The translations under genes were made by a program, and so were the position numbers. This document shows, in pieces, positions 1 to 64,000 of a DNA stretch of 64,000 bases (positions within the stretch are counted from its first letter, which is position 1; the number at the start of each line of letters is the position of its first letter). The stretch comes from Thermococcus sp. (GTDB taxonomy: Archaea > Methanobacteriota_B > Thermococci > Thermococcales > Thermococcaceae): contig NZ_WANV01000017.1 in the NCBI RefSeq assembly GCF_015521605.1, positions 6,013 to 70,012 of the forward strand. Reading direction: 5' to 3'. The notes under the pieces are model-generated. The model was not told the origin of the DNA. It saw only the letters and a program-made list of their open reading frames with translations, and ran no database searches.

Positions 1-444
1 TATTATCGGCGTGTCACCCTTCGTCTTCTCCCTCGGGACGACGGTGAGCACCTTGCCTTTTCCTACGGGCTCTCCAATACGGTTGAGGAGAACGACTTCC
101 TCCCCCTTCTCGGGAACCGGGAGGAGCTCGTGGGGCATCGTTATCCTCGCTTTATCCCCGACGTAGTGCACCATGAAGAAGGCCAGTCCGGGGCAGATCT
201 GGACGCAGAGGGAGCAGCCAATGCACTTATCGTAGTCGACTATCGGCAGGTCGTTCGGAGTGGGCATGCTTATCGCTCCGGTGGGGCATATCTCCCTGCA
301 GGGCGCGCAGGGTATCTCCTGCGGACACTCCGGAACGGCAACTGGCCTCTTCCTGAGCCTCTCCTCGCTCGGCAGAGGGATGAACTGTTGGAGCTCCTCC
401 GGGGTGATGTAACCCTTTCTAAGGTACTCCGGAATCTCACTCAT
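1..444 (-). CDS. 4Fe-4S ferredoxin-domain protein (first 148 codons; C-terminus lies beyond window start)
   Basis: Own minus-strand translation from ATG at 444-442: MSEIPEYLRKGYITPEELQQF..CAPCREICPTGAI..YDKCIGCSLCVQICPGLAFF. Two Cys-rich Fe-S motifs. ATGA overlap with the stop of the upstream gene. Frame stays open to base 1. Confidence 0.6.
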   Translation of the reverse strand, partial: MSEIPEYLRKGYITPEELQQFIPLPSEERLRKRPVAVPECPQEIPCAPCREICPTGAISMPTPNDLPIVDYDKCIGCSLCVQICPGLAFFMVHYVGDKARITMPHELLPVPEKGEEVVLLNRIGEPVGKGKVLTVVPREKTKGDTPII

Positions 445-1877
445 TCTCTCACCACCAGCGCCTTCTTTATGCCCTCGAGCACGTGCCTGCCGAAGGGCCC
501 GGAGCGGAACTCCAGGAGGTCTTTCTGGGCCTTCTCCATCTCCCCGAGCCAGCCCTCGTCCGCTATGCCCAGCCTCAGGGCCGCCGCGATGCCCGCTATC
601 TTTCCTTCGAGCATCGCCGTCGTGGCTTCCTCTATTCCGGCCGAGTCACCGGCAACGAATATTCCCCGGACGGTGGTCTCCATCCACTCGTCGCGAACGG
701 CAACGTGACCGCTGAGCTCGCGGACGTACCTTATCTGGCAGCCGGCCTGGTGGAGGAGCTCGATGCTGGGCCTCAGGCCAACCGCGAGGGCTATGACGTC
801 GACCTCAAAGACCTTCTCCGTTCCGGGAATAGGCCTCCAGTTCTCGTCGAGCTGGGCTATTACTGCCCTCTCGACCTTCCCCCTCCCCTCGGCGCGCAGG
901 ATTGTGTGTCTCGTGAGTATCGGAACGCCCAAGCGTCTGACCTTGGCGGCGTGGACGAAGTAGCCCCCAACTTTAGGCATGGCCTCGACTATCGCCTTCA
1001 CCTCGACGCCGGCCTGTATGAGCTGGTACGCCAGGATAAGCCCCACGTTCCCGGCTCCAACGATTAGAACCCTGTCCCCTGGCTTGACGCCGTAGGTGTT
1101 CATGAGGGTCTGTATCGCCCCGGCGCCGTAGATTCCGGGTAAATCGTTGTTCTCGAAGGGTATCATCTTCTCCATCGCACCGGTGGCGACTATCACCGCT
1201 CTCCCACGGAACTCTATCAGCTCGCGGTTGTTCCTGACGGCCAGGACGAGCTTCTCGTCGCCCTCCTGAAAGATGCCGACGGCTGAGGTTTCGAGGAATA
1301 TCTCGACCTTCTCCCTCTTCTTGACCTCATCCTCAAGGATTTTTGCTATCTCCACGCCCCTGACTCCCGCGAACTGTTCCCGCTTGCCGAAGAACTTGTG
1401 GGTCTGTTTGACGAGCTGGCCGCCGAGCATCGGGTTTTCGTCCAGGAGAACGACGCTCGCCCCGGCATCGGCCGCGTGGATGGCCGCCATCAAACCAGCG
1501 GGCCCGCCGCCGATTATCACGATGTCAGCCCTCACGACTTTCGCGTCCCTGAACTCCGGGGGCTTTGCCTCCTTGGGGAGCTTCGCCTTCCCGCGCTGGG
1601 GCTCGATCCTCATGCCGTCCTCAACTAGGGTTATGCACGTCCTGACGTTGGGAATTCCGTTCACGACCATCAGACAGGAGGAGCACTTGCCTATTGCGCA
1701 GAAGAGACCCCTCGGACGTTTTTCGTTGGCGGAATAGTTGAGAACCCTGATTCCAGAGGCGTGTAAGGCCGTTGCAATGGTTTCCCCTTCGTACGCCTTG
1801 ATTGGTTGGCCCTTAAAATATATTGTAACCTCCCTGCCGCGCTCAAAACGTAGAACAGGATGCTCAGTTAAGCGCAC
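441..1877 (-). CDS. FAD-dependent pyridine-nucleotide oxidoreductase with N-terminal Cys cluster (sarcosine oxidase alpha / L-proline dehydrogenase alpha-like)
   Basis: 478-aa ORF. Two Rossmann motifs (IIGGGPAGL, IVGAGNVGL) and an N-terminal CAIGKCSSC. Family resemblance is from memory, not searched. Confidence 0.7.
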   Translation of the reverse strand: MRLTEHPVLRFERGREVTIYFKGQPIKAYEGETIATALHASGIRVLNYSANEKRPRGLFCAIGKCSSCLMVVNGIPNVRTCITLVEDGMRIEPQRGKAKLPKEAKPPEFRDAKVVRADIVIIGGGPAGLMAAIHAADAGASVVLLDENPMLGGQLVKQTHKFFGKREQFAGVRGVEIAKILEDEVKKREKVEIFLETSAVGIFQEGDEKLVLAVRNNRELIEFRGRAVIVATGAMEKMIPFENNDLPGIYGAGAIQTLMNTYGVKPGDRVLIVGAGNVGLILAYQLIQAGVEVKAIVEAMPKVGGYFVHAAKVRRLGVPILTRHTILRAEGRGKVERAVIAQLDENWRPIPGTEKVFEVDVIALAVGLRPSIELLHQAGCQIRYVRELSGHVAVRDEWMETTVRGIFVAGDSAGIEEATTAMLEGKIAGIAAALRLGIADEGWLGEMEKAQKDLLEFRSGPFGRHVLEGIKKALVVRE

Positions 1878-1970
1878 GGTGTATCACCCATGCACCTATT
1901 CGTGCACCCATTTATGAAAATTTTTCAACCCGATGGTGGGCAACCTTTGGTTTCAGGCACTACCAAAGCT

Positions 1971-1978
1971 TTATATAT
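1971..1978 (+). promoter_or_regulatory. TATA box (TTATATAT) for the SRP RNA gene
   Basis: AT-rich octamer preceded by purine-rich AAAGC. It lies about 22 nt upstream of the predicted SRP RNA 5' end, which is normal archaeal promoter spacing. Confidence 0.5.
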
Positions 1979-1999
1979 CGGGCGGCGGATAAGTTAGCT

Positions 2000-2318
2000 G
2001 GCGGCGGGCTAGGCCGGGGGGTTCGGCGTCCCCTGTAACCGGAAACCGTCGATATGCCGGGGCCGAAGCCCGGGGGGCGGTTCCTGAAGCCGTCCCCGGA
2101 AGCCGGGGCACAACGGTGATCCCTCGTCCCACGGGGCCGGCGGTGGGAGGGGCGGAGCTGGAGGGCTCCGCTAACTCCCTTTGCCCGCCGAACCCCGCCA
2201 GGCCCGGAAGGGAGCAGCGGTAGGCGGGACGTGCGGCGCTCGTGGGGTAGCGGGGGTGAGCGAGCCCCGGTGGAAGGGGACGGTGGAGGGTTCCCACCCC
2301 CGGGCGCGCCCGCCGCCA
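2000..2318 (+). ncRNA. ffs: Signal recognition particle RNA (7S/SRP RNA)
   Basis: About 320-nt very GC-rich non-coding block. 5' GGCGGCGGGC can pair with 3' GCCCGCCGCC. Contains the conserved helix-8 motif CAGGCCCGGAAGGGAGCAGCGGUAGG (2198-2223). The only ORFs across it are Pro/Arg/Gly-rich and look spurious. Ends are good to about 5 nt. Confidence 0.8.
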
Positions 2319-2377
2319 CTAAAATTCCGGCAAAAACCTTAATAGGAAACCGCTTCTTTTGCCTTTGAGGTGTCAAA

Positions 2378-3280
2378 ATGGTGAGCCTTGAGGTCGAGCT
2401 TTTCGGGATAAGGTTCGAAAACCCCCTCATTCTCGCATCCGGAATCAACGACAAGACTCCGGAGCAGTGGATAAGGGCGCACGAGGAAGGGGCGGGCGGA
2501 GTGGTCACCAAATCGATCGGAATCGAGCCGAGGGATGGTTACAACAATCCGACCATCGTAGAGCTCCCCTACGGGCTGATAAATGCAATGGGGTTGCCAA
2601 ACCCGGGCTGGAAGGGCTTCCTTGAGATGGTTGAAGGTTACACCTTTGATTTTCCGCTGATAGTCTCGATATTCGGTGGAACGCCGGAGGAATTTGCATT
2701 TCTCGCTGAAAAGCTGAGTGATGTGGCGGATGCCTTCGAGCTCAATCTCAGCTGTCCGCACGCCAAGGGCTACGGCATGGAGATCGGCCAGAGGCCCGAG
2801 AACGTGTATGAAGTCGTCAAGGCCGTCAAAGACGCCACCGATAAGCCCGTGATAGCGAAGCTCACACCCAACACGGATGATATAACAAAGCTCGGCCTTG
2901 CGGCTGAGAAGGCTGGAGCGGATGCCGTCTCGGCCATAAACACGCTGAAGGCGATAGCGATAGACGTCTACGCGAGGAGGCCGATACTGAGCAATAGAGT
3001 CGGCGGCTACTCCGGGCCGGGGGTTAAGCCCGTGGCATTAAGAGCAGTCTACGACCTCGCGAAGACCCTTGACATCCCTGTCATCGGGATTGGTGGTATA
3101 ACGACGTGGCAAGATGCGGTCGAGTTCCTCCTCGCCGGAGCTTCAGCTTTGCAGATAGGAACAGCAGTTTCGCTCCGCGGCTGGAAGGTCTTCAGGGAGA
3201 TAAACGAGGGGATTGAGCGCTATCTTAAGGAGGAGGGCTTTTCGAGCGTGAAAGACATCGTTGGCCTCGCCCTCGAGTGA
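2378..3280 (+). CDS. pyrD: Dihydroorotate dehydrogenase, class 1 catalytic subunit
   Basis: 300 aa. FGIRFENPLILASG, NLSCPH and IGIGGI motifs typical of PyrD. Confidence 0.9.
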   Translation: MVSLEVELFGIRFENPLILASGINDKTPEQWIRAHEEGAGGVVTKSIGIEPRDGYNNPTIVELPYGLINAMGLPNPGWKGFLEMVEGYTFDFPLIVSIFGGTPEEFAFLAEKLSDVADAFELNLSCPHAKGYGMEIGQRPENVYEVVKAVKDATDKPVIAKLTPNTDDITKLGLAAEKAGADAVSAINTLKAIAIDVYARRPILSNRVGGYSGPGVKPVALRAVYDLAKTLDIPVIGIGGITTWQDAVEFLLAGASALQIGTAVSLRGWKVFREINEGIERYLKEEGFSSVKDIVGLALE

Positions 3281-3323
3281 GCGAAAGGGTTATCTAGTAG
3301 GAAGTCCTACTATACTGCGGTGA

Positions 3324-3960
<637 letters not shown>

Positions 3961-3964
<4 letters not shown>

Positions 3965-4680
3965 AGCGCGCGGTCGTTCTCTTCAGCGGCGGGTTGGACT
4001 CAACGGCCTGCCTCTACTGGGCCAAGGAGAACTACGACGAGGTGATAATGCTCACCGTCAACTACGGGAGCAACGAGGAAAGGGTTACCAACAGGGTGGC
4101 AGAGTTCTTCTCGAAAGAGCTCGACATCCCGCTGAGGATCGTGAGGCTGGACTTCCTCGAAGAGTTCTCAAAGCTCCGCGGGACAACTCTCGTCGGCGGT
4201 GAAACGCCAAAGGTCAGCGCGGAGGAGCTGGAGGACATGAACGTTGCTCAGGAGACCGCGAAGAGCGTCTGGGTTCCCGCTCGTAACGTCGTCCTCATAA
4301 GCGTCGCCGCCTCGCTCCTCGATGCGCTCGGCGGCGGGGACATAATAGTGGGCTTCAACGCGGAAGAGGGAGCAACCTTCCCGGATAACACGCCGGAGTT
4401 CGTCGAGAAAATGAACGAAATGCTGAAGTACGGGACAATGGCCGAAGTAAAAGTCGTTGCCCCCCTCATCGACCTCGACAAGAAGGGCATAGCGAGGCTT
4501 CTGAAAGAACTGGACGCCAAGTACGAGTACTCCAGCTCCTGCTATATGCCGAAGGGCTTCACGGAAGATGGAAAGCCGATACACTGCGGCGAGTGCGAGA
4601 GCTGCGTCAGGAGACACCGCGGCCTTATGGAGGTACTCGGGGAGGACAGGACGGTCTACGCTGTTGAGCCGAGGATCTGA
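3961..4680 (+). CDS. queC: 7-cyano-7-deazaguanine synthase
   Basis: 239 aa. PP-loop SGGLDS near the N-terminus and a C-terminal zinc motif [14 protein letters not shown] overlap with the vapC stop. Confidence 0.9.
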
Positions 4681-4733
4681 CTCTTCCCCCCGAATTTCCT
4701 CCTCCCAGGGTTGCCTTTCAGCCCACCGCAAGA

Positions 4734-4741
4734 TTTATAAA
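4734..4741 (+). promoter_or_regulatory. TATA box (TTTATAAA) for the tRNA-Phe/tRNA-Gly pair
   Basis: AT-rich octamer 29 nt upstream of the tRNA-Phe 5' end. The two tRNAs are only 10 nt apart, so they are probably co-transcribed. Confidence 0.45.
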
Positions 4742-4769
4742 TTCGCCCTCTACCCTATCCATTGGGCGT

Positions 4770-4846
4770 GGGGCGGTAGCTCAGCCTGGGAGAGCGCCGG
4801 ACTGAAGATCCGGGTGTCGGGGGTTCAAATCCCCCTCGCCCCACCA
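4770..4846 (+). tRNA. tRNA-Phe (GAA), CCA encoded
   Basis: Hand-folded cloverleaf. Acceptor GGGGCGG/UCGCCCC, anticodon stem CCGGA/UCCGG with loop CUGAAGA, T arm GGGGG-UUCAAAU-CCCCC. Confidence 0.9.
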
Positions 4847-4856
4847 TTTCTCGCGT

Positions 4857-4934
4857 GCGGTGGTAGTCTAGCCTGGTCTAGGACACCGGCCTTCCAAGCC
4901 GGTGACCCGGGTTCAAATCCCGGCCACCGCACCA
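4857..4934 (+). tRNA. tRNA-Gly (UCC), CCA encoded
   Basis: Acceptor GCGGUGG/CCACCGC, anticodon stem CCGGC/GCCGG with loop CUUCCAA, T loop UUCAAAU. Confidence 0.9.
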
Positions 4935-5041
4935 CAACCTGTTCTTGAAGTGCCGTCAAAAGTCACCGCCTCACAGTGCCCATATCTGTCCACTAAACGT
5001 TATAAAGGCTGCTGTTTTACTTCGCCTTTAGGTGGTTTACG

Positions 5042-6169
5042 TTGGAGAACAACGCTCATAAGTTCGAGCTTAACGGCACTTTCGTTCTAATTCCCAAAAA
5101 GCCTGATCTGAAGTACCTCTACATCGAAATAACCAATAGGTGTAACCTCCGCTGTGAAATGTGTTTCAAACAGTACTGGGAAGACCCGGAGGGCGACATG
5201 GACTGGGAGCTCTTCTTGAAAATACTCGATGACGCGGAGGAGCTTCCCGATCTGGAGATGATATACTTTGGAGGAATCGGGGAACCTACGGTTCACCCGA
5301 GGTTCATGGACATGGTGAGGGAAGTCAAAAGGCGCGGTTTCGCCCTTGGAATAAGTACCAACGGATTCCTTCTGACGGACAAGAGGATAAGGGAGCTCGT
5401 GGAGCTCGGCGTTGACCTCATGTACTTCTCGGTCGACTCCGTTCCAACCCAGCCGGTCGACATCGGGCACATAAAGCCTGACTACACTGGGTCAAGGATA
5501 CGGAAGATACAGGAGGTAAAGAAGGAGCTCGGGAAGGACGTGCCCCACATAGGGGTTGAGGTCGTTGTCACAAAGGAGAACTACAACGAGCTGGTTGATG
5601 TTGCACACTACGTCGGCTCGCTCGGTGCCGATACACTACTGATATCAAACCTCCTGCCAATAACCAAGGAGCACGCCGAAATGATAGTCTACGACGGTTC
5701 TATTGACATGACGCCAATCGTGAACAAGCTCCAGTCAATATACCACGGCTACCTCCACAGGATAGCGGAGTTCTCCCTGAGAACTGAGAGGCACTGCGAG
5801 TTCATAGAGAAGAAAGTTGCGGTGATCCGGTGGGACGGGGAAGTAGCACCCTGCTACCGCTTCCTCCACACGTACCCCGAGATAGTCTTCGGCAGGGAAA
5901 AGAAGGTTTACGCTTACTCATTCGGCAACGTTCGAGAGAAAAGCCTGGCAGAGATATGGACGAGCAGGGACTACAGCTGGTTCAGGTTTACGGTTCAGAA
6001 CGCCCTGTACCCAAGCTGCACCGACTGTCCGCTGAACGAATCATGTTCCTTTGTGCAGGATACAGAATCGGACTGCTGGGGCAACAGGCCAAGCTGTGCG
6101 GACTGCCTCTGGGCGAGGCGCATAGTGCTCTGCCCGATACCGGAGAAGGGTATGAAAGGATTTTGGTGA
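5042..6169 (+). CDS. Radical SAM/SPASM protein, tungsten-cofactor oxidoreductase maturase type (cmo-like)
   Basis: 375 aa. CxxxCxxC motif (NRCNLRCEMC) and a Cys-rich C-terminal region (CTDCPLNESC, CADC). TTG start 6 nt after AGGTGG. Sits directly upstream of aor, as the cofactor-modifying gene does in P. furiosus (memory). Confidence 0.7.
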   Translation: MENNAHKFELNGTFVLIPKKPDLKYLYIEITNRCNLRCEMCFKQYWEDPEGDMDWELFLKILDDAEELPDLEMIYFGGIGEPTVHPRFMDMVREVKRRGFALGISTNGFLLTDKRIRELVELGVDLMYFSVDSVPTQPVDIGHIKPDYTGSRIRKIQEVKKELGKDVPHIGVEVVVTKENYNELVDVAHYVGSLGADTLLISNLLPITKEHAEMIVYDGSIDMTPIVNKLQSIYHGYLHRIAEFSLRTERHCEFIEKKVAVIRWDGEVAPCYRFLHTYPEIVFGREKKVYAYSFGNVREKSLAEIWTSRDYSWFRFTVQNALYPSCTDCPLNESCSFVQDTESDCWGNRPSCADCLWARRIVLCPIPEKGMKGFW

Positions 6170-6359
6170 ATCTAAATTCATATTTTTTAATAATGTTTTT
6201 TACATCGACCGCGAACTTTTAAGTTCGAAAATGACCGCATCTACGTTTGTTAAACTAATGTGCTTATCATAACATCAATGTTTCATTTTTTTGCTTTCGT
6301 CAAATTTATTAGCATCAATGTACAAAAATGCTTCCGAGAACTGCTGGAGGCATCGAAAC

Positions 6360-8177
6360 ATGTTCGCGTATTGGGGAAGGATTTTAAGAGTTAACCTTAG
6401 TACGGGCAAGATAAGCGAAGAGAAGTTCGATGAGAACTTCGCCAAGAAGTGGCTGGGAACCAGGGGATTCGGTATCTATTATCTTCTGAAGGAGATGGAC
6501 GCAACCGTGGACCCATTCAGCCCGGAGAACAAGCTGATATTCGCCACCGGCCCACTGACCGGAACAACCGCCCCTACCGGCGGCAGATACATGGTGATCA
6601 CCAAGAGCCCGCTGACGGGCTATATAGCGATGGCCAACTCGGGCGGTTTCTTCGGTGCAGAGCTGAAGTTTGCGGGCTGGGACGCCATAGTGGTCGAGGG
6701 CAAAGCGGACCACCCGGTTTATCTCTACATCAACGACGACCAGGTCGAGATAAGGGACGCGAGCCACATATGGGGCAAGGTTGTCAGTGAGACGGAGAAG
6801 ACCCTCAAGGAGGAGGTTGGAGACAGCAAGGTCCACATAGCCTCCATCGGCCCCGCTGGAGAGAACCTTTCAAGGATAGCCGCGGTCATGAACGACGAGC
6901 ACCGTGCCGCTGGAAGGGGCGGCGTTGGTGCGGTAATGGGAAGCAAGAAGCTCAAGGCCATCGTCGTCCGCGGCCACAAGCGCGTTGAAGTCGCCGACAG
7001 GGCAAAGTTTACCAGCGTCGTGAAGGAGAAGATTGAAAAGCTCAAGAACGACCCCGTCGCGGGAGGTGGACTTCCCAAGTTCGGTACCGCCGTTCTCGTC
7101 AACATCATCAACCAGAACGGTCTGTACCCAACCAGGAACTTCCAGGACAGCCAGTTTGAGTACGCGGAGGAGCAGAGCGGCGAGGCAATGGCGTCCAAGT
7201 ACCTGATAAGAAACAAGCCGTGCTACGCCTGTCCGATCGGCTGTGGAAGGGTCAACAAGCTTCCGACCCTCGGAGTTACGGAGGGACCGGAGTACGAGAG
7301 CACCTGGGCGCTCGGAGCGCACCTCGGCATAAACGACCTGGCCAGCATCATAGAGGCCAACCACCTCGCGGACGAGTACGGATTCGACACCATAAGCCTG
7401 GGCGGAACTCTAGCAACCGCCATGGAACTCTACGAGAAGGGCCTGCTGAAGCAGGAAGACCTCGGGGATGACGCTCCGCCGTTCAGGTGGGGCAACACTG
7501 AGGTTCTCCACTACTACATTGAGAAGATGGCTTACAGGAAGGGCTTTGGAGACGTTCTCGCCGAAGGCGGCTACCGGTTGGCCGAGAAGTACAACGGCGT
7601 CGAGTACTTCATGGGAGTCAAAAAGCAGGAGCTTCCGGCGTATGACCCGCGTGGAGCTGAGGGACACGGTCTCGGTTACGCCACCAACAACCGCGGTGGC
7701 TGTCACATCAAGCAGTACATGATCAGCCCAGAGATACTCGGCTATCCCTACAAGATGGACCCGCACGACATAAGCGACGAGAAGGTCAAGATGGTCATAC
7801 TCTTCCAGGACCTAACTGCACTCATCGATGCCGCCGGACTCTGTGTCTTCACGACATTCGGTCTCGGTGCCGACGACTACCGCGACATGCTCAACGCGGC
7901 CCTAGGCTGGGACCTCTCGACCGAGGAGTACCTCAGGATAGGCGAGCGCATCTGGAACGCCGAGAGGCTCTTCAGCCTCCGTGCCGGACTCGACCCGCTC
8001 AAGGAGGACACTCTGCCCAAGAGACTCCTGGAGGAGCCCGTCAGGCAGGGCCCCAACAAGGGTCACGTCGTCAGGCTTGCCGAGATGCTCCCGCGCTACT
8101 ACCGCTTCCGCGGCTGGACCGAGGACGGAAGGATTCCGGAGGAGAAGCTCAAGGAGCTTGGAATGGAGGAGTTCTGA
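6360..8177 (+). CDS. aor: Tungsten-containing aldehyde:ferredoxin oxidoreductase
   Basis: Colinear with the remembered P. furiosus AOR (WGRxxRVNLSTG, KPCYACPIGCGR, GLGYATNNRGGCHIK, LPRYYxxRGWTEDG). I trimmed the ORF-track start 6291 to the in-frame ATG 6360, which matches the P. furiosus N-terminus. Confidence 0.95.
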   Translation: MFAYWGRILRVNLSTGKISEEKFDENFAKKWLGTRGFGIYYLLKEMDATVDPFSPENKLIFATGPLTGTTAPTGGRYMVITKSPLTGYIAMANSGGFFGAELKFAGWDAIVVEGKADHPVYLYINDDQVEIRDASHIWGKVVSETEKTLKEEVGDSKVHIASIGPAGENLSRIAAVMNDEHRAAGRGGVGAVMGSKKLKAIVVRGHKRVEVADRAKFTSVVKEKIEKLKNDPVAGGGLPKFGTAVLVNIINQNGLYPTRNFQDSQFEYAEEQSGEAMASKYLIRNKPCYACPIGCGRVNKLPTLGVTEGPEYESTWALGAHLGINDLASIIEANHLADEYGFDTISLGGTLATAMELYEKGLLKQEDLGDDAPPFRWGNTEVLHYYIEKMAYRKGFGDVLAEGGYRLAEKYNGVEYFMGVKKQELPAYDPRGAEGHGLGYATNNRGGCHIKQYMISPEILGYPYKMDPHDISDEKVKMVILFQDLTALIDAAGLCVFTTFGLGADDYRDMLNAALGWDLSTEEYLRIGERIWNAERLFSLRAGLDPLKEDTLPKRLLEEPVRQGPNKGHVVRLAEMLPRYYRFRGWTEDGRIPEEKLKELGMEEF

Positions 8178-8471
8178 ATCCTCTCTCGTTTTCCTTTATT
8201 GTACCGTTTAGTTCTGAAATCCGGCGTGCATCCCGTGTCGTAACGTCCCAAAATATGCTCTTTTGTTTTAGTTTTTCCCGTTCTCAACTTACGATTTGTT
8301 GTGTTTAACCTTTACGAATAAATCAAAAAAAATTTCTTCATCAATAGCATATGCAATAATACGTTTTAAAATCGAAAGGTTTATATTGCCAATGCCCAAG
8401 ATGGTGCTTCGATGACGGGCATAGTGCCCTGATGTGATAATAAATCAGACCGTGAATCGAGGTGTTCAGGA

Positions 8472-10445
8472 ATGAAGGGATGGAAGGCTGTTGTGTTGGC
8501 CCTTTTCCTGATAGGCATTATAGCCGGAATGGCAGCCGCAGCACCAACGAAGCCCGTCGTTCGGAATAACGGCATCCAGCAGAAGAACTACGGACTGATG
8601 ACTCCAGGGCTGTTCAAGAAGGTTCAGGGGATGGACTGGAACCAGCAGGTCAGTACCGTCATAATGTTTGACAGCCCGCGGAGCAGGGACTCCGCCCTCA
8701 GGATACTGAAGCTTATGGGCGCTGAAATCAAGTACAGTTACAAGATAATCCCCGCCGTTGCGGTCAAGATGAAGGTCAGGGACCTTCTGCTTATCGCCGG
8801 CATGATCGACACCGGCTTCTTCGGCAACACCAAGGTCTCGGGAATAAAGTTCATCCAGGAGGATTATAAGGTCCAGGTTTCAGATGCTACTTCCGTTGCC
8901 CAGATAGGGGCTGACACCGTCTGGAACTCCCTCGGTTACGATGGCAGCGGTATCGTTGTTGCGGTTATCGACACCGGTATAGACGCGAGCCACCCCGACC
9001 TCCAGGGCAAGGTCGTGGCATGGTACGATGTAGTCAACGGCAAGACCACCCCCTACGATGACAACGGCCATGGAACCCACGTCGCAGGAATCATCGCCGG
9101 AACCGGCGCTGTCAACTCACAGTACATCGGCGTCGCCCCCGGAGCGAAGCTCGTTGGCGTCAAGGTTCTCGCCGCAGACGGTTCGGGAAGCATATCCGAC
9201 ATCATAGCCGGCGTCGACTGGGTCGTCCAGAACAGGGACAAGTACGGGATCAAGGTCATCAACCTCTCCCTCGGCTCAAGCCAGAGCTCCGACGGTACCG
9301 ACTCCCTGAGCCAGGCCGTCAACAACGCCTGGGCGGCTGGCCTCGTCGTCTGTGTCGCCGCCGGAAACAGCGGGCCCAACACCTACACCGTCGGCTCTCC
9401 GGCCGCCGCCGACAAGGTCATAACGGTCGGTGCCGTTGACAGCACGGACACCATAGCCAGCTTCTCCAGCCGGGGACCGACCGCCGACGGCAGGCTCAAG
9501 CCCGAGGTCGTCGCCCCGGGTGTTGACATCATCGCCCCGAGGGCCAGCGGAACCAGCATGGGCACCCCGATCGACGATTACTACACCAAGGCCTCCGGCA
9601 CGAGCATGGCCACCCCGCACGTTGCCGGCGCCGCGGCCCTCATACTCCAGGCCCACCCGACATGGACTCCGGACAAGATAAAGACCGCCTTCATCGAGAC
9701 CGCCGATATAGTGGCCCCGACCGAGATAGCGGACATCGCCTACGGTGCCGGTAGGATAAACGTCTACAAGGCCATAAACTACGACAACTACGCCAAGCTC
9801 GTCTTCACCGGTTCGGTCGCCGACAAGGGAAGCGCCACCCACTCCTTCGACGTCAGCGGCGCCACCTTTGTCACGGCCACGCTCTACTGGGACAACAGCG
9901 CCAGTGACATCGACCTCTACCTCTACGACCCCAACGGCAACCAGGTGGACTACTCATACACCCAGTACTACGGCTTCGAGAAGGTCGGCTACTACAACCC
10001 GACTGCCGGAACCTGGACGGTCAAGGTCGTCAGCTACAGCGGTGCGGCAAACTACCAGGTCGACGTCGTCAGTGACGGCACCCTCAGCCAGTCGAGCGGA
10101 ACCACCCCCGCCCCGAGCCCAAGCCCGACTCCGACCACCGACAGCCAGACCTTCACCGGCTATGTCCATGACTGGTACGACACCAGCGACAGCTTCACCA
10201 TGACCGTCAACAGCGGCGCCACCAAGATAACCGGAGACCTGACCTTCGACACCAGCCTCCACGACCTCGACCTCTACCTCTACGACCCCAACGGTAACAT
10301 CGTGGACCGCTCCACAACGAGCAACAGCTACGAGCACGTCGAATACCTCAACCCGGCACCGGGAACCTGGAAGTTCCTCGTCTACGCCTACAGCACATAC
10401 GGCTGGGCCAGCTACCAGCTCGATGTCGTTGTCTACTACGGCTGA
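8472..10445 (+). CDS. Secreted subtilisin-like serine protease (S8) with two C-terminal beta-rich domains
   Basis: 657 aa with a signal peptide. Triad motifs [16 protein letters not shown] and [24 protein letters not shown] linker, then two domains each carrying [10 protein letters not shown]. The 27-nt DNA repeat CGACCTCTACCTCTACGACCCCAACGG occurs at 9911-9937 and 10268-10294. Confidence 0.9.
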
Positions 10446-10487
10446 AGGTTTTTAACATCCTTTTCTTTTCTCTTTGAGGTGGTTGAA

Positions 10488-12236
10488 ATGAGGAGAATTC
10501 TCGGGGCAGCGCTCATACTGATGATCATCGGATTATCCCTCCCGGTAGGGAGCGCTAAAATCGAGCCTTACGTTTACAGGCCCACCGTTCCCGAAACTGC
10601 CTTTGCTGTTCTCGCCCTCTACCAGACCGGAGACTATGATAAGGTTCTTGAGGGGTGCGAATGGCTCGTGGCGTTGAAGACGCCCTTCGATTCATGGGGG
10701 ATGGTCTACGGGGAAGAGCACATGGCGAAGTACACCGCGATGGCCATGCTGGCCCTCATGCGCGGTGAAGACATCGCCAGGGGCCGTTACCGCGATGTTC
10801 TCAACGGCGCCGCATACTGGCTGATATACAAGCAGAACCCCGACGGCTCGTGGGAGGACTACACCGGGACGGCGCTTGCAGTCATTGCTCTCAGGGAATT
10901 CCTGAACGGCTACATCAACGAAAACCTCACGGGATTCGAAAAGCAGGTGAGGGAGGCCATAAATCGTGGAGAGGGCTGGCTGATGGGGACCGAGCCAAAG
11001 ACAGATGCAGAGAGGATATTCGGCTACCTGGCCCTTGGAAAAAAGGATGAACTTGAAAAGATGGGCGTCGAGGGTGAACTGGAAGCCTACCGCGCCTTTG
11101 CCCTTGCATATCTGGGGGAGAAGGTTGAGCTCAGCGGCGATTTTGAATCCACCGTGGCCACGGCCATGGCACTCTACGCGACGGGAGAGGAGAAGTACCG
11201 CAAGGAACTGATTGAAAAGGAGCACTTCGGGTTCTGGGGCGTTCTCCGCTACCGCGTTCTCGACCTGCTGAGCGTCTCCAAGGTCGGGAGCTTCGAAGGC
11301 CTGAGGGACGTCGCGTGCCCGTACCTCGGGAAGATAACCCCTGGGGACGACTGGGAACGGGTAATACTGGCCGATTACTACCTGCTCTGCAACATGACCC
11401 CAGAGCTCCCCTCCAGCTATTCCGGGCTGTTTCCGTGGCAGGTCGCCGAAATCGCCCGAGTGAAAGCCCTCCTCGGGGAAGACTACTCGGACGAGGTGGA
11501 CTATCTACTAAGCACCGCCAGGAACGGCGTCTGGAAGGACTTCTACAACACCGAGTACGTGGTGTGGGTGCTCAGGGAACTGAACGTCAGCCATGACTAC
11601 GGCGCCTCTCTCAGCTACCTCTCAAACAACCTCACCTGGATGCTCAAAACGAAGGACCCAAAAACTGGAAACCCCGTTTACTACACCATCCCAACGTACT
11701 ACTTCGCCTATGCCATCATAGTCTTCAGCGAGTTTGGAATGGAAAAGGAGCTCAACGAAACCCTGAACCTGCTCGCGGAAAGGCAGTATCCCAACGGCGC
11801 GTTTCCATACACCCAGGGCTCGGTGGCGGGCATAACATCGACGGCGAAGGCAGTGTGGGCACTCCAGGAGGCCGGACTTACTGACACAGAGCTTTACGAG
11901 AAAGGCGTTTCCTTCCTCAGGAACCTCCTCTACGCCAATATACCGGAGCTTGAAGTGAAAGACGGAACCGTCAGGCTGACCAACGCCACCTTCCTGCTCG
12001 TGAGGGATTCCAGATACATAGGCAACAGCACGGGGAGCGTTGAAACCAGCGGCCTCGACGGCTACGTGGTTGTCTATCCCTCAAAGAACCCTCTGTCGAT
12101 AGGGGCCTACGAAGTCCGGGGATTCACAGCGGTAAAATCCGGGGAAAATGAGGAGGGGACAGCATACGTCTACATCGGAATCGGAGCCCTGCTGGTAGCC
12201 CTCACGGTCGTCATCGTGTGGAGATCACGGAAGTGA
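10488..12236 (+). CDS. Exported alpha/alpha-toroid repeat protein (prenyltransferase/terpene-cyclase-like repeats) with C-terminal membrane anchor
   Basis: Signal peptide MRRILGAALILMIIGLSLPVGSA, taking the ATG 9 nt inside the ORF-track GTG. Motifs QNPDGSWEDY and QYPNGAFPY. C-terminal TM helix plus an RSRK tail. Starts 43 nt after the protease gene. Confidence 0.55.
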   Translation: MRRILGAALILMIIGLSLPVGSAKIEPYVYRPTVPETAFAVLALYQTGDYDKVLEGCEWLVALKTPFDSWGMVYGEEHMAKYTAMAMLALMRGEDIARGRYRDVLNGAAYWLIYKQNPDGSWEDYTGTALAVIALREFLNGYINENLTGFEKQVREAINRGEGWLMGTEPKTDAERIFGYLALGKKDELEKMGVEGELEAYRAFALAYLGEKVELSGDFESTVATAMALYATGEEKYRKELIEKEHFGFWGVLRYRVLDLLSVSKVGSFEGLRDVACPYLGKITPGDDWERVILADYYLLCNMTPELPSSYSGLFPWQVAEIARVKALLGEDYSDEVDYLLSTARNGVWKDFYNTEYVVWVLRELNVSHDYGASLSYLSNNLTWMLKTKDPKTGNPVYYTIPTYYFAYAIIVFSEFGMEKELNETLNLLAERQYPNGAFPYTQGSVAGITSTAKAVWALQEAGLTDTELYEKGVSFLRNLLYANIPELEVKDGTVRLTNATFLLVRDSRYIGNSTGSVETSGLDGYVVVYPSKNPLSIGAYEVRGFTAVKSGENEEGTAYVYIGIGALLVALTVVIVWRSRK

Positions 12237-12898
12237 GCTTCGTTTTTTCATCTTTTCAACCCTTGATGCTACGAACTCCCTCAAAAACTCCCCCCGGAAC
12301 CCCATTTTTCTCCCCGCTAAGTACGAACGGTAGATTTTAACCGCTTCCTCGTCCCCAAGCTCTTCGAGCTTCCTCAAAACGTCCTCCTTTCTGAGGCTTG
12401 AGCCGTTGAGAAAGGCCATCAGCCTGGCGGTTTCACCGGCCAGGATGTGGAGCATCTTCGGATTTTCGGAGAAGCGCTCAAGGTTCTTCAGAATTCCCTC
12501 CAGCCTTCCGGGGAGTACTTCCTCGACCCGGTATTTGGGCAGGAGTCCAGTTATCCCCTCGCCAGTGACCACGATGTGGTTCTCCCTGAAGTCTCGCTGA
12601 TAGATTGTCAGGAACTTGTAGGGGTAGCCGAGGTTGAGAGGGTCGCGGAGGTTGGAGAGCCACTCCCACGCTATGTCGACCTCAACGGGTTTGAGGTGTT
12701 CGGTGCACTCATCTAGAACAGGCCTTATTTTTGAAAGCACATCCTCCGGTTGACACCGTCTTCAATGATAGCAAAGAAATCGACATCGCTCGTTCCGGGC
12801 AGGTAATCTCCCCTGGCGAGAGAGCCGTAGAGAATTAGAGAATAAAGGCCGGGAACCCGGCCGAGGTTTCGCCTGATGCAGTCGATGACCTCAATCAT
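12225..12898 (-). pseudogene. Nucleotidyltransferase-domain gene interrupted by a 1-nt frameshift
   Basis: A 57-aa ORF (12898-12725) carries GSLARGDYLPGTSDVDFF (GS..DxD). The rest (12740-12225), including the third acidic motif VEVDIAW, continues in another frame. The frames join if one A is added to the A5 run (T5 on the + strand at 12728-12732). Confidence 0.55.
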
Positions 12899-13950
12899 GT
12901 GGTCGATGCCTCTTCGTCGTTGTAGAGCTCGTCGCCTATCTCTATCTTCTCCTCGAAGCCCTTCGAGCCTTCGAGCGTCTGAATCCTGAACATGTAGCTC
13001 TTGTACCAGTTGTACGACGGCTTGACCTTGACCGGGAGGAGCTTCCAGGCCCTCGTCTCCTCCTCGTAGCCCCAGTTCACGTACTCGTTGAAGTTCCTGA
13101 TGATGTCGGTTATAACAACGCCGAACTCGTTGAGGAGCAACCTCTGAATCTCGCGCCACTTGTCGAGCGAGCTCTCGCGCCTCGTTATGCCGAAGTAGCC
13201 GGCGCAGCCGGGACCCTTGAGCGTTGCTATGCCCCTGCCGACGAAGGCCCTTATGGCATCAACAGTCTCGGGCGGGTCGGTGATGAAGGTGTCGAACTTG
13301 TGGAGCGCGTAGTCGGGAAGCGGCTCGCGGAGATCGAAGGTGAACATCTCGATGTCCTCGTATCCGAGCTCGTCGGCGGTCTTCTCGATGAACTTAACGA
13401 GCCTCTCGTCGATGTCGAGGACAGCTATCCTCTTCGGCAGGCCGCTGAGCATCAGCGCTATACTGGTCAGGTCGTCGTCGCCAAGAACGAAGACCTCCTT
13501 GTTCTCAAGGTCTCCGCGGGTGTGCATCAGGGCGATCCTGGCGACGGTCGTCTCGGGGGTAACGTAGGCCTGGTCGAAGTCGTGCTTCGGCTGAGGGCGG
13601 TTCTTGACGATTTCCTTGAACTGCTCAAGGAGGTCGCTGAAAGCCGAAAGCTCAACGGTCTTGCCCTCGCAGTGGGCGCAGGTGTAGTCCTTCCTGGCGC
13701 CTATTCCATACTTCTCCACCAGCTTCCTGCCGCTCTGGGTGAGAACGACGCTCGGGCCGTCAAAAGTCACGTATCCGAGCTCGTGGAGGGCGGCAATAAC
13801 GGCAACCACAAGCGGAAGCGGTTCCTCACTGAGGTCAACTATTCTCCAGACGTCTCCACTCGCCTGTATCGCGCTCAGAACGTTCTCAACGGTTCTCTCG
13901 TAAACGGGGATGCTCGTCTTCTCCCTGACCTTTTCCACTATCTCCCTCAT
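12895..13950 (-). CDS. bpsA: Branched-chain polyamine synthase (N4-bis(aminopropyl)spermidine synthase)
   Basis: 351 aa from ATG 13950, with the ORF-track N-terminal extension trimmed. FITDPPET motif. Same length and colinear with my memory of T. kodakarensis BpsA. Confidence 0.8.
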   Translation of the reverse strand: MREIVEKVREKTSIPVYERTVENVLSAIQASGDVWRIVDLSEEPLPLVVAVIAALHELGYVTFDGPSVVLTQSGRKLVEKYGIGARKDYTCAHCEGKTVELSAFSDLLEQFKEIVKNRPQPKHDFDQAYVTPETTVARIALMHTRGDLENKEVFVLGDDDLTSIALMLSGLPKRIAVLDIDERLVKFIEKTADELGYEDIEMFTFDLREPLPDYALHKFDTFITDPPETVDAIRAFVGRGIATLKGPGCAGYFGITRRESSLDKWREIQRLLLNEFGVVITDIIRNFNEYVNWGYEEETRAWKLLPVKVKPSYNWYKSYMFRIQTLEGSKGFEEKIEIGDELYNDEEASTT

Positions 13951-14059
13951 CGCAAGCACCTCCAGAAGCATTTTTTGTTCGCGGACGGGGTTAAGGTGGG
14001 CCTCTTTTAAGGTTTTCCCAGCGGCAAGTTTAATAAACCATTCCCCGATTGGGTGTTCG

Positions 14060-14800
14060 ATGATAGGCTCCGTGGGAGATGACTTCGTCAAAAGGTACCG
14101 GCTCGAATACAACCTGGACGCCCTTGAAAGGGTTAGGGAAGAAATCGGCGAAGAAGCCTACTCCCGCCTGAAAGCCTTGATAGAGTACCGCCTTTACGGG
14201 AAGGAGTTTGACCGCTCACCCATCGACGTGAGGGTAGCCCTCGCCTTTTCTGCAGGTTCCGACAGCACGGCGTCCCTCAGAATCCTGCGCTGGGCAGGCT
14301 TCCACGTCGTCCCCGTGATGGCAAAGCTCCCACAGATGAGGGAACCGGTTCTCCTCAACGCCATGACGCAGGGTGCGGTTTTCGTCGAGATACCGGAGTA
14401 CATGGACGAGATGAAGGAGCAGATAAGGAAGGGAGCACCCGTCTGCGGCCGCTGTCATACGATGGTAATGCATGCCATCGAGGACTATGCCAGAGAGAAC
14501 GGGATAAAGATTGTAGCGAGCGGTGACCTGCTGAGCTCTGGCCTCATATCGATATACAAAAAGGACGACCTCGTGATGCTCAACTTTCCGGCGTTTCTCG
14601 CCCTCGACAAGGGCGAGGCGATAGCGACCCTCGGGAGAAAGTACGCCCTGGGCTTCGGCTGCACCCTGTGGAAGTCCGCGGCGAAGAGCTCACCGGTTCT
14701 GAAGAGATACGGCATCCAGAGGGTTCTGAGGGAGCTGAGGGCAAGGGCACTCACTCCAGAGATGGCGGAGAGGCTGATATTCGACATCCTATCCCAGTAA
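14060..14800 (+). CDS. PP-loop superfamily ATPase
   Basis: 246 aa from the in-frame ATG 14060. PP-loop variant SAGSDS and a CGRCH motif. The upstream part of the 296-aa ORF overlaps bpsA antisense and is low-complexity. Confidence 0.6.
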   Translation: MIGSVGDDFVKRYRLEYNLDALERVREEIGEEAYSRLKALIEYRLYGKEFDRSPIDVRVALAFSAGSDSTASLRILRWAGFHVVPVMAKLPQMREPVLLNAMTQGAVFVEIPEYMDEMKEQIRKGAPVCGRCHTMVMHAIEDYARENGIKIVASGDLLSSGLISIYKKDDLVMLNFPAFLALDKGEAIATLGRKYALGFGCTLWKSAAKSSPVLKRYGIQRVLRELRARALTPEMAERLIFDILSQ

Positions 14801-14862
14801 TTACTCATTTCTGACCCAAAAGGTTTAAATGTGTCTCTCTGAACTTCACCCAGGTGGTGAAT

Positions 14863-15393
14863 ATGGTAACAAAAGAGGAAGTTGAGAGTATCATCAGGGG
14901 AATAGTCGATGAGAAGTTCGTAAAATCCATCGAGGTTGATGAAAAGGGCAATGTGACGGTCACCCTGTCAAAGGACACGCCGGACATTGACGGGGTGCTC
15001 ATAAAGCTTAACACGGAGCTCGGAAAGATCGAAGGAGTCGGAACCATAACGATAAACCGTGAGAGGGAAAAGAAGGCCGAAGAAAACGTCGAGCTGAGCA
15101 AGGACATGATACTGGAAAAGCTCAAGGAGGTCATAGACCCCGAGATAGGAGTTGACGTCGTCAACCTCGGTCTTATCTACGAGCTTGAGATAAGACCCGA
15201 CAACACCGTCTACGTCAAGATGACAATGACCACCCCCGGCTGTCCGCTCACCATGTGGATTCTCCGCGCCGTTGAAGACAAGATACTTGAAGTCCCGGGC
15301 GTCAAGGACGCCGAAATCGAGCTTACCTTCGACCCGCCCTGGAATCCCGAGATGATAAGCGAGGAGTACAAAAAGAGGCTGGGGCTTTTCTGA
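14863..15393 (+). CDS. DUF59/MIP18-family Fe-S cluster assembly protein with N-terminal extension
   Basis: C-terminal domain with MTMTTPGCPL and the DPEIGVDVVNLGLIY pattern. ATG follows AGGTGG. Confidence 0.65.
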   Translation: MVTKEEVESIIRGIVDEKFVKSIEVDEKGNVTVTLSKDTPDIDGVLIKLNTELGKIEGVGTITINREREKKAEENVELSKDMILEKLKEVIDPEIGVDVVNLGLIYELEIRPDNTVYVKMTMTTPGCPLTMWILRAVEDKILEVPGVKDAEIELTFDPPWNPEMISEEYKKRLGLF

Positions 15394-15484
15394 CCCATCT
15401 TGTCGACTTTTGTTCATCAAAGAGCCTGTTTCCTCTTTTTTCCACGAATCTTCGCCATCCGACGTCCATTTTTCCGACGAAAAG

Positions 15485-15492
15485 TTTATATT
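15485..15492 (+). promoter_or_regulatory. TATA box (TTTATATT) for the ferredoxin gene
   Basis: Preceded by purine-rich GAAAAG, 33 nt upstream of the ATG. Confidence 0.45.
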
Positions 15493-15518
15493 CCTCGGAG
15501 TTCATCTAACTCCGGTGA

Positions 15519-15728
<210 letters not shown>

Positions 15729-15850
15729 AGCCTCTTCTTTTTCCTTCTCATTGAAGGTGTGCGTTTCTAAAGTGTTCGTGTTATCCCTGCAGGCTGCGCT
15801 GACTTCGCCTTTTGCCGCCTTGAGGAGAAAAGGAGAACCCAAGAGGGAGA

Positions 15851-17023
15851 TCAATCGAGCGTCAGGTTAAACTTCTTCGCCTGCTCCAGCACGTACTCCC
15901 GTATCTCCCGCGCCTTGGGAAGTTCAGCGACGATTTCGCCGTTCTCGATAAGCGGCCTGAGGAGGGGTTCGACCTTCGCCCCGCAGACCGGACAGCGTTC
16001 GAGCTTTTTGTCGGCCGGAACGCGGTGGTAGTGGCCGTTCTCACAGCGGTATATCTGCTTCCTCCCGCTGAGCTTTCCGCGCTTTGTAACTGGCTTCCCC
16101 TCGATCTCCACTATGTCGAGCGAGAAGTCAACCGGCTTGGCGCTCGCTATTGAGCCACCAACGCCGAAGGCATCGGCAACGTCCGCGAGCTCCCCGAGGC
16201 TTTCCTCGTCCAGACCTCCGCTGACGAAGATTTTAACGTTCTCGTGGCCCCTCAGGTCGAGCTCCCAGCGAACCTCCTCGATTATCCTCCTGAAGTTGCC
16301 CCTCCTGGAGCTCGGGGTATCGAGCCTAACCGCCGTCAGCCTCTCGCCGAGGGCCTCGGCCGCCATCAACGCCTCGAACTTTTCATCGCAGAGTGTATCG
16401 ACCAGAGCGGTTCTGGGAACCTCCGGTTCAACGACCTCGTCGAAGTACTTCCAGGCCTTCACCTGGTCGCCAACGACGAGGATGAGAGCGTGGGGCATCG
16501 TACCGACGGGCTTCTCCCCCATCATCTCCGCCCCGAGGACGCCGCTGACACCGTCGCAGCCGCCTATGAACGCCGAGCGGTCTATCATCGGGGCTATCGC
16601 CGGGTGCATGTGCCTTATCCCGAAGGAATAGACGGGCTTGAACTTGGCCGCTATCTTTGTCCTGAGTGCGGCAGTGGCTATGCCACTCGCCTGGCTGAGC
16701 ATTCCGAGCAGAGCCGTCTCGTAGATCCCGAACTCCTCATAAAACCCCTCTATCTGGAGGACAGGCTCGTAGGGGTGGAAGATTGTGCCTTCAGGCATGG
16801 CGTAGACGTTCACCGGAAGGCCTTCGAGGAGCTTGGCCACCTCTTCTATCCCAGCCAAGACTCCCCACTTCCAGCCCTTTGGAAGGCTGGTGGTGGTGAC
16901 GTCGACGAAAACCCTCCTGTGAATGCCCTTCTCCACGAGTATCTTCTTCGTCCTGATGAAGTAAACGTCAGTCGTCCTTCCGGCTTTGATATCGTCCTCG
17001 TGGGCTATGTAGAAGTCCTTCAT
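15851..17023 (-). CDS. pncB: Nicotinate phosphoribosyltransferase (archaeal type) with C-terminal zinc ribbon
   Basis: 390 aa. TDVYF and GTMPHAL motifs, and a C-terminal CENGH..CPVCG. Confidence 0.8.
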   Translation of the reverse strand: MKDFYIAHEDDIKAGRTTDVYFIRTKKILVEKGIHRRVFVDVTTTSLPKGWKWGVLAGIEEVAKLLEGLPVNVYAMPEGTIFHPYEPVLQIEGFYEEFGIYETALLGMLSQASGIATAALRTKIAAKFKPVYSFGIRHMHPAIAPMIDRSAFIGGCDGVSGVLGAEMMGEKPVGTMPHALILVVGDQVKAWKYFDEVVEPEVPRTALVDTLCDEKFEALMAAEALGERLTAVRLDTPSSRRGNFRRIIEEVRWELDLRGHENVKIFVSGGLDEESLGELADVADAFGVGGSIASAKPVDFSLDIVEIEGKPVTKRGKLSGRKQIYRCENGHYHRVPADKKLERCPVCGAKVEPLLRPLIENGEIVAELPKAREIREYVLEQAKKFNLTLD

Positions 17024-17115
17024 TTCTCCTCACCTGATGGGAAGTTCTCGCCATCCGATTTAAGGCTTTCCTGGAAAGGGTTATAAGGTTGAAAACCGAC
17101 CAGTCGGTAGGTGAA

Positions 17116-17601
17116 ATGATGAAAGTCTGCATCGTCTATGAGTCCCGGAGGGGTTCCACGGAGAAGGTAGCAAGGGAGATGGCCAAAGCCGTCAGTGAGA
17201 GGGCAGAGGTCAGAGTCCTCAGAGCCTCTGACAATCCCGATGTTGAGGAGTGCGACCTTGTAATCGTCGGGACACCCATCTACTACGAGCGTCCCCTTCC
17301 GGAAGTCAAAGAATTCCTGCTCTCAAAGAAGGGTCTGGAGGGAAAGCCTGTAGCCGTTTTCATCCTCTGCATAGCGGACAGATTTGGGAAGCTCGGGAAA
17401 AGGTACACCGAAAGGCGGTACCTGAGGATGATTACGGAGAACATCAAGGGCAGGATAATAGCTATCAAGGTTCTCGACGGCTGGATACTCGATGAAAATC
17501 CGAAGACAGTGGCGGAGGCACGGAATTGGATAAAGCGGGTTCTAGATGCCTTTGAAGCGGGAAGGGAGCTTGGAATAGAGCATCCGGAGGGTGAACGATG
17601 A
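17116..17601 (+). CDS. Flavodoxin-like protein
   Basis: MKVCIVYESRRGSTEKVAREMA N-terminus and IVGTPIYY motif. ATG 17116 chosen over the upstream TTG. Confidence 0.7.
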   Translation: MMKVCIVYESRRGSTEKVAREMAKAVSERAEVRVLRASDNPDVEECDLVIVGTPIYYERPLPEVKEFLLSKKGLEGKPVAVFILCIADRFGKLGKRYTERRYLRMITENIKGRIIAIKVLDGWILDENPKTVAEARNWIKRVLDAFEAGRELGIEHPEGER

Positions 17602-18146
17602 GAAAACTTGGGACCAAAAAACGAATAATAGAGGCCGCCCTTGAACTGTTCAGTGAGAAGTCCTATCACGACGTTTCTATGGAGGAGATAGCAAGGAAAG
17701 CTGGGATCTCAAAGGGAGGCCTTTTCCACCACTTTCCGAGCAAATATGATCTCGCGAGGGCGGTTCTGTTTACGCTCCTTGACGAATGGCTGGAGAACCT
17801 CAACGGCCGGCTGGAAGGACTTTCGGGCGAAGAGAAGATTAGAACCCTGATCGATGCGGCTTTCGAACTGATAACGGCTAGCCCAAAGCTTTCACGCTTC
17901 TTCCTTGAGCTGTACGAGGAGAGCCTCAAACTCAACAGAACCGGCGACTGGGATGAGTTCTACGAGAGGTACACAGGCTCGGTTTCTGATGTGCTCAGAG
18001 AAGCCGGGGTGGATGAGCCGGAAAAGAAAGCACTTCTCCTTGGAGCGTTGGTTGACGGTTTGGCCCTGCATCACCTTCTATCGGGCGGCAAACTGTTCAA
18101 CGTCGATGAGATGAAGAGGGAGGTTCTGAGGATTATGGGGGTATGA
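17598..18146 (+). CDS. TetR/AcrR-family transcriptional regulator
   Basis: N-terminal HTH SMEEIARKAGISKGGLFHHFPSK. 4-nt overlap with the flavodoxin gene. Confidence 0.8.
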   Translation: MRKLGTKKRIIEAALELFSEKSYHDVSMEEIARKAGISKGGLFHHFPSKYDLARAVLFTLLDEWLENLNGRLEGLSGEEKIRTLIDAAFELITASPKLSRFFLELYEESLKLNRTGDWDEFYERYTGSVSDVLREAGVDEPEKKALLLGALVDGLALHHLLSGGKLFNVDEMKREVLRIMGV

Positions 18147-18149
18147 GCT

Positions 18150-18941
18150 ATGGAGAAATCGCTGGGTGAGCTCCTCTCCCTGAGGGGAAGGCGTGCCTTG
18201 ATTACCGGCGCGGCTTCGGGAATAGGCCGCGCGGCGGCGTTGAGGTTTGCCGAGGCGGGGGCAGACCTGGAGCTCGTGGACATAGACGAGTTTGGCCTGA
18301 GAGAGACAGAGACGCTCGTCGAAGAGTTCGGGATAGAGGCCAACCTTCACCGGGTCGATCTCTCGCGGAAGGTCGAGATAGATGCCCTCTGGGAGGCCCT
18401 GAAGGGCAGAGAGCCCGATATACTCGTGAACAACGCCGGCGTCTACTGGTTCAAGGACTTCACTGAGGTCGACGGGAGATTCTACGAAAAAGTCATGGCC
18501 ATCAACCTCCACTCCGTCTTCTGGATGTGTCAGAATTTCGTGAGGGCAAGGAAGGACAAAGGAGGCGTTATAATCAACGTGAGCTCGATAGAGGCGTTCC
18601 TCCCCTTTGCCAGAGGGCTCGCCCACTACGACGCTGCCAAGATGGGCGTGGTTGCCCTGACCAGGGCGATAGCACGGGATTACGGAAAGAAAATCAGGGC
18701 AAACGTCGTAGTGCCCGGAGGCATCGAGACGGAAGGGGTGAAGAAGCTCAAGAAGGAGGCTATAATGAAGCTCGACATGGAGAAGATAAGCATCTCATTC
18801 AACTTCAACGCGCGCCTTCCGATGGGCCGCTTTGGGGAGCCTGACGAGGTCGCGAGGGTGATGCTTTTCCTTGCCAGCGACATGGCCAGCTACGTTAATG
18901 GGGCGGTAATCCCCGTGGACGGAGGTTTTCTCTCCACATGA
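18150..18941 (+). CDS. Short-chain dehydrogenase/reductase (SDR)
   Basis: TGAASGIGRA cofactor motif and YDAAK catalytic motif. Confidence 0.85.
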   Translation: MEKSLGELLSLRGRRALITGAASGIGRAAALRFAEAGADLELVDIDEFGLRETETLVEEFGIEANLHRVDLSRKVEIDALWEALKGREPDILVNNAGVYWFKDFTEVDGRFYEKVMAINLHSVFWMCQNFVRARKDKGGVIINVSSIEAFLPFARGLAHYDAAKMGVVALTRAIARDYGKKIRANVVVPGGIETEGVKKLKKEAIMKLDMEKISISFNFNARLPMGRFGEPDEVARVMLFLASDMASYVNGAVIPVDGGFLST

Positions 18942-19702
18942 CCCAGTTAGAGCATTGTACCAGTACATTATTAACGCACGTTTCCAAATTTTCTCCGGTG
19001 GGGCGAATGCGCAGAGATGTTGATATCGGTGAGATAATCCCCGGTGGGGTTCTTCTGGTCTCCTACGGCCAGTACAGCATGGGATGGAAAATCGGTGTGG
19101 AGTACCTCAAGCAAGAGATAGAAAAGGGGGCTTTTGGCATCGTTCTAAATGCCACGGTTCCTGTGAGGAAGCTCTTTGAGAGGGCGAAGTCCGTTGGATT
19201 CGATATACTCAATGCCGGAAAAAACGGACGGCTGGCCGTCATCGATATGTTCAACGAGCAGACTGGACTTGACTTCGTGTACTCAATCGAGACCGTGGAC
19301 AGAACCCTTATAATACCCCGAATCGAGAAGGTAATGGATGAGATATGCGAGAAATACAGCCTGCAGGACAGAACCGTCATCGGGGCAATAGCAACACTCG
19401 ACGGCCTTTATGAGCTGTTCGGGGGAAAGTTTCTGAAGAGCATGATGCTCCAGTACCTGATCCGGTCAGAAAGGCTCCTGAAGGAGGGCTACGACCACTG
19501 GGCAATTCTCATAGTCAACAGGGACACCATACCTAAAGAGCTTCACTCATGGATAATCAGTGTCAGCGACTACGTGATTCTGACCGAGGGCATAATGGAC
19601 AGAACGAGCTTGATAGAAAACACGGTTCTTCTGAAGAGCCTAGCCCCGGGGTTTTCTCAGAGAATGTTCCAGACGACAGTACCGGCCGAAAGGCTGAGGT
19701 AA
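18938..19702 (+). CDS. Degenerate RecA/KaiC-like domain protein (no Walker A)
   Basis: IGEIIPGGVLLVSYGQYSMGWKIG resembles the KaiC/RadA-like N-terminus but lacks GxxGxGKT. ATGA overlap with the SDR stop. Alternative start at 19007. Confidence 0.35.
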   Translation: MTQLEHCTSTLLTHVSKFSPVGRMRRDVDIGEIIPGGVLLVSYGQYSMGWKIGVEYLKQEIEKGAFGIVLNATVPVRKLFERAKSVGFDILNAGKNGRLAVIDMFNEQTGLDFVYSIETVDRTLIIPRIEKVMDEICEKYSLQDRTVIGAIATLDGLYELFGGKFLKSMMLQYLIRSERLLKEGYDHWAILIVNRDTIPKELHSWIISVSDYVILTEGIMDRTSLIENTVLLKSLAPGFSQRMFQTTVPAERLR

Positions 19703-19703
19703 C

Positions 19704-20600
19704 TCATGGTTTAAAGGGAATCTCCACCTCCTCACCCCTTTCTTTTTTATGGAGCTCCCTCCGGTAGGCCTCAAGAGGTTTATCTTCAACTTTCAAGTAG
19801 CCCGCAAAGGTTTTAGGCCTCGTCTCCAGCTCATCGAAGAACTCGGGGTAGCGCTTGTCCCTGACTATGTGATGGTCGAGTATTACTTCTGCCCCAGTCT
19901 CCCGGATTATCTTGTTGAGGTTTTTAACGCCCGTCTCCCAGCTCCCCTCGGCGCGCTTTCCGAGGTACGTCGGCGGCCCCCCGGTTATGAGCAAATCTGG
20001 AACCTTCTCGATTATCCACTCAACGGCTTTTCTGTTGAGGAGCTGGATGTCGCTGGCGTGGATTAAGCGGAAGCCATCGTCGATGAGCGTCATCACCACA
20101 AAGCCGAGCTTCGAGCCCTCGCTGCCGTGTGGAACCGGCGGGGAGAACTCCAGAGTAACTCCACCGAGGTCAAAGGCTCTTCCATCGGCAAACTCTATCT
20201 TCTTTGCAATCGGCTCGGCGTTCTTCATGAATGCCCAGGCGCGCTTCCTCTGGCTGAAGTTAATGTTCTCCCGGGGGTGTTTGATGAAGAGGAGCTTACC
20301 TTCGTAGATTTCCCTCGCGTATTCCTCACTGGAGCTTTCATAGAGGCCCTCAAAGAAAGGGGTGTGGTGGTCGTAGTGGTAGTGGGAGATGGTGATCACG
20401 TCCGCTCTCCGGGCGTAGCCCTGGAGCTTCCTCCTCATCCGGTGGAGCGTCTCTATCTCAACCTTTGAGGGCGGAAGGCCGTAGCGCTTCGGCCCAAGGG
20501 CTACGCCCGGGTCTATGAGGATCTTTACTCCCCCCGATTCCACGAAGGTCGCTAAACTCCTTACGCCGAGGCTCTCGGAGGCAAGGGGGATGACGCGCAT
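19704..20600 (-). CDS. MBL-fold metallo-hydrolase
   Basis: 298 aa with an HYHYDHH (HxHxDH) motif. Confidence 0.75.
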   Translation of the reverse strand: MRVIPLASESLGVRSLATFVESGGVKILIDPGVALGPKRYGLPPSKVEIETLHRMRRKLQGYARRADVITISHYHYDHHTPFFEGLYESSSEEYAREIYEGKLLFIKHPRENINFSQRKRAWAFMKNAEPIAKKIEFADGRAFDLGGVTLEFSPPVPHGSEGSKLGFVVMTLIDDGFRLIHASDIQLLNRKAVEWIIEKVPDLLITGGPPTYLGKRAEGSWETGVKNLNKIIRETGAEVILDHHIVRDKRYPEFFDELETRPKTFAGYLKVEDKPLEAYRRELHKKERGEEVEIPFKP

Positions 20601-20658
20601 TTTATCACCGGAATATGTTCGGCCTAAACCTTAATAAGTCCTGCCCGTTAGTGAAGTT

Positions 20659-20723
20659 GACCGATGAGGAGTGTCATCCCTCCTGATGCCAAGATGATGA
20701 CATTATCCCCACCTGAGGTGGTC
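20659..20723 (+). ncRNA. C/D box sRNA (2'-O-methylation guide)
   Basis: C box AUGAGGA 20664-20670, 12-nt guide, D' CUGA 20683-20686, 7-nt spacer, C' AUGAUGA 20694-20700, 12-nt guide, D CUGA 20713-20716. Terminal stem GACC/GGUC. Spacing is canonical for archaeal sRNAs. Confidence 0.7.
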
Positions 20724-20725
20724 TC

Positions 20726-21190
20726 ATGCTTGGGTTCTTCAGAAAAAAGAAGAAGGAAACCTACGGGCCGCTCGTCTACCTGAGCGAGCCCACGATACTC
20801 TACCACACCCATACCGAGAAGGTCATCCTTGAACTACTTGAGGAAAAGCTCGGCTCCAACAACTTTGTAATCCCCTCCGACTACGGCCTCAGAACCACCG
20901 ACCATCTGATTCCTGACGCGGAGATATTCGTGGCGATAGCCATAGTCGGCAAGTTCACCTCCCTCGTCGTCAGGGAGATCGAGATAGCCAGGAAGCACGG
21001 GAAGAAAATTTACACCCTCGACGTGGCCAGAAAGGGCGACGAGATACTCTACCTCTTCGAGGAGGGAATTCCAGAGAGGATCGAGTGGCTGACACCCGAG
21101 GAAACCCAGAGCCTCTATGCGGCCTTCCGCGGCGAGGACTTCTCGGGCTTCATGAAGTTCTTCATGGGGGACAGAAAAAGACAGTGGTGA
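20726..21190 (+). CDS. Hypothetical protein (weak nucleoside 2-deoxyribosyltransferase/TIR-like pattern)
   Basis: 154-aa ORF. PLVYLSEP..AEIFVAIAIVG..EIEIARKHGKKIY loosely recalls the NDT-like fold. No firm motif. Confidence 0.4.
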   Translation: MLGFFRKKKKETYGPLVYLSEPTILYHTHTEKVILELLEEKLGSNNFVIPSDYGLRTTDHLIPDAEIFVAIAIVGKFTSLVVREIEIARKHGKKIYTLDVARKGDEILYLFEEGIPERIEWLTPEETQSLYAAFRGEDFSGFMKFFMGDRKRQW

Positions 21191-21200
21191 AAAAGAAAAC

Positions 21201-22640
<1,440 letters not shown>

Positions 22641-23483
22641 TCAGACCACCCCCCTGGACTGAAGGTAGTGCTTTTTGGCCATCTCCTGCTCGCGGACGAA
22701 GCGGGAGTCGCGCCTTATGACGTCGTCCCAGTCCACCTTGTGGGCGTCGAACATCGGGCCGTCGCGGCAGGCGAACTTTATCTCGCCGTTGTAGAGTATC
22801 CTGCAGGAGCCGCACATTCCCGTTCCGTCCACCATTATCTGCCTGACGGTAACGATGGTCGGGATCCCGTACTCCCTGGTCAGTTCCGCCAGCTTTTTGA
22901 GGTTGCCGAGCTTCCCACCGCCGAAAACCATGTCCACCTTGTCCTTCTCTATGAGCTCCCTGAGAACGTCGAGGTAGTGTCCCTTGATTCCGCGAGAGCC
23001 GTCCTCGGTGGTGAGGTAGTGCTCGTCGGCGACAGGCTTTGCCAGGAACTTCTCGGGGTAGGAGTGGGCTTTGTCTTCAAAGGTCTGAATCGATATCGTG
23101 TAGTTGCCGGCCTCCTTCATAGCCTTAAGGGTGGCATAGTTCTCGGCCTGACCGCAGACGGCGTCGGAGACAAAGGCAACACTTCCGTAGTACTTGACCT
23201 CTATAGGCTTCCCCAGGGGGCCAGCGACGGCGTAGAGGTAATCTCCAACGTCGAAGTTGTCCCAGAGGTCGAAGGTGGTCTTCCCGTGCCTCCTGATGAA
23301 CATCCCTATCCTCCCGGTCTCCCTGTCGGCGTAATAGATGGACATGGGGATCCTCTCGCCCTTCTCGTGTATGAGCAAAACAACGAACTGGCCGGGTTTC
23401 CAAGCCTTGGCCACGTGAGGAGCTTCAACCTCAATAAAAAAGTCCCTCACATCGAGCTCTTCTTTAGCAGTTATCCGATACAT
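22641..23483 (-). CDS. nfnA: Ferredoxin-NADP reductase-like small subunit (SudB/NfnA type)
   Basis: 280 aa. FNR-like fold pattern and a C-terminal GMCGSCRI Cys motif. Directly abuts the large-subunit gene. Confidence 0.8.
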
Positions 23484-23662
23484 GGATGCACCACCTTGAG
23501 CATTTGTTCAAGTTTGTTCACTTTTGGTTTAGGACAAATGGCTTTTATATAGATTTTTTAAACCAAAGGTTGAGAACTGCCATACCTAGAGAACGGTGTA
23601 GACGCCCCGTAGGAGGAGAAAGGCTTTTTACGCCCCGACCCAAAGTAACCGGGGGGATAAAA

Positions 23663-24448
23663 ATGGTCGAAATACCCAAGAGCCACCCGCGCTACTGGAG
23701 CCTGTACTACAGGGAGAAGATCATCGAGGGGATGGAAAAGGGGATGACCGCCAAGGCCGGACTGATAGCCCACGGCCGCGGTGAGGCCTTTGACTACCTC
23801 ATCGGAGAGAAAACGATAGAACCCGCAGAGAGGGCAATGAAAGCCGCCGTCGCCAAGCTGATCCTGGCCGAGCATCCGGTTATCTCGGTCAACGGCAACG
23901 TCGCGGCACTTGTTCCAAAGGAAACTATAGAGCTGGCAAAAGCACTGGGCGCCAGGCTCGAGATAAACCTATTCTACCGCACGGAGGAGCGCGTTAGGGC
24001 AATAGCCGAGGAGCTGAGAAAGTACGACCCCGAGATAGAGCTCCTCGGAATAAATCCCACAAAGCGCATTCCTGGTCTGGAGCACGAGAGGGGAAAGGTT
24101 GATGAGAAGGGGATCTGGAAGGCGGACGTTGTCGTTGTTCCGCTGGAGGACGGTGACAGGACGGAGGCCCTCGTCAGGATGGGCAAGTTCGTGATCACCG
24201 TTGACCTCAACCCGCTCTCACGCTCCGCCAGGATGGCCGACATAACCATCGTCGACAACATAGTCCGGGCATACCCCAGAATGACCGAACTGGCGAGGGA
24301 AATGAAGGACTACAGCCGGAAGGAGCTCCTCCAGATAATAGAGGAGTACGACAACGGAAAAGTGCTGAATGACGTGCTCCTCCACATACGGGACAGGTTA
24401 ACTAAGCTATCTCGCGGAGGAGTATGGAGGAAGGAAAAGCTGGAGTGA
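23663..24448 (+). CDS. Phosphopantothenate synthetase (4-phosphopantoate:beta-alanine ligase, archaeal CoA pathway)
   Basis: 261 aa from ATG 23663. [13 protein letters not shown] and [14 protein letters not shown] match my memory of the archaeal PPS family. The upstream part of the 320-aa ORF lies in the promoter region. Confidence 0.75.
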
Positions 24449-24450
24449 TC

Positions 24451-25182
24451 TCAGAGCTCCTTCTCAGTTTTTTCGACGAGCCTTCTAAGGCCCGTTATAA
24501 GCTCGGCCTCGCTGGAGGCATGGGAGACTACCAGGGGCACCCTCTCGTGTTCGGCCAGCTTGACCGCGAGCTCATCGAGCTTTTTAACGCCGTGAAGGAC
24601 AACAACGGCAGGCTTGAGCCCCTGAACGCGAACCGCTATCATCGGGCTTCTGCCGGTTGTCACCTTGGTGAATATGAGGGCCCTCTCGGTCGTCCAGCCG
24701 TAGAGCTTGAGAAACTCCTCGCTGCTCATCTCAAGGATCGCCTTTATGCTGTCGACGACCGTGTAGCCGTAGATGCGCCTGTCGAGGAGGTGCATGTTGG
24801 CTACCACGTCCCCCTTTACGGCGCTCACCAGGTCCTTAATAGTGAGGGGAAGGGCAAACTCCCTGATGTCAAGTATGGCACTCGTGGGAAGCTCGCTTCC
24901 GATGGTCTTGCTGAAGGCCTTTATGACGTTTCCACCACGACGCTCATCTATCTCAAGCAGTGCCTCCACGAACTTCCTTATAGTCGACGCTCCAGGACTC
25001 TTCCTCCTGCCGCCCTCGTAGTCGCTTATGACCGAAGAAGAGACGCCGAGGTATTCGGCGAGTTCCGTCTGGCTGATTCCGAATATCTCACGCCATTTAC
25101 GCATGGTCTTACCAGGGTCGGAGGAGAGGGTTATTTCCCCCGCTATTCTCTTGGCTAGGGCTTCTTTCTCCTTTTCAAGCAT
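24451..25182 (-). CDS. XRE-family HTH transcriptional regulator with C-terminal domain
   Basis: HTH ISQTELAEYLGVSSSVISDYEGGRR. 243 aa. Confidence 0.7.
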   Translation of the reverse strand: MLEKEKEALAKRIAGEITLSSDPGKTMRKWREIFGISQTELAEYLGVSSSVISDYEGGRRKSPGASTIRKFVEALLEIDERRGGNVIKAFSKTIGSELPTSAILDIREFALPLTIKDLVSAVKGDVVANMHLLDRRIYGYTVVDSIKAILEMSSEEFLKLYGWTTERALIFTKVTTGRSPMIAVRVQGLKPAVVVLHGVKKLDELAVKLAEHERVPLVVSHASSEAELITGLRRLVEKTEKEL

Positions 25183-25285
25183 GTTGGTAAAGTGTTCGTC
25201 AATCGTTATAAGCTTTTCGGCAATTGCCTAACATCACCTCCCTCAAGCTTAAAAACTCCCCGCCCTACGCTCCCCGGTGAGGCTC

Positions 25286-26080
25286 ATGGCGATATATTTC
25301 ATAGGGCTTGGCCTTTACGACGAGAAGGACATCACGCTCAAAGGCCTTGAGGCTGCCAGAAGGTGCGATGTGGTCTTTGCCGAGTTCTACACGTCCCTTC
25401 TGGCCGGAACAACGCTGGACAGAGTTGAGGAGCTCATCGGAAAGCCCATCAGAAGGCTCAGCAGGGAGGAGGTCGAACTCCACTTCGAGCGTATTGTGCT
25501 GAGCGAAGCCAAAGAGAGAGACGTGGCCTTTCTGACCGCCGGTGACCCGATGGTGGCGACGACTCACTCCGATCTCAGGATAAGGGCTAAGGAACTCGGA
25601 ATCGAGAGCTATGTCATCCACGCCCCGAGCATCTACTCGGCGATAGCGATAACAGGGCTGCAGATATACAAGTTCGGAAAGAGCGCAACCGTTGCCTACC
25701 CAGAGAAGAACTGGTTTCCGACGAGCCACTACGACGTGATAAAGGAAAACATGGAGAGAAACCTCCACACGATGCTCTTCCTCGACATAAAGGCAGAACA
25801 GAACCGCTACATGACGGCAAACGAGGCGATGGAGATACTGCTCCAGGTGGAAGAGATGAAGAAGGAAAACGTTTTCACCCCCGACACGCTGGTCGTGGTT
25901 CTGGCGAGGGCAGGCTCACTGAACCCCACCCTCAGGGCGGGCTACGTTCGGGACATGATCAGGGAGGACTTTGGAAGGCAGCCCCACGTGATGGTCGTTC
26001 CGGGCAGGCTCCACATAGTCGAGGCGGAGTACCTGGTGGCCTTCGCCGGGGCTCCAAAAGAGATACTCGACGGAGTCTAG
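25286..26080 (+). CDS. dphB: Diphthine synthase
   Basis: 264 aa from ATG 25286. MAIYFIGLGLYDEKDITLKGLE and the tetrapyrrole-methylase fold pattern. Confidence 0.9.
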   Translation: MAIYFIGLGLYDEKDITLKGLEAARRCDVVFAEFYTSLLAGTTLDRVEELIGKPIRRLSREEVELHFERIVLSEAKERDVAFLTAGDPMVATTHSDLRIRAKELGIESYVIHAPSIYSAIAITGLQIYKFGKSATVAYPEKNWFPTSHYDVIKENMERNLHTMLFLDIKAEQNRYMTANEAMEILLQVEEMKKENVFTPDTLVVVLARAGSLNPTLRAGYVRDMIREDFGRQPHVMVVPGRLHIVEAEYLVAFAGAPKEILDGV

Positions 26081-26122
26081 CGAAACCTTTATATTTTCCC
26101 CTCCGCCCACTATTTCCGGGAA

Positions 26123-26200
26123 GGGCCCGTGGTCTAGCCTGGTTATGACGCCGCCCTCACACGGCGGAGGTCCGGGGTTCGAACCCCCGCGGGCCCACCA
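26123..26200 (+). tRNA. tRNA-Val (CAC), CCA encoded
   Basis: Acceptor GGGCCCG/CGGGCCC, anticodon stem CCGCC/GGCGG with loop CUCACAC, T loop UUCGAAC. Confidence 0.9.
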
Positions 26201-26622
26201 TAAGAAACTTCTGCTGGGCATAGTTTCATCAAAATTCGAATGTCTCTCTTGAGATCCTTGGTTTTGAGGTGGGTTTGCTCCTCCCTCGTCGGTTCTGCAC
26301 TGTTTCACTTAGAGAACAACGCTTGAAGGACTTTTGTTTTAAAGTTAAACCCCCTCACAAGGTATCCAAAGAGGCTCTCCCCAAAATTACTTTTTCAAGC
26401 AGAGAACCTGTGCTTTGTGATGGGGGAGGCTTTTAGTGGCTTTCCTGGGTAGGGGGGCTGATATCTGCTGGGTTTCTCTCCCTGCGCCCTCCGGGCGCTG
26501 TTAAAAGTAAAACCCTCGCAAAAAATTGTTTGGGGTGAAAGCCTTTGGAGTTAAAGCGCTTGAAAAGCACGTACAAACTTTGATGAAACTTTGCCCCGCA
26601 AAGTTTTCCGCGGGGGGACCCC

Positions 26623-27504
26623 TTGTCTTTCGTTGTGGCGGGCCGGGCGGGATTTGAACCCGCGACCTTCGGCTCGAAGAGAAGTCTCAACGAAATGTGG
26701 GACCTCCACAAAGACCAGTTCAGGGAATGGCTCTCAAGCAAAGTAAAGGGCAAACGCACAGTGAAGGACTACATGAACTCGCTCGACAGATTTTTGGAGC
26801 GCCACAAAATCAGCACGATAGGTGAGCTGGTCTCAGCCCTCCAGAAGATCGACTACAACCACCACACTGTTTCTGCCCTCAGGAACTTCATAACCTTCCT
26901 GGAACTCTATGGCATCATAGACGGCGATGACGCGGACAGGATACGAAAGTACGCTAAAATGAAAAAGGCCAACGTGGACAGGACATACATCTCAAACGAG
27001 GAAATCCAGGAAGCCTGGAGGCAGGTCAAAGCATACCGTGAGAAACGCCGCGAGCTGGCGTTCAAGCTTCTCGTCTTCTCAGGGCTCCGGCTGGCCCACG
27101 TTCACTACCTCCTCACAACCTTCGACCCTGAAAAGCTGATTCTCCAGGGCAACATAGCAAAGTACCCGCTCCACGAAGCAGGCAAGGGCTCAAAGCGCGT
27201 GTTCTATGCATACATGCCGGCAGACTTTGCCCTTGAGCTCGAAAGGATTCCCGACAGTTACGATGCCATGAGGGAGTGGGTCAGGCGCTTCAGACCACCA
27301 GCACACCGCGTTAAGGGGAAGCTCATCAGGAAGTGGCACTTCAACTTTCTCATCCGGCATGGGGTTCCTTTTGAGGTCGCCGACTTTATCCAGGGCCGCT
27401 CCGCGAAGAGCGTTGGGGAAAGACACTACGCGAACCTTGAACTCCTCGCTGATGAAGCCTACTCCCGCGTTGTTGGGGATTTGAAGAAGGTTCTGGAGGG
27501 GTGA
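26623..27504 (+). CDS. int: SSV-type tyrosine integrase, C-terminal catalytic fragment Int(C)
   Basis: The ORF reads through attL (AGRAGFEPATFGS) into a recombinase domain with candidate catalytic residues (GLRLAH, RKWHFNFLIRHG, GERHY). Its N-terminal partner is at 47658-47911. Confidence 0.8.
   Translation: MSFVVAGRAGFEPATFGSKRSLNEMWDLHKDQFREWLSSKVKGKRTVKDYMNSLDRFLERHKISTIGELVSALQKIDYNHHTVSALRNFITFLELYGIIDGDDADRIRKYAKMKKANVDRTYISNEEIQEAWRQVKAYREKRRELAFKLLVFSGLRLAHVHYLLTTFDPEKLILQGNIAKYPLHEAGKGSKRVFYAYMPADFALELERIPDSYDAMREWVRRFRPPAHRVKGKLIRKWHFNFLIRHGVPFEVADFIQGRSAKSVGERHYANLELLADEAYSRVVGDLKKVLEG
26636..26675. repeat. attL core (40 bp, duplicate of the tRNA-Arg 3' part)
   Basis: TGGCGGGCCGGGCGGGATTTGAACCCGCGACCTTCGGCTC, identical to 47872-47911. 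Flanking bases differ on both sides. Confidence 0.9.
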
Positions 27505-27510
27505 TGCCGA

Positions 27511-27678
27511 ATGAATTTGGTTGTTATCCTGCTGGTTGGGGCCCTACTTGGATTTGGATTTGGCTTCGTGGTTGGAGATGCCCACGGGTACCTCGCTGGC
27601 CAAAAGGAGGCAATCGAGCTGCTTTCCTTTGAGCAGAGAAAGAAGTCTCCATTTATCAGAACAAGGACGAGGTGGTGA
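27511..27678 (+). CDS. Small single-TM protein (55 aa)
   Basis: Own call, below the ORF-track cutoff. ATG 7 nt after the int stop. MNLVVILLVGALLGFGFGFVVG hydrophobic helix. Confidence 0.4.
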   Translation: MNLVVILLVGALLGFGFGFVVGDAHGYLAGQKEAIELLSFEQRKKSPFIRTRTRW

Positions 27679-27682
27679 AGAA

Positions 27683-27883
27683 GTGAGTGGGAAGCCAGTG
27701 CGCCTGGTCTCGATCAGAGGCATCGCGAGGAAGTACAACCTCAACCACATGCGCGTGTGGCGCCTGTTCAACCTCTACCATTCTATCTATGGCGACGATC
27801 CTCGCTATGTTATCATAGACGCCGATGGCAGGCGAAAACCGACGCAGAAGTTCGAAGATTTCGTGAAAAAGCTCCTCTTGTGA
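27683..27883 (+). CDS. Small HTH-like DNA-binding protein (regulator/excisionase candidate)
   Basis: GTG start within the 120-aa ORF. VRLVSIRGIARKYNLNHMRVWRLF looks like an HTH. Lies next to the integrase. Confidence 0.45.
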   Translation: MSGKPVRLVSIRGIARKYNLNHMRVWRLFNLYHSIYGDDPRYVIIDADGRRKPTQKFEDFVKKLLL

Positions 27884-28058
27884 CTTCTTTTGTTACAATG
27901 TATTTTAGCTTTCTTTTTCATGAGTAATACGTTGAGAAGCCCCTTTCGCTCTAATCAGTTCTCTAAAGTCAAGTTCACCGCGAGGCCGAGCCCGAACTCC
28001 GAGGGCACCGATGAGACGGGGAGGGCGATGAGGCCGCCTGATAACCCTCCGGAGGGAT

Positions 28059-29855
28059 GTGGATGTGATCCGGAAAAAAGCACTCGGGGTAGTAGTGGTA
28101 GCCCTTTTCCTCGCGGCCCTCGCGGGCACAGCGACCGCCGCCTCGCTCGACCTGCCGAAGTGGGTCATCGTTCCAGAGGACTCAAGCTTCAGCGACGTGA
28201 CGCTGTTCTGCGGGCTCGATGACCTTGTCAGCAATGGCGATGGAACTTATAATGTGACTGGATTCAGGGACGGGGTAAGTATCATTGCACTAGTTAATGA
28301 TACAAATACAACAAATACAAACAATCCTGCGCTTGTAGCTGGAAGAATCGGGAATGCAATTCATTTCGGAGGCGAACATTACATACAGACAACAACTTTC
28401 TATAATTACACAAAGTCGTACACTGTTGCACTCTGGTTTAGAACAACTGCAACTGGTTATTTGTTCTGGCTTAGTTATAGTGCAACATCATCTGCTCCAG
28501 CGATAGCTGTCAGAATTTACTCATCGACAACATTAGAAGTCGTAAATCTTGTTCCAAACTCTGTGTGGTTGCGTTGGTATGTTAACGCAGGGAAAACAAT
28601 TACTGACGGCGAATGGCACTTTTTAGCGATACGTTACGATGTTGGCAGTAACAGTGGGCAAGTAATACTCGATGGACAAATATTAGGGACAAACACACAA
28701 ACACCAGTAGCAACGAATTGGGCGAGGCTCGTAATCGGAGCAGCATACAATGATTATACTGATACTCTATATGGCTTTTTCACTGGTGATATTGACGAAT
28801 TTAGGGCGGTACAAAGATACCTCACTCTCGACGAAATCAAGCTCCTCTACCTCGCTGGAAGAAAGAAGCTCTCCGAGCCCGCGCAGTTCGGGCAGATTTT
28901 CAGCCCTATGATTGATTTGACAAGGGACAGGGCGACGTTCTACGCTGGTCTTGAGGTCAGCACGAGCGACCCCTCGGGCTACGTGCCCGTGCCCGAGTCA
29001 GCGGTCAACATGAGCATCACCAGCGCCCCGAAGCTCACGAGCGACTACACAAACGCCCCGTTCTACTACCAGGGCCACTACTGGTACCGCGCCGACAAGA
29101 TACAATTCAATTTGCCCATACAGTTCGAGACCGTCCGCGAGAGCGGCGGCTTCTCAAAGGAAATCCTCCTCGACGAGGACAGCAAGACCTTCGTCTACGA
29201 GAAGGAGTTCAAGGTCACCAACCCCACCGCGGCGAAGCTGAACGTCGTCTACACCGTTGACCCCACCGCGCTCGGCTTCTCCGTGCTCCAGTACCCGCAG
29301 TTTGAACTTGACGGCGTCAGCATGGCGGAGTGGAGCCCGAGCAACTCCTCGACGCTCTACCTCATCCGCACCGACTCGCTTGACCCCGGCGAAATCAGCA
29401 CACACTGGATAAAGAGCACCTGGACGATTAGCAAGGAGGAGCTGGAGTTCCCTGCGAAGCTCGACGACTTCAGGAGCATCACCGATTGGACCGCAGCGCA
29501 GAGGATGGCCGAGAATACCCTCGAGGGCAAGACCGACACCTACGTCAAGGTCATCAAAATCGACAGCAACGCGGACGTTTCCAATGTGACTATTCTCGTC
29601 CCGCTCAAGGACGTCAAGGATGAGAACGACGTTATCGAGGCTACAGCCCTCACCGGCGCCAGGGACACGCTCCAGGTCGAGAAGCTCGAAGATGGAAAAG
29701 TCGTCGTGAAAGTGCCCGGCCAGGACTTTGTGAGCGGCCACGCCGAGATAAAGGTTCTCTACAACAAGAGCGGCGGCTCTTGGTTCAGCCAGCTCCTCGA
29801 CAAGATACGCTCGCTCATCGCGAAGATAAAGTCTCTGATTTTCGGGGGTGGCTGA
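28059..29855 (+). CDS. Secreted LamG/concanavalin-A-like lectin-domain protein (adhesin candidate)
   Basis: Signal peptide KKALGVVVVALFLAALAGTATA. LamG pattern GNAIHFGG..YTVALWFRT..GEWHFLAIRYD..LVIGA..FTGDIDEFRAVQRYLTLDEI. GTG start after GGAGGG. Confidence 0.75.
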   Translation: MDVIRKKALGVVVVALFLAALAGTATAASLDLPKWVIVPEDSSFSDVTLFCGLDDLVSNGDGTYNVTGFRDGVSIIALVNDTNTTNTNNPALVAGRIGNAIHFGGEHYIQTTTFYNYTKSYTVALWFRTTATGYLFWLSYSATSSAPAIAVRIYSSTTLEVVNLVPNSVWLRWYVNAGKTITDGEWHFLAIRYDVGSNSGQVILDGQILGTNTQTPVATNWARLVIGAAYNDYTDTLYGFFTGDIDEFRAVQRYLTLDEIKLLYLAGRKKLSEPAQFGQIFSPMIDLTRDRATFYAGLEVSTSDPSGYVPVPESAVNMSITSAPKLTSDYTNAPFYYQGHYWYRADKIQFNLPIQFETVRESGGFSKEILLDEDSKTFVYEKEFKVTNPTAAKLNVVYTVDPTALGFSVLQYPQFELDGVSMAEWSPSNSSTLYLIRTDSLDPGEISTHWIKSTWTISKEELEFPAKLDDFRSITDWTAAQRMAENTLEGKTDTYVKVIKIDSNADVSNVTILVPLKDVKDENDVIEATALTGARDTLQVEKLEDGKVVVKVPGQDFVSGHAEIKVLYNKSGGSWFSQLLDKIRSLIAKIKSLIFGGG

Positions 29856-29897
29856 CTTGGTTGTTTGCGCCACCGTAATAGCTCGCATCGAGGTGAT

Positions 29898-31229
29898 ATG
29901 AAGATGGTTGGGTGGAAAAAGCCCCTCGGCCTCCTGGCCGTTTTCCTGGTTGTGTTTTCCGTCTTTGCCGTAGTGAGGGCAGCGACCATCACCAACGTGG
30001 AGTGGGAGAATGCCATCACCGACCCCGGCATCGAGCTGATTCCAGGCTATCCGGCCACCGTGAACGTCACCATACTGACTTCCAGCGGTGAGCCCTTTGC
30101 CCTCGCGAACCTCCAGGGCGCCGACACGATATCAGTGACTGGAAAGTTCGTGGATGAATATGGAAACGCTCTCGACATGAACGGCGACGGCACCGCCGAC
30201 ATCTACACCTTCTCAAATACCTCCACGCCGGGCCTTTGGACGGCGACGATCAACGTCTCGAACGTCCAGCCGGGCATGTACACTCTCAAGATCGAGGCCA
30301 TAGCGCAGAACAGCACCACCAGCACCATCATCGACAACGCGACCCTTGAGCTCCAGGTTTGGGTCGCAGGGGGTCCGTATTGGGTCGCGATTGCCAACAT
30401 TAAGGACGGTGACACGGTCGAGATTGGGAGCACAAGCTTCACCATCCGCGGTCTCTCCGACCTCGGCGCTATCCTCGACCTCGGGAACCTGAGCACGCAG
30501 ACCCTGACTGACGACGATAGGGACGGAATTTTCAGCTGGCAGCACGACGTGACCGGCGACGGCACGAATGATTGGGTCGTCTTTGTCAAGAGCGACGACA
30601 GCGAGGACGTGTACAACCTCTTCGTCTACTCTGCTGACGCGACCCTCCTCGACAACATCAACATGAGCGACACATTCTACCGCGTTAAGGGTGACAGGAT
30701 CAAGTTCCCGAACAGGGTCTTCAAAGACCTGAACAGGTACAACGCTTATGTCGTGTGGGACGAGAGCTGGCTTGCGAAGCTCGGCCTGAAGGCAGTGGAT
30801 TACTACATAATACCACTCCAGGGCCGCGAGCACTGGAGGGAAGGCATTGGCAACGTCGAGAGGACTGACATAAAGGTCATCAAGAGGACGACCTACCTCT
30901 TCGGCCTGTTCGGGAACGAGGAGGAAGTCTACAGCGGCAACATCTTTGGAAAGAACGTCAACATAGACAACATCCTGAGCATCTTCGGAAAGTTTGTTGG
31001 CAACGCGGCCTATCTAGGCCAGGGAATTTGGGAGATCAAGAGGGGCATAGGCGACATAACAATCCCGAACGACTACACTCTCAAGAGCCGCGAGGCAAGA
31101 GATCTTGCAATAGACGATGAGCTCTGGCGCGGCTTCAACCCGCTCAAGACCGACAAGAGAGGCTTCTTCAGCAAGAGCATTGATTGGGAAGACCTCCTCG
31201 GCATCATGACCGAGGACAGCGAGAGCTGA
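29898..31229 (+). CDS. Secreted protein, unknown function (Ig-like N-terminal region likely)
   Basis: 444 aa from ATG 29898. Signal peptide MKMVGWKKPLGLLAVFLVVFSVFAVVRA and many NxT/S sequons. Confidence 0.6.
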   Translation: MKMVGWKKPLGLLAVFLVVFSVFAVVRAATITNVEWENAITDPGIELIPGYPATVNVTILTSSGEPFALANLQGADTISVTGKFVDEYGNALDMNGDGTADIYTFSNTSTPGLWTATINVSNVQPGMYTLKIEAIAQNSTTSTIIDNATLELQVWVAGGPYWVAIANIKDGDTVEIGSTSFTIRGLSDLGAILDLGNLSTQTLTDDDRDGIFSWQHDVTGDGTNDWVVFVKSDDSEDVYNLFVYSADATLLDNINMSDTFYRVKGDRIKFPNRVFKDLNRYNAYVVWDESWLAKLGLKAVDYYIIPLQGREHWREGIGNVERTDIKVIKRTTYLFGLFGNEEEVYSGNIFGKNVNIDNILSIFGKFVGNAAYLGQGIWEIKRGIGDITIPNDYTLKSREARDLAIDDELWRGFNPLKTDKRGFFSKSIDWEDLLGIMTEDSES

Positions 31230-31245
31230 GGGGGCCTGATACTCT

Positions 31246-32808
31246 ATGAGGGCCCTTCCAGCGACTTTCATCATTTTCATTATGCTCTTTTCGACGCTCA
31301 GCGTTGCAGTAGCTGACAGCAGCTTCAACGAGACAGTCACTCAGCCTCAGCTCCCACACCTCACAATCTCTGACTACGTGAACAAGGCTCTCATCGCCAT
31401 CAAGGCCTGGCGCTTCGACAGCACCGGGCTAATCAGGACGAACACGGGCATCTACGTGGATGAGCAGTTTTGGGATTGGGTGACTGGCTCGATCCAGGCA
31501 AGCGCAAACCTCACCGACATGGCGCTGGACTGGCTGAACACCTTCAAGCAGAAGGTCCAGAACGACGAGGAAGTCGACTGGATCATCATCACCTGGCTGA
31601 AGCCGAACGATCGCATCAAAGAGGCCCTTGAGGCAGTTGGGGCGAAAGTCATCTACGTTGACGAGGGCATCCATGCAATCACCATCCGCGCCCGCCCGAG
31701 CCTCATCAAGAACCTCGTCTATTCCAAGGCCTTCGACTTCGGCTACCGCTTCTACATCAGAGAAGTTTGGCCAGACCTCTACGTCGCCAACAGCCCGGCA
31801 ACAGTTGAGAACGTCAACGCGGCCCTCCTCCAGGGCAACATCACTCCCGAACAGGTGGCCAACGCCAACTGGAACATCAAGCTGATAAAAGCGGATTTGG
31901 CCTGGAGCAAGAAGGGTATCACGGGCAAGGGTGTCACGATAGCGATCGTCGATACGGGCGTGGACTGCGACCACGTCATGCTCCAGGGCGCGTGCATAGC
32001 CAAAGCCAACTTCGTGAGCGACGAGCCTTCCGATGACCTCAACGGCCACGGAACCCACGTGGCCAGCATCGCCGCAGGGCGGCCAGTTAAGGTGAACGTG
32101 GACGGAAAAATTGTCTACGTGAGCGGTGTTGCGCCAGAAGCGAATGTTTTGGCCGTGAAAGTGCTCGGCAAGGACGGCGGGGGCACAATGACACAGATCA
32201 TCCAGGGGCTGGACTATGTTGTGGAATGGAAGAAGAAGCACCCTGACGAGCCGATAGTCGTGAGCATGAGCCTCGGAAGCCCGTTCGGAAGCCCAAGAGA
32301 CCCGATGGTCCAGAAGGTTGAACAGCTCATCAGGGAGGAGCACATCCCGGTCGTCATCGCGGCCGGAAACGAGTTCGTGGTCATAGACAGCCCCGGCATC
32401 GCCACCGGCGCCATCACCGTGGCCGCGGTTGACAGGGACATGAAGGTGGCCGAGTTCTCGGGCAAGGGGCCAGGCCTGAACATCTACGACATCAAGCCGG
32501 ACATAGCAGCTCCTGGCGTCAAGATAGTCGCCGCGAGGGCCGGAACGAAGAACGAGTTCATAGCCATGAGCGGAACCAGCATGGCCACACCGCACGTTTC
32601 CGGAGTTGTCGCCCTCATTCTCCAGGAGCACGGCACGCTGACGCCAGAGACTGTCAAGATGATCCTCCAGAAGACCGCTTATCCCTTGGACGGCATCAAC
32701 GCACTCCCGACCTGGAGTGGTGCGGGACTAGTGGATGCTTACGCCGCCGTGAACGCAGAGCCACCGAAAGAGAGCTTTTGGGGTTGGCTCGGGAGGCTGC
32801 TGCCATGA
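31246..32808 (+). CDS. Element-encoded secreted subtilisin-like serine protease (S8)
   Basis: 520 aa with a signal peptide. Triad motifs IAIVDTGVD, HGTHVASI and [12 protein letters not shown], plus an N-terminal propeptide-like region. Confidence 0.85.
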   Translation: MRALPATFIIFIMLFSTLSVAVADSSFNETVTQPQLPHLTISDYVNKALIAIKAWRFDSTGLIRTNTGIYVDEQFWDWVTGSIQASANLTDMALDWLNTFKQKVQNDEEVDWIIITWLKPNDRIKEALEAVGAKVIYVDEGIHAITIRARPSLIKNLVYSKAFDFGYRFYIREVWPDLYVANSPATVENVNAALLQGNITPEQVANANWNIKLIKADLAWSKKGITGKGVTIAIVDTGVDCDHVMLQGACIAKANFVSDEPSDDLNGHGTHVASIAAGRPVKVNVDGKIVYVSGVAPEANVLAVKVLGKDGGGTMTQIIQGLDYVVEWKKKHPDEPIVVSMSLGSPFGSPRDPMVQKVEQLIREEHIPVVIAAGNEFVVIDSPGIATGAITVAAVDRDMKVAEFSGKGPGLNIYDIKPDIAAPGVKIVAARAGTKNEFIAMSGTSMATPHVSGVVALILQEHGTLTPETVKMILQKTAYPLDGINALPTWSGAGLVDAYAAVNAEPPKESFWGWLGRLLP

Positions 32809-32951
32809 AGAAGTTCATCCTTTTCCTCCTCATTATTCTCCTCTTCACACTGTTCCTCGTCGGCGTGCAGAAGTTCCTGGAGAACGTCAGCCTCGCCATT
32901 GCGATCGCCCTCGTGCTCCGCATTGTGGATGAGTATGTGGATGGTGATTAG
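32805..32951 (+). CDS. Small TM protein (48 aa)
   Basis: Own call. ATGA overlap with the subtilase stop. MKKFILFLLIILLFTLFLVG. Confidence 0.45.
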   Translation: MKKFILFLLIILLFTLFLVGVQKFLENVSLAIAIALVLRIVDEYVDGD

Positions 32952-32953
32952 CC

Positions 32954-33211
32954 GTGTGGGGTTTGGAAGATAAACCGCTTCCTCTGAGGTTGGGAATAGC
33001 GATCCTCGCTGACGTCATTGATGCCCTGAACATGATTCCAGGGCTCAGCGACATCATCGAGGCTCCGCTTAACGCCTTCATAGCCTATGCCCTAACTGAC
33101 AATGTAAAAGCCTTGGCAGTGGGTGCTGCAGACGGTATCCTTCCAGCGCCGATTGACTGGTTCCCTTCAGCGACCATTATGGTGCTCGCAGATGAGTTCG
33201 GCTGGATTTGA
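32954..33211 (+). CDS. Small hydrophobic protein (85 aa)
   Basis: GTG start 2 nt after the previous stop. Amphipathic/hydrophobic sequence. Confidence 0.5.
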   Translation: MWGLEDKPLPLRLGIAILADVIDALNMIPGLSDIIEAPLNAFIAYALTDNVKALAVGAADGILPAPIDWFPSATIMVLADEFGWI

Positions 33212-33251
33212 GCTTTCGTTTTCTTCCTTCATCAAAGCGAGGTGAGAGAAA

Positions 33252-33623
33252 ATGAGTGCTGTTGGGCTGATCCTCGTCACTCTCATTGGGGCATTCATAC
33301 TCGCCACGGCCCTGTATTCATCAGGCGAGATGGCATTGGTTGTTGCTATCGGTTCGTTTGTAGCTCTTACCTTCCTCAAGCCCGAGCTGCTCTTCGAGGA
33401 CGTTTTTGCAATACAGGGGGTCATGTACTTCAAAGTGATTACGATACTTTTCGGCTATGTCTGGTACCTTGCAGGCTATGTCTTCGGGAACGTGGCCAAG
33501 TGGATTCTTGGAATAGCTCTCCTCGGCGTCTTCCTGTGGAGCCAGGGAATACACAGCATCAGCGACATCAAAAACGCGATCCAGCTTTCAAGCGGACTGG
33601 TCTTCTGGCTGGTGAGGGGGTGA
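33252..33623 (+). CDS. Polytopic membrane protein (123 aa, about 4 TM)
   Basis: Successive hydrophobic stretches, same strand, tight spacing. Confidence 0.6.
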   Translation: MSAVGLILVTLIGAFILATALYSSGEMALVVAIGSFVALTFLKPELLFEDVFAIQGVMYFKVITILFGYVWYLAGYVFGNVAKWILGIALLGVFLWSQGIHSISDIKNAIQLSSGLVFWLVRG

Positions 33624-33628
33624 GATGA

Positions 33629-34345
33629 GTGTACAACCCCGAGCTCGCCGCTACGACCTCGCAGGCCGTCATGCTCAGCATCCTCATCGTTGCTACTGCC
33701 TTCTTCGCCTACTTTGTGGTCTCCAAAAGGGCCGACATCTTTGGGGCGATCCTGCTCATGCTTCTCACAGCCTTCATGGCGAGGAATTACTATTACGTTG
33801 TCTACAGTGCGGGAGCGATGCTCGTCCTCGCCACTGTCGCTTACCTCACCAGCTATGACGAGGGGACAGTATCAGGGGCACTCTTTTGGGCCGGAATCGG
33901 GCTCTTTGCCTCGCTCATGATATTCTACGTCATGCCCGAGACAGTCAAGATGGGACAGGATCAAGCCTTTATCTACATCGTGCTCGTCCCGAGCTTCCTC
34001 ATTGTCCTCATTTCGGACTGGAAAGGGAAGTTTAACTTCGAGTGGGAGAACGCGCTGGCGATATTGATCCCGATCGCCTTTGCATTGGCTTTCGTCAGCA
34101 TGGTTGGGACATCCCACATCATTTGGGGGGCCGCGATCATGCTCTTCGGGATCATACTTGAATACTTCAATGCAGGCTTCGCCTCGACGGTGGCATTTGT
34201 CTCTGGATTCATTATCTGGCTTGATGACGTCATTGGGTACTCTTTGTATCCGAACTATGGCAATACTGCGGCCCTCCACATCCTCGGCCCTGTGGGAGCC
34301 GGGCTTGCGCTGATATATCTCTACCTGCTCGTGTGGGGTGATTGA
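33629..34345 (+). CDS. Polytopic membrane protein (238 aa, about 7 TM)
   Basis: Hydrophobic throughout. GTG start 5 nt after the previous stop. Confidence 0.65.
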   Translation: MYNPELAATTSQAVMLSILIVATAFFAYFVVSKRADIFGAILLMLLTAFMARNYYYVVYSAGAMLVLATVAYLTSYDEGTVSGALFWAGIGLFASLMIFYVMPETVKMGQDQAFIYIVLVPSFLIVLISDWKGKFNFEWENALAILIPIAFALAFVSMVGTSHIIWGAAIMLFGIILEYFNAGFASTVAFVSGFIIWLDDVIGYSLYPNYGNTAALHILGPVGAGLALIYLYLLVWGD

Positions 34346-34997
34346 GATGAAGAAGAAAGCCCTTGCAGTTTTCGTTTTGTTTCTGATTGTAGCGGCCCCC
34401 ACGGTGGGCGCATGGAGCCTGAAAGACCTGCTCAAAGGCACGGCAAGCCACGCCCTCGACCTTTTCACGAGAGAAGTGATGCCAGTCGATGGATACAAAG
34501 GCCTCAAGGTCGGCGAAGGCTTCTGGATCGAGGGCGAGCACTTCTGGAACCCTGACTACTACGTCCAGCTCAACGACAGTAGAGTCTACTGGAGCTACCT
34601 CGTGCCGACAGACGTGGACGTGAAAGTGCAGGTCTGGAAGGTCTATCTTGGCATCTTTGCGTTCCCCTACGCGACCTACGACGACATCTGGTGGAAGAAA
34701 GAGAAGGTTGGGGACGGCTGGATTGGAGCGTTCTTCGTGTGGGACTTCAGCTGGAGGCCCGGCCACGGTTGGAGACCTGCAGGAAAGGCATACATCGCTT
34801 ACAACCTGCCGAGCGCCCAAGACCTCAACGTCAAGAACGTCACGATACTCCAGAACGGCTCGGTTCAGGTTCTCTTCAACGACAACACGACGAAGCTCCT
34901 GAGCTTTGAGGAGTTTGAAGGCTTCGGGAACATGACTGTTGAGAACGTGACGTTCCGTCACCTGGTTGGGAACCTCTACTTGGTGAAAAGGGGGTGA
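34338..34997 (+). CDS. Secreted protein (219 aa)
   Basis: Signal peptide MKKKALAVFVLFLIVAAPTVGA. 8-nt overlap with the upstream gene. Confidence 0.6.
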   Translation: MIEMKKKALAVFVLFLIVAAPTVGAWSLKDLLKGTASHALDLFTREVMPVDGYKGLKVGEGFWIEGEHFWNPDYYVQLNDSRVYWSYLVPTDVDVKVQVWKVYLGIFAFPYATYDDIWWKKEKVGDGWIGAFFVWDFSWRPGHGWRPAGKAYIAYNLPSAQDLNVKNVTILQNGSVQVLFNDNTTKLLSFEEFEGFGNMTVENVTFRHLVGNLYLVKRG

Positions 34998-35001
34998 AAG
35001 G

Positions 35002-35127
35002 ATGTTTGGACTGGAGGTTCTGAACCTGAGTCCCGAGACGGCCTTCGCGGTAGGGGTGCTCTTCGGCCTGCTCCTGGCGTGGGGAATATACGAAGACCTG
35101 TACGCAGACAGGAGGGCACGGGCATGA
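35002..35127 (+). CDS. Small TM protein (41 aa)
   Basis: Own call. FAVGVLFGLLLAWGI helix. ATGA overlap with the next gene. Confidence 0.35.
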   Translation: MFGLEVLNLSPETAFAVGVLFGLLLAWGIYEDLYADRRARA

Positions 35128-35441
35128 GCCTGAGAACAGGCCTGATCCTCGCCCTGGCCTACATCGTGCCCTTCGCCATACTCATGCCACCGCAGAGCAC
35201 AAACGATCCCACCAGCGTCTTCCTCTGGTTCCTCTATCCTGTCATTTCAGGGATCATCATGGTCGGCGTCGTCATCGTCGCCTGGAAGTTCTTCGACATC
35301 GACTTCATCCCGTGGGGCCTGCTACTCCTCGTAGGCGCTCCACTGCTCACGCTGCTACTTAGTCCAATCTTCAGCCTCATGTGGGGCTTCTACATCGTGC
35401 CGACGGCCCTCGTCTTCCTCGTCGGCCTCCTGGAGGGGTGA
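35124..35441 (+). CDS. Membrane protein (105 aa, 3 TM)
   Basis: ATG 35124 within the 120-aa ORF. MSLRTGLILALAYIVPFAIL. Confidence 0.6.
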   Translation: MSLRTGLILALAYIVPFAILMPPQSTNDPTSVFLWFLYPVISGIIMVGVVIVAWKFFDIDFIPWGLLLLVGAPLLTLLLSPIFSLMWGFYIVPTALVFLVGLLEG

Positions 35442-35443
35442 GA

Positions 35444-35584
35444 ATGGTCAGCAAGAAGGTGTACCTCAAAAGGAAGCGCGAAATCCTGCACCGCGTCATC
35501 ACGAACCTTCAGAAGGAGCTCGCGCGGGTGAACCGCGAGCTGAAACAGCTTGAGAGGGGTGAGAGCCATGGAGCCCGCTCATGA
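35444..35584 (+). CDS. Small coiled-coil protein (46 aa)
   Basis: Own start choice (ATG 35444, 2 nt after the previous stop). KKVYLKRKREILHRVITNLQKELARVNRELKQLE. Confidence 0.4.
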   Translation: MVSKKVYLKRKREILHRVITNLQKELARVNRELKQLERGESHGARS

Positions 35585-36479
35585 ACCCGAAGTCAGGGAG
35601 GACATCCGCGGCGAGCTCGCAAAGAAGGTTAAGAACAAAAACGAGAACAGACAGAGGTTCTGGAGGCTGGCTATCACCTTCATCGGTAGCCTGCTTGGCT
35701 TCGGCCTCATAGCCTACGCCGCGCCAGGGTTCTACGAGACAACCCTGAGCATCCATGAGAGCCTCGCCGCGCCCCGCTACAGCTTCTACGTCCTGGTGGG
35801 CTCGATAGCATTCGTCGAGTTCATGCGCATGACGTGGGTCGAGAGCGCCAAAGCCCGCTCAAAGAGACTCATCCCGCTCACCAGCCCGGAGACGGAGATT
35901 TGGGTCAAGGAGAAGCCGCTCATCGGGCTCAAGCTTCCGTTCACGAACCGCGAGATCAAGAACAAGAGGATAAAGCCCCACATCGTTGAGACCGAGCTCG
36001 GCTGGCGCGTGTATCCGAATAAGTCTCTCCTCTCGCCGCAGTGGAACGGCGAGATATACTTCATCCCCTACGACAGCATCCACGGCTACGGCAACACGAG
36101 GATCATCAGCGCCAGGAAGCCAAGCCAGCCGACCTACTATGAGACCGATCCAGTCACGGGCGAGGCTATCCCTGTCTACGTGTGGGAGCCGATTGACCTC
36201 GGCGAAGAGAAGTACATGAAAGCGCAGAAGGAGATCGCTTACCTCCAGGCCGAGAACAGGATTCTGAAAGAGTACGCCGAGCGCGGTTACCTGCTCGCTA
36301 AAGAAATCAGCCAGATCCCGCAAGAGTTCTTCGAGGAGCTCTCCAACAGAGGCTTCGAGAAGGCGAAGCAGATCCTCGACATCATGGGCAAGGGCTTCTT
36401 CAGCGAGGTCGGGAAGATCAAGAAGGAGGAAATCTCCGCCATTCTGGAAGCAATCAAGAAAGACCGCGAAGCCTGGTGA
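35568..36479 (+). CDS. Membrane protein with two N-terminal TM helices and a C-terminal helical domain (303 aa)
   Basis: FWRLAITFIGSLLGFGLIAYAAP and YVLVGSIAFVEFMRM helices. C-terminus is heptad-like. Confidence 0.6.
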   Translation: MEPAHEPEVREDIRGELAKKVKNKNENRQRFWRLAITFIGSLLGFGLIAYAAPGFYETTLSIHESLAAPRYSFYVLVGSIAFVEFMRMTWVESAKARSKRLIPLTSPETEIWVKEKPLIGLKLPFTNREIKNKRIKPHIVETELGWRVYPNKSLLSPQWNGEIYFIPYDSIHGYGNTRIISARKPSQPTYYETDPVTGEAIPVYVWEPIDLGEEKYMKAQKEIAYLQAENRILKEYAERGYLLAKEISQIPQEFFEELSNRGFEKAKQILDIMGKGFFSEVGKIKKEEISAILEAIKKDREAW

Positions 36480-36592
36480 CTCTTTCGTTTTCAATTTCCG
36501 CCGTGAAAGGGGCCGGACGTGAGTAGGGGTCCCGAAAGCGTCCGCCCCCACGGCAACGCCGGCCCGTGTGGGCCGAAAACTGCCGCGAGGTG

Positions 36593-36615
36593 ATCAAGTC
36601 AAGACGTGACTTGAT
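36593..36615. repeat. Perfect 9-bp inverted repeat ATCAAGTCA-n5-TGACTTGAT
   Basis: Read directly. Lies in the only sizeable intergenic gap (36480-36670) of the long + strand gene array, 55 nt upstream of the wHTH gene. Confidence 0.6.
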
Positions 36616-36670
36616 GGCTTGAAGGCCACATATCAGGAAAATCACACATTCCAAAACGGGAGGTGAAAAG

Positions 36671-37216
36671 GTGGCGAACGGGTTAGTCCTGAGTAGGTTT
36701 GAGTATATTTCGCGTTTGAAGGCCGAAGCGGCCGAGGATGGGGAAGCCAAGTACCTTGACCTCGCCCTTTCTCTCATGGAGAAAGCAGCGCAGCTCGAGG
36801 AGGAGATGGAGAAGGTCCCTGGAATCTACCGTGAGAAAAAGCTCGAGATAGCAAAGTCGATCATAGAACAATACCGCCAAGCGAATGAGCTCCTCGTCAA
36901 GGCGATTCTTGTTGGAGAGAGCGCCGAGATGGCACTAAGGAAGCTCGAAAGGATGCTGAGCTCACGAGCAACGCTGAGGACGAAGATTATCGCGGCCCTC
37001 TATGGGGAGACAGAACCAATCGGCCCCTCCGAGCTCGCCGAACGCTTTGGCATCTCGGCGCAGGCAGTGCATCAGGCGCTCCAGGAGCTCGACAAGCTCA
37101 AGGTCGTGGAGAAGGACGAGAAAGGCCGCTACAAGCTCCGTGACGGCGTGATGGACGAAGTCTTCAGGCTTCTCTGGCAGAGCGTCGCAGAGCTCAAGGC
37201 GAGGGGAGCGATATGA
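36671..37216 (+). CDS. Winged-helix DNA-binding protein (181 aa)
   Basis: C-terminal wHTH PIGPSELAERFGISAQAVHQALQELDKLKVVEKDEKGRYKL. GTG after GGAGGTGA. Confidence 0.6.
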   Translation: MANGLVLSRFEYISRLKAEAAEDGEAKYLDLALSLMEKAAQLEEEMEKVPGIYREKKLEIAKSIIEQYRQANELLVKAILVGESAEMALRKLERMLSSRATLRTKIIAALYGETEPIGPSELAERFGISAQAVHQALQELDKLKVVEKDEKGRYKLRDGVMDEVFRLLWQSVAELKARGAI

Positions 37217-38466
37217 TGAGCGCATATCTCGACCGCTTCGTCGTCCAGCCGCAGGAAATCAAAATCGACCAGCCGAGAACCCACGCCGTAGGCATCACGC
37301 GCGGGAAAAACTTCGTCTATGTCTCGGCAGACATGGTGCACAGATACATCTCCGGCCAGACCAACGCGGGAAAAACAACCCTCGCACAGACGCTCATGGA
37401 GGTAGACTTCCTTCGCGGCAGAAAAATCGTCGAGATTGAGCCCGCTCTGGAAGCAAAAAACGAGCGGGCATTCATGAACCTGCCAAATGACGATGACGGC
37501 ATGCTTGAGGTTCTCACCAAGTACTTCCGCCTTGAGCCGAGGCCCTTCAAGGCCATCGTGTACTCTCCAGCGACACGGAAGTACCGCGCTTTCATGAAGA
37601 ACGACGAGGGGATCCGCTCGAAGTTCTACAAGTCGCTCAAGATCACCGAGCCCGACGTTGTTGACCTAATCCCGGCCATTTTCCCGGGTGGATCCATTGA
37701 AAGGCTCATCATCAACAAGGCATATAAGAAATACACTGAAGAGATTAGGCCAAAGAGGAAAGAGCGCTCTATATCAGAATTCCTGGAAGTCTTCGAGGAG
37801 ATTGGGAAAGGGGCAAACTTTAGCAGCTTCACCTTGCTGAAAATCGAATACATAGCAAGCGTCCTCCACAGCAATGGAGAGTACAAAATAGATGAAATAC
37901 TCAAGAAAAAAGACGAGATCAGCGTCTTCACGTTCACTTTCATAAGAGACCCACTCGAAAGGTATCTGTGGGCCATGGCCATTCTCAACATTATCTATGA
38001 CAGGTGGGAGTACCTCAAGCGGAAAGATGATATTCTGAGCTTCTATGTAGCCGATGCCCATCTGCTCGCACCAAAGAAGAAGAAAGACATGATCGACACC
38101 CTCGCCAGGTACCAGGAGCGCATGAAGCAGAACTTACAAGTCTACTCGAGAATCTCGCGAGGAAAAGGCCTATTGTGGACATTTGACAGCCAGGAGTTTG
38201 ATGATCTGGACGATGTCGTGGTCGCACAGTGTCAGGAGCGCTTCATCAAGCGCATGAGAAACCAAGAAGTGGCAGACAAGCTAAAGATAAACGATGCAGA
38301 GTTGAGGCGCCTGGACAAGAAGTTCGCCTACTTCGACGACGGCTACATGGTGAAGAAAATCCTTGTCAGGCCGCCCATGAGCCGGAAGGCCCGTTCTGGA
38401 GAATTTCTCCCGATCCACTTCGTGAAAGAATACGAGAGGTGGGAGAATGAGGAGGCGAATTATTAG
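37213..38466 (+). CDS. P-loop ATPase, HerA/FtsK/VirB4-like
   Basis: 417 aa. Walker A GQTNAGKTT and Walker B-like ILSFYVADAH. 4-nt overlap with the wHTH gene. Confidence 0.7.
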   Translation: MMSAYLDRFVVQPQEIKIDQPRTHAVGITRGKNFVYVSADMVHRYISGQTNAGKTTLAQTLMEVDFLRGRKIVEIEPALEAKNERAFMNLPNDDDGMLEVLTKYFRLEPRPFKAIVYSPATRKYRAFMKNDEGIRSKFYKSLKITEPDVVDLIPAIFPGGSIERLIINKAYKKYTEEIRPKRKERSISEFLEVFEEIGKGANFSSFTLLKIEYIASVLHSNGEYKIDEILKKKDEISVFTFTFIRDPLERYLWAMAILNIIYDRWEYLKRKDDILSFYVADAHLLAPKKKKDMIDTLARYQERMKQNLQVYSRISRGKGLLWTFDSQEFDDLDDVVVAQCQERFIKRMRNQEVADKLKINDAELRRLDKKFAYFDDGYMVKKILVRPPMSRKARSGEFLPIHFVKEYERWENEEANY

Positions 38467-39646
38467 CGTCTTACTCATAATAATATATATGAATATAGCA
38501 CTTCATACCTATGCACTCGCATTTACATGGCAGCGGGAGGTCAGGCTCGGCGAACCCATTCTCATATATCATAATGATACCCTGCTCTATAACATCAGCA
38601 TCGAGATCAACAAGCAGGACAACCATACCTACGCCCTCATCCAGGACCTCCAGGCCGGAAGGCTCCTGGTTGAGAATATCGACTGGAACACTGTCGAGCT
38701 CGACGATACCAATATCAGCATCGTGAGCACGAGGAAGAGCATTCAGAACAAAACCGCCCTCATCATCATCACTGGTCCTGATGCCTACGCCGTGCTCCTC
38801 CAGGGCGAGCTGGCCAATGAGACCGAGCCGGAGAACCTGACGAACATCACTGTCGCGAACCAGACGAACCAGACCAACACCACCCCGACGAACCTGACTC
38901 CCGTCAATCTCACGCCCATCAACCTCACTCCCGTGATAATTCCAGAAAACGTTACCTGTGAGAGCGTCGAGGAGTGCCAGCAAATAATCGACAACCTGAC
39001 CGCACAGCTCGAACAGCTGAAGCAAGAGCGCGACGAACTGGCCAAACAGCTCCAGTACCTCCAGCAGCAACTCAACATGACTCAAACCGAAAACGAGCAG
39101 CTGAGAAAGCAGATCGAGATACTCCAGAAAGCCCTTGAGGAGAGGAACCAGCGCATCCGCGAGCTCGAAGAGGAGATCGAGCGCCTCAAGGCCGAACAGT
39201 GGTCGTGGGAGACTGCAAAGGAGAAGGCCGAAGAGCAGTACATGCTGTGGACGCCCTGGATATTCCCGCTTGTCTTGGGCGGGCTCGTCGTGAGCTACAG
39301 GAAATACAAGAAGATGAAGAAGTACGCCGAAGTCATGATCGACCAGAAGGCCCGGGAGCTCAAGGAGGAGCTTCTCTCTGAATACCTCAAGAAGGATCTG
39401 CTGAGGGCGAAGATCGAGACCATAGTCGATGATCCAAACCTCCTGGTTATTCTGAGAACCATCATCCCGCAGCTAACTGGAAGCCAGGAGATTACAAAGG
39501 GCGACATCCTCGAGCTCGACGTTGACCAGGTCGCAGAGCTCGCGAGGAAGAAGTTCCTCCTCAAGGAGAACCGCGTCGAGTACCTCAAGAAGAAGCTCAT
39601 CGAGCTGAAAGAAAAAATAAAGGAGGAGGCGGGCGGAGATGTTTGA
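38447..39646 (+). CDS. Type I membrane protein: sequon-rich ectodomain, long coiled coil, TM helix, cytoplasmic tail (399 aa)
   Basis: N-terminal hydrophobic leader, 15 NxT/S sequons, coiled coil LTAQLEQLKQERDELAKQLQYLQQQL.., TM WIFPLVLGGLVVSY. Confidence 0.65.
   Translation: MRRRIISVLLIIIYMNIALHTYALAFTWQREVRLGEPILIYHNDTLLYNISIEINKQDNHTYALIQDLQAGRLLVENIDWNTVELDDTNISIVSTRKSIQNKTALIIITGPDAYAVLLQGELANETEPENLTNITVANQTNQTNTTPTNLTPVNLTPINLTPVIIPENVTCESVEECQQIIDNLTAQLEQLKQERDELAKQLQYLQQQLNMTQTENEQLRKQIEILQKALEERNQRIRELEEEIERLKAEQWSWETAKEKAEEQYMLWTPWIFPLVLGGLVVSYRKYKKMKKYAEVMIDQKARELKEELLSEYLKKDLLRAKIETIVDDPNLLVILRTIIPQLTGSQEITKGDILELDVDQVAELARKKFLLKENRVEYLKKKLIELKEKIKEEAGGDV
38891..38935 (+). repeat. 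Three tandem 15-bp units encoding NLTPV/NLTPI/NLTPV
   Basis: AACCTGACTCCCGTC / AATCTCACGCCCATC / AACCTCACTCCCGTG, read directly. Confidence 0.8.
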
Positions 39647-39911
39647 ATGGTTTCTCTACATCTCCCTGGCCCTCGGGGCCTGGCTGATCTATGAGGTCGT
39701 GGCCGACAAAGTTCATGGCCCCGGCCGATACTGGATAACCCTCAACGTCGAGGGCGATGCCGACCGCGTCGAGTACCTCATCAGGCAACTCGCAAAGGAG
39801 CAGAAAATCAAGATCAGGAGCTACAAAGTCACGACCGAAAAACCCTCCAAACGCAAGAGGAAAAAGCTTTTTGGAGGTTTGCCGAAAAAAGAAAAGGAGG
39901 GTGCCACATGA
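39639..39911 (+). CDS. Small membrane protein with Lys-rich tail (90 aa)
   Basis: N-terminal TM helix FLYISLALGAWLIYEVV and a C-terminal KRKRKKLFGGLPKKEKE. Overlaps both neighbours. Confidence 0.5.
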   Translation: MFEWFLYISLALGAWLIYEVVADKVHGPGRYWITLNVEGDADRVEYLIRQLAKEQKIKIRSYKVTTEKPSKRKRKKLFGGLPKKEKEGAT

Positions 39912-41269
39912 AGAGGCTCGCCGCCTTTCTCATCTTTCTCCTCGCCGGTGCCATAGTGCCGGCCGCGGTGATGGCTGAAGGAGCGGTCGCGACGATCCAC
40001 GTTGAGGCAGGGATGCCCGAGACCATAACAATCCCCGGAGCGATAGTGAACTGGACCGGGGAGTTCCAGTATACGGCTGGCAAAGGATGGGAAGCCTACT
40101 TCAAAGTTCACTTTACCGAGACAGGCAACCCCCACGACGTGACAGCCACAGAACGCGGCTTTGTTGACTCTGACGGAAAATACATCTGGATTCTGACAGA
40201 CGTCCAAGTAACCGACAATCCGGAGGAGAAAGAACTCACACTCTACGGAGAGTGGAACCAATTCTTGGTCAAGGAGATCAATCCGCTGACCGGAGAGGCT
40301 AAGATATACAACGCCAGAGATGATAAGATCTACACGCTCCACAAGGGTGAAGAAGTGGAAATCGGGCAATTTGATATCACTGAACGAACCACCCTCGAGC
40401 TCAAAGACCTGACATGGAGCAGTGTTAGACTCATGCTCCACCACTACACGGTAGCCAGCGGGACTGTCGAAGTGTATCCAAATCCCGGCTATCCTCCGGG
40501 GACAGAGCTCGAAGAAGGAATGACGCCTACTCTTACAACAAACTCAACACCACAGCCCTTCATAGATCCGACAAAAGTTCCGGCGGTGATGATCGTTGTC
40601 GGTGAGCACGCAGCAGGGGCTGATGTGGCAGCAGGAGCAAAAGTTGGAATAGCAGTGCAGAAATGGATAGACGAATCCGACAGCCTCATCGAGTGGCTTC
40701 CCCTGCCCTCAACCGTCGTCAAGGCATACAAAGAACTCAAGAAAAGCTTCATACGCGCCGACGCGATGCTTGATACTGAGGTAACCGACCCCAACAAGAT
40801 GGCGCCAATCGTCTACAGTGTTGGGGGGCCGGCAGCGAACGAGTATTCAGCCATGCTCAACAACAGAACCGACCTGCCAGTGCGCTTTGTCAAGGAGAAC
40901 GGCAAGTGGTACCTCGTGAGCAAATACGGCGACAAGTGGAGCGGGAGCTACGGTGTCATTGAGGTAATACCCTCTGCAAGGACTCCAGAGGAAATGAAAG
41001 AGCACCTACTCAACGGCGACTTCAAACTCTACGACGTGCTCGTTGCAGGGCTTGACAGGAAAGGTACTTATGCAGCGTGCAAGCTGCTAAACGCCAACTT
41101 CATGGACATGCTCAACGGCCAGAAGCCGGATCCGAGGCTCATGAACCTCATCACCCTCCAGGCCCAACTCAACATGCTCTTCAGCGGCTACTTCTACCTC
41201 GACCAGGCCAATGCCGTGGCGATTGTTGTGGACGAAAATGGAAAAATAGTGGAAGTTGTAGCGGGGTGA
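39908..41269 (+). CDS. Secreted protein with weak S-layer-protein-like C-terminal half (453 aa)
   Basis: Signal peptide MKRLAAFLIFLLAGAIVPAAVMA. VMIVVGEHAAGADV and YSVGGPAANEY resemble the VGGPxxN motifs I remember from euryarchaeal S-layer proteins. Confidence 0.55.
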   Translation: MKRLAAFLIFLLAGAIVPAAVMAEGAVATIHVEAGMPETITIPGAIVNWTGEFQYTAGKGWEAYFKVHFTETGNPHDVTATERGFVDSDGKYIWILTDVQVTDNPEEKELTLYGEWNQFLVKEINPLTGEAKIYNARDDKIYTLHKGEEVEIGQFDITERTTLELKDLTWSSVRLMLHHYTVASGTVEVYPNPGYPPGTELEEGMTPTLTTNSTPQPFIDPTKVPAVMIVVGEHAAGADVAAGAKVGIAVQKWIDESDSLIEWLPLPSTVVKAYKELKKSFIRADAMLDTEVTDPNKMAPIVYSVGGPAANEYSAMLNNRTDLPVRFVKENGKWYLVSKYGDKWSGSYGVIEVIPSARTPEEMKEHLLNGDFKLYDVLVAGLDRKGTYAACKLLNANFMDMLNGQKPDPRLMNLITLQAQLNMLFSGYFYLDQANAVAIVVDENGKIVEVVAG

Positions 41270-41288
41270 ATATCCCTTCCTTTTCTTT

Positions 41289-41642
41289 TTACTCATAATT
41301 CAGGCGAAGTACAAAAGCACCTAACAATATAAGTAAGTTTATGAGTGCTGAGGTCATTGGGAGGTTTCCTTGGAGCAATATCCAAATGGCAAAGAGATAC
41401 CCTCCAATCCGCGCGAGAACGTAACATGCTGGCGCAGTAAATCCCTCACCTGCCGTTGCGAGTATACTCGCTATATCGGCCAATGCAAATATACTCACAA
41501 ATAATAGTCTTATCCATCCTGGAGTGCTTGAGGGAAACAATGTTATAAGTACAGCATATATTGCTGAAACAGCAATACCCAAAACTGTTCCAACCAATAC
41601 TTCTCCTACAGTATCTCCCACAACAGAAAATGGATTGTCCAT
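41289..41642 (-). CDS. Membrane protein (117 aa, 4 TM), the only minus-strand gene called in the element
   Basis: Hydrophobic ORF in the AT-rich islet. Confidence 0.55.
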   Translation of the reverse strand: MDNPFSVVGDTVGEVLVGTVLGIAVSAIYAVLITLFPSSTPGWIRLLFVSIFALADIASILATAGEGFTAPACYVLARIGGYLFAIWILLQGNLPMTSALINLLILLGAFVLRLNYE

Positions 41643-41874
41643 TCACAAGCCCCCCTGCTGCTCTTTTTGATAATGCAATACCCTTATTACTCACACTTAT
41701 AAGAACATTTCGCCGCCGCGCGCTGGAAAAAAGCCAAGAATTGAGATATCACCCAAAAACTCGAAAATCCCCGAAAGCATGACCATGAGAAATTCACCAT
41801 CCCGGGAATTTTTCGCAATCTTTATTTATTAAATAACGAACACCATAACAATTATGACAATAGGGGCGGGCAAC

Positions 41875-41964
41875 ATGGCGGGCGAACCTAGTGCTAAAAT
41901 CATCGAGCCCCTGGCAAAGTATCCTACAAAGGTAATATACTATGAGCGGGGGATAGAGCAATGA
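41875..41964 (+). CDS. 29-aa upstream ORF duplicating the 5' end of the next gene
   Basis: Own call. MAGEPSAKIIEPLAKY.. compared with the downstream MTEQEAKIIEPLAKF.. Its TGA overlaps the downstream ATG. Confidence 0.3.
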   Translation: MAGEPSAKIIEPLAKYPTKVIYYERGIEQ

Positions 41965-42410
41965 CCGAGCAAGAAGCTAAAATCATCGAACCACTAGCCA
42001 AATTTCATGCGAGGTTGGACAAAGAGGGAAGAATAGCAGTTCCCAAGGCTATCAGAGACGCTCTTAATCTTGCGAAGAATGATTACATAGAAGTGGTTAT
42101 CAGGAAGGTTGAGATTGATCATACGAAACGGGAAATTCGGATACTTCGACAAGCTTACCTCATTACAAGGCTTGGAGCCAAGGGGTTAATATTCCTGCCC
42201 TCAGAGCTAAAAAAACAATTTGATCTAAAAGAGAAAGACATCGTCGAAGTCGTTCTTTATGGATTTCACAAATTCGATGAACTTGTAAGCGAGAAGGGTA
42301 AGCTGTTGATGACCAAGATGCAAAGTGTGGGTAGATGGTCCGAACTAACGCCAGATGAACAGATTCCTGAAAGCCTGGATATGGAACACTACACTTATGT
42401 GTTTGTTTAA
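41961..42410 (+). CDS. Tandem AbrB/SpoVT-domain DNA-binding protein (149 aa)
   Basis: Two swapped-hairpin motifs: RLDKEGRIAVPKAIRDALNLAKNDYIEVV and RLGAKGLIFLPSELKKQFDLKEKDIVEVV. Confidence 0.7.
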   Translation: MTEQEAKIIEPLAKFHARLDKEGRIAVPKAIRDALNLAKNDYIEVVIRKVEIDHTKREIRILRQAYLITRLGAKGLIFLPSELKKQFDLKEKDIVEVVLYGFHKFDELVSEKGKLLMTKMQSVGRWSELTPDEQIPESLDMEHYTYVFV

Positions 42411-42412
42411 GT

Positions 42413-42436
42413 TTAATAATTAGTACTAATTATTAA
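42413..42436. repeat. 24-bp perfect palindrome TTAATAATTAGTACTAATTATTAA
   Basis: Read directly. Starts 3 nt after the AbrB gene stop, inside a 283-bp non-coding stretch. The 60-nt line at 42421 has 15 G+C. Confidence 0.85.
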
Positions 42437-42653
42437 TTAGGAATTATAGAAGCCTTTTATTTCTTTCTTCTGTCTTTTGCAGCCATATAACGGCTCCTTT
42501 TTTGGGTACTTAATTAATATGCAGGCAAAATATTTCTAATTACTGTAAGGCTTGGTAATTTCCGGGATTTTTCCCACTCAAAAAACCAATGTAGTTCATT
42601 CTACCCCAATTTTGGCCACAAAAATCTTTTATACTAAAAGTGCTTACTATCTT

Positions 42654-42677
42654 ACGAGAAATATTCTCGTACGAGAA
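42654..42677. promoter_or_regulatory. Operator-like repeats ACGAGAA-ATA-TTCTCGT-ACGAGAA next to a TATA-like TTTTATAC
   Basis: 7-bp inverted repeat plus a third direct copy, 17 nt upstream of the RHH gene ATG. TATA-like box at about 42628-42636. Confidence 0.55.
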
Positions 42678-42693
42678 AAAATCTCGGAAGGTG

Positions 42694-42879
42694 ATGAATG
42701 TGGAAAGACGTGGACGTCCTCGCAAGTATGATGGCCCCGTGAAGAGGTTCGAGGCATGGATTCCCTACGGTGTTTACCAAGAGATGGAGAAGGAGAAACT
42801 ACGTCGAGGTATCTCCTGGCCCGAGCTTGTTCTGGACATGTGGGATGCATACAAGGCAAGAGTTGCAGTTGATGGGTGA
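42694..42879 (+). CDS. Ribbon-helix-helix (CopG-like) protein with N-terminal GRPRK AT-hook-like motif (61 aa)
   Basis: MNVERRGRPRKYDGPVKRFEAWIPYGVYQEMEKEKLRRGISWPELVLDMW has a beta-strand/helix/helix pattern. ATG 42694 within the 79-aa ORF. Confidence 0.6.
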   Translation: MNVERRGRPRKYDGPVKRFEAWIPYGVYQEMEKEKLRRGISWPELVLDMWDAYKARVAVDG

Positions 42880-43871
42880 TCTTCATGAGAATTCCCGTGA
42901 GAGGCCCTGGACGTCCCCGGAAATGGAACAGTAGGCTGGTTCAATGGAGGGCGGATATTCCCGAAGAAGATTTCGAGCTCGCAGAGGACGAACGTTTGAA
43001 GTTGGGCCTCTCACGGGCGGAATGGTTCCACTGGCTTTTAAGACACACAAAAATGGACGTAATGGAACTCATCGCAAAGGTGCAGCACCAAGAAGACTAC
43101 ATCAAGCAGCTTGAAAAGGAGAAGCAAGCCCTTCTTGAGGAGCGCGAGAAGCTCCTTGAGAGGATCGAGAAGCTTGAGCTTCAGCTTGAAGCCCTCAAGC
43201 AGGGCCGCTCTGTCAGATCCTATCAGGACGCCAGGATGCTCAAGGCCCTCGCTGAAAAGGCTCGGGAGGGCGTCAGCTGGAAGGCCCTCTGTGCTGAGGT
43301 CCTTGGCCTCAGGGACGAGAACAAGATCAAACGCCTGCTCAAGCTGGCTTTTGTCGTGAAGAAGGATCAGCACAACAGGTTCCCGGACAAGTTCTACCCG
43401 AAGGACATTGCGGAGGAGTTCCACGGGTGGGTTCTCAAGAGGCCCGGCGCAAAGGCGGACATCATTGACTACGTCCTCTACAGGGAAGACACTCTCAAGG
43501 CTGCGAAGGGTCTGGCAGTCGGCGAGGCAGTGAAGGAGAAGGTCCCTGAGGTCAAGCCGCTCAGGACTGGAAAGGCCGCGGAGCGCTGGATTGAGGTGTT
43601 CTTTGAGCTTGTGCACCGCGAGTACATGAGCCTCATCGCTCAGAAGCGCGGCAAGGACGCGAAGAAGTACCTGGAAGAGAAGGTGCCACCAAAGCTGGAG
43701 AAGGTCCTGGCGGACATTGACCCGGAGGACTGGCGGCGTGCAATTCTGGCAGTGCTGGAGGAGCATGAGGAGGATTGGGGTGATGTTTTCGTTTCTAACC
43801 TTCGGCGCGTTGTTCTTCGCGCCCTTAACGCGTACCACTCAAAACCGCTGGAGGTGAAGGCCGATGTCTGA
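42876..43871 (+). CDS. RHH/AT-hook N-terminal domain + coiled coil + unknown C-terminal domain (331 aa)
   Basis: The N-terminus GPGRPRKWNSRLVQWRADIPEEDFELAEDERLKLGLSRAEWFHWLL is paralogous to the preceding 61-aa protein. Coiled coil IKQLEKEKQALLEEREKLLERIEKLELQLEALK. Confidence 0.6.
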   Translation: MIFMRIPVRGPGRPRKWNSRLVQWRADIPEEDFELAEDERLKLGLSRAEWFHWLLRHTKMDVMELIAKVQHQEDYIKQLEKEKQALLEEREKLLERIEKLELQLEALKQGRSVRSYQDARMLKALAEKAREGVSWKALCAEVLGLRDENKIKRLLKLAFVVKKDQHNRFPDKFYPKDIAEEFHGWVLKRPGAKADIIDYVLYREDTLKAAKGLAVGEAVKEKVPEVKPLRTGKAAERWIEVFFELVHREYMSLIAQKRGKDAKKYLEEKVPPKLEKVLADIDPEDWRRAILAVLEEHEEDWGDVFVSNLRRVVLRALNAYHSKPLEVKADV

Positions 43872-44121
43872 GGTGGAAACTGGATTTTGGGAATGGGTTG
43901 CTTCGGAGAAGGCTAGGTGGGATGAGGCGATTGAGTTGGTTGAGCGGGCCGAGGAAGTGCCGGACATCATCACGTGGCTCGAGCGGGAGATTCAGGTGGC
44001 CAGGGAAAACGCGTTCTCGCTCTCGCTCAGGGGCGAGAACGGGGCCGAGTACTGGACTGGCTATGCGGACGCGCTGGAGGACGTCCTCAACGCGATACGG
44101 AGAAGGGAGGTGAGGGCATGA
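43864..44121 (+). CDS. Hypothetical protein (85 aa)
   Basis: ORF-track ORF. 8-nt overlap upstream and ATGA overlap downstream. Confidence 0.5.
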   Translation: MSEVETGFWEWVASEKARWDEAIELVERAEEVPDIITWLEREIQVARENAFSLSLRGENGAEYWTGYADALEDVLNAIRRREVRA

Positions 44122-44273
44122 AGGTGGACAGGAACAGGTTCTTTGAGCTGAAGAGGGAGGTTGAGCTCCTGGCTCTCGAAGTCGAGAGCAACCACGCGAG
44201 GTACCTGCTTCGCCTGGCCTCGACGCTGATAGGTGATGCACTCGAAGAAGAGGAGCTGGAGGTGAGGGCATGA
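44118..44273 (+). CDS. Hypothetical protein (51 aa)
   Basis: ATG 44118 inside the 99-aa ORF. ATGA coupling at both ends. Confidence 0.4.
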   Translation: MKVDRNRFFELKREVELLALEVESNHARYLLRLASTLIGDALEEEELEVRA

Positions 44274-44608
44274 GTGAGTTTGGAGTCTTGGGCAGATTGA
44301 AGATTGTATATGGTGATGGCGAGACAATTGAAATCGCAGAAGGACCCCTAAATGAATTCTTTGATGACGATAAGATCAGGGAACTGTTGAGGCTTCAAAA
44401 AGAAGCTTTGGAGGAATGGCTTGAGAACGAGGAGTCATTTCTCAGGGAAGTGGTCGAAGAAGAAAGGAGGTACGGCTTTGACATCGACAAGTATCCACCT
44501 GAGCTCATTGAGAAGCTGAAGTACGTTGAGGGCCTTGATGAGGACATAGCTTCTGCTAAGAAGAGGCTCGCGATAATAAAACAACTTCTTGGGGAGGCTT
44601 CGCCATGA
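44270..44608 (+). CDS. Hypothetical acidic protein (112 aa)
   Basis: ORF-track ORF. Lower GC than its neighbours. Confidence 0.5.
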   Translation: MSEFGVLGRLKIVYGDGETIEIAEGPLNEFFDDDKIRELLRLQKEALEEWLENEESFLREVVEEERRYGFDIDKYPPELIEKLKYVEGLDEDIASAKKRLAIIKQLLGEASP

Positions 44609-44706
44609 GGCTGAAGCCCGTTGACCTCATCTTTGCGGTCCTAAAGGGCCTGGTGCTCGGCGAGCTCATTGCAGCTGTCCTCGCAGTTGTGGGGGTGATC
44701 CCGTGA
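44605..44706 (+). CDS. Small TM peptide (33 aa)
   Basis: Own call. ATGA overlap upstream and GTGA overlap downstream. LIFAVLKGLVLGELIAAVLAVVGVI. Confidence 0.3.
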   Translation: MRLKPVDLIFAVLKGLVLGELIAAVLAVVGVIP

Positions 44707-44855
44707 TCTCGAGGATTGAGGTTGATGCGAGGCTCCTGGAGGCAAGGTACAGCGTCAGGGAGGGGGACTTTGAGCGGGCAATCGAGAGTCTGGTGGAGCT
44801 CATCAGGGACCTGGTCGATGAGGTGGAGGAACTTCGCAGGGGGGCGGCCTCATGA
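44703..44855 (+). CDS. Small helical protein (50 aa)
   Basis: Own call. GTG start. VISRIEVDARLLEARYSVREGDFERAIESLVELIRDLVDEVEELRR. ATGA overlap with the next gene. Confidence 0.35.
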   Translation: MISRIEVDARLLEARYSVREGDFERAIESLVELIRDLVDEVEELRRGAAS

Positions 44856-45253
44856 CCCACTTTATATCATTCTCAGAGGAGGTTGCGGTAAAGCAGGAAG
44901 CGGCTAGGGAGGCCTGGCGCGCAAGGAAGGTTCAGGTTCTCGTCGAGGACGATGAGATCCCACCAGGGCACGAGCTGGCCCTCCCTCTCGAGAACCTCGT
45001 GAACTACCTTGAGACTATTGAAGTCCCCACGCAGGTGATCATTGACCTGGACGTGTACAGGGTGAAGCTCAGAAAGCGCGTTAGTAGGGAGGAGTACCGG
45101 GAGATACTCGAGGGGCTCAGGAGGCTCAGTTGGGCGCGGTGGGATAGGAGGAGCAGGGCGATTCTCGTTGACAGGACTCACACGTCGGCTCCGGAGGAGG
45201 AAGAGATTGAGGTTGAGGAAATTGTCGTCACACCCAAGGGGGTGAAGACCTAA
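44852..45253 (+). CDS. Hypothetical protein (133 aa)
   Basis: ORF-track ORF. Confidence 0.5.
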   Translation: MTHFISFSEEVAVKQEAAREAWRARKVQVLVEDDEIPPGHELALPLENLVNYLETIEVPTQVIIDLDVYRVKLRKRVSREEYREILEGLRRLSWARWDRRSRAILVDRTHTSAPEEEEIEVEEIVVTPKGVKT

Positions 45254-45780
45254 TGGCCTCGCGGACGGCTTTCGTCTATCAGGACTCGCTCAGCATTGAG
45301 GACGCGTTCACGTACTTCAAGCGCCTCATGCGGGACGCTGAGAACCGCGTGGCTTTCAGCCGGGCGCTCCAGAGGGCCCGCAAGGGCCTGGACGTGCACA
45401 TGTACGTGACGGACGTGGACAGCCTCATTGTGCAGTACCTGAACAGGAACGGTGTGAAGGGCTTCCGCTTCACGGGCTTCGAGCTGAAGAACATGAACCC
45501 GCACTCGGCGCTCGTGAACGGGAAGGTCAAGGTGAACGGCAAGCAGTACGAGGGGCATAGAATGTTTGCCATGAAGGCTGGCATTGACTTTTTCTACCTG
45601 GTCAATTTGGGCAGGGAGTTCCTGGTCTGGAACGTGGCGAACACGCCGGTGAATTTTGACTGGTACGGGCACGGCCCGGCCCACGATTACTACGCTTTCG
45701 TGGATTTGGAGGACGTGATTAGAGTCCCGGCTTCGGAGTTGCCGGGCACTCTCAGAATGCTGCTGTGGGGGCGCGGGTGA
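45253..45780 (+). CDS. Hypothetical protein with PD-(D/E)xK-like motif (175 aa)
   Basis: VTDVDSLIV..(20 aa)..GFELKN fits D..ExK spacing. TAATG junction upstream. Confidence 0.45.
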   Translation: MASRTAFVYQDSLSIEDAFTYFKRLMRDAENRVAFSRALQRARKGLDVHMYVTDVDSLIVQYLNRNGVKGFRFTGFELKNMNPHSALVNGKVKVNGKQYEGHRMFAMKAGIDFFYLVNLGREFLVWNVANTPVNFDWYGHGPAHDYYAFVDLEDVIRVPASELPGTLRMLLWGRG

Positions 45781-46037
45781 TGGCTCGGGTGAATTGGGAT
45801 AAGTGGGACTTGACGTTTTGGCCTCGTTCGGGAAGAGTGTTTATTGCGCACGTGAAGAGGAGGAGCGCTGACGGCACGATGATAGAAGCCGACGACGTGA
45901 AAGAAGTGACTGACAAGTTCTACGGTATCTTGGTTGAGATTCTCGAAAATCATGGTGGGGCGATAGAGTTCGAAACAAGAGGAGGGCGCAAATACAGGAT
46001 TTGGCTCGAAGAGGAGCGTGGTGGCGGTGAATCTTGA
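45780..46037 (+). CDS. Hypothetical protein (85 aa)
   Basis: ATGA overlap with the previous stop. In frame within the 90-aa ORF. Confidence 0.45.
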   Translation: MARVNWDKWDLTFWPRSGRVFIAHVKRRSADGTMIEADDVKEVTDKFYGILVEILENHGGAIEFETRGGRKYRIWLEEERGGGES

Positions 46038-46575
46038 GGAGTACAGGGAGTGGCTGAAAGAGAACGGCAACCTTGAGGAGGCCAAAGCCCCTGAAGTCAT
46101 TGAGAAGGTTGTGAAGAGGCACCTGAGCAAGCTCAACTGGAAGTCCTACAAAATCGACATAAGCCCTCGTAAGGTCTTCAAGGTCGATGGGAAACACTAT
46201 GAGTGCGATGCAACGGTTAAGCTCACCTGGCAGGCGTGGGACAATAAGACCCGCTCTATGATGATTGGCATTGAGTTCAAGGAGTGGGACTTCTCAAAGG
46301 TCGTGAGCCAGGCCGTCCACAGGAAGAGGTTCTTTGACTACATGTATATCGCTACCAGGCCCGTTACCCTCAGCCTGTCCTGGAACCCCTATGATTTCGC
46401 CCTGCTGATTAAGCACGGCATCGGTTGGGTTCTGTGGAGTGAGGACTTCGTTTACATCCTGCTCCCTGCCAAAAAGAAAGGGTGGGAGCGGGCAGAGGAA
46501 ATGGCTGAGAGGATTGAGCGCCTAATGAACACTCCGCTCCAGGAACCTAAGACGATAATGGATTACGTGAGGTGA
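46018..46575 (+). CDS. Hypothetical protein with PD-(D/E)xK-like motif (185 aa)
   Basis: YECDATVKL..(19 aa)..IGIEFKEWD fits D..ExK spacing. Confidence 0.45.
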   Translation: MVAVNLEEYREWLKENGNLEEAKAPEVIEKVVKRHLSKLNWKSYKIDISPRKVFKVDGKHYECDATVKLTWQAWDNKTRSMMIGIEFKEWDFSKVVSQAVHRKRFFDYMYIATRPVTLSLSWNPYDFALLIKHGIGWVLWSEDFVYILLPAKKKGWERAEEMAERIERLMNTPLQEPKTIMDYVR

Positions 46576-46581
46576 TGATGA

Positions 46582-46848
46582 ATGAGTGAGGGTTTCGATC
46601 TCACCATCAGGTTGGACGTGAACGATGACGGCCAGCCTGGAAGCCTCATCTGCTTTGAGCACGGTGGAAAGAAGTGGTGCGCGTACTACATTGAGCCTTG
46701 GGAAGTCATGGAAGCAGAATTGAAAGAGGCTGGCTTCCCGGACAACATTATCGAGTTCATCTACCGCTTCCTCGTGAAGTACGACCGGATTGACTTGCCA
46801 GACGACGGGGAGGATGAGGAGGACCTCGAGGAGGACTGGATACTATGA
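46582..46848 (+). CDS. Hypothetical protein with acidic tail (88 aa)
   Basis: ORF-track ORF. C-terminal DDGEDEEDLEEDW. Confidence 0.5.
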   Translation: MSEGFDLTIRLDVNDDGQPGSLICFEHGGKKWCAYYIEPWEVMEAELKEAGFPDNIIEFIYRFLVKYDRIDLPDDGEDEEDLEEDWIL

Positions 46849-46850
46849 CC

Positions 46851-46874
46851 GTTAACTTTCATACGAAAGTTAAC
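46851..46874. repeat. Perfect 10-bp inverted repeat GTTAACTTTC-ATAC-GAAAGTTAAC
   Basis: Read directly. Begins 3 nt after the stop at 46848, at the start of a 209-bp AT-rich gap. Confidence 0.8.
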
Positions 46875-47057
46875 AGGGATAATAACGCCTCCTGTATAGT
46901 ATCATTCTTTCCGAAAAGAAGTCTTCGTATGACCAAGGTGAAACAGCACAAATCCAGAATACTTGCACCACAATGCAGTATTCACCCCCAACTCGCCCAC
47001 CCCACTCCTGATGATAATTTTAAGCCCGTCGCAGTTAATAACTGAGGTGGTGTAACT

Positions 47058-47411
47058 ATGCCGAGAAAAAGACGCCTTCCCGACGTCGTGACCATCAAAA
47101 TGCCCGTCCTAGTTCAGCCTCGTGATGTGTTTGAAGTAGTCTTCGAAAGTGAGGAAGCCAGGAAGATGGCCGAGGAGATTGTGGAGTACATCAAGAAGAA
47201 CGGCCGCATGGGTTGGGACGAGTACAAGGAGCTCTTCCCGCCCGAGAAGCATTACCTCTACTTCCGCGTTATCAAGAGGCTTGAGGCCCTCGGCTTCATC
47301 AGCAGGGGCGCCTACCACACGTACATTCTCTCGAAGAAGTTTACTGACAGGATGGAGTATCTCGGCAAACTCTGGCTTTTCAAGATGGGCAAAGTCGAGG
47401 AAATCTGGTGA
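47058..47411 (+). CDS. Winged-helix-like protein (117 aa)
   Basis: IVEYIKKNGRMGWDEYKELF..YFRVIKRLEALGFISRG pattern. Confidence 0.5.
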   Translation: MPRKRRLPDVVTIKMPVLVQPRDVFEVVFESEEARKMAEEIVEYIKKNGRMGWDEYKELFPPEKHYLYFRVIKRLEALGFISRGAYHTYILSKKFTDRMEYLGKLWLFKMGKVEEIW

Positions 47412-47599
47412 GGAACATGACTACTGAGATGTTGTCAATTCTTGTTGGAATAATATTGATCATTGCAGGAGCACTCATTGGGGCAAAGGGCCTTGCTGAG
47501 GGAAATACTGTTTTAGCAGTGCTCGGGATCGGATTTGGTTATGGCGGAATGGCGATACTCAATGGGTGGGGCGATATCAGTCATGCAGAGGGGTGGTGA
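47408..47599 (+). CDS. Small membrane protein (63 aa, 2 TM)
   Basis: LSILVGIILIIAGALIGA and LAVLGIGFGYGGMAIL helices. ATGA-type overlap upstream. Confidence 0.45.
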   Translation: MRNMTTEMLSILVGIILIIAGALIGAKGLAEGNTVLAVLGIGFGYGGMAILNGWGDISHAEGW

Positions 47600-47657
47600 C
47601 GGCCATGACCGCAGTCCTAATAACCCGCGGAGTTAATATCCCACGCGGTGGGACAAT

Positions 47658-47911
47658 ATGCCCAAAAAGGCCCACAAAAATAGGGGCTCTCACACGGCCC
47701 AAAAAGCCCGAAAGAGCAAGAAGGTTAGAGTTCACATCTACCTTGATGAAGAGGTTGTCGCGGGTTTGCGGGAAGAAGGCTTCAACCTCTCTCAACTATT
47801 CAACAAGCTTGGGAGGGAGCGCCTTATGATGATGCGCTCTCAAAGGGGTCTCTTTTTCACGACAGAAAAGCTGGCGGGCCGGGCGGGATTTGAACCCGCG
47901 ACCTTCGGCTC
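47658..47911 (+). CDS. int: SSV-type integrase N-terminal fragment Int(N)
   Basis: The ORF enters attR in the same frame as Int(C) reads attL (..TTEKLAGRAGFEPATFGS). Alternative start at ATG 47826. The continuation beyond 47911 is read-through across the tRNA, not a real protein. Confidence 0.7.
47872..47911. repeat. attR core (40 bp)
   Basis: Identical to 26636-26675. Forms tRNA-Arg from the 3' side of the anticodon stem through CCA. Confidence 0.9.
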
Positions 47912-47949
47912 CGGAGGCCGACGCCCTGTCCCGACTAGGCCACCGGCCC
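47872..47949 (-). tRNA. tRNA-Arg (CCG), CCA encoded; integration target
   Basis: Reverse complement GGGCCGGTGGCCTAGTCGGGACAGGGCGTCGGCCTCCGGAGCCGAAGGTCGCGGGTTCAAATCCCGCCCGGCCCGCCA. Anticodon stem UCGGC/GCCGA with loop CUCCGGA. Confidence 0.9.
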
Positions 47950-48092
47950 ACGCCCATAGGTATTCCCTGGGTAGATTTAAAAACCTAATCACCGCTCTTG
48001 ATGAATCAAAATGTACACCAAAGCATCGAAAAGCACAAAAACTTTTTAGCTTAGGCACCCTACATAGAACAAGGAAGAGGAGGAGTGATACC

Positions 48093-48458
48093 ATGCAGCC
48101 CCACGAATTCAAGCTCACCGAAGAAGGTATAAAGGCTGTTCTTCCGCCCCTTGAGGCCGAGATAATGGAGCACATGTGGAGGGTCAAGGTGGCGACGGCA
48201 GGACAGGTCTATGAATATATGAAAGTGAAGCACCCGGACATAAGGCGCTCCACCATAAGCATCCTCATGAACCGCCTGTGCGAGCGCGGACTCCTCAAGA
48301 GGAGCGTTGAGAAGGGAAGGGGTGGAATGAGGTACGTGTACTCCATAACAACGACCCGTGAAGAGTTCGAAGAGAGGGTCGTCCAGAGCATCCTCGATGC
48401 ACTGATGACAAACTTCAAGGAGGCGACCTACGCCTATCTCTCCAGAATTAAGAAGTGA
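48093..48458 (+). CDS. BlaI/MecI/CopY-family winged-helix repressor
   Basis: 121 aa from ATG 48093. AGQVYEYMK..STISILMNRLCERGLLKR..YVYS pattern. Confidence 0.7.
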   Translation: MQPHEFKLTEEGIKAVLPPLEAEIMEHMWRVKVATAGQVYEYMKVKHPDIRRSTISILMNRLCERGLLKRSVEKGRGGMRYVYSITTTREEFEERVVQSILDALMTNFKEATYAYLSRIKK

Positions 48459-48464
48459 TGAGAA

Positions 48465-49247
48465 ATGCTGTTCATTATCATGGCCCTTGAAGTCATACTG
48501 GCCGTGATAGCCCTTAAAGAGCTGGGCCTCAGGATAGCGCTAGCTACCTTCGGCTCAATAGTCCTCCTGTACCTCTGGGTCTCAACTAAGGACGTCAAGG
48601 GCAGCTACCTGACACTCCAGAGGAGCGAAATCCCATGGCTCTACGACGGCATAGCGGAGATGGCCAAGAAGGCCGGGCTCCCGATGCCCAGGGTGTATAT
48701 TCTGGACGACTATATACCCAACGCATACTCCTTCAAGAACACGATAGTCCTTTCCCTGGGGCTCTTTGAAGTTCTCGACAGCGATGAGATACTCGCCGTT
48801 GCCGCCCATGAGCTCGGCCACATAAAGAACGGCGACACAAAGATATTCCCCGTGCTCGCCTACGGCAGATTCCTCATGATGGTGTTCACGGCCGTGCTCA
48901 TACTTCTTGCCCACAGGTCAGCCGTTACGATAGCGGCCCTCCTCCTCTACGCCCTCTACGAGATCGCCAGGGCTAACTTCCTTAAGAGCAGGGAGTTCCA
49001 GGCGGATGAAACGGCACTCAGACTGCTGGATGTGCCGATGAACCTCAAACACGCCCTCGAAGAGCTCAAGTACTACGAAGACCTGAGGGTTGGCGTCAGG
49101 CTGAATGCCCTACCGAGCATAGAACCAGCGATAGAGAGGAAGCAGAAACCGGCAATAATAGAAACCCACCCAAGTTACGACGAAAGGATATTTAGGATAC
49201 TCGTGGAGATCAACGGCAACAACATGTTCAACCAGCGCGTGCAGTGA
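48465..49247 (+). CDS. Membrane zinc metalloprotease (M48/HtpX-like, BlaR1-type partner)
   Basis: 260 aa with TM helices and an HELGHIKNGD (HExxH) motif. Starts 6 nt after the repressor gene. Confidence 0.75.
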   Translation: MLFIIMALEVILAVIALKELGLRIALATFGSIVLLYLWVSTKDVKGSYLTLQRSEIPWLYDGIAEMAKKAGLPMPRVYILDDYIPNAYSFKNTIVLSLGLFEVLDSDEILAVAAHELGHIKNGDTKIFPVLAYGRFLMMVFTAVLILLAHRSAVTIAALLLYALYEIARANFLKSREFQADETALRLLDVPMNLKHALEELKYYEDLRVGVRLNALPSIEPAIERKQKPAIIETHPSYDERIFRILVEINGNNMFNQRVQ

Positions 49248-49253
49248 TGGCCT

Positions 49254-49790
49254 ATGACAGTTGAGATAATACTCGATAGGGAAAAGGCAGAGAGGATAAA
49301 GCGCATCCGCCCCACCAAGGACGAGTACTTCATGCTTATCGCCAAGCTCGTCTCCCTCCGGGCAACCTGTCCCCGCCTCAGGGTCGGTGCGGTGGCCGTG
49401 AAAGACGGCTACATCCTTGCCACTGGCTACAACGGTGCACCCAGGGGCATGGAGCACTGCATCGACGTGGGATGCCTCATCGTCGATGGGCACTGCCACA
49501 GGGCGGTCCACGCCGAGCAGAACGTCATAGCGATGGCGGCTAGGAAGGGCATAAGCCTCGAAGGAGCAACGCTCTACGTCACCCACTTCCCCTGCGACAT
49601 CTGCTTCAAGATAGTCATAAACGCTGGAATAAAGGAGATAGTCTACGAGGAGATGTATCCCAACGAGGCAACGGAGATCCTGCTCAAAGAGGCGCAGGAA
49701 AAGGGAATAGTCAGGATAAGACAGTTCAAGCTTTCGAAGGAAAGGGTGCAGGCATTCCTGGAGGAGCTTTTTGGGGAGTTCGTGGACTAG
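49254..49790 (+). CDS. dCMP/cytidine deaminase-family zinc enzyme
   Basis: HAEQN and PCDICFK zinc-ligand motifs. Confidence 0.8.
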
Positions 49791-50161
49791 AGCTTTTCGT
49801 TTATCTCCTCAAGCCTCCTGTTTATCTCCTCCATCTCGATTGCGATTTTTCTCGTCAGCTCCGTTATCTCCCTCTCGGTTCTGTCCACCGCAACATAGAC
49901 CTTCAATATAAGGAGGTACGACAGGCCTATCGCGAGGACGAACAGTGCGTCGAGGCCCCTCCCGAGACCGAGGAGCTTCCGGATCTCGTTGGCCATTTCG
50001 AGGGGGAATATCGCCACCACCAGCAGACCCAGGAGGATGGCCTCCCAAAAGAGGAAATCACCCCACTCAAACTCCTTCTTTCCGTACTTGCCCAGCACGT
50101 AGAGCATCAGGGCCAGCACGACAACTATGGCTATGTACTGAACCGCGTACATCATCATCAC
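49787..50161 (-). CDS. DUF2304-like small membrane protein
   Basis: 124 aa with 3-4 TM helices and a helical tail. 4-nt overlap with the upstream glycosyltransferase gene, a typical pairing. Confidence 0.55.
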
Positions 50162-51480
50162 CTCAGCTTATCAAACAGCAGGTTGAGGGCTATCTTAACA
50201 CCCTCCAGGATGTTCGTCCCCTTTTTCATGGAATACTCGGTGTACACGGCGCGGATTGGTACCTCAACAATGCGACAGCCGTTCCTGGCGGCCTCGATGA
50301 TGATCTCGCTTGAAACCGCATAGCGGTCGCAGGTTATCCTTATCTTTGCGGCGCAATCCCTGCTAAAGCACCTCAGCCCGCTCTGACTGTCGCTGACGTA
50401 TTTTCGCGCAAAGACGGCCGTTATGGCATCGAGGACGAAGTTCCCGAAGCGCTTCACGAAGGGCATCTGACTGGTGTCGCCCTTAAGCCTCGAACCAACG
50501 GCAAAGTCCGCCTTTCCTTCGGCGACGGGCTTCATAACCCTCAGGGCATCGCTCACGAGGTGCTGACCGTCGGCGTCGAAGGTGAGGATAAGGCGGGCGT
50601 TCCTCCTGAGGGCGTACATTATTCCGGTGCCGAGTGCGCCGCCGAGGCCGCGGTTGACCAAGTGGGTGAGGACGTGGACACCCTTCGAGCGGGCTATCTC
50701 CCGGGTTCTGTCGCGGGAGCCATCGTTGACGACAACTATCTCCTCCCGTCTAAAATATTTGAGCAGCTCATCGAGGACGGCACCGATGGTCACCTCCTCA
50801 TTGTAGGCGGGAACAACAACGTAGGTACTGAGGAGGTTTTCCAGGAGTGCAAGGAGGCCCTTCATATCCTGAACTTCAAAATGGGGCGTCGAGTCTACCG
50901 AGAAGCTCATCCTTCCGGCTATGTGGCCCGTTATCATGACGCTCAACGCGCCGAGCTCCCTGGCCGGGAGTACGTCGTAGCCGTGGTCACCAACCACCAG
51001 AACATTGGTCGGTTCAAGGCCAAAGGCCTCGATTATCCTCCGGAGCTGTCCGGGGCTGGGCTTGAGCTCATCGGGAGGGACATCGTCCCTGGTGGAGACC
51101 ACGCCAAAATAGTCGCCTATCCCGTGCATCTCTAAGGCCTTCAGCGTTGCCTCCCGAGAGCTCCTGGTCATTATCGCCATCTTGATGTTCCTCTCCCTCA
51201 GAAAGTTCAAGACCTGCAGGACTCCGTCAAACAGAAAGCCGTCCTTCATTCTTTCAGACTCAAGCTCGACAAGGATCGAGTAAAGCTCCTCAAAGTCCCT
51301 TCCCGTCTCGCGAGATATCCTCAGCAGATTCTCGTACATAGGCGTCAGATCGCCGATTATTTCTTCGGGTATCCCCATTTCAATGAGCCAGGATTTGAGC
51401 TCTTCCTTAATTTCAGCGAAGGGTCTGGGTGCACCGACCAGTGTTCCATCAAGGTCAAAGACCACCAGTTTCACGTCCAT
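50158..51480 (-). CDS. HAD phosphatase-like domain fused to a family-2 glycosyltransferase
   Basis: N-terminal VVFDLDGTLV (HAD motif I). C-terminal VVPAYNEE and DADGQH (GT-A DxD). Confidence 0.75.
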   Translation of the reverse strand: MDVKLVVFDLDGTLVGAPRPFAEIKEELKSWLIEMGIPEEIIGDLTPMYENLLRISRETGRDFEELYSILVELESERMKDGFLFDGVLQVLNFLRERNIKMAIMTRSSREATLKALEMHGIGDYFGVVSTRDDVPPDELKPSPGQLRRIIEAFGLEPTNVLVVGDHGYDVLPARELGALSVMITGHIAGRMSFSVDSTPHFEVQDMKGLLALLENLLSTYVVVPAYNEEVTIGAVLDELLKYFRREEIVVVNDGSRDRTREIARSKGVHVLTHLVNRGLGGALGTGIMYALRRNARLILTFDADGQHLVSDALRVMKPVAEGKADFAVGSRLKGDTSQMPFVKRFGNFVLDAITAVFARKYVSDSQSGLRCFSRDCAAKIRITCDRYAVSSEIIIEAARNGCRIVEVPIRAVYTEYSMKKGTNILEGVKIALNLLFDKLR

Positions 51481-51536
51481 GTTCTCACCGAAGGGTTTAT
51501 TTTTGGCCAGTCCTAAGGAAGTTGGGTGTCTAAGAT

Positions 51537-52445
51537 ATGATAGCGGCCGCTCCGCTTATAGGTTTAACCCTAACGCTCATCCTCACCCCTTACGTCGCCG
51601 CAAGAATGAAGAGGGCTGGAATAATCGGGAGAGACATCCACAAAATGAACCAGCCGGAAGTGGCGGAGATGGGGGGCATAGCCCTTCTCCTCGCCATCCC
51701 CCTGGCGCTCTCACCCTTCATGAACGAGGAAATCGTAAAGGTTCTCATGGTCTTCCTGCTCTTCGGAGTCGTCGGGATCATAGACGATCTGACTAACCTG
51801 AGACAGCTCCACAAGGTTGTTATATCGCTCTTGGTCTCTGTCCCGGTGGCGTTCTTCAGCATCGCATCGGAGGTAGATCTCTTCGGTCACACCCTCAATC
51901 TGGGCATTCTGTATCCAGTTTTCGCTGTGCTCTTCGTTACCGGCTCGGCGAATCTTGTGAACATGCTGGCTGGGTTCAACGGACTGGAGGTGGGGACATC
52001 CGCCATAATCCTGGGAGTTCTGGCCGCGATAACCGAAGGAAATGCCAGAGTCATCGCGCTGACCGGGATGGGAGCAGCGTTGGGCTTCCTGTGGTGGAAC
52101 AGGTATCCCGCAAGGGTCTTTCCGGGCGATACCGGAACCCTCAGCATCGGTGCCCTAATAGGACTGGTCGCCATCACCGGGAAGGTGGAGATCTACGCGG
52201 CGCTTCTCCTCATCCCCCACTTCCTTGACTTCGTCATAAAGGCGGCAGGTGTTCGCTTCGGTGTGAGGAGGCACGGGAGAACGAGGGTTCTCCCTGATGG
52301 GACGCTCCAGGCACCGCCCTATCCCAGCCTCCTGGGGAAAATAATGAGAAAAGTCAGGGTTACCGAGCCCAAGCTTGTGGCTATTGTGTGGCTGATAGAG
52401 CTCAGCCTTGGCCTTCTCGTCTGGGCTCTTCATCAATTACTTTGA
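51537..52445 (+). CDS. aglH: Dolichyl-phosphate GlcNAc-1-phosphate transferase (MraY/WecA GT4 family)
   Basis: 302 aa, polytopic. NMLAGFNGLEVG and FPGDTGTL motifs. Confidence 0.7.
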   Translation: MIAAAPLIGLTLTLILTPYVAARMKRAGIIGRDIHKMNQPEVAEMGGIALLLAIPLALSPFMNEEIVKVLMVFLLFGVVGIIDDLTNLRQLHKVVISLLVSVPVAFFSIASEVDLFGHTLNLGILYPVFAVLFVTGSANLVNMLAGFNGLEVGTSAIILGVLAAITEGNARVIALTGMGAALGFLWWNRYPARVFPGDTGTLSIGALIGLVAITGKVEIYAALLLIPHFLDFVIKAAGVRFGVRRHGRTRVLPDGTLQAPPYPSLLGKIMRKVRVTEPKLVAIVWLIELSLGLLVWALHQLL

Positions 52446-53151
52446 CCATTCCAAAGCCGTAGCGGGTCTTCTCTCCGAAGCCGTTCTCGTAGCCGAAGCG
52501 GGCTATCTCAAGGGAGCCGTGGTAGCGGAATATCATGAGGGAGCCGCGGTAATAGGTATCCCTGACGAGAATCCTGACGGGCTTGAACTTGATGACATCA
52601 ATCGTGAAGTCCCTTTCCTCGGGCATCGTGCCCATTATTGCCGAGTACCTCATCAGCATTACCTTGCGGAGCTTGTCAAAGAAGGCCTCCTCGCTGGGGT
52701 AGAGATCCCATATCTTCATCCTGTTTCCGCTGAGCTTGACAGTTCTGACCATTATGGGACTGAGCGTTGAGAAGAGCGCCCCGTCCTTTATGCGCGGTTC
52801 CTTGAGAATCTTGATGTCGTCCGCTATGAAGGCTGCATCGCCCAGCTGAAGAACCGGACTGTCTATGAAGCCCTCCACGACGGCCTTTATGAGCTCACTG
52901 GAAGAAGAGGAGACATAGAGGGAAACGTCATCGGAGAGCACCCTTATCCCCTTATCAGGGATCAGCTCGCGCTTCCTGACCATGATACGGGAGAAGGTGA
53001 AGTAATCAACGTGACTCACTTCGGCCTCGTGGGCAATCTCTGGAGAGACTATTGCCATCTTTTCAAGGAGTTGAGCATAAACATCGTAGTTATAATTGAA
53101 CGGAAGAATCGTGCCCTCCTTTGCGGGCCTGAACTTTATCTCAACTCTCAT
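52402..53151 (-). CDS. cas6: Cas6 CRISPR RNA endoribonuclease, stand-alone
   Basis: 249 aa. The C-terminal glycine-rich loop GFGEKTRYGFGMVKV compares with the remembered P. furiosus Cas6 GFGEKNSLGFGMVKV. Length and two-RAMP-domain layout are consistent. Confidence 0.75.
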   Translation of the reverse strand: MRVEIKFRPAKEGTILPFNYNYDVYAQLLEKMAIVSPEIAHEAEVSHVDYFTFSRIMVRKRELIPDKGIRVLSDDVSLYVSSSSSELIKAVVEGFIDSPVLQLGDAAFIADDIKILKEPRIKDGALFSTLSPIMVRTVKLSGNRMKIWDLYPSEEAFFDKLRKVMLMRYSAIMGTMPEERDFTIDVIKFKPVRILVRDTYYRGSLMIFRYHGSLEIARFGYENGFGEKTRYGFGMVKVIDEEPRREGQG

Positions 53152-53371
53152 TACATCCCACCCCTGTGCTATAACCCCCTTATAATTGGTACTCGAAGTT
53201 AATAAGAATTTCGCAAATAAACCACGTATCCATTACTTCAAAATTAAGTCAGGAAAAATCCGCACATCTCGTACCAAAGGTATATAAAGCTGGGTGCCCC
53301 AAAGGATACATGGAAAGGATAGAGTTAAAAAGGCCCTTCTACACAGTTTGGATTGTGAGAGGTGAAAGATT

Positions 53372-54568
53372 ATGAGCGTTGAAGACGTTGGCGTTAAACC
53401 ATCGGACGAGTACGATGATTACATCATGTACCTCAAAAGGAGGATCAGGCAGCTTGAACTCCAGGTGAGAACCCTGGAGGCCGACAAGGAGAGACTGGAG
53501 AGAGAGCTTTCCCGCCTGAGGATGGAAATGTCCCGGCTGAGACAGCCTCCAGCCTTCGCGGGCACGCTCCTTGAGCTGCTCGACGAGGACAGGGCGATAG
53601 TCCAGAACTACAACGGTCCGCGCTTCGTGGTCAGGATAGCCCCCTGGATAGAGAGGGACAACCTCAAACCCGGGGCGAGGGTCGCCCTCGACCAGAGAAC
53701 CATGGCCATAGTGGAACTCCTTCCCAGCGAGAAAGACCCGAGCGTTCTGGGCTTTGAGGTCATCGAAAGGCCGGAGGTCAGCTATAACGACATCGGCGGC
53801 CTGGACAAACAGCTGCAGGAGCTAAGGGAGGCTGTCGAGCTTCCGCTCAAGCACCCGGAGCTCTTTGAAAAGGTGGGGATTGAGCCACCGAAGGGAGTCC
53901 TCCTCTACGGCCCGCCCGGATGTGGAAAGACCCTCATGGCGAAGGCCCTCGCCCACGAAGTCAACGCCACATTCATAAAGGTCGTCGGCAGCGAGCTGGT
54001 GAGGAAGTTCATAGGCGAAGGAGCCCGCTTGGTTCACGAGCTCTTCGAACTGGCCAAGGAGAAGGCCCCGACGATAATATTCATCGATGAAATTGACGCA
54101 ATAGGCGCTAAGAGGATGGACGAGACGACAGGCGGCGAGAGGGAGGTCAACAGGACCCTCATGCAGCTCTTAGCCGAAATGGATGGCTTTGACCCGAGCG
54201 GAAACGTTAAGGTGATAGCGGCGACCAACAGGCCAGACATCCTTGACCCTGCCCTCCTCAGGCCAGGAAGGTTCGACAGGCTTATCGAGGTTCCGCTTCC
54301 GGACTTCAAGGGCAGGCTGGAGATACTCAGGGTCCACACCAGAAAGATGAACCTTAAGGGCGTAGACCTGCGCATCATAGCGGAGATGACTGAAGGAGCC
54401 AGTGGGGCAGACCTGAAGGCGATCGCAACTGAGGCCGGAATGTTCGCCATAAGGGCAAGGCGCGAGTACGTTATCCAGGACGACTTCCTCAAGGCAATAG
54501 AGAAGGTCTTCAGCTCCGAGCAGAAGCTTGCCCAGCAGATAGCCATGCACGAGGTCATGTACGGCTGA
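53372..54568 (+). CDS. pan: Proteasome-activating nucleotidase
   Basis: N-terminal coiled coil, Walker A GPPGCGKT, Walker [10 protein letters not shown]-terminal MYG (HbYX). Confidence 0.95.
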
Positions 54569-55679
54569 TTTCCTTCTTTTCCAGCTTTTCTTCCACCCGG
54601 ATTATCCCCCACGCCACCAGGTACATCAGGGGTATCGACAGAAACGCCTTCTCATAGCCGAAGCCGTCAATGAGGAGTCCAACGAGGTACGGGCCAACGG
54701 TTGCGCCAAAGAACCCGACCATGTTGACGAACCCCATGACGGAACCGAGGTTATCCCCGGCAGCCTTTTCCGACGTGTAGGCCGTGACTATGGCCCCCAC
54801 GGAGTAGAACGTCAGTCCCAAGGGAATGATCACCCAGGGGGAAGCGGTGAGGGTGAGGATCAGGGTGAGGAGGGCGTTGAGACCAAAGACCACCGCCACG
54901 CTCCTCCTCCCTATTCTGTCGTAGAGGCCGCCGCCGAAGAGCGAGCCGGCGATTCCGATAACCGAAAGGAGAGAGAAAAGCAGGGACGCCGTTTCGAAGG
55001 AAACGCCCGCGTTAACCAGGAAAGAGACCAGGAAGGTAAGAAGTCCAAAGAAAGCCGCGAGAACTATGAAGTTCGCCGTGCTGAGCAGGAAAACGTTCCG
55101 GGGAATTGAGAACCTGACGCGGGACGGCTTTGAGACCTCACCCCTGACGGCGAAGGCGAGGGCGATTCCGGTTATCAGGCTCATTGCCGAGAGCATCAGA
55201 AAGGCGTAGCGCCATTGGATGCTCACAGCGATGGGGACGACTATCAGGGGGGCTATTCCGCTGCCGACGGGCGGACCGACCATGAAGACGCCCAGGGCAG
55301 AGCCCTTTCTCTCCCGATAGACCTCGCTTATCAGGGCCGTCGCCGGGGCATAATACAGACCCGAGAAAAGACCGTAGAGAGCCCTAACAGCCAGAAGCTC
55401 CCAGTACTCCCGGGCAAGGATTATGAGGGCTGAAGAAAGGGAGTACCCAATTATGCTGAGAACAAGGAGCCTCTTCCTCCCAAAGCGGTCGCCGATGTAT
55501 CCGGCAGGAACCTGAATGAGGGCGTAGGGTAGGAGCAGGGCGGTCATCAAGAGTCCCGCCTCGGCGTTGTTTATCCCAAGCTCTGCCTTTATCATAGGGA
55601 TAAGGGGCGGGATGGCCATCCTGTGGGCATAGTTGAAAACCCATCCGAGCGACACAAGCAATAGGAGCCTCCTCCGCAT
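54555..55679 (-). CDS. MFS transporter
   Basis: 374 aa, about 12 TM, with the GDRFGRKR loop motif. Confidence 0.8.
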
Positions 55680-55777
55680 GGTTTCGATAAAGGGCTAAGC
55701 GTTTAAAAGTCTGTTGGGCAATGCCGGCCAACTATGTTTATAAATGCCGGCCAGGAACGGAATTTAGGGAGGGAGCA

Positions 55778-56704
55778 ATGGTAAGCAAGCTACTGGCACT
55801 GGAGGCATACCCCAGCCTGCGCGACCTGGACTTCAGGATACTCAGGGGAGTAGAGCTGAATATGCGCCACCACAGATGGGTCCCCCTGGAGGACATAGCC
55901 AGGTTCGCGAGGGTTGACATCGAAACGGCGTCCTTCAGACTGGGCAAGCTCGACGACATGTCCCTCGTCAGGCGGAGGAGCGACATAGGTTACATCGGCT
56001 ACCAGCTCACGATACACGGCTACGACGTTCTGGCGATAAGGGCGCTGGCGAAGAAGGGAGTAGTCGAGGCGATAAGCACGGCACAGGTAGGCGTTGGAAA
56101 GGACGCCGATGTGTACGTGGGAGTAACGCCGGCCGGGGAGAAGGTAGCCGTCAAGTTCAACCGCATAGGCGGCAGAACCGCCTCAAGAAAGGCCGCCTAT
56201 CACGGGCATGTTTTCCAGGACAAAAGGCACACGAGCTGGCTCTACGTCTCAAGGCTCATAGCGAAGAAGGAGTACGAAGCGCTGACGCTTCTCAGCCCCA
56301 TAGCCAGGGTTCCAAGGCCGGTAGCTTGGAACAGGCACGTGGTCGTCATGGAGTTCATAGACGGGACCGAGCTGGCGGAGCTTCGCGACACAGACCTGTC
56401 CATGGAGGAAGCGAGGGGGATACTCGACATGGTTCTGGACGAGTACATCAAGATAGTCCGCTTCGGCATCGTCCACTCGGACATGAGCGAGTTCAATGTC
56501 GTTCTGACCCACGACGGGGGGGTTCTTATAATCGACTGGGCCCAGTACGTCACAACCGCTCACCCGGAGAGCTACGAGCTTCTCAAAAGGGATATAACAG
56601 TGCTTCTCAACGCCTTCAGGAGAAGATGGCGCGTGGAGAAGAGGTTTGAAGATGTGTGGCCCGGCTTTGAAAAGGCCTGGCTTGAGAGCCGGGGTGAGGG
56701 ATGA
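55778..56704 (+). CDS. rio2: RIO2-type serine kinase with N-terminal winged helix
   Basis: 308 aa from ATG 55778. VGVGKDADVY, HSDMSEFNV and IDWAQ motifs. Confidence 0.85.
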   Translation: MVSKLLALEAYPSLRDLDFRILRGVELNMRHHRWVPLEDIARFARVDIETASFRLGKLDDMSLVRRRSDIGYIGYQLTIHGYDVLAIRALAKKGVVEAISTAQVGVGKDADVYVGVTPAGEKVAVKFNRIGGRTASRKAAYHGHVFQDKRHTSWLYVSRLIAKKEYEALTLLSPIARVPRPVAWNRHVVVMEFIDGTELAELRDTDLSMEEARGILDMVLDEYIKIVRFGIVHSDMSEFNVVLTHDGGVLIIDWAQYVTTAHPESYELLKRDITVLLNAFRRRWRVEKRFEDVWPGFEKAWLESRGEG

Positions 56705-57183
56705 TGATAACCCCAAACAGACGCGAGAAGATAATGAGGCTCTTTCGGGAGGCCATAGAGGCCGAAAATGCCAGAGACCTTGAGAGAACGAAGAAAAAGC
56801 TCGACGAGATAATGGAGCTGGCCAGGGATGAGGAGCCGGAGTTCTACTTCGAGGCATGCTTCAGACTCGCGGAGATTTTTCTTCAGGAGGACAACTACAG
56901 CGGGGCAGTGAAGTGCGCGCTCCGGGCAATCCACCGCGCCCCCAGTGAAGAACTGTACAGGCTGGGAATAAAGAGGCTCGGGGACATCCTGTTCATAATG
57001 AAGAAAGAGAACAGGCTCGGGGACATTTCCGGGGGCATGGAGGTGACCCTCAGCCTCGTGAAGGACGACGAGGAACTTCACCGCTTTGTCAGGGCACTCA
57101 TGAAAATGGCGAGGGGAGAAAAGGTCGAGGAGAGATTCAAGCTCGACGAGTTCAACGAGATAATGGAGCTCCTCAGAGGATAG
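56701..57183 (+). CDS. Hypothetical helical (TPR-like) protein
   Basis: 160-aa ORF. ATGA overlap with the rio2 stop. Confidence 0.5.
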   Translation: MMITPNRREKIMRLFREAIEAENARDLERTKKKLDEIMELARDEEPEFYFEACFRLAEIFLQEDNYSGAVKCALRAIHRAPSEELYRLGIKRLGDILFIMKKENRLGDISGGMEVTLSLVKDDEELHRFVRALMKMARGEKVEERFKLDEFNEIMELLRG

Positions 57184-58120
57184 ATTGAAGGACGCGCCTC
57201 ACGTAGTCCTCCTCCGGACTTTCGGGGAAGTTATAGGGCTCTTTCTTTGGTCTTTCATTGTAGTACGGCCTGTTGCAGCCCGGACAACCGTGGGTGGCAA
57301 ATATCTCGGGTGGAATCACCGAGGCAAGCTCATCAACGTCGGCTCCAAACCCGACGAGGGAGCCTTCCTCATCGAACTCAAAGTCCTCCGGCGCGGCGAG
57401 CCCCTCCTTTATGAGGTAGTGTGCCACCTGGATTCTCCTGTACCTGGCGAGGCTCGGGGGCTCTGCGTTCTCAAGGCGGGTTCCCCTTATAGGCGTGAAG
57501 GCGAAGAGGGAAACCCATGCACCCATCGAATACGCCCGCCCAATGGTCTCCACGGCTTCCCTATCCGTCTCTCCGAGGCCTATTATAAGGTGAACGAGGG
57601 CCTTTCCATCGCCAAAGACGTCGATGACATCTTCCGTGAAACGCCACATCTCGTCCCAGGAGTAAAGGGACTCCTTGATCTCCGGATAGAGCCTCTCACT
57701 GGCCACGTCGAGGCCGACGCCAATGTAGTCAACCCCCCGTGATTTGAACTCCTCAAGAGTATCCCTGTCCACGGGCGTTATCGAGACCGAGACCGGAATG
57801 CCCAGGGGCTGGAAAAGATCGAGGAGCTCGATAACGTCAGAGACTAGGCCGGGATAATCAACCGTCTGGAGGCATATTCTCGCAAAACCGCCCCCCGGAA
57901 GGCTTTTAACAACTTCCTCCACGTCAAAGGCTGGCCAGGTTATGCGGGATAACCGCCTGAGATCCGCTCCACTTCCCCTGGCCTGGGGGCAGAAGGCACA
58001 GTTGTTCCGGCAGCGGCCGTCGTGGTACGTCATGAGGTACGCCGTTGTCGGTCTGGCCAGCATCCTGGCCCTTATCAGCCCCATGGCTATGGCGGTTCCG
58101 TAGGAGACCCTGATCTTCAT
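57173..58120 (-). CDS. Radical SAM protein, biotin/lipoyl-synthase-like
   Basis: CRNNCAFCPQ (CxxxCxxC). 315 aa. The gene neighbourhood recalls the T. kodakarensis LipS2 locus, but that memory is uncertain. Confidence 0.6.
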   Translation of the reverse strand: MKIRVSYGTAIAMGLIRARMLARPTTAYLMTYHDGRCRNNCAFCPQARGSGADLRRLSRITWPAFDVEEVVKSLPGGGFARICLQTVDYPGLVSDVIELLDLFQPLGIPVSVSITPVDRDTLEEFKSRGVDYIGVGLDVASERLYPEIKESLYSWDEMWRFTEDVIDVFGDGKALVHLIIGLGETDREAVETIGRAYSMGAWVSLFAFTPIRGTRLENAEPPSLARYRRIQVAHYLIKEGLAAPEDFEFDEEGSLVGFGADVDELASVIPPEIFATHGCPGCNRPYYNERPKKEPYNFPESPEEDYVRRVLQSIL

Positions 58121-59166
58121 TTTTCCCTACCTCCCATGATGAGAGGCGCGTGGACTATTATAAGTGATGCGGCCGCTATGAACGGGAGCAGTGGGAAGAC
58201 TCCAGCGTAGCCCTCAAGATTCGCCACATACCCGAGGGCAACCTGTCCCCCGAGCATCCCGAGGTCAAAGAACATCGTGTAGACGCTCGAACCCATGGTT
58301 CTGATCCTCGCCGGGAGGTTACCCAGGGCCATGAGCTGCATCGCCGGAACCGAGAGACCAAAGCCCGTTCCGATGACCACGGCGCTGAGGTACGAATACG
58401 GGGGGAGCTTGTTGAAGAGGAGTATGATGTAGCCCAGTATGACGAGGAGCATGCCCGCCCTTATGACCGGAATCGGCCCCATCCTGTCGGCGCTTCTTCC
58501 CCCAAAGAGCCTCATTATAAAGCTCGCTATCCCTATGACCATCATGTAGAAGCCGAACACGCTCTGGGGCATCCCGAGTATCTTGTAGAGTGCCGGCAGA
58601 TAGGTTATAACACCAGCGTAGGAGAATGAGAAGAAGAACAGCGCCAGCGATGCCGCCAGAAAATAGCTCCTGAGGAGTTCCGAGTAGCTGACCTTTTCAC
58701 GCCTTTCTTCCCTTCTGGCCGCCTTCTTCCTGCCGTCACGCCACACCGGAACAACGAGGGTGACCCCAACGAAGGAAAATATCACGGTAAAGGAGAAGGC
58801 CCCCACAAAGCCAAGCGTGTCCGAGAGGTAGCCGCCGAGAGCGGGGCCTATTATGTTGCCCAGGGAGAACATCATGCCGCGCCATCCGAGGGTCTCGCCG
58901 ATACGTCCCTCGGGTGCGAGATCAACGGCCGTGGAGAGGCTGGAGGGGAAGAATATCCCCATTGAAAAGCCGTGAATTGCCCTTGCAAAGGCGAATATCC
59001 ACAGATTTCCAAGGAGTGCGGAGGTTATGTAGAGAATCCCCGCGAGCATGCCGAGAAGGTTGCCCGCCATCATGGCATGGAATCTGTAGCCCCTGTCTCC
59101 GATCAGCCCACCTATGGGCTTGGAGAAGAGCGAGACGACGGAGGCAACCCCGGCCACCAGACCCAC
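58117..59166 (-). CDS. MFS transporter, N-terminus unresolved
   Basis: 349 aa from GTG 59166. MFS-like coding continues 43 more codons upstream (59167-59295) with no ATG/GTG/TTG. Confidence 0.65.
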   Translation of the reverse strand: MGLVAGVASVVSLFSKPIGGLIGDRGYRFHAMMAGNLLGMLAGILYITSALLGNLWIFAFARAIHGFSMGIFFPSSLSTAVDLAPEGRIGETLGWRGMMFSLGNIIGPALGGYLSDTLGFVGAFSFTVIFSFVGVTLVVPVWRDGRKKAARREERREKVSYSELLRSYFLAASLALFFFSFSYAGVITYLPALYKILGMPQSVFGFYMMVIGIASFIMRLFGGRSADRMGPIPVIRAGMLLVILGYIILLFNKLPPYSYLSAVVIGTGFGLSVPAMQLMALGNLPARIRTMGSSVYTMFFDLGMLGGQVALGYVANLEGYAGVFPLLPFIAAASLIIVHAPLIMGGREK

Positions 59167-59295
59167 GAGAAAAGGGGTGGCCTCAAGGGTTATCGCGAAG
59201 GGCGATATTATGGGGTTGACTACGCTTATGCCCAGGAAGAAAAAGAAGGTCGAGAAGTTGAGAAGCCAGATGTCCCGGAGGGTTCTGTCGATGGC

Positions 59296-60225
59296 TCAAA
59301 CCCCCGCTATGGGTTCATCCATGCCATCCTTAATGAAGGCGTGGCTCATGTGCTTCGTGTTCTTTGCAAAGCCCACGTTGCCCCTGGCGTCGACCATTAT
59401 TATGCCCATCGTGTCCCTGCCGAAGTAGCGCGTTGCGAGGTTTATGGCCGCATCGCTCGCAGCCTGGGCACCCATCCCGAGCCTGACGAAGTCCGTGGCG
59501 CTCTTGGCCAGGGCGAGCTTTATTGCCACTTCGCCGAGACCGGTGCACGAGGCGCCGGCAACCTCGTTGGCGTAGGTTCCGCCGCCGATTATCGGCGTAT
59601 CCCCAACGCGGCCGAACATCTTGAGGAAGACACCACCCGTGGACGTCCCTGCAACAACCTCCTCGCCGTCGAAGGCGACCGCTCCAACCGTGCTCCTCAG
59701 CACCTCCGGATACTCCTTGATCAGTTCGTTGAGCTTCTTCCAGTGCTTCGTTTCGCCCGTTTCGAGCAGCTTTTTCCTAAGCTCCTCCCACTGCCTCAGC
59801 CTCTCGTCGGTCACTGGGTCGTACTCCTCGAAACCCATGAGCCTGGCGAACCTTACCGCCCCCTCGCCATTGAGCAGAACGTGGTCGGTTTTTTCCATCA
59901 CCTTCCTCGCGACGCTTATTGGGTTCTTGACGCCCCAGATCCCGGCGACGGCCCCGGCTTCGAGCGTTTTGCCGCGCATTATGGCCGCGTCCATCTCGAC
60001 CTTTCCGTCGAGTGTGAGGACGCTTCCGGTGCCCGCGTTGAACAGCGGGTTGTCCTCAAGAACCTTGACTGCCTCCTCAACCGCATCTAAAGCAGAACCC
60101 CTCTTGAGTTCGCGCCAGCCGGCCAGGACAGCCTCTCTAACACCCTCGATGACCTTTGGAATGCGCTCTTCTTTTCGTATAGTGCCGGCACCACCGTGAA
60201 CTATTATCGCGACCATGAGAACCAC
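59296..60225 (-). CDS. Plant-type L-asparaginase / isoaspartyl peptidase (Ntn hydrolase)
   Basis: IIVHGGAG N-terminus and the autocleavage motif STVGAVAFDG. Confidence 0.85.
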   Translation of the reverse strand: MVLMVAIIVHGGAGTIRKEERIPKVIEGVREAVLAGWRELKRGSALDAVEEAVKVLEDNPLFNAGTGSVLTLDGKVEMDAAIMRGKTLEAGAVAGIWGVKNPISVARKVMEKTDHVLLNGEGAVRFARLMGFEEYDPVTDERLRQWEELRKKLLETGETKHWKKLNELIKEYPEVLRSTVGAVAFDGEEVVAGTSTGGVFLKMFGRVGDTPIIGGGTYANEVAGASCTGLGEVAIKLALAKSATDFVRLGMGAQAASDAAINLATRYFGRDTMGIIMVDARGNVGFAKNTKHMSHAFIKDGMDEPIAGV

Positions 60226-60282
60226 CGTAATAAAAAGTCCTCGAATGGTTAAAAGAATTGTGGAAACGGAAAGATAGGAACT

Positions 60283-61206
60283 TCAGCTCAGGGCCATGTT
60301 GATTATCGTTTCTCCGATGTTCTCAAGGTACTCCAGGATTCTCCGGTAGCTCTCAAGGGCTATCGACTGCCGGTAGTCTATGGAGCGTATTTCCTCCTTC
60401 AGCTCAAGCATGAGCCTGTCTATCTTGCCCAGGTCCCTCTCCTCTATCTGTGCCATCATCTGGCTGAACTTTTCCTTGAGGTACGGCACGCTTATCTCGC
60501 TCGGGTTCTCGGCGATTCTCGTTATGTGGTCGCCTATGCGTTCAATGTTCCTGACTATGAACAGTATGCCCAGCAGGTCGAAGGTCCTCCTTATTATGCC
60601 GCTCTCCTCCGTAACACCGCGTTTGCTGAGGAGCCTGTTGACGGCGCGAATTATGAGGAAGTAAAAGCGGTCGAGCTCGTTCTCAAGGTCGTTTATGTCA
60701 CGGAGAATCTCCCCATCGCCGGGGGAAGCTATGAGAAGCTCAAGGTCGCCCAGCATCGATATTATGAGGGAGCGTATCCTGTTCAAGAGCTCGGCGAGGT
60801 TGACCTCCTCCTCATCGAGGAGGCTCTTGGCGACTATCCTCTGGGGCTCGTCGAGTATTATCTCAACGCCCGGGAGGCTCTGGAGCACCTTCCTTATCTT
60901 GACCTTGTATATCGGCATCTCCTCGGCCAGGTGAATCTCAAGGACATCGTAGCCCTGGATGTAGGCGGATATAACGAGCCTGACTGCCATGTCAGGGGAG
61001 TACTCGCGTGATATGGTGAGGATCTTCCTCTCGCTTACCTCCCTCGGCTCTTTCGGAAAGATGGTTATGCTCCCGTCAGGGTTTATAGAGAGGGGAACGA
61101 CATCACCCTGGCTGAGGCCGTGTTCCCGAACCCACTTCTTGGGGAGGGAGATTATGTATGAACTCCTGCCGGTAAATTGGATTTTCCGGAACTCCATAGA
61201 TATCAC
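60283..61206 (-). CDS. PhoU-domain regulator with N-terminal AbrB/SpoVT domain
   Basis: RSSYIISLPKKWVREHGLSQGDVV followed by two PhoU-like helical repeats. Confidence 0.7.
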   Translation of the reverse strand: MISMEFRKIQFTGRSSYIISLPKKWVREHGLSQGDVVPLSINPDGSITIFPKEPREVSERKILTISREYSPDMAVRLVISAYIQGYDVLEIHLAEEMPIYKVKIRKVLQSLPGVEIILDEPQRIVAKSLLDEEEVNLAELLNRIRSLIISMLGDLELLIASPGDGEILRDINDLENELDRFYFLIIRAVNRLLSKRGVTEESGIIRRTFDLLGILFIVRNIERIGDHITRIAENPSEISVPYLKEKFSQMMAQIEERDLGKIDRLMLELKEEIRSIDYRQSIALESYRRILEYLENIGETIINMALS

Positions 61207-61285
61207 CGCCGATATATAGAAACTCCACGCGGTATAAAAGACTTCAGTTCGACAGACTTATAAACGCTAAGATTAACGTTAGCAC

Positions 61286-62452
61286 ATGTTCCAGGGCTAC
61301 GGCAGAGACGCAAAGATACTCATAGCGGCCAACGCAGCGGGCCAGCTCTTCCTCCAGTTCTCAATATTCATCATGCCGTTCTATCTGGCCGTCCTAGGCT
61401 ACGATATGGCCGCCATGGGGACGTTCTTCTCAATACAGACGTTCACAGGGGGACTTTTCTTCCTGATGGCCGGGCAGGTCTCACTGAGGCTGGGCTATAG
61501 GAAGACCCTCATCATTTCGGCCCTCCTTGGACTCGCCGGAAGGCTCCTCCAGGTGGCCGCGATAAACGACTACGTCCTTGCCCTCGGCTTCTTCCTGGTC
61601 GGCGCGAACATGGGGCTGAGACAGCCAAACTTCACCGCCCTGCTCAGCGAGGAAGTTGGCGAGGAGAGGCGCCATCACGCGTTCTCGATAAGCTTTGGTC
61701 TGGGGACGATATTCAACGCCCTGGGAGTCCTCATAGCTGGCTTTGCCCCGGGCTTTTTCGTGGGGCTCGGGCTGACGGAGGGGATAGCCTACCGGCTGGT
61801 CATCTCGCTTGCGCTCCTTCAGTTCGTTCTCGTCATTCCCGCGCTGCTCATAATCCGCGACGTGCCCGTGAAGAACCCGCGGATAAACTGGAACCGCGAG
61901 CTTGTCATAAAGATACTCAAGTTCTCCCTTCCGAGCGCGCTGATAGGCTTCGGGGCGGGAATAACCATCCCCTACATGAGCCTCTACTTCAAGCTCCGGT
62001 TCGGGCAGACGCTCGCGGCTATAAGCGGGATATTCTTTTTCCAGCAGCTGGCGATGGGCCTCGGCTCCTTCGGCCTTCCAAGGCTGGTTCACAGGATAGG
62101 GCCGGTCAAGGTGATAACTTCCTTCCAGAGCATAGCGGCCTTTCTCTTCGCGATATTCCCGTCGATAGAGACCTTCCTGTTAGCGGCACTGCTCTACGTC
62201 GTCCGCTCCATTCTCATGAACATAGTCTGGCCCATAAACGACTCCTTCATGATGGGCTTCTTCTCGACCGAGGAGAAGGCCACCGCCGCGGGAATAAGGA
62301 GGGCCTTCTCAACCTTCATGCGCGGTGGGGGGAACTACGTCGGAGGCTTGCTGTTCGGAATGTCCCTGAGCTATCCGTTCTACGCGACTGCCCTGCTGTA
62401 CGTCATAGCGACGGCGATATTCTACGCATTCTTCATAAAGCACAACGAGTGA
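61286..62452 (+). CDS. MFS transporter
   Basis: 388 aa, about 12 TM. Confidence 0.75.
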   Translation: MFQGYGRDAKILIAANAAGQLFLQFSIFIMPFYLAVLGYDMAAMGTFFSIQTFTGGLFFLMAGQVSLRLGYRKTLIISALLGLAGRLLQVAAINDYVLALGFFLVGANMGLRQPNFTALLSEEVGEERRHHAFSISFGLGTIFNALGVLIAGFAPGFFVGLGLTEGIAYRLVISLALLQFVLVIPALLIIRDVPVKNPRINWNRELVIKILKFSLPSALIGFGAGITIPYMSLYFKLRFGQTLAAISGIFFFQQLAMGLGSFGLPRLVHRIGPVKVITSFQSIAAFLFAIFPSIETFLLAALLYVVRSILMNIVWPINDSFMMGFFSTEEKATAAGIRRAFSTFMRGGGNYVGGLLFGMSLSYPFYATALLYVIATAIFYAFFIKHNE

Positions 62453-62461
62453 AAAGAAAAG

Positions 62462-63055
62462 TCAGCCCCCAGCGAGCTCGATTCCCCGTTCAAGGGCCCT
62501 GAAGTTGATCTCCCAGAGCTTCTCCCGGAGGGTGAGCCTTATCCCCTCGTAGAGGGACTCCTTCTTGAGGGGCACAAGGCCCTTTCCATAGGCGTAGCCG
62601 AGCATCAGGACGCCGAGGGTTCTGGGGTTTATTCTGTCGGCCTCGCGCTGGAAGTCCAGCATGTGGACGGGGCATATTCTGCCGATGGCTTTCCGTATCT
62701 CCTCCAGCTCCGGGTACTTCTCCTTTCCGACGAGTGTCGTCGCGGTGTGTATCGGGTAGGCGTTTATCACGGCCGTGCTGTTTTTACCCAAAAACCGGGC
62801 GTTTCTCAGTGCCTCGGCGGGTTCAAGGGCGAGCATGAGGCTGGCTTTTCCCTCCTCGATTAGGGGTGAGTAGACATCCTCCCCAAACCTCAGGTAGCTG
62901 AGAACGCTCCCATAGCGCTGGCTCATCCCGAGGGTTTCGCCTATTCTGACGTTGTAGCCCTCGTGCATGGCAGCGTTTCCCACTATCCTGGAAAGGGTCA
63001 AACCGCCCTGTCCGCCGACGCCGGTGATTATCAGGTTGAACTCCATGAGCACCAC
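62462..63055 (-). CDS. 2-oxoacid:ferredoxin oxidoreductase gamma-domain protein (IorB-like), no adjacent alpha subunit
   Basis: MEFNLIITGVGGQGGLTLSRIVGNAAM..GMSQRYGSV pattern. Confidence 0.65.
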   Translation of the reverse strand: MVLMEFNLIITGVGGQGGLTLSRIVGNAAMHEGYNVRIGETLGMSQRYGSVLSYLRFGEDVYSPLIEEGKASLMLALEPAEALRNARFLGKNSTAVINAYPIHTATTLVGKEKYPELEEIRKAIGRICPVHMLDFQREADRINPRTLGVLMLGYAYGKGLVPLKKESLYEGIRLTLREKLWEINFRALERGIELAGG

Positions 63056-63167
63056 CGGAAGGCTTTGGGAGAGAGGCGATAAAAACCTGTTGTCGAGAAA
63101 ATTCGACTGGCTGGAAAAAGCCCCGAAAATACCACGGGGAAAGGCAAGAAAAGGTTGAAGACTGAAA

Positions 63168-64000
63168 TCAGCCCTCCATGCGGAGACGCCTTATCACAAA
63201 GTCCCTGTCGAGGGAGGCCAGGAAAGGTGCCAGCCTTGGCCCGCGGTCCTTGCCGATGAAGATGTTGTAGAGCACCCTGAACCACTCCTTGCTCGGGATT
63301 CCGCGCTTCTTTGCCGCCCCAAAGATGGCGTTGTTGAGATCGTCAACGGTGAAGGCCCCGTGGGACCCCACCCACTCCGCAACCTCAAGCATGGCATCCC
63401 TTATCTCGGGCCCCAGTTCAATCTCGGGAGGTTTCTCCAGGAGGGTGAACTTCACGTTGTCCGGGGCGTACTTCTCAACCCAGTTCCTAGCCAAGCGTAT
63501 GCGGAGCTTCACCCGTTCGACGTCTTCTTCGCCGAGCTTCTCGGGGAGATGACCCTGTTCCTGGAGGACGCGGATTATGCCCTCCTCGTCGAGGTGGGGC
63601 ATCTGGACGAGCGTGACCAGGAACCTGAAGGGTGCCTGGGCTGTGAGCCTCCCCGGAACCTCCGGCATCGAAAGCTCATAAGTTCTCTTGAGCTCCTCTT
63701 CCTCCTCCGGGTTCTTGGCCTTTTCAAGTCCAAAGTAGATGCGCTCAACCTTGTCGAACTCATCGTAGAGGTTCAGCAAACCCAGACCGAGGTCTATCCT
63801 GAGCTCCTTGTTGGGCCTCGCCTTGGCGTAGATAAAGCGTATTATCCCTGGCTCAAGAACCTCGTACAGATCGCTGAGGAGTATAACGTTGCCCTTTGAT
63901 CCGCTCATCTTGCCCTTCTGTCCCTTGATCCCAACGAACTCGTACATGAGCGTCATCGGTGCGGGCCAGTCAAAGACCCTCTCCACTATCTCCCTCCCCG
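63168..64000 (-). CDS. lysS: Class I lysyl-tRNA synthetase (C-terminal part; N-terminus beyond window end)
   Basis: KMSGSKG (KMSKS-type) motif. The frame remains open upstream of the ORF-track GTG to base 64000. Confidence 0.85.

Follow-up and report, generated by a model that had tools for sequence, protein, structure and literature searches.

Gene flow among deep-sea hyperthermophiles is, as far as known, carried mainly by the integrated elements of Thermococcales, whose plasmid families were first grouped by their replication protein, Rep (Badel 2019). The least studied family of these integrated elements, pAMT11/TKV1, accounts for 8 of the 47 in Badel 2020 (PMC7253208) and has as its markers three long genes, ORF1-3 (Badel 2020, PMC7253208). 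Its accepted member TKV1, which sits at tRNA-Val(CAC) in T. kodakarensis, has an MCM in place of the pAMT11-type Rep, so that Rep is no strict criterion for belonging to the family. The pT26-2 family is defined by seven core genes (Soler 2010, Badel 2019), and a DNA-transfer role was proposed earlier for its core module. Int-pT26-2, a 'suicidal' integrase of the SSV family, is biochemically characterised and suffices alone for excision in vitro (Badel 2020, PMC7253208). Different families are known to swap integrases and variable genes with one another (Badel 2020, PMC7253208; Soler 2010).

Here we describe an insertion within a 64-kb stretch of DNA from a deep-sea Thermococcus (the window). 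We consider it about 88% probable that this is a plasmid-like mosaic of the pAMT11/TKV1 family, integrated site-specifically at tRNA-Arg(CCG) in a near relative of T. thioreducens, carrying a putative envelope/DNA-transfer module and probably replicated passively.

The att repeat, the target tRNA and the split integrase

The insertion is bounded by two exact copies of a 40-mer (TGGCGGGCCGGGCGGGATTTGAACCCGCGACCTTCGGCTC; Table 1), for which no chance copy is expected (100 shuffles) and of which the window holds no further copy with up to 3 mismatches allowed. It is the sole long exact direct repeat of the window and can be extended by 0 bases on both sides. The insertion measures 21,236 bp (26676-47911, a single att copy counted). 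ARAGORN and Rfam agree on the intact tRNA gene at the right copy, where the repeat corresponds to positions 39-78 of the tRNA, which run from the first base after the anticodon through the CCA end; no tRNA was called at the left copy.

Joined over the att core, the two partial integrase genes, int(N) (254 nt) and int(C) (829 nt), form one continuous reading frame of 360 codons. Residues 189-351 of the rejoined protein match the archaeal phage integrase family PF16795 (E = 2.4e-51) and lie in the open reading frame at the left copy. An earlier, sequence-only reading had proposed an SSV-type-integrase element bounded by attL and attR in tRNA-Arg(CCG), with exact 40-bp repeats whose outer bases differ, a right copy that makes up the 3' portion of an intact tRNA on the minus strand and a left copy continuing into a tyrosine-recombinase catalytic domain, all of which stands. 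The rejoined protein aligns with Int-pT26-2 over its full length (45% identity), its Y336 falling on the catalytic Y327, and by this likeness we assign it to the Int-pT26-2 type of SSV-type integrases. As for Int-pT26-2, attP lies inside the int frame, integration leaves int(N) and int(C) at the two ends of the element, and insertion is into the 3' portion of a tRNA gene that runs antiparallel to int. The targets differ: pT26-2 uses tRNA-Arg(TCT) with a 51-bp att reaching 6 nt beyond the tRNA (Badel 2020, PMC7253208), whereas here a 40-bp att begins just after the anticodon of tRNA-Arg(CCG), an isoacceptor of which we found no mention in the main text of Badel 2020 (PMC7253208).

The course of events is demonstrated directly at this locus: attP sat within the element's own 'suicidal' integrase gene, and recombination with the 3' 40 nt of tRNA-Arg(CCG) as attB left the tRNA intact, doubled the 40 bp and divided the integrase gene into int(C), at the left end, and int(N), at the right.

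Both flanks are chromosomal, with the SRP RNA, tRNAs, the C/D sRNA sR55, an M48 peptidase, dCMP deaminase, a tungsten-cofactor radical-SAM maturase and Cas6. Between them the element interior is ~92% coding, with every gene but one on the + strand, and has a GC content of 0.534 against 0.558 in the flanks, dipping to 0.42-0.46 at 41-43 kb. The dense, co-oriented gene array, low-GC patches and ordinary neighbouring genes described from the letters alone were thus confirmed.

Table 1. Features of the integrated element and its target gene, in window coordinates.
Feature	Position	Strand	Evidence or remark
attL, left 40-bp att core copy	26636..26675	.	tRNA-Arg 3' fragment, no tRNA gene
int(C), C-terminal catalytic part of split SSV-type integrase, holds Y336	26638..27504	+	PF16795; alignment to Int-pT26-2
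Small conserved protein, ~69 aa, adjoining int(C), HTH-like by eye	27674..27883	+	42-88% identity in sister elements
ORF1, secreted, 598 aa, LamG/concanavalin-A-like domain, pAMT11 family marker	28059..29855	+	PF13385, E = 6e-16
ORF2, secreted, about 442-454 aa, pAMT11 family marker	29865..31229	+	48% to pAMT11 ORF2
ORF3, subtilisin-like S8 protease, 520 aa, pAMT11 family marker	31246..32808	+	PF00082, E = 5e-55
Run of conserved membrane/secreted proteins	32805..36479	+	Collinear homologs in pAMT11 and/or sister elements; hydrophobic segments
Conserved structured non-coding element, ~190 nt, candidate cis-regulatory or intercistronic RNA	36480..36671	+	Covariation
181-aa protein, coiled coil and winged-helix (wHTH; MarR/ArsR-like) domain	36671..37216	+	'ArsR family' annotation in pAMT11
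P-loop ATPase, 417 aa, predicted HerA/FtsK/TrwB-type hexameric DNA-translocase fold	37213..38466	+	AlphaFold2 and Foldseek
End of conserved module: membrane-anchored coiled-coil protein (399 aa), 90-aa protein, secreted 453-aa protein with S_layer_C-like domain	38447..41269	+	
4-TM membrane protein, 117 aa, sole minus-strand gene	41289..41642	-	Homolog in GB_MAG1 element only
SpoVT/AbrB-family DNA-binding protein, 149 aa	41961..42410	+	PF04014
AT-rich region, candidate replication origin or operator	42411..42699	.	Function inferred; ori criteria from Badel 2019
Two paralogs with GRPRK motif and RHH-like N-terminus: RHH-59, 59 aa (42700-42879), and RHH-328, 328 aa (42885-43871)	42700..43871	+	
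Cassette of small soluble proteins common to TPV1, TKV2 and pAMT11	43864..47599	+	
int(N), N-terminal part of split integrase, att core at its end	47658..47911	+	In-frame rejoining with int(C)
tRNA-Arg(CCG), intact	47872..47949	-	attR is its 3' 40 nt (47872-47911)

Occupied and empty sites in independent assemblies

The predicted empty attB, that is, left flank, one att and right flank, is present exactly in two independent sister-strain assemblies (ENA ERZ23495063 and GCA_027054325.1), whose flanks are 95-99% identical to those of the window. An exact empty site in both establishes a genuine and recent site-specific integration, and its recency is also indicated by presence and absence varying among strains with ~98-99% identical flanks. 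Comparison with strains lacking the insertion had been suggested by the sequence-only reading, which named as the case against itself relatives with the same genes at this locus and no att repeats; the opposite was found.

Occupied sites recur as well. An independent ENA scaffold (L002) contains the attR junction at 100% identity together with 12.6 kb of the element, a variant element with the same attR junction occurs in another MAG and JGI contigs (three loci), and attL-type junctions of related integrases were seen at four more loci. These observations leave practically no room for an assembly artefact, a chimeric contig in which plasmid and chromosome reads were joined at their shared tRNA-like sequence. 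Several contigs of the same sample series (L012, L016) do end precisely at the att sequence, which indicates that assemblers have trouble at this site, but the split integrase gene is the very product expected from a true integration. For a separate rearrangement, at L010/L014, no reciprocal junction was found, its flanking proteins being without a database record.

The exact predicted circular attP junction (…CAGAAAAGC + att + GAAGAGAAG…), for which mining had been proposed from the letters, is absent from JGI metagenome contigs, and the att 40-mer is absent from IMG/VR. Nor did JGI metagenomes or IMG/VR yield an unsplit integrase gene, each of the 13 metagenomic relatives being split; L027, taken up as an unsplit candidate, proved to be attR and was rejected. 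The failure to find attP in public data, the split integrase and the lack of a detected Rep would suit a permanently integrated, decaying or domesticated remnant that has lost replication and excision, as Thermococcales plasmids, once integrated, tend to lose replication functions (Badel 2019). We consider this unlikely, though with a real chance of being correct: the two att copies do not differ, neither half of the integrase gene is damaged or out of frame, the interior keeps its ~92% coding density with obvious pseudogenes absent, occupancy differs among strains with nearly identical flanks, pointing to a recent event, and Int-pT26-2 excises in vitro by itself. For the recently integrated plasmid-like element that we favour, the absence of a recognisable replicase and the disrupted integrase gene suggest that the integrated copy is probably replicated passively with the chromosome and that excision would need an intact integrase to be supplied.

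Modules, family assignment and candidate functions

At the nucleotide level, megablast with the complete element as query returned no match among PLSDB plasmids or INPHARED phages, and the informative searches are those at the protein level. The stretch 28059-41269 is collinear with plasmid pAMT11 (94% query coverage, 51% amino-acid identity), and collinear homologs of each of its genes are found among pAMT11, T. thioreducens and three MAGs. The marker set ORF1-3 (Badel 2020) is present in the same order, with 90-104% coverage of the pAMT11 counterparts. ORF1, which begins with a hydrophobic N-terminal segment, is 52% identical to pAMT11 ORF1 and 61% to its T. thioreducens counterpart; the 42 homologs of ORF2 come exclusively from Thermococcales or Archaeoglobus elements; and ORF3 reaches 68% identity to pAMT11, where it is called 'preprosubtilisine', and 88% to T. 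thioreducens. No homolog of pAMT11 Rep (15898-17760) was found in the element. Judged on the pAMT11, T. thioreducens and MAG homologs, we class the element as a new member of the known pAMT11/TKV1 family.

The sequence-only reading had instead likened size and gene content to pT26-2/TKV2/TKV3. Searching all 32 pT26-2 proteins against the element by tblastn, we found matches for the integrase t26-1p (45%) and the AbrB regulator t26-20p (31%) only. None of the seven defining core proteins (5p, 6p, 7p, 11p, 13p, 14p, 15p) matched (best E-value 0.069), and 5p, 7p, 14p and 15p gave no tblastn hit whatsoever. At the sequence level the likeness is not supported for gene content, the core region being pAMT11-like, while part of its basis holds: the integrase is of pT26-2 type, and six genes of the right-hand module (AbrB, RHH-59, RHH-328, 85 aa, 175 aa and AF_0843) have homologs in matching order in the TKV2 variable region. 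Membership in the pT26-2 family can draw on these six genes, on t26-1p as the closest integrase among annotated plasmids and on alike sizes (21.2 kb vs 21.6 kb), but integrases and variable genes are just what the families are known to exchange (Badel 2020, PMC7253208; Soler 2010), and we hold such membership to be very improbable.

Within the pAMT11-type module, at least 12 proteins carry signal-like or transmembrane segments, whereas the proteins of the right-hand 5.5-kb variable module are nearly all soluble. The run behind ORF3 encodes products of ~48 aa, 85 aa, 123 aa (33252-33623), 238 aa (7-TM), 219 aa, 120 aa (3-TM), 67 aa and 309 aa. For the P-loop ATPase (59% identical to pAMT11, 95% to T. 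thioreducens), a profile search against PDB sequences gave nothing significant and its profile had no match in IMG/VR, but a fold search revealed its likeness: the AlphaFold2 model (pLDDT 82, pTM 0.82) was matched by Foldseek to HerA (E = 8e-12, TM 0.62) and TrwB (E = 5e-9) with probability 1.0. Together with the Walker A and B motifs of its P-loop, and a GxxxxGKT motif that does not vary in 23 homologs, the model places the protein in the HerA/FtsK/TrwB group with a predicted HerA/TrwB-type fold.

Directly 5' of the wHTH and ATPase genes lies the structured RNA candidate. Compensatory changes affect 24 of its 46 pairs (at most 7 such pairs in slid controls), 91.8% of cells are paired against 77.6% in shuffles (0/500), and the + strand has z = -4.5. 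Its covariance model matches four loci outside the training set at the same position. The candidate has no match in Rfam; screened with an improved model, pAMT11, L035, A. profundus, pT26-2 and TKV2 showed no convincing copy, and the pAMT11-like subgroup has no alignable equivalent. Like the ATPase fold, the RNA is a candidate addition to the known picture of the family.

With its LamG-like and S-layer-like secreted proteins, subtilase, many membrane proteins, wHTH regulator and HerA/TrwB-fold ATPase, the 13-kb module would assemble a cell-envelope machinery for intercellular DNA transfer. This role is suggested by the domain content and the ATPase fold, with the proposal for the analogous, unrelated pT26-2 core module as precedent.

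Alternatively, the module may have a virion-related role. HerA/FtsK-fold ATPases can package viral genomes. The element might then be a provirus of a TPV1/PAV1-type spindle-shaped virus, its conserved module supplying virion and adsorption proteins. Consistent with this are the SSV-type integrase (38% identical to that of TPV1), the AbrB gene (34%), five genes of the right-hand cassette common to TPV1 (up to 84% identity) and a secreted LamG/ConA-like protein comparable to TPV1 gp22 and gp23. However, no element protein matched the TPV1 structural module gp12-gp25 at E <= 1e-3, the small hydrophobic proteins hit no PHROGs capsid family (a negative that is not absolute, as capsid proteins that are short and hydrophobic easily escape detection), IMG/VR holds nothing related, and pAMT11, the sole isolated relative, is described as a plasmid. 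A provirus is in our view improbable, and we retain the plasmid-like mosaic.

In the variable module, the AbrB protein is 66% identical to TKV2, 31% to t26-20p and 34% to TPV1 gp28. The candidate origin or operator region that follows it is the most AT-rich part of the element (up to 70% AT), contains a perfect 24-bp palindrome (42413-42436) and 17-nt repeats (42645-42690), is followed just downstream by a strongly positive GC skew and is positioned like the predicted ori of pT26-2. RHH-59 and RHH-328 are 71% and 59% identical to TKV2; among 53 homologs, one carries the NCBI name CopG/RHH. RHH-328, whose AlphaFold2 model (pLDDT 80) had no significant match in a fold search, occupies the slot of Rep in pAMT11 and of MCM in TPV1. 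The cassette comprises proteins of 85 aa, 133 aa (TPV1 gp05) and 175 aa (TPV1 gp06, annotated as a Holliday-junction resolvase, 84%), a DUF7446 protein, proteins of 185 aa and 88 aa, a 117-aa AF_0843-type regulator (TPV1 gp08) and a 60-aa membrane protein. Functions found for right-module proteins in Pfam, NCBIfam, PHROGs and PDB are limited to AbrB, DUF7446 and AF_0843, and these databases and fold searches yielded no recognisable replication protein in the element.

Read jointly, and speculatively, these features could describe an uncharacterised archaeal system for passing DNA from cell to cell through contact, vesicles or particles, powered by the ATPase and with the RNA controlling its expression, RHH-328 being a new origin-binding initiator that recruits the host replisome; as a whole this is quite unlikely to hold. 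If true, such an initiator in the Rep/MCM slot would explain the apparent lack of Rep in many integrated Thermococcales elements, e.g., TKV2.

Comparison with known systems

The locus offers a clean natural case, with occupied and empty sites in metagenomes of one sample series and a fully reconstructible integrase for tRNA-Arg(CCG). The HerA/TrwB fold of the ATPase and the covarying RNA offer starting points for experiments in hosts that can be cultivated, among them T. thioreducens and P. kukulkanii.

Among described systems, pAMT11 (GQ254849, Thermococcus sp. AMT11; 20.5 kb against 21.2 kb here) shares ~20 collinear genes, the first being ORF1 (LamG) and the last the S-layer-like protein, at 38-69% identity. 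It has a Rep of the Rep-Arvir/DUF7845 type (PMC13107129) and a serine recombinase and is without an integrase, whereas the element has an SSV-type integrase and neither Rep nor serine recombinase; the structured RNA is likewise in the element and not in pAMT11. The T. thioreducens element (TthOGL-20P_IP1) carries the same module at 43-95% identity but a different integrase (52%), a different variable region and a different target, tRNA-Tyr (Badel 2020, PMC7253208). TKV2 of T. kodakarensis, of the pT26-2 family, shares the order AbrB, small RHH, ~330-aa RHH, 85 aa … AF_0843 regulator, int(N) at 30-71% identity, while its core module of pT26-2 core genes is absent here, as are the structural module and MCM helicase of TPV1. 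The element is a mosaic of three parts, a pAMT11-type 13-kb module, a pT26-2-type integrase and a regulatory/recombination cassette common to TKV2 and the virus TPV1, uniting modules that the literature assigns to separate families and a virus and extending current ideas on these elements while leaving them unchanged.

Integration at tRNA-Arg(CCG)

An exact 40-mer occurs twice in the window, neither copy being extendable by one base on either side, and the right copy lies inside an intact tRNA-Arg(CCG) called by both ARAGORN and Rfam. There it makes up tRNA positions 39-78, starting with the first base past the anticodon and running through the CCA terminus; the left copy has no tRNA call. Chance expectation is none, up to three mismatches give no additional copies in the window, and this is the sole long exact direct repeat within 64 kb. 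The low-GC patch at 41-43 kb and the nearly uniform plus-strand gene orientation are present as well, so that what the sequence-only reading had observed is confirmed in every detail.

The tyrosine recombinase it placed at the left copy is part of a split SSV-type integrase. The reading frame entering the right repeat and that leaving the left one connect without a frameshift to encode a 360-aa protein matching PF16795 (E = 2.4e-51), with 45% identity to Int-pT26-2 in a full-length alignment and conservation of the Tyr catalytic in Int-pT26-2 (Badel et al. 2020, PMC7253208). Together, in-frame rejoining, the PF16795 match and this alignment are the signature of a 'suicidal' integrase. Such an integrase has attP within its own gene; recombination of attP with attB in the 3′ part of tRNA-Arg(CCG) preserved the tRNA and split the integrase gene. 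The N-terminal half, int(N), stays open across the tRNA-Arg gene and continues in frame into the downstream gene for a BlaI/Penicillinase_R-family regulator, hence gene callers annotate occupied strains (L002) with a chimeric protein of 266 aa and empty-site strains with one of 121 aa; the chimera is an annotation artefact.

Related strains, the comparison by which integration was to be refuted, favour it instead. A look-up with the exact M48 peptidase encoded immediately right of the tRNA gave nine contigs, two of which hold the empty attB, the decisive evidence: L011 (ENA ERZ23495063) and L013 (NCBI GCA_027054325.1) agree at every base with the predicted arrangement of window left flank, one 40-mer and window right flank, their flanks being 95-99% identical to the window. 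The independent scaffold L002 agrees with the window over 13.2 kb at 100% identity, attR included, and in L015 (GCA_027053615.1) the attR at this tRNA belongs to a variant element. These sites and scaffolds rule out an assembly artefact; the integration is real and precise.

Variant elements in L015, L027 and L029, all with attR at this tRNA-Arg(CCG), have near-identical int(N) and diverged genes upstream, thus several related elements use the site. Two JGI metagenome contigs (L021, L022) encode integrases 70-72% identical to ours with an att core differing at 4 of 40 positions (…CGACCTTCGCCTA), which suggests another tRNA target and possible target switching among close relatives. Flanking proteins cluster with T. 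thioreducens and T. thermotolerans at ≥90% identity. In T. thioreducens the accession numbers of radical-SAM maturase and M48 peptidase differ by 18, leaving no room for a 33-gene insertion, and by this numbering its site probably lacks one.

Two contigs from co-occurring strains (L010, L014) read from the tRNA-Arg(CCG) 3′ end through 67 unmatched bp into the radical-SAM maturase region, which is inverted in the window, directly downstream of tRNA-Gly(TCC). The two tRNA genes are oppositely oriented, with 3′ halves 81-84% alike. This suggests that the intervening segment was inverted or otherwise rearranged; the reciprocal junction was looked for and not found. A tRNA-Val(CAC), the reported TKV1 target in T. 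kodakarensis, lies 435 bp left of attL, convergent with tRNA-Arg, and the non-coding spacer holds two similar ~25-nt motifs.

Identical att copies, intact reading frames and presence/absence polymorphism argue for a recent insertion. Neither a circular junction nor an unsplit integrase was found in public data (JGI metagenomes, IMG/VR), so present-day mobility is unproven.

Coordinates of the element, its flanks and compared loci
Feature	Sequence	Position	Remark
attL	window	26636-26675	left 40-mer
attR	window	47872-47911	right 40-mer
tRNA-Arg(CCG)	window	47872-47949 (-)	
int(N)	window	47658-47911	
int(C)	window	26676-27504	
int(N)-regulator frame	window	47658-48458 (+)	
tRNA-Val(CAC) to attL	window	26123-26635	
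Spacer motifs	window	around 26336; around 26503	TTAAAGTTAAACCCCCTCACAA; TTAAAAGTAAAACCCTCGCAAA
tRNA-Gly(TCC)	window	4857-4934	
Compared with L010, L014	window	4977-6817, 47870	
Rearranged contigs	L010; L014	1-1510; 1-1912	
Variant attR	L015	1-1000	
Conserved module	window	28059-41269	
Right-hand module	window	41.3-47.6 kb	
RNA candidate	window	36480-36670/36671 (+)	about 190 nt
RNA candidate	L007; L004; L005	9269-9459; 9270-9458; 9268-9458	
RNA candidate	L036; L037/L038; L006	2269-2458; 2260-2446; 9228-9418	
AT-rich stretch	window	42411-42699	most AT-rich of element, directly upstream of small RHH gene
Perfect 24-bp palindrome	window	42413-42436	TTAATAATTAGTACTAATTATTAA
Tandem or palindromic 17-nt units	window	42645-42690	TACGAGAAA…
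TKV2	T. kodakarensis	320,075-347,187	adjoining tRNA-Glu
ATPase and ORF2 homologs	A. profundus (L039, CP001857.1)	730354-737595	

Family assignment and mosaic make-up

The element belongs to the pAMT11/TKV1 family of integrated plasmids and carries a suicidal integrase of pT26-2 type. DNA-level searches of PLSDB plasmids and INPHARED phages gave no match; tblastn with the concatenated element proteins returned a single strong one, pAMT11 of Thermococcus sp. AMT11 (collinear, 94% of the query, 51% identity). Gene by gene, the entire conserved module has collinear homologs in five elements: pAMT11, three MAG-borne elements and one in T. thioreducens OGL-20P, with 95% identity for the ATPase and 88% for the subtilase. 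Host strain and gene content suggest that the OGL-20P element is TthOGL-20P_IP1 of Badel 2020. ORF1, ORF2 and ORF3, the assignment criterion for the family (Badel 2020, PMC7253208), are all present, in order. The sequence-only reading had favoured the pT26-2/TKV2/TKV3 family. That assignment fails, since seven core genes define the pT26-2 family (Soler 2010; Badel 2019) and a permissive tblastn search of the element with all 32 pT26-2 proteins recovered the integrase and AbrB regulator only, with no core gene better than E = 0.069.

The element is also a mosaic. Its integrase is nearest to t26-1p and to a P. abyssi plasmid integrase and only 52% identical to that of the T. thioreducens sister element, in keeping with the recurrent acquisition of integrases of this kind among pAMT11-like elements (Badel 2020, PMC7253208). 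The right-hand module has nearly no counterpart in pAMT11 or sister elements. Its 328-aa RHH protein has 53 homologs, the one in T. kodakarensis falling within TKV2, whose variable region shares six collinear genes with the window (30-71% identity). From the spindle-shaped virus TPV1, gp05 resembles the 133-aa protein, gp06 (annotated Holliday-junction resolvase) the 175-aa protein at 84% identity and gp08 the AF_0843 regulator; integrase (38%) and AbrB (34%) have TPV1 counterparts as well, and TPV1 structural genes have no match among the element proteins.

Candidate origin and structured RNA

Domain and profile searches recognised no replicase among the element proteins, and TKV2 is likewise listed without Rep. 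A small 85-aa gene comes after Rep in pAMT11, after MCM in TPV1 and after the RHH protein in TKV2 and here, indicating that the latter holds the replication-protein slot. Its model (pLDDT 80) has an RHH-like region at the N-terminus and a helical domain at the C-terminus, together with a long coiled coil and a winged-helix-like domain; it shows no enzymatic domain, and no fold match reached significance. Directly past the AT-rich stretch GC skew turns strongly positive, and the stretch is placed like the predicted pT26-2 ori, downstream of the AbrB gene. We infer an origin here, the palindrome and 17-nt units being candidate origin or operator sites.

A 191-nt gap lying immediately 5′ of the wHTH and ATPase genes is conserved in DNA despite stop codons. 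In an independent MAFFT alignment of eight sequences (window, T. thioreducens, three MAG/metagenome elements, two P. kukulkanii elements and one divergent MAG), RNAalifold predicts 46 pairs, 24 with compensatory double changes; 91.8% of cells are paired versus 77.6% in shuffles (0/500), and slid controls gave ≤7 covarying pairs. A covariance model from four sequences recovered the remaining four in the same syntenic location (65-126 bits). Folding favours the plus strand (z = -4.5 versus -2.75), with G·U pairs; Rfam contains no matching family. An AGUA/GAA signature, typical of sarcin-ricin/loop-E motifs, marks the invariant apical region (GAGUAGG…CCGAAAG) and speaks for RNA rather than single-stranded DNA. 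The outer helix is weaker and would join a U-rich tract to the Shine-Dalgarno region of the wHTH gene. By covariance-model search and alignment, the candidate occurs in one subclade of pAMT11-family elements and is absent from pAMT11 and its closest relatives. Our best guess is a cis-regulatory or intercistronic role for the wHTH-ATPase genes.

The conserved module and known systems

At least 12 conserved-module proteins have signal-like or transmembrane segments, and the module encodes a LamG/ConA-like protein as well as a subtilase and an S-layer-like protein. The ATPase is confidently modelled (pLDDT 82) with a HerA/TrwB-type DNA-translocase fold (Foldseek: HerA, E about 1e-11; the conjugative coupling protein TrwB, E 5e-9). 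Judging from these segments, domains and fold, the module would build an envelope-associated machine, which may serve conjugation-like transfer, vesicle loading or particle formation. The pT26-2 core module, for which DNA transfer was proposed, is unrelated and would be a parallel in role. In Archaeoglobus profundus, homologs of the family ATPase (46%) and ORF2 (37%) lie beside an SSV-type integrase gene, so pAMT11-like conserved genes are not limited to Thermococcales.

A pAMT11-family element with a pT26-2-type suicidal integrase was already described (Badel 2020, PMC7253208). What we add, namely this element, its tRNA-Arg(CCG) target, the TKV2/TPV1-type cassette, the ATPase fold assignment and the RNA candidate, are not surprises and extend a known kind.

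Follow-up and report, generated by a model that had tools for sequence, protein, structure and literature searches.

At 28059–41269 the 64,000-nucleotide window (the whole stretch of DNA that we analysed) holds 17 open reading frames, all on the + strand. They lie within a 21.3-kb integrated element (26636–47911), delimited by a split SSV-type integrase and by two direct 40-bp copies of the tRNA-Arg(CCG) 3′ terminus. The element and its surroundings comprise:

26636–26675, no strand: attL, an exact 40-bp copy of the tRNA-Arg(CCG) 3′ end, repeated at 47872–47911
26623–27504, +: Int(C), C-terminal fragment of the split tyrosine integrase, which is of the 'suicidal' SSV type (PF16795, 1.6e-51)
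27683–27883, +: conserved 66-aa small protein between integrase and module, with a TKV1 counterpart
28059–29855, +: 598-aa LamG/ConA-like lectin protein, Sec-exported, family marker ORF1 (PF13385, 6e-16)
29898–31229, +: family marker ORF2, a Sec-exported 443-aa protein of the universal core
31246–32808, +: 520-aa secreted S8 subtilase with a pro-region, universal core, family marker ORF3 (PF00082, 5e-55)
32805–32951, +: 48-aa hydrophobic protein of the universal core, a hairpin of two helices
32954–33211, +: 85-aa protein, acidic and amphipathic, better conserved than any other small component
33252–33623, +: 123-aa polytopic membrane protein, about four transmembrane segments by hydropathy, universal core
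33629–34345, +: 238-aa polytopic membrane protein, 8–9 helices by hydropathy, universal core
34338–34997, +: 219-aa Sec-exported protein with a signal-like N-terminus
35002–35127, +: 41-aa single-transmembrane peptide, with homologues in TKV1, pAMT11 and locus L014
35124–35441, +: 105-aa polytopic membrane protein (hydropathy)
35444–35584, +: 46-aa basic coiled-coil peptide with a TKV1 homologue
35568–36479, +: 303-aa protein, two transmembrane segments and a conserved C-terminal domain, universal core (alignment A2)
36480–36670, +: conserved non-coding leader with a T-run, a GC-rich hairpin, GGAGGTGA and a palindrome
36671–37216, +: 181-aa coiled-coil and winged-helix DNA-binding protein, universal core (MarR_2, HTH_11 and related Pfam families)
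37213–38466, +: 417-aa soluble P-loop ATPase of the FtsK–HerA superfamily (AF2 with Foldseek; PADLOC)
38447–39646, +: 399-aa type-I membrane protein, universal core (coiled-coil matches only)
39639–39911, +: 90-aa N-terminally anchored basic protein (hydropathy), Thermococcales loci only
39908–41269, +: 453-aa Sec-exported S-layer-like protein (PF05124, 3.5e-8; TIGR01564, weak)
41961–47411, +: variable arm (Pfam, PHROGs and TPV1 comparisons)
41961–42410, +: AbrB/MazE-like gene of the variable arm
44852–45253, +: TPV1 gp05-like gene of the variable arm
45253–45780, +: Holliday-junction resolvase of the variable arm
47058–47411, +: regulator of the variable arm
47658–47911, +: Int(N), N-terminal integrase part ending in attR (47872–47911), a reconstructed ORF
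47872–47949, −: tRNA-Arg(CCG), the integration target (ARAGORN; Rfam tRNA, 67.6 bits)

The 17 genes are co-directional and tightly packed, as a preliminary description of this DNA had reported with the same coordinates. Most junctions are overlaps of 4–20 nt or gaps of 2–5 nt, and the larger gaps measure 42 nt (29856–29897), 16 nt (31230–31245), 40 nt (33212–33251) and 191 nt (36480–36670); the preliminary description gave all of these except the 16-nt gap, and of its product sizes one differs from ours, the second product being 443 aa (from the ATG at 29898) and not 444. The co-directional run begins ahead of the module with Int(C) and the 66-aa gene, and a GGAGGTGA-like Shine–Dalgarno sequence lies upstream of most module starts. 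Hydropathy and N-terminal inspection identify a Sec-type N-terminus in six module products and class eight as membrane proteins. Pfam matches support the LamG, subtilase, winged-helix and S-layer-like domain calls made earlier, and the motifs GQTNAGKTT and FYVADAH are found where they had been quoted, in the 417-aa protein. Pfam, PHROGs and NCBIfam searches of the module likewise agree with the preliminary description in detecting no capsid, portal, terminase or canonical conjugation protein; a relaxase and the signatures of VirB4, to which the ATPase had been likened, VirB6 and VirB2 were absent from the Pfam and NCBIfam results.

Fusion of Int(N) and Int(C) across the repeat yields a 360-aa ORF, and Int(C) matches TPV1 gp10 at 1.5e-85. 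The neighboring 66-aa protein is 95% identical to a 64-aa TKV1 gene at the equivalent position, and P. kukulkanii and T. thioreducens carry ORFs of 66–69 aa at the same site. Genes of the variable arm match PHROGs at 4.7e-87 and 1.3e-26, reach 84.5% amino-acid identity to TPV1 gp06, and have HMM matches to TPV1 gp28, gp05, gp06 and gp08. Pfam and PHROGs recognize no replication protein in the element, and the module is intact in this integrated copy all the same. These results support the earlier view of the genes as one conserved module carried by an integrated mobile element of archaea.

The 17 genes are almost certainly the conserved arm of a pAMT11/TKV1-family plasmid that its SSV-type integrase inserted into a Thermococcus-like genome at tRNA-Arg(CCG). 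Ordered counterparts of all 17 genes are present in plasmid pAMT11 and in TKV1 of Thermococcus kodakarensis, the only plasmid-database match of the ATPase is pAMT11 (60% identity), with which the gene map is collinear, and the three long genes that serve as markers of the pAMT11 family, ORF1–3 (PMC7253208), are all present in the module. TKV1 was annotated in 2005 and pAMT11 in 2011, so the cluster, presented earlier as uncharacterized, is already described, and the idea of DNA or protein transfer was itself published before, as a hypothesis for the analogous pT26-2 core (PMC6972569). The preliminary description had by implication placed the module in the pT26-2 family, for which the integrase, of Int-pT26-2 type (PMC7253208), several variable-region genes common to pT26-2 and TKV1 (PMC2926602), and an analogous layout (a pair of large exported proteins, then small membrane proteins, an ATPase of ~440 aa and a membrane protein) would speak. 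The literature, however, keeps pAMT11/TKV1 and pT26-2/TKV2/TKV3 apart (PMC6972569 Table 1; PMC7253208), and the module profiles match proteins of pMEFER01, a pT26-2-family member, in the P-loop only: the ATPases align over that motif alone (hhalign probability 10%), and the 303-aa profile gives only a coiled-coil alignment with the protein upstream of the pMEFER01 ATPase. That the module is the conserved core of a pT26-2-family member is thus extremely improbable.

Beyond this element, the gene order is repeated in 13 loci that come from Thermococcus, Pyrococcus, Archaeoglobus and metagenomic archaea of low GC. The genes of the order-conserved core encode the LamG protein, the 443-aa protein, the S8 subtilase, the 48-, 85-, 123-, 238- and 303-aa membrane proteins, the winged-helix protein, the ATPase and the 399-aa protein; 10–11 of these genes keep their order at ATPase identities down to ~43%, and the core order is retained in metagenomic loci L012 and L002 at 35–38% GC. 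The preliminary description had named a failure of the genes to occur together in related elements as counting against its proposal, and our presence/absence table of 12 family loci finds that they do co-occur. Values of dN/dS run from 0.03 to 0.38 for each gene with computable dS, the 41-, 46- and 48-aa ORFs included, and the module genes are under purifying selection.

Among the exported proteins, the 598-aa candidate adhesin begins with a signal-like hydrophobic segment and is 52% identical to pAMT11 ORF1 and 61% to its TKV1 counterpart. The 443-aa protein is found in every locus covering its position (37% identity to the Archaeoglobus copy), has its domain multiplied in L012, and has no sequence relative that we could find in the PDB. 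The subtilase carries the triad D236/H268/S445 within motifs DTG236, HGTH268 and GTSM443 and is 45–47% identical to Archaeoglobus copies. The 219-aa protein is distributed across Thermococcales, L002, L016 and L012, and the 453-aa S-layer-like protein is an accessory of Thermococcales, present in TKV1, pAMT11, L005 and L017.

Among the membrane components, the 48-aa hairpin protein, with invariant G20 and R39 (alignment A7) and dN/dS of 0.07–0.13, occurs in 11 of the 12 tabulated loci and is missing from L012; its TKV1 homologue TK0077 (5.34 kDa; PMC4473059) and that of the 105-aa protein, TK0083 (11.67 kDa), are both reported as 2-DE spots. Identity of 46–53% between Thermococcus and Archaeoglobus and six invariant acidic residues (D20, D23, D33, E36, D68 and D80; alignment A6) mark the 85-aa protein, for which Pfam, PDB and PHROG searches returned no relative. 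The 41-aa peptide has dN/dS of 0.19–0.25, the 46-aa peptide is 87% identical to the TKV1 copy with dN/dS of 0.14–0.21, and the 105-aa protein is limited to Thermococcales loci. By iterated HMM search the 123-aa protein is present in every locus except L012, and the 238-aa protein is in all 12. Structure prediction reached two of the 17 module proteins, and the search for capsid or packaging folds that the preliminary description had called for covers those two. The 238-aa protein gave an all-helical AF2 model of low confidence (pLDDT 55) that yielded no usable Foldseek match; because it lacks a confident model, its candidacy as a channel is conjecture. The 303-aa protein retains 32–41% identity to Archaeoglobus-type copies, with no relative found in the PDB; its C-terminal domain is probably cytoplasmic, and the protein is a candidate membrane dock for the ATPase. 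The 399-aa protein runs from a signal peptide through a sequon-rich ectodomain (17 N-x-S/T sequons), a coiled coil of ~95 residues and a transmembrane segment to a cytoplasmic tail, and is found in every family locus but L012, where a 372-aa gene holds its position.

The 417-aa ATPase gave an AF2 model of pLDDT 81 with Foldseek matches to HerA (1e-10) and TrwB (7e-9), and the PADLOC HerA profile matches it at 4.9e-10, upholding its earlier placement as a HerA/FtsK-type ATPase. DUF87 occurs in its homologues, distant relatives bear DUF87, HerA_C or TrwB_AAD_bind domains, and its top matches in a viral library are HerA-like, conjugal-transfer-like and FtsK-like proteins, not small capsid-packaging ATPases. 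Relatives number just 26 among 1.84 billion cluster representatives, and the TKV1 counterpart is 435 aa long. Its gene start overlaps the stop of the winged-helix gene by 4 nt (ATGA), and the winged-helix gene lies immediately upstream of the ATPase gene in all loci. The pair co-varies, with winged-helix and ATPase identities of 93% and 95% to the T. thioreducens copies versus 33% and 47% to the TKV1 copies, and has a common mosaic history. Upstream of the winged-helix gene, the leader contains a perfect palindrome, ATCAAGTCA-N5-TGACTTGAT (36593–36615), that occurs once in the window (0.01 expected). The leader has no Rfam family match, and its layout recurs with differing stem sequences in most of 11 loci examined.

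The element shares with the spindle virus TPV1 the integrase type and near-identical backbone genes (matches from 1e-23 to 1e-85), and it resembles the Thermococcales spindle viruses in having a LamG-domain protein and in size (~21 kb) and gene style. Even so, it is very unlikely that the module is a provirus morphogenesis module of the known PAV1/TPV1-type Thermococcales viruses: profiles of all 17 families match none of the membrane proteins, capsid proteins or ATPases of PAV1 and TPV1, the LamG domain alone being common to the module and their structural genes, while the backbone genes of the same element serve as a positive control. PHROGs, strongly matched by those backbone genes, yields no structural match. 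A capsid-less, membrane-bounded particle carrying the element (akin to a 'plasmid vesicle', to a pleomorphic virion or to some other, novel virion type) is a possible product, nearly as likely as contact-dependent export. The membrane of such a particle would contain the 399-aa glycoprotein and the small hydrophobic proteins, the LamG and 443-aa proteins would bind receptors, the subtilase would breach the S-layer when the particle leaves or enters a cell, and a membrane portal would serve the HerA-like ATPase and winged-helix protein for loading the DNA, in parallel to the FtsK–HerA packaging ATPases of PRD1-like viruses that act through small membrane proteins. Consistent with such a particle, the module occupies the site at which TPV1 bears its virion genes on the shared backbone (integrase, AbrB, gp05, gp06 and gp08), and its lectin-domain protein, many small membrane proteins, ATPase and large downstream protein resemble the PAV1/TPV1 core recipe (PMC12934983). 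The LamG domain matches PAV1 ORF678 (1.5e-12) and TPV1 gp23 (1e-10), the 399-aa protein, predicted to be glycosylated, is spike-like in design, the element encodes an S-layer paralogue, and 'virus-like' is a long-standing annotation of TKV1 (PMC8155482). On the other side, sequence comparison finds neither a spindle-virus hairpin capsid homologue nor another capsid class, the ATPase is unrelated to those of PAV1 and TPV1 beyond the P-loop, and searches of IMG/VR with three markers find nothing of the family. To our knowledge, a secreted subtilase would also be unusual in an archaeal virion. The exported proteins of the module, its lectin included, lack the C-terminal membrane anchors of spindle-virus lectins (PMC12934983), and TKV1 and pAMT11 are unmentioned in the main text and supplement of a 2026 Thermococcales virome survey.

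A benefit to the host, through surface remodelling or protein secretion with an ATPase that energizes protein export or assembly and not DNA movement, is unlikely. The gain could lie in adhesion, extracellular proteolysis, S-layer variation or superinfection exclusion. The module does encode a lectin, a protease that looks active and a paralogue of S-layer proteins, and its intact state under purifying selection, in a copy with a split integrase and no recognizable replication gene, would fit. Two TKV1 small proteins are reported to be stress-induced, the top NCBIfam model of the subtilase is the secretion-associated T7SS mycosin (below that model's cut-off), and the same argument has been put forward for pT26-2 cores (PMC6972569). 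The module, however, is seen only on mobile elements, adjoined by integrases, resolvases or Rep genes, the free plasmid pAMT11 carries it too, and every locus couples the ATPase to a DNA-binding winged-helix protein. Nearly all HerA/FtsK/TrwB-type rings that have been studied translocate nucleic acids. In a study cited in PMC6972569, T. kodakarensis grew more slowly after the loss of TKV2 or TKV3 by deletion; PMC6972569 mentions no such effect for TKV1. We give next to no weight to a HerA-based anti-phage defence island, which the PADLOC matches of the ATPase to HerA and of the subtilase to subtilase and IetS models would suggest: the module has no SIR2, DUF4297, NurA or IetA-type partner, of the ten module proteins scanned with PADLOC, the eight besides these two have either no match or a generic one to winged-helix or coiled-coil models, the seven outside the scan are small proteins of the membrane or exported ones, and the cluster belongs to a plasmid family as its conserved arm.

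We tentatively favor a HerA-driven, contact-dependent apparatus for DNA dissemination as the best reading. Archaeal conjugation needs only VirB4/VirD4-like ATPases and unrelated membrane proteins, and the demonstrated conjugative plasmids have both VirB4- and VirD4-like proteins (PMC12857230), whereas the module has a single ATPase. Relaxase, VirB4, VirB6 and VirB2 signatures are lacking, the ATPase has no transmembrane segment by hydropathy and a Walker B of D-A in place of D-E, and the layout and backbone position also resemble PAV1/TPV1 virion modules; these count against DNA export. The accessible literature holds no report of transfer of a pAMT11/TKV1-family element, and PLSDB types pAMT11 as non-mobilizable, a typing that rests on bacterial models. 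The modelled likeness of the ATPase to HerA translocases and to the conjugative coupling protein TrwB supports a motor, and we infer that its substrate is DNA. The ATPase would form a ring, and its translationally coupled winged-helix partner would recognize element DNA, possibly at the leader palindrome, and may also autoregulate the operon. The motor would dock on a platform of the 303-aa two-transmembrane protein, the polytopic 238- and 123-aa proteins, the 48-aa hairpin, the 85-aa acidic protein and the 399-aa coiled-coil stalk, and pump DNA through the membrane. Outside, the LamG lectin and the 443-aa protein may bind the glycosylated S-layer of a partner cell while the subtilase cuts the proteinaceous S-layer locally, in parallel to the VirB1-type hydrolases of bacterial conjugation, or matures exported components. 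Most likely, then, the module is a predicted dissemination machinery for the DNA of the element, built around a HerA-like motor.

An exact 40-bp direct repeat delimits an integrated plasmid-like element around the 17 co-directional genes, and the ORF ending in its right copy and the ORF starting in its left copy together form a single 360-aa SSV-type integrase (PF16795). On the strength of the repeat copies and the rejoinable integrase we place the element at 26636-47911 (21.3 kb), of which the 17 genes occupy 62%. The co-directional run starts already at the C-terminal part of the integrase, and the surrounding features are:

26636-26675 and 47872-47911, the exact 40-bp direct repeat
27511-27678, a 55-aa small membrane-protein ORF just after the integrase C-part, outside the 17-gene cluster
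27683-27883, a flanking 66-aa gene, part of the co-directional run, 95% identical to its counterpart in the Thermococcus kodakarensis element TKV1
28059-41269, + strand, the 17-gene module
41289-41642, - strand, a 117-aa polytopic membrane-protein ORF just after the module
47872-47949, - strand, a tRNA-Arg(CCG) gene whose 3′ end is the 40-bp repeat

The 55-aa and 117-aa ORFs have no detectable relatives in the other loci, and a candidate relationship between the 117-aa protein and PAV1 ORF190 was rejected, the BLAST match being weak and between hydrophobic stretches. An intact tRNA-Val(CAC) gene, the reported integration target of TKV1 (PMC7253208), lies at 26123-26200, 435 bp left of attL (26636-26675), and the neighbouring tRNA-Arg(CCG) served as target here in its place. 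GC content is 0.49 at 40-44 kb versus about 0.55 elsewhere in the window, and GC skew rises sharply at 42-46 kb, where the module has ended and the variable arm (41961-47411) lies. Rfam searches over the entire element returned tRNAs only, and Pfam and PHROGs revealed neither a Rep nor an MCM or primase between 41.3 and 47.9 kb.

All 17 ORFs lie on the + strand and have the lengths listed in the preliminary description, except that the second encodes 443 aa (ATG at 29898) and not 444. Junctions are 4-20 nt overlaps or 2-5 nt gaps, with four longer gaps of 42 nt (29856-29897), 16 nt (31230-31245), 40 nt (33212-33251) and 191 nt (36480-36670), and a GGAGGTGA-like ribosome-binding site precedes most starts. 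The earlier domain calls hold for the 598-aa LamG protein (PF13385, 6e-16), the 520-aa S8 subtilase (PF00082, 5e-55; triad motifs DTG/HGTH/GTSM), the 181-aa winged-helix (wHTH) protein and the 453-aa S-layer-like protein (S_layer_C PF05124, 3.5e-8); the 399-aa protein is indeed coiled-coil and sequon-rich (17 N-x-S/T sites), and the 417-aa P-loop protein contains both GQTNAGKTT and FYVADAH. Six products have Sec-type N-termini (LamG, 443-aa, subtilase, 219-, 399- and 453-aa) and eight are membrane proteins. In the 303-aa protein a conserved C-terminal domain comes after two TM segments, an architecture that fits a candidate cytoplasmic dock for the soluble ATPase. The best-conserved small component is the 85-aa protein, with 46-53% identity between orders and six invariant acidic residues, and the 48-aa protein consists of two helices in a hairpin whose turn carries an invariant Gly. 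No Pfam, PHROG, NCBIfam or PDB sequence relative was found for the 303-, 85- and 48-aa proteins, and PDB profile searches with the ATPase, 303-, 443-, 85- and 48-aa families returned no significant sequence relative. An AF2 model of the 238-aa protein built from 11 homologues reached a pLDDT of 55, so its Foldseek output (best E 0.15; generic transporters at E > 0.1) is not interpretable.

Comparison with known plasmids assigns the cluster to the pAMT11/TKV1 family. The single match of the ATPase in the plasmid collection is in pAMT11 (Thermococcus sp. AMT11; 60% identity), and the pAMT11 annotation is collinear with the cluster (two unknown proteins of 580 and 450 aa, preprosubtilisin, small membrane proteins, an ArsR-type regulator, an unknown protein of 422 aa, a membrane protein and further genes). 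A T. kodakarensis protein matches the 85-aa protein at 81% identity; its gene lies in AP006878 59-79 kb, the TKV1 region, where all 17 genes recur in the same order, including 42- and 46-aa ORFs. The TKV1 ATPase has 435 aa and, counting on from TK0077 and TK0083, would be TK0087. Both TKV1 (T. kodakarensis KOD1, TK0073-TK0105) and pAMT11 carry the full set of 17 genes in the order found here, with ordered counterparts for 17/17 in TKV1 and profile matches for 16/17 in pAMT11, at amino-acid identities of 33-87% and 32-69%, respectively. The long genes ORF1-3 that mark the pAMT11 family, encoding a lectin-domain protein, a roughly 445-aa protein and preprosubtilisin (Badel et al. 2020, PMC7253208), are present with 52%, 48% and 68% identity to pAMT11 by tblastn and 61%, 72% and 79% to TKV1 by global alignment. 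Members differ in how they integrate and replicate: an SSV-type integrase is common to the integrated members whereas pAMT11 itself has a resolvase, the integration site is tRNA-Arg(CCG) here and tRNA-Val(CAC) for TKV1 (PMC7253208), and the replication gene is a Rep-Arvir/p63-type Rep in pAMT11, MCM in TKV1 and not recognisable here (PMC13107129, PMC6972569). Thermococcales plasmid families were first grouped by Rep (PMC6972569); because the founding members of this family differ (Rep-Arvir-type Rep versus MCM), Rep is not family-defining in practice.

The preliminary description had pointed to the pT26-2 family, and this pointer did not survive: pMEFER01, a free pT26-2-family plasmid, lacks matches to the module profiles, and the genes are collinear with pAMT11 and TKV1. 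All module-family profiles were compared with every pMEFER01 protein without a credible match, the two ATPases being alignable only at the P-loop, and the protein upstream of the pMEFER01 ATPase (presumably the t26-13p counterpart) matching the 303-aa profile only through a coiled coil. As judged from sequence, the seven pT26-2 core genes (t26-5p, 6p, 7p, 11p, 13p, 14p, 15p) appear to have no counterparts in the module. The pT26-2 core (t26-4p to t26-15p; TKV2, TKV3, pMEFER01), for which a novel DNA/protein transfer system has been hypothesised (PMC6972569), shares the integrase family found here and has the same architecture: large exported proteins and a run of small membrane proteins accompany a HerA/VirB4-like ATPase of roughly 440 aa, with another membrane protein encoded downstream. 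However, it has no detectable sequence homology to the module, lacks the subtilase and the wHTH partner, carries a PEGA/carboxypeptidase-regulatory-domain protein in place of LamG, and occurs in Thermococcales and Methanococcales, whereas the pAMT11/TKV1 family occurs in Thermococcales and Archaeoglobales. The integrase here is of the suicidal Int-pT26-2 type (PF16795; the gene is split, and its 40-bp att lies at the 3′ end of tRNA-Arg), a type common to several unrelated element families (PMC7253208). With the integrase gene split, the element is predicted to excise rarely or never. In the literature pAMT11/TKV1 and pT26-2/TKV2/TKV3 are separate families (PMC6972569, Table 1), and pT26-2 has only variable-region genes in common with TKV1 (PMC2926602). 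Together, the collinearity with pAMT11 and TKV1, the pMEFER01 null and the published grouping identify the cluster as the conserved arm of a family already described, with the window copy as a new member, and we give almost no credence to membership of the pT26-2 family.

The ATPase belongs to a tiny family, with 26 matches at E < 0.001 and 8 at E < 1e-30 in a profile search of 1.84 billion cluster representatives, and the weak tail of this search consists largely of HerA/DUF87/HerA_C/TrwB_AAD_bind proteins. The AF2 model (pLDDT 81, pTM 0.83) has a P-loop RecA-like core with HerA/FtsK/TrwB-type topology, DUF87 occurs in homologues, and Foldseek matched the model to HerA (4d2i, 1e-10) and the conjugative coupling protein TrwB (1e9r, 7e-9), with HerA and TrwB alone among the top 50 matches. 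The protein has no TM segment, its Walker A motif is GQTNAGKT, and its Walker B motif FYVAD is followed by A instead of E. Glutamates E74 and E76 after the P-loop helix and an RPPxSRKA motif near the C-terminus are invariant and may have functional roles. Best matches in the viral library are phage HerA-like, conjugal-transfer-like and FtsK-like proteins, with weak matches to small PRD1/A32-type packaging ATPases. The PADLOC HerA profile matches the C-terminal half (4.9e-10); the idea that the cluster is a HerA-based defence island was rejected after the PADLOC scan and is exceedingly improbable. A remote full-length homologue (hhalign probability 97%, 355 columns) is encoded in a different co-directional element, L013 (JGI 3300033148, 30% GC, 1-15711), where a 1290-aa LamG protein adjoins it among several membrane proteins. 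A 100-aa protein of L013 may resemble the 85-aa family, to which it gives a full-length alignment at an hhalign probability of only 7%. L013 may represent a sister family in a low-GC archaeon, and with its ATPase homologue beside a LamG protein it shows that the pairing of motor and lectin extends beyond the pAMT11/TKV1 family.

We gathered related loci by exact-protein look-ups and scans, the genome-contig ATPase scan yielding at least two. They comprise TKV1, pAMT11, a T. thioreducens locus (ATPase 95% identical), two P. kukulkanii elements (47%), Archaeoglobus profundus and Archaeoglobaceae assemblies (44-47%), a pAMT11-like metagenomic contig with a resolvase, and metagenomic contigs of 35-38% GC. 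Iterated profiles define a universal core of kept order, consisting of the 443-aa protein, subtilase, 48-, 85-, 123-, 238- and 303-aa proteins, wHTH protein, ATPase and 399-aa protein; the LamG protein is present in every locus with its left flank covered except L003, an Archaeoglobales element (no profile match), and the 219-, 41-, 105-, 46-, 90- and 453-aa genes are lineage-restricted. In the integrated Archaeoglobales elements (A. profundus L006, CP001857 723-745 kb; L003, L015, L016) the module is present with the 85- and 48-aa genes in swapped order. This link may be unreported, since the paper cataloguing integrases put only Thermococcales elements into plasmid/virus families.

Comparison with the T. 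thioreducens and TKV1 copies gave dN/dS values of 0.03-0.38 for all genes with computable dS, the tiny ORFs included, values that are approximate because dS is high. Allele affinities run in opposite directions along the module: the wHTH and ATPase genes (36671-38466) are 93-95% identical to the T. thioreducens alleles and 33-47% to those of TKV1, and the 238-aa gene (33629-34345) is 43% identical to T. thioreducens and 87% to TKV1, indicating that cassettes recombine within the family and that the wHTH and ATPase genes travel together. A 2-DE study reported TK0077 (5.34 kDa) as a heat-induced and TK0083 (11.67 kDa) as an oxidative-stress-induced spot (PMC4473059), masses equal to those computed for the 47-aa (L008, the TKV1 locus, 9854-9997) and 106-aa (12126-12446) TKV1 membrane proteins, which are homologues of the 48-aa (32805-32951) and 105-aa (35124-35441) proteins here; given the 2-DE method, this is weak evidence of expression.

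Of the 11 loci examined, most share the layout, though not the sequence, of the 191-bp gap before the wHTH gene (36480-36670). A T-run behind the stop codon of the preceding gene is followed by a GC-rich hairpin, an A-rich spacer, a GGAGGTGA with no ORF behind it and a 7-11-bp palindrome, which in the window is ATCAAGTCA-N5-TGACTTGAT (36593-36615), unique in 64 kb where 0.01 is expected. Equivalent gaps with varying stem sequences occur in TKV1 (L008), A. profundus (L006), the Archaeoglobales elements L003, L015 and L016, the low-GC metagenomic locus L012, and loci L004, L014 and L001. The leader matches no Rfam family and may act as operator for the wHTH protein, fold as a structured RNA leader or serve in recognising DNA for export.

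Archaeal conjugation systems (Sulfolobus pNOB8-type, Thermococcus pT33-3) and bacterial T4SS use an FtsK-HerA-superfamily motor, and the module ATPase model resembles TrwB; the module and the archaeal systems also both have polytopic and coiled-coil membrane proteins without bacterial homologues. In contrast to archaeal conjugative plasmids and T4SS, the module has one ATPase, which lacks VirB4 signatures (no CagE/TrbE/VirB4 match in Pfam or NCBIfam). The ATPase also lacks the N-terminal TM anchor of VirD4/TrwB, superposes on TrwB with a TM-score of about 0.5 and a helical insertion at residues 146-218, and the one family it matched is TraD, weakly and at the P-loop (E 0.0038). In the element ORFs scanned, Pfam and PHROGs revealed no relaxase domain, and none has been identified on archaeal conjugative plasmids (PMC12857230). 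As to a VirB6-like polytopic channel or a VirB2-like pilin, the model of the 238-aa protein is too poor for comparison, and the 48-aa hairpin and the 85-aa protein gave no PDB sequence relatives. The element measures about 21 kb compared with 25-45 kb and 103 kb for the archaeal conjugative plasmids, and, unlike these, the pAMT11/TKV1 module has no demonstrated transfer.

Relations to viruses were assessed by comparison with the spindle viruses PAV1 and TPV1 (proposed 'Osirisviridae' and 'Sethviridae'), whose co-directional blocks likewise hold many small membrane proteins and an ATPase. The isolated virus TPV1 has near-identical counterparts of several variable-arm genes, namely gp28 (AbrB-like), gp05, gp06 (Holliday-junction resolvase, 84.5% amino-acid identity) and gp08 (regulator, 1e-58), and of the integrase (gp10, 1.5e-85), and the module takes the place of the TPV1 virion genes on this common backbone. 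These strong backbone matches serve as a positive control for the null result with the module, whose only match to PAV1/TPV1 structural genes is the LamG domain (PAV1 ORF678, 1.5e-12; TPV1 gp23, 1e-10) and whose ATPase can be aligned to PAV1 ORF375 and TPV1 gp20 at the P-loop alone. No module profile matched the PAV1 ORF121 hairpin capsid protein or any TPV1 membrane protein, and hhalign of module profiles with pMEFER01, PAV1 and TPV1 proteins returned only P-loop or coiled-coil alignments. PAV1 and TPV1 encode two ConA/LamG lectin proteins that end in TM helices and an AAA ATPase typical of their family (PMC12934983), whereas the module has one LamG protein without a C-terminal TM bundle, and its subtilase, wHTH partner and HerA-type ATPase are absent from both viruses. 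Since sequence matches are limited to the LamG domain and the P-loop, the cluster is not a PAV1/TPV1-type morphogenesis module, and a provirus module of that type is a very improbable explanation. Searches for jelly-roll or HK97 capsid, portal and terminase gave no Pfam or PHROG match, the fold-level comparison covering 2/17 proteins, and 'terminase' matches were P-loop matches only (E >= 0.003). IMG/VR yielded nothing for the ATPase, 303-aa and 85-aa profiles; in the phage collection, tblastn returned nothing for the ATPase and only a betalipothrixvirus lectin domain for the LamG protein. A 2026 survey used capsid proteins to sort Thermococcales elements into 19 virus families, and its text and supplement do not mention TKV1 or pAMT11.

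We tentatively favour a reading of the module as a contact-dependent DNA exporter, in which a ring motor resembling HerA and TrwB, with the wHTH protein as its DNA adaptor, would dock on a platform of conserved membrane proteins, and the lectin, the exported 443-aa protein and the subtilase would let the apparatus contact the glycosylated protein S-layer and cross it. Only slightly less likely is its main rival, in which these components would assemble a capsid-less particle or vesicle and load it. The spike-like design of the 399-aa glycoprotein speaks for such a particle, as does the position of the module, which is equivalent to that of the virion genes in TPV1, and glycosylated type-I membrane proteins without a capsid gene would fit a vesicle-like particle by analogy with pleolipoviruses and plasmid vesicles. 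In the membrane-portal packaging of PRD1-like viruses, a soluble NTPase of the FtsK-HerA or P-loop type works together with small proteins of the membrane, and the module is alike in encoding a soluble FtsK-HerA-type ATPase beside small membrane proteins. However, no capsid-type protein was found, the exported proteins lack membrane anchors, the ATPase is of HerA size and about twice that of A32/PRD1-P9-type packaging enzymes, and the module is absent from viral collections, with no sequence relation to PRD1-like viruses or pleolipoviruses in PHROGs, the phage collection or IMG/VR. The exporter and particle readings have the observations in common and differ only in inferred steps. A surface or secretion module that benefits the host is improbable; if the module does no more than remodel the surface, this would still explain why integrated elements stay intact.

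Much of this is familiar: TKV1 has been known since 2005, pAMT11 since 2011 and the family markers since 2020, and the transfer idea has been published for the analogous pT26-2 core. Relative to the accessible literature, our analysis adds the correct family, an explicit 10-11-gene core reaching Archaeoglobales and low-GC archaea, a predicted motor fold of HerA/TrwB type, the link between the motor and its wHTH partner, a conserved leader, signs of selection on even the tiny ORFs and the module-swap relation to TPV1. The cluster itself is unsurprising to a specialist.

How plasmids move between hyperthermophilic archaea enclosed only by an S-layer is largely unknown; a single euryarchaeal conjugative plasmid has been demonstrated, its machinery undefined beyond two ATPases (PMC12857230). 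The module is a compact candidate whose core of 10-11 genes recurs in at least two archaeal orders, and since a full copy, TKV1, resides in the genetically tractable T. kodakarensis, the transfer hypothesis is directly testable. A wider and likewise tentative proposition is that it represents a third kind of archaeal DNA dissemination machine, homologous neither to T4SS/Ced-type conjugation nor to a capsid-based virion. In such a machine, a HerA-class motor and winged-helix adaptor would feed DNA through a family-specific channel of small membrane proteins, with lectin-guided, protease-assisted passage of the S-layer; it would be conserved from Thermococcales to Archaeoglobales, with remote motor relatives in the low-GC archaeal elements L012 and L013. 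The module, the TPV1 virion module and the pT26-2 core would then be three interchangeable 'vehicles' on a common backbone, and the occurrence of a virion module in TPV1 and an envelope module here on one integrase/regulator backbone provides a natural experiment on the exchange of vehicles between plasmids and viruses.

Follow-up and report, generated by a model that had tools for sequence, protein, structure and literature searches.

What explains a sharply bounded stretch of low GC inside an otherwise GC-rich gene of a mobile element? The question is raised by an intact open reading frame (ORF) at positions 28059 to 29855, forward strand, of the 64-kb stretch of Thermococcus DNA analyzed here (the window). 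The initial annotation had described an abrupt change of composition within this ORF from hand counts, which proved exact (21, 25, and 22 G+C in the 60-nt lines 28381, 28441, and 28501, and 39 in that at 28921); the interval it delimited, 28235 to 28820, has 41.0% GC. A two-breakpoint likelihood fit placed the segment at bases 28244 to 28840, with 40.7% GC and a third-position GC (GC3) of about 0.3, versus 58.8% GC and a GC3 of about 0.8 in the remainder of the ORF. On a coarser grid, the log-likelihood gain of the segment was 25.2, compared to 4.4 ± 1.4 (maximum, 10.5) in codon-shuffled versions of the ORF, none of which reached the observed value in 500 shuffles, and to 2.7 to 10.2 in eleven other long ORFs of the window. 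Third codon positions carry most of the switch (GC3 of 0.20 to 0.45 inside the segment and 0.75 to 1.00 outside), the transition at each edge takes place within 30 to 60 nt, and GC1 is lowered too. With GC3 at 0.71 ± 0.06 in the host genes of the window (n = 38) and 0.72 ± 0.08 in the other genes of the integrated element, the segment deviates sharply both from the host and from the rest of its own gene. Just 1.3% of 600-nt windows have 42% GC or less, and these start either between 28194 and 28282 or between 41226 and 42404. The latter positions mark a second low-GC island in the 64-kb window.

The ORF belongs to a 21-kb element of the pAMT11/TKV1 family, integrated in a tRNA-Arg gene, and is that family's ORF1/TK0074 marker. 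The integration target, tRNA-Arg(CCG), lies on the reverse strand (47872 to 47949), and its 3′ 40 nt (47872 to 47911) constitute attR. A perfect direct repeat of this part of the tRNA gene, attL (26636 to 26675; 100% identity, spacing 21236), is located inside the 5′ end of an ORF encoding the C-terminal part of an SSV-type (archaeal phage) tyrosine integrase (26623 to 27504, forward strand; PF16795, 174.9 bits). This ORF begins in att/tRNA-like sequence and aligns with residues 86 to 356 of the intact, 356-residue integrase of another locus of the family, L014. An SSV-family integrase, an att site within the integrase's own gene, and a terminal tRNA repeat identify the element as an SSV-type integrative element in a tRNA gene. 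The N-terminal and att module of the L014 integrase differs from that of the window element.

Downstream of the gene, on the same strand, are ORF2 (29904 to 31229, with its start placed at that of the homologues, MVGWKK), which encodes a secreted or membrane protein and is uniform in composition, with no hypervariable segment, and ORF3 (31246 to 32808; PF00082, 187 bits), for a subtilisin-like serine protease. ORF1 to ORF3 are the markers of the pAMT11/TKV1 family (Badel et al. 2020, PMC7253208). Their order is the same in pAMT11, TKV1, and nine other loci, and the longer order of integrase, small ORF, ORF1, ORF2, and subtilase is the same in TKV1 and four other homologous loci. Full-length homologues of the ORF1 product are TK0074 of TKV1 in T. 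kodakarensis (56% identity, 100% coverage, E = 1e-197) and ORF1 of pAMT11 from Thermococcus sp. AMT11 (51.8% identity, 95% coverage, E = 2e-163; tblastn, GQ254849 82-1713). TKV1 has the same type of integrase as the window element but resides in tRNA-Val(CAC) (PMC7253208), whereas pAMT11 is a free plasmid with a serine recombinase instead of an SSV-type integrase (PMC7253208). An IMG/VR scan and tblastn against a phage collection returned no relatives of the window protein, the family being absent from the viruses cataloged there. Rfam and promoter/terminator scans around the gene gave nothing relevant (the promoter model is bacterial and the host archaeal).

The 598-residue product starts with a predicted Sec-type signal peptide (MDVIRKKALGVVVVALFLAALAGTATAAS; 28059 to 28145, from the translation), modeled as a helix at residues 3 to 26 and encoded by DNA of host-like GC3 (0.60 to 0.85). 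A left conserved arm follows (GACGTGACGCTGTTCTGCGGGCT; residues 46 to 53, 28194 to 28216), with third-position conservation of 75 to 100% and DNA that is nearly invariant in 12 loci, low-GC hosts included. The low-GC cassette itself (28221 to 28829) encodes the head, a LamG/concanavalin A (ConA)-like beta-sandwich from residue 55 to about residue 257. It is bounded on the right by a second conserved arm (DEIKLLYLAGRKKLSEPA; residues 258 to 275, 28830 to 28882), a GC-rich block of about 50 nt that is nearly invariant across the family, again with low-GC hosts included (third-position conservation, mostly 66 to 100%), and whose peptide also occurs in an otherwise different protein, P0032. The conserved, beta-rich body (residues 276 to 598, 28883 to 29855) has a high GC3 and ends in an amphipathic helix (residues 575 to 595) plus GGG. 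Composition thus agrees with the earlier description of the signal peptide and the C-terminal 340 residues as host-like.

Assignment of the head to the LamG/ConA-like superfamily is based on a profile score above its cutoff and on matches of the beta-sandwich to solved LamG/pentraxin structures. Pfam Laminin_G_3 (PF13385) matches residues 103 to 261 over the full profile (1 to 151) at 59.3 bits, versus a cutoff of 27.6. In Foldseek searches with the head from an AlphaFold2 model (pLDDT, 65 to 89), the matches were pentraxins, AbnA domain 4, CBM40, and neurexin (E = 1e-9 to 1e-7; target TM-score, 0.55 to 0.65), and also botulinum toxin receptor-binding domains and LamG tail-fiber proteins of viruses. 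The initial annotation had equated the low-GC stretch with the LamG domain; the two do overlap, but low GC sets in some 40 codons before the Pfam match, at residues 55 to 62. Eight N-glycosylation sequons are present in the protein. The body found no match in a sequence search of the PDB, and a fold search with its better model (pLDDT, 79) gave nothing better than E = 1e-3 and a TM-score of 0.2. From the signal peptide and the lectin fold we infer the label "adhesin", and the head would have a receptor- or glycan-binding role.

Alignment of 30 homologues revealed that residues 1 to 54 and 246 to 598 are conserved and residues 104 to 245 variable (column identity, 0.74 to 0.95 versus 0.39 to 0.45). 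Among other family members, bodies that are 89 to 92% identical are paired with heads only 36 to 43% identical. The window head (residues 55 to 245) is unrelated to those of pAMT11 and TK0074, with a DNA identity of 0.32 to 0.46, near chance. Its type is known from three copies only, in the window element and in loci L012 and L013, to which the cassette is at least 92% identical from about 28209 to about 28808. The overall DNA identity of the head to these two copies is 0.95 and 0.94, and that of body segments 0.72 to 0.87; dS is 0.077 to 0.175 in the head, 0.62 to 0.95 in the body, and 0.37 to 0.62 in the N-terminal part. One body segment, residues 331 to 450, is instead closest to L014 and L001 (0.84 to 0.85). 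Judging by these comparisons, the head was clearly swapped between relatives, and the dS values show, at the sequence level, that this head moved between diverged backbones far more recently than the backbones split. The domain-swap mosaic proposed in the initial annotation is thereby upheld, both by the younger head and by the near-identical bodies that carry unrelated heads elsewhere. With modular receptor-binding proteins the gene product shares a conserved anchor, a divergent ligand-binding module, and discordant histories of the two.

The homologous loci were gathered by genome and metagenome scans (4 and 6 loci), with further DNA obtained through exact-protein look-ups, and cover the element up to about window position 40000; most are metagenomic contigs, and L001/L005, L003/L007, and L004/L008 are redundant pairs. 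The metagenomic origin of several related loci is a reminder that a low-GC piece could be mis-joined from a mixed sample during assembly, although nothing specific points to such a chimera here. We regard its probability as negligible: identical head, frame, and junctions are found in three independent assemblies, the architecture and the GC dip recur in the complete T. kodakarensis KOD1 genome and in the sequenced pAMT11, and the reading frame is intact.

Extreme protein variability limited to one ligand-binding domain might also be generated in place, by a diversity-generating retroelement or a local mutator, with AT enrichment as a by-product of targeted hypermutation. This is highly improbable in view of the distribution of divergence, the head copies being less diverged than their flanks at synonymous sites and having a dN/dS of 0.38 to 0.53, not above 1. 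Moreover, the 64-kb window contains no second copy or template repeat of the cassette (best match, 34 nt; E = 0.32), and no reverse transcriptase was detected in the 15 window proteins scanned (14 element ORFs; small ORFs outside the scan). Silent copies of the variable segment and bracketing inverted repeats were likewise not found within the window.

The initial annotation had attributed the low GC to recent replacement of the head from a lower-GC donor; on this reading, the composition would be the unameliorated signature of a single transfer. Several observations are in keeping with such a single import, namely, the sharp compositional edges, the far younger age of the head than of its flanks, and a codon usage that fits the genes of low-GC Thermococcales (synonymous codon log-likelihood difference of −0.53 for the head, compared to −0.44 ± 0.11 for low-GC host genes and +0.40 ± 0.12 for the genes of this host). 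The same annotation had named the finding that would speak against it, homologues in GC-rich Thermococcus elements with the same low-GC segment, and this is what we observed. A variable head of low GC3 lies between flanks of higher GC3 in 16 of 16 homologous loci, TK0074 and pAMT11 included, in hosts of 41 to 55% GC and with many unrelated head sequences. Head GC3 is 0.30 to 0.51 and body GC3 0.51 to 0.85, the head being below the body in every locus. Since the heads of all relatives are equally AT-rich, the low GC does not betray a single recent acquisition from a foreign source.

The search for a donor points the same way. The only other carriers of this head are copies of the same gene in loci of 52 to 54% GC, rather than a lower-GC genome or a different gene, and an exhaustive search of 1.84 billion protein representatives found no relative of the head above 35% identity outside its own gene family. 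Polarized substitutions in the head comprise 28 changes from GC to AT and 18 from AT to GC, on 215 GC and 317 AT sites (Fisher's P = 0.004). At third positions the numbers are 14 and 8, whereas 84% of changes should be from AT to GC at a host-like equilibrium (binomial P = 6e-7). These counts assume a star tree and are small (46 changes), because just three copies of the head type exist; within that limit, the changes since arrival run toward AT and not toward host composition. The corresponding counts in the flanks were set aside as unreliable at a dS of 0.6 to 0.9. A single recent import from a lower-GC donor is thus unlikely.

A more substantial alternative is that heads diversify in elements of low-GC Thermococcales (about 40 to 43% GC) and recombine repeatedly into GC-rich hosts before they ameliorate. 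Such a reservoir is possible because the cassette's codon usage fits these genomes, and the codon usage of all heads leans toward the low-GC model. Head GC3 is close to, and not below, the host GC3 of the low-GC loci (0.31 to 0.49), which fits a reservoir as well as it fits a mutational equilibrium. The junctions differ slightly among the three copies of the window head type, as expected for separate transfers, and AT-directed substitutions would be expected if divergence had occurred in the reservoir; the AT-directed changes in the head could in that case predate three separate transfers, in an unseen low-GC reservoir. On the other hand, no low-GC carrier of this head type was found in the protein homologue and representative searches, and the model requires all heads now present in GC-rich hosts to have arrived recently. 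In the low-GC hosts L002, L003, and L016, moreover, the flanks are mostly far richer than the host (GC3 of 0.60 to 0.94 versus 0.35 to 0.49), so the backbones would have to flow in the opposite direction or not be at home there. On balance we consider the reservoir doubtful, albeit a stronger contender than a single import. The codon fit is neutral here, as it does not discriminate between a low-GC reservoir and an equilibrium biased toward AT.

The presence of a low-GC segment at the equivalent place in all homologues could also reflect a functional constraint, e.g., a need for AT-rich mRNA or DNA in translation pacing during secretion and folding or in DNA melting, which was the fallback explanation of the initial annotation. 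We do not favor it. The compositional boundary is not positional but shifts with the homology breakpoint where family-consensus homology is lost, at residue 55 in this head type and at about residue 104 in most others (the coincidence is less clear in L002 and L003). GC1 is also down, the amino acid sequences are unconstrained, and the heads of L016 and L017 reach a GC3 of 0.49 to 0.51. A constraint on composition as the cause is therefore very improbable.

We propose that the segment is probably one allele of an old, family-wide polymorphism of the ORF1 head in pAMT11/TKV1-type integrative plasmids of Thermococcales, with heads exchanged via the arms. The core of this proposal, i.e., a polymorphic, swappable head together with a low GC common to the family, is the part we hold with considerable confidence. 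In the protein, a signal peptide precedes the hypervariable LamG/concanavalin-like head, which is followed by some 340 residues of strongly conserved, beta-rich body and, at the C terminus, an amphipathic helix; a second, presumably secreted protein and a subtilisin-like protease are encoded alongside. When two elements meet in one cell, heads may be exchanged by homologous recombination in the nearly invariant GC-rich arms (about 23 and 50 nt). Selection on what the head binds would maintain head diversity, and this ligand would most likely be a glycan or protein that varies on the surface of Thermococcales cells or vesicles.

Low GC, according to the same proposal, would be a standing property of the heads and not the scar of a single import. 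Differing too much in sequence to recombine among themselves, the heads may approach an equilibrium set by AT-biased mutation, while the flanks would be continually homogenized, and perhaps GC-enriched, by recombination. We advance this as a tentative explanation of the low GC, with somewhat less than even chances of being correct. In line with it, head GC3 does not track host GC3 (0.31 to 0.71), and flank GC3 partly does. A further, more speculative step would take the heads as a natural no-recombination control, with a GC3 of about 0.3 to 0.5 everywhere, versus recombining flanks that are GC3-rich and often above the host, low-GC hosts included.

Systems of a comparable design are known from other mobile elements. 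Phage tail fibers and receptor-binding proteins combine a conserved anchor with a divergent distal ligand-binding domain and undergo modular exchange at conserved junctions. As in the window protein, the histories of module and backbone disagree, and LamG tail-fiber proteins are among the structural matches of the head; however, the variable domain is C-terminal in tail fibers and N-terminal and internal here, and the window element, unlike phage, has no known virion, tail, or receptor. Bacterial O-antigen clusters and the central domain of flagellin are low-GC hypervariable loci with conserved recombination arms and deeply diverged alleles, the composition of which is well below that of the genome regardless of host, and the cause of their low GC is debated. 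The ORF1 heads resemble them in their many deeply diverged alleles exchanged through conserved flanks and differ in being a single 0.6-kb domain of one archaeal plasmid gene in hyperthermophilic hosts. Diversity-generating retroelements likewise direct hypervariability to the ligand-binding domain of a mobile-element surface protein (predicted to be one in the window). They differ in having a reverse transcriptase and a template repeat, and in confining variation to a short C-terminal patch, whereas here it extends over the whole domain and head copies of one type are well conserved.

Thermococcales viruses (PAV1, TPV1, and new families) encode concanavalin-like lectin proteins that are reported to be modular and to vary greatly even among close relatives, and that have been interpreted as binders of host-surface glycans (preprint PMC12934983). 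They share with the window protein a lectin fold and an origin in mobile elements of the same hosts. In addition to several lectin domains they have a transmembrane helix, and they vary by gain and loss of whole domains, whereas the window protein has a single head that is exchanged allele for allele between fixed arms, and the pAMT11 family, unlike these viruses, is not known to form virions. In the pAMT11/TKV1 and Thermococcales lectin literature searched, we found no description of head hypervariability or low GC, and the literature searched contained no mention of TK0074-76. The exchangeable low-GC LamG heads of pAMT11/TKV1-family ORF1 add one more case to a type of system that is already known.

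These findings carry a lesson of method, in that low GC within a mobile-element gene does not on its own constitute evidence of a foreign donor; in this family, all of the head alleles are GC-poor. Should the contrast between heads and flanks be caused by recombination, the gene would offer a compact test of what determines GC content in hyperthermophilic archaea. If so, GC-rich Thermococcales would owe the upkeep of their high GC to GC-biased repair or conversion that accompanies recombination, and not to a bias in mutation, and a low-GC mutational equilibrium would be common to all Thermococcales. A member of the family, TK0074, is carried by the genetically tractable T. kodakarensis. This gene is what defines the pAMT11/TKV1 family, and the signal peptide, exchangeable lectin heads, and conserved body of its product point to a recognition protein. 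To learn how these elements, or the vesicles in which they travel, find cells, one would begin with the LamG-head protein.

The LamG gene (28059-29855, plus strand, 598 aa) lies in a 21.2-kb integrated element bounded by 40-nt direct repeats of identical sequence (26636-26675, 47872-47911). The right copy forms the 3' part of a minus-strand tRNA-Arg(CCG) gene and the left copy falls within the beginning of an ORF for an SSV-type integrase (PF16795). An intact tRNA-Val(CAC) gene at 26123-26200, ~430 nt (26201-26635) upstream of the element's left end, is not the att site of this element; TKV1 has been reported in tRNA-Val(CAC) (PMC7253208), so the region has two potential tRNA targets in close proximity. 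A plus-strand ORF (47658-48458) spans the right att copy and tRNA-Arg; its C-terminal part matches PF03965 (penicillinase-repressor-type winged helix), and the N-terminal integrase fragment that an SSV-type "suicidal" integrase should leave behind may be encoded by its first 85 codons. The intact integrase of the homologous locus L014 has an N-terminal module of another kind. The LamG gene is followed by a second secreted protein (ORF2) and a subtilisin-like protease, and this module and the order of the subsequent genes are the same as in plasmid pAMT11 and T. kodakarensis TKV1 (TK0074 onward). The three module ORFs are pAMT11-family markers in Badel et al. 2020 (PMC7253208). The locus belongs to the pAMT11/TKV1 family and the LamG superfamily. 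A further candidate surface protein is the product of element ORF 39908-41269 (453 aa), which matches the S-layer-like protein outer domain PF05124 (E = 3.5e-8). The element also has a second low-GC island (41100-42900, including the GC minimum of the window, 0.36 near 42064), with an AbrB/MazE-like ORF (41961-42410, PF04014) and an imperfect 31-nt direct repeat (41893-41923 and 41976-42006, 83 nt apart). Outside it, an archaeal SRP RNA (2002-2315, 220 bits) and a Pyrococcus-type C/D-box sRNA, sR55 (20660-20718, 70 bits), confirm a Thermococcales host.

Composition changes abruptly within the LamG gene, as the initial annotation had noticed; its four hand counts of G+C are exact, and the interval it delimited (28235-28820) has a GC of 41.0%. 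A two-breakpoint likelihood fit within the ORF places the low-GC segment at 28244-28840, with 40.7% GC vs 58.8% across the remainder. The log-likelihood gain was 25.2, compared with 4.4 ± 1.4 for codon-shuffled versions of the ORF, none of which (0/500) matched it, and 2.7 to 10.2 for eleven further long ORFs in the window. Most of the shift is carried by third codon positions (GC3 ~0.2 to 0.45 within the segment, 0.75 to 1.0 beyond), and the GC3 switch at either edge is complete in 30 to 60 nt. With a GC3 of 0.32, the cassette falls >6 standard deviations under the window's host genes (0.71 ± 0.06) as well as the remaining genes of the element (0.72 ± 0.08). The low-GC stretch had been equated with the LamG domain; the two do overlap, but the drop starts at ~aa 55 to 62 and the Pfam domain Laminin_G_3 (aa 103-261) only at aa 103.

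The 31 homologues found came only from Thermococcus, Pyrococcus, and uncultured Thermococci. Their alignment is strongly conserved, with many invariant columns, in the signal peptide, aa 31-54, and the final 350 residues, whereas aa 104-245 are hardly alignable (column identity 0.39 to 0.45 vs 0.74 to 0.95 in other regions). Unrelated heads sit on bodies ~90% identical in the protein pairs P0020/P0022 (body 92%, head 37%), P0008/P0010 (91%, 43%), and P0016/P0017 (89%, 36%), these head identities taking in the semi-conserved aa 55-103. The window head is common only to P0002 and P0003, at 92%. In an exhaustive head-only search of 1.84 billion protein representatives, the P0002/P0003 cluster came first, followed by just generic LamG domains (24 to 35% identity) within large multidomain proteins; no donor was found.

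The gene had been described as a domain-swap mosaic, and segment-wise DNA identities bear this out. Loci L012 and L013, the other carriers of the window head, are respectively 0.87 and 0.78 identical to the window gene over aa 1-54, 0.95 and 0.94 over the head, 0.87 and 0.87 over aa 246-330, 0.73 and 0.72 over aa 331-450, 0.78 and 0.75 over aa 451-520, and 0.84 and 0.78 over aa 521-598. L014 is the reverse, with an unrelated head and a nearer body (0.87, 0.38, 0.78, 0.84, 0.86, and 0.85 over the same segments). Among the three carriers, dS is 0.077 to 0.175 in the head, 0.62 to 0.95 in the body, and 0.37 to 0.62 in the N-terminal part; the head was exchanged recently by comparison with the divergence of the backbone, and sliding identity delimits the shared block at ~28209 to ~28808. 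The corresponding dN/dS values are 0.38 to 0.53, 0.09 to 0.19, and 0.20 to 0.40, those of the head indicating relaxed, not positive, selection.

Low GC characterizes the entire pool of head alleles. At all 16 homologous loci compared at the DNA level (14 non-redundant, including the complete T. kodakarensis genome and pAMT11), GC3 is lower in the variable head (0.30 to 0.51) than in the body (0.51 to 0.85). Host GC3 (0.31 to 0.71) is tracked in part by the flanks but not by the head. Directly downstream of the head, aa 271-350 have a GC3 of 0.69 to 0.94 at five of the six loci with a host GC3 of 0.35 to 0.54, the sole exception being L004 (0.41). The neighboring ORF2 has neither a hypervariable part nor a compositional dip. 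A functional constraint on composition tied to position in the gene would account for a recurrent dip, but the boundary of the dip is not fixed. Most members show its start at ~aa 104, the point beyond which they can no longer be aligned; the window, L012, and L013 show it at aa 55, precisely the residue at which their head type leaves the consensus of the family. Composition thus tracks the history of the haplotype and not gene position, which speaks against such a constraint.

These data do not uphold the earlier proposal of a recent replacement from a lower-GC donor. The locus does not pass as a single foreign island: low-GC3 heads are general across the 16 loci, the search returned no donor, and the other carriers of the window head are loci of 52 to 54% GC. 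Nor is there any sign of amelioration in the head substitutions polarized among the three copies, although counts are small: 28 changes are GC to AT (215 GC sites) and 18 AT to GC (317 AT sites; Fisher p = 0.004). Third positions contribute 14 and 8 of these, respectively, against an expectation of 84% AT to GC for a sequence of GC3 0.32 evolving under a host equilibrium of 0.71 (binomial p = 6e-7). We therefore regard a single recent import as very unlikely. The main rival, which we judge unlikely, is that heads come from a low-GC reservoir and the copies were transferred separately; the AT-directed pattern is also expected if the three copies diverged in such an unseen reservoir beforehand. 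Synonymous codon usage of the head fits low-GC Thermococcales genes well (log-likelihood difference -0.53, vs -0.44 ± 0.11 for genuine low-GC host genes and +0.40 ± 0.12 for genes of the window's host), a fit equally compatible with a reservoir and with a shared AT-biased mutational equilibrium, and the reservoir is retained for that reason. Tentatively, the contrast between head and flanks might reflect recombination-dependent GC enrichment in these archaea, a somewhat doubtful possibility.

The DNA blocks touching the variable segment are nearly invariant in 12 loci, silent sites and low-GC hosts included: a left arm at 28194-28216 (GACGTGACGCTGTTCTGCGGGCT) and a right arm of ~50 nt at 28830-28882 (family consensus GACGAAATCAAGCTCCTCTACCTCGCCGGCCGCAAGAAGCTCTCCGAGCCCGC). 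They would act as natural homology arms, the head being replaced when two elements share one cell. The distant proteins P0032 and P0033 (~555 aa) have an unrelated C-terminal part but share with the family the N-terminal arm and the EIKLLYLAGRKKLS arm, together with a LamG head, so that the head-plus-arms unit acts as a module beyond the family. Copies of one head type differ too little for in-place hypermutation, which is thereby ruled out, and a diversity-generating retroelement was rejected: no template repeat or silent copy of the cassette occurs in the 64-kb window, and no reverse transcriptase was detected among 15 window proteins scanned. Bacteria have low-GC surface-antigen polymorphisms flanked by arms, to which the LamG locus is similar; its behavior is also like that of modular phage receptor-binding proteins.

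Two observations concern the region around the right arm. The family's most conserved stretch is aa 267-353 (28859-29117), with FYAGLEVSTSDP.GYVPVPESAVNMSITSA nearly invariant; its pLDDT is <35 in the full-length model and 65 to 87 with the body modeled alone, and its GC3 is very high in nearly all loci (0.94 in one with a host-gene mean of 0.49). pAMT11 ORF1 as deposited (GQ254849) carries a compensated local frameshift in the right conserved arm (~740-800, corresponding to window 28860-28920; AAG AAG CTC to AAG AGC TC). Its protein consequently has GRKSSPSPPASARFSARPLDLT in place of the GRKKLSEPANFRQIFSP.IDLT of all relatives, which may stem from a sequencing mistake or from a genuine pair of indels.

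Besides its LamG beta-sandwich, the LamG protein carries a Sec-type signal peptide and eight N-glycosylation sequons. Structural matches to the head model include pentraxins, botulinum-toxin receptor-binding domains, CBM40 (a sialic-acid-binding module), and an arabinan-binding domain, as well as LamG proteins and tail fibers from viruses of bacteria and archaea. The conserved body, which is beta-rich with an amphipathic helix at its end (pLDDT 79 if modeled alone), has no relative in the PDB by either sequence or fold. A 2026 preprint describes comparable variability and modularity in lectin-domain proteins of Thermococcales viruses, which it takes to be host surface glycan binders; its scope includes neither the pAMT11 family nor composition (PMC12934983). 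Together, the LamG protein, ORF2, and the protease look like a secreted or surface recognition module, the target of which would vary between Thermococcales strains. The allele-for-allele head polymorphism in the pAMT11/TKV1 family, and its uniformly low GC whatever the host, appear to be new.
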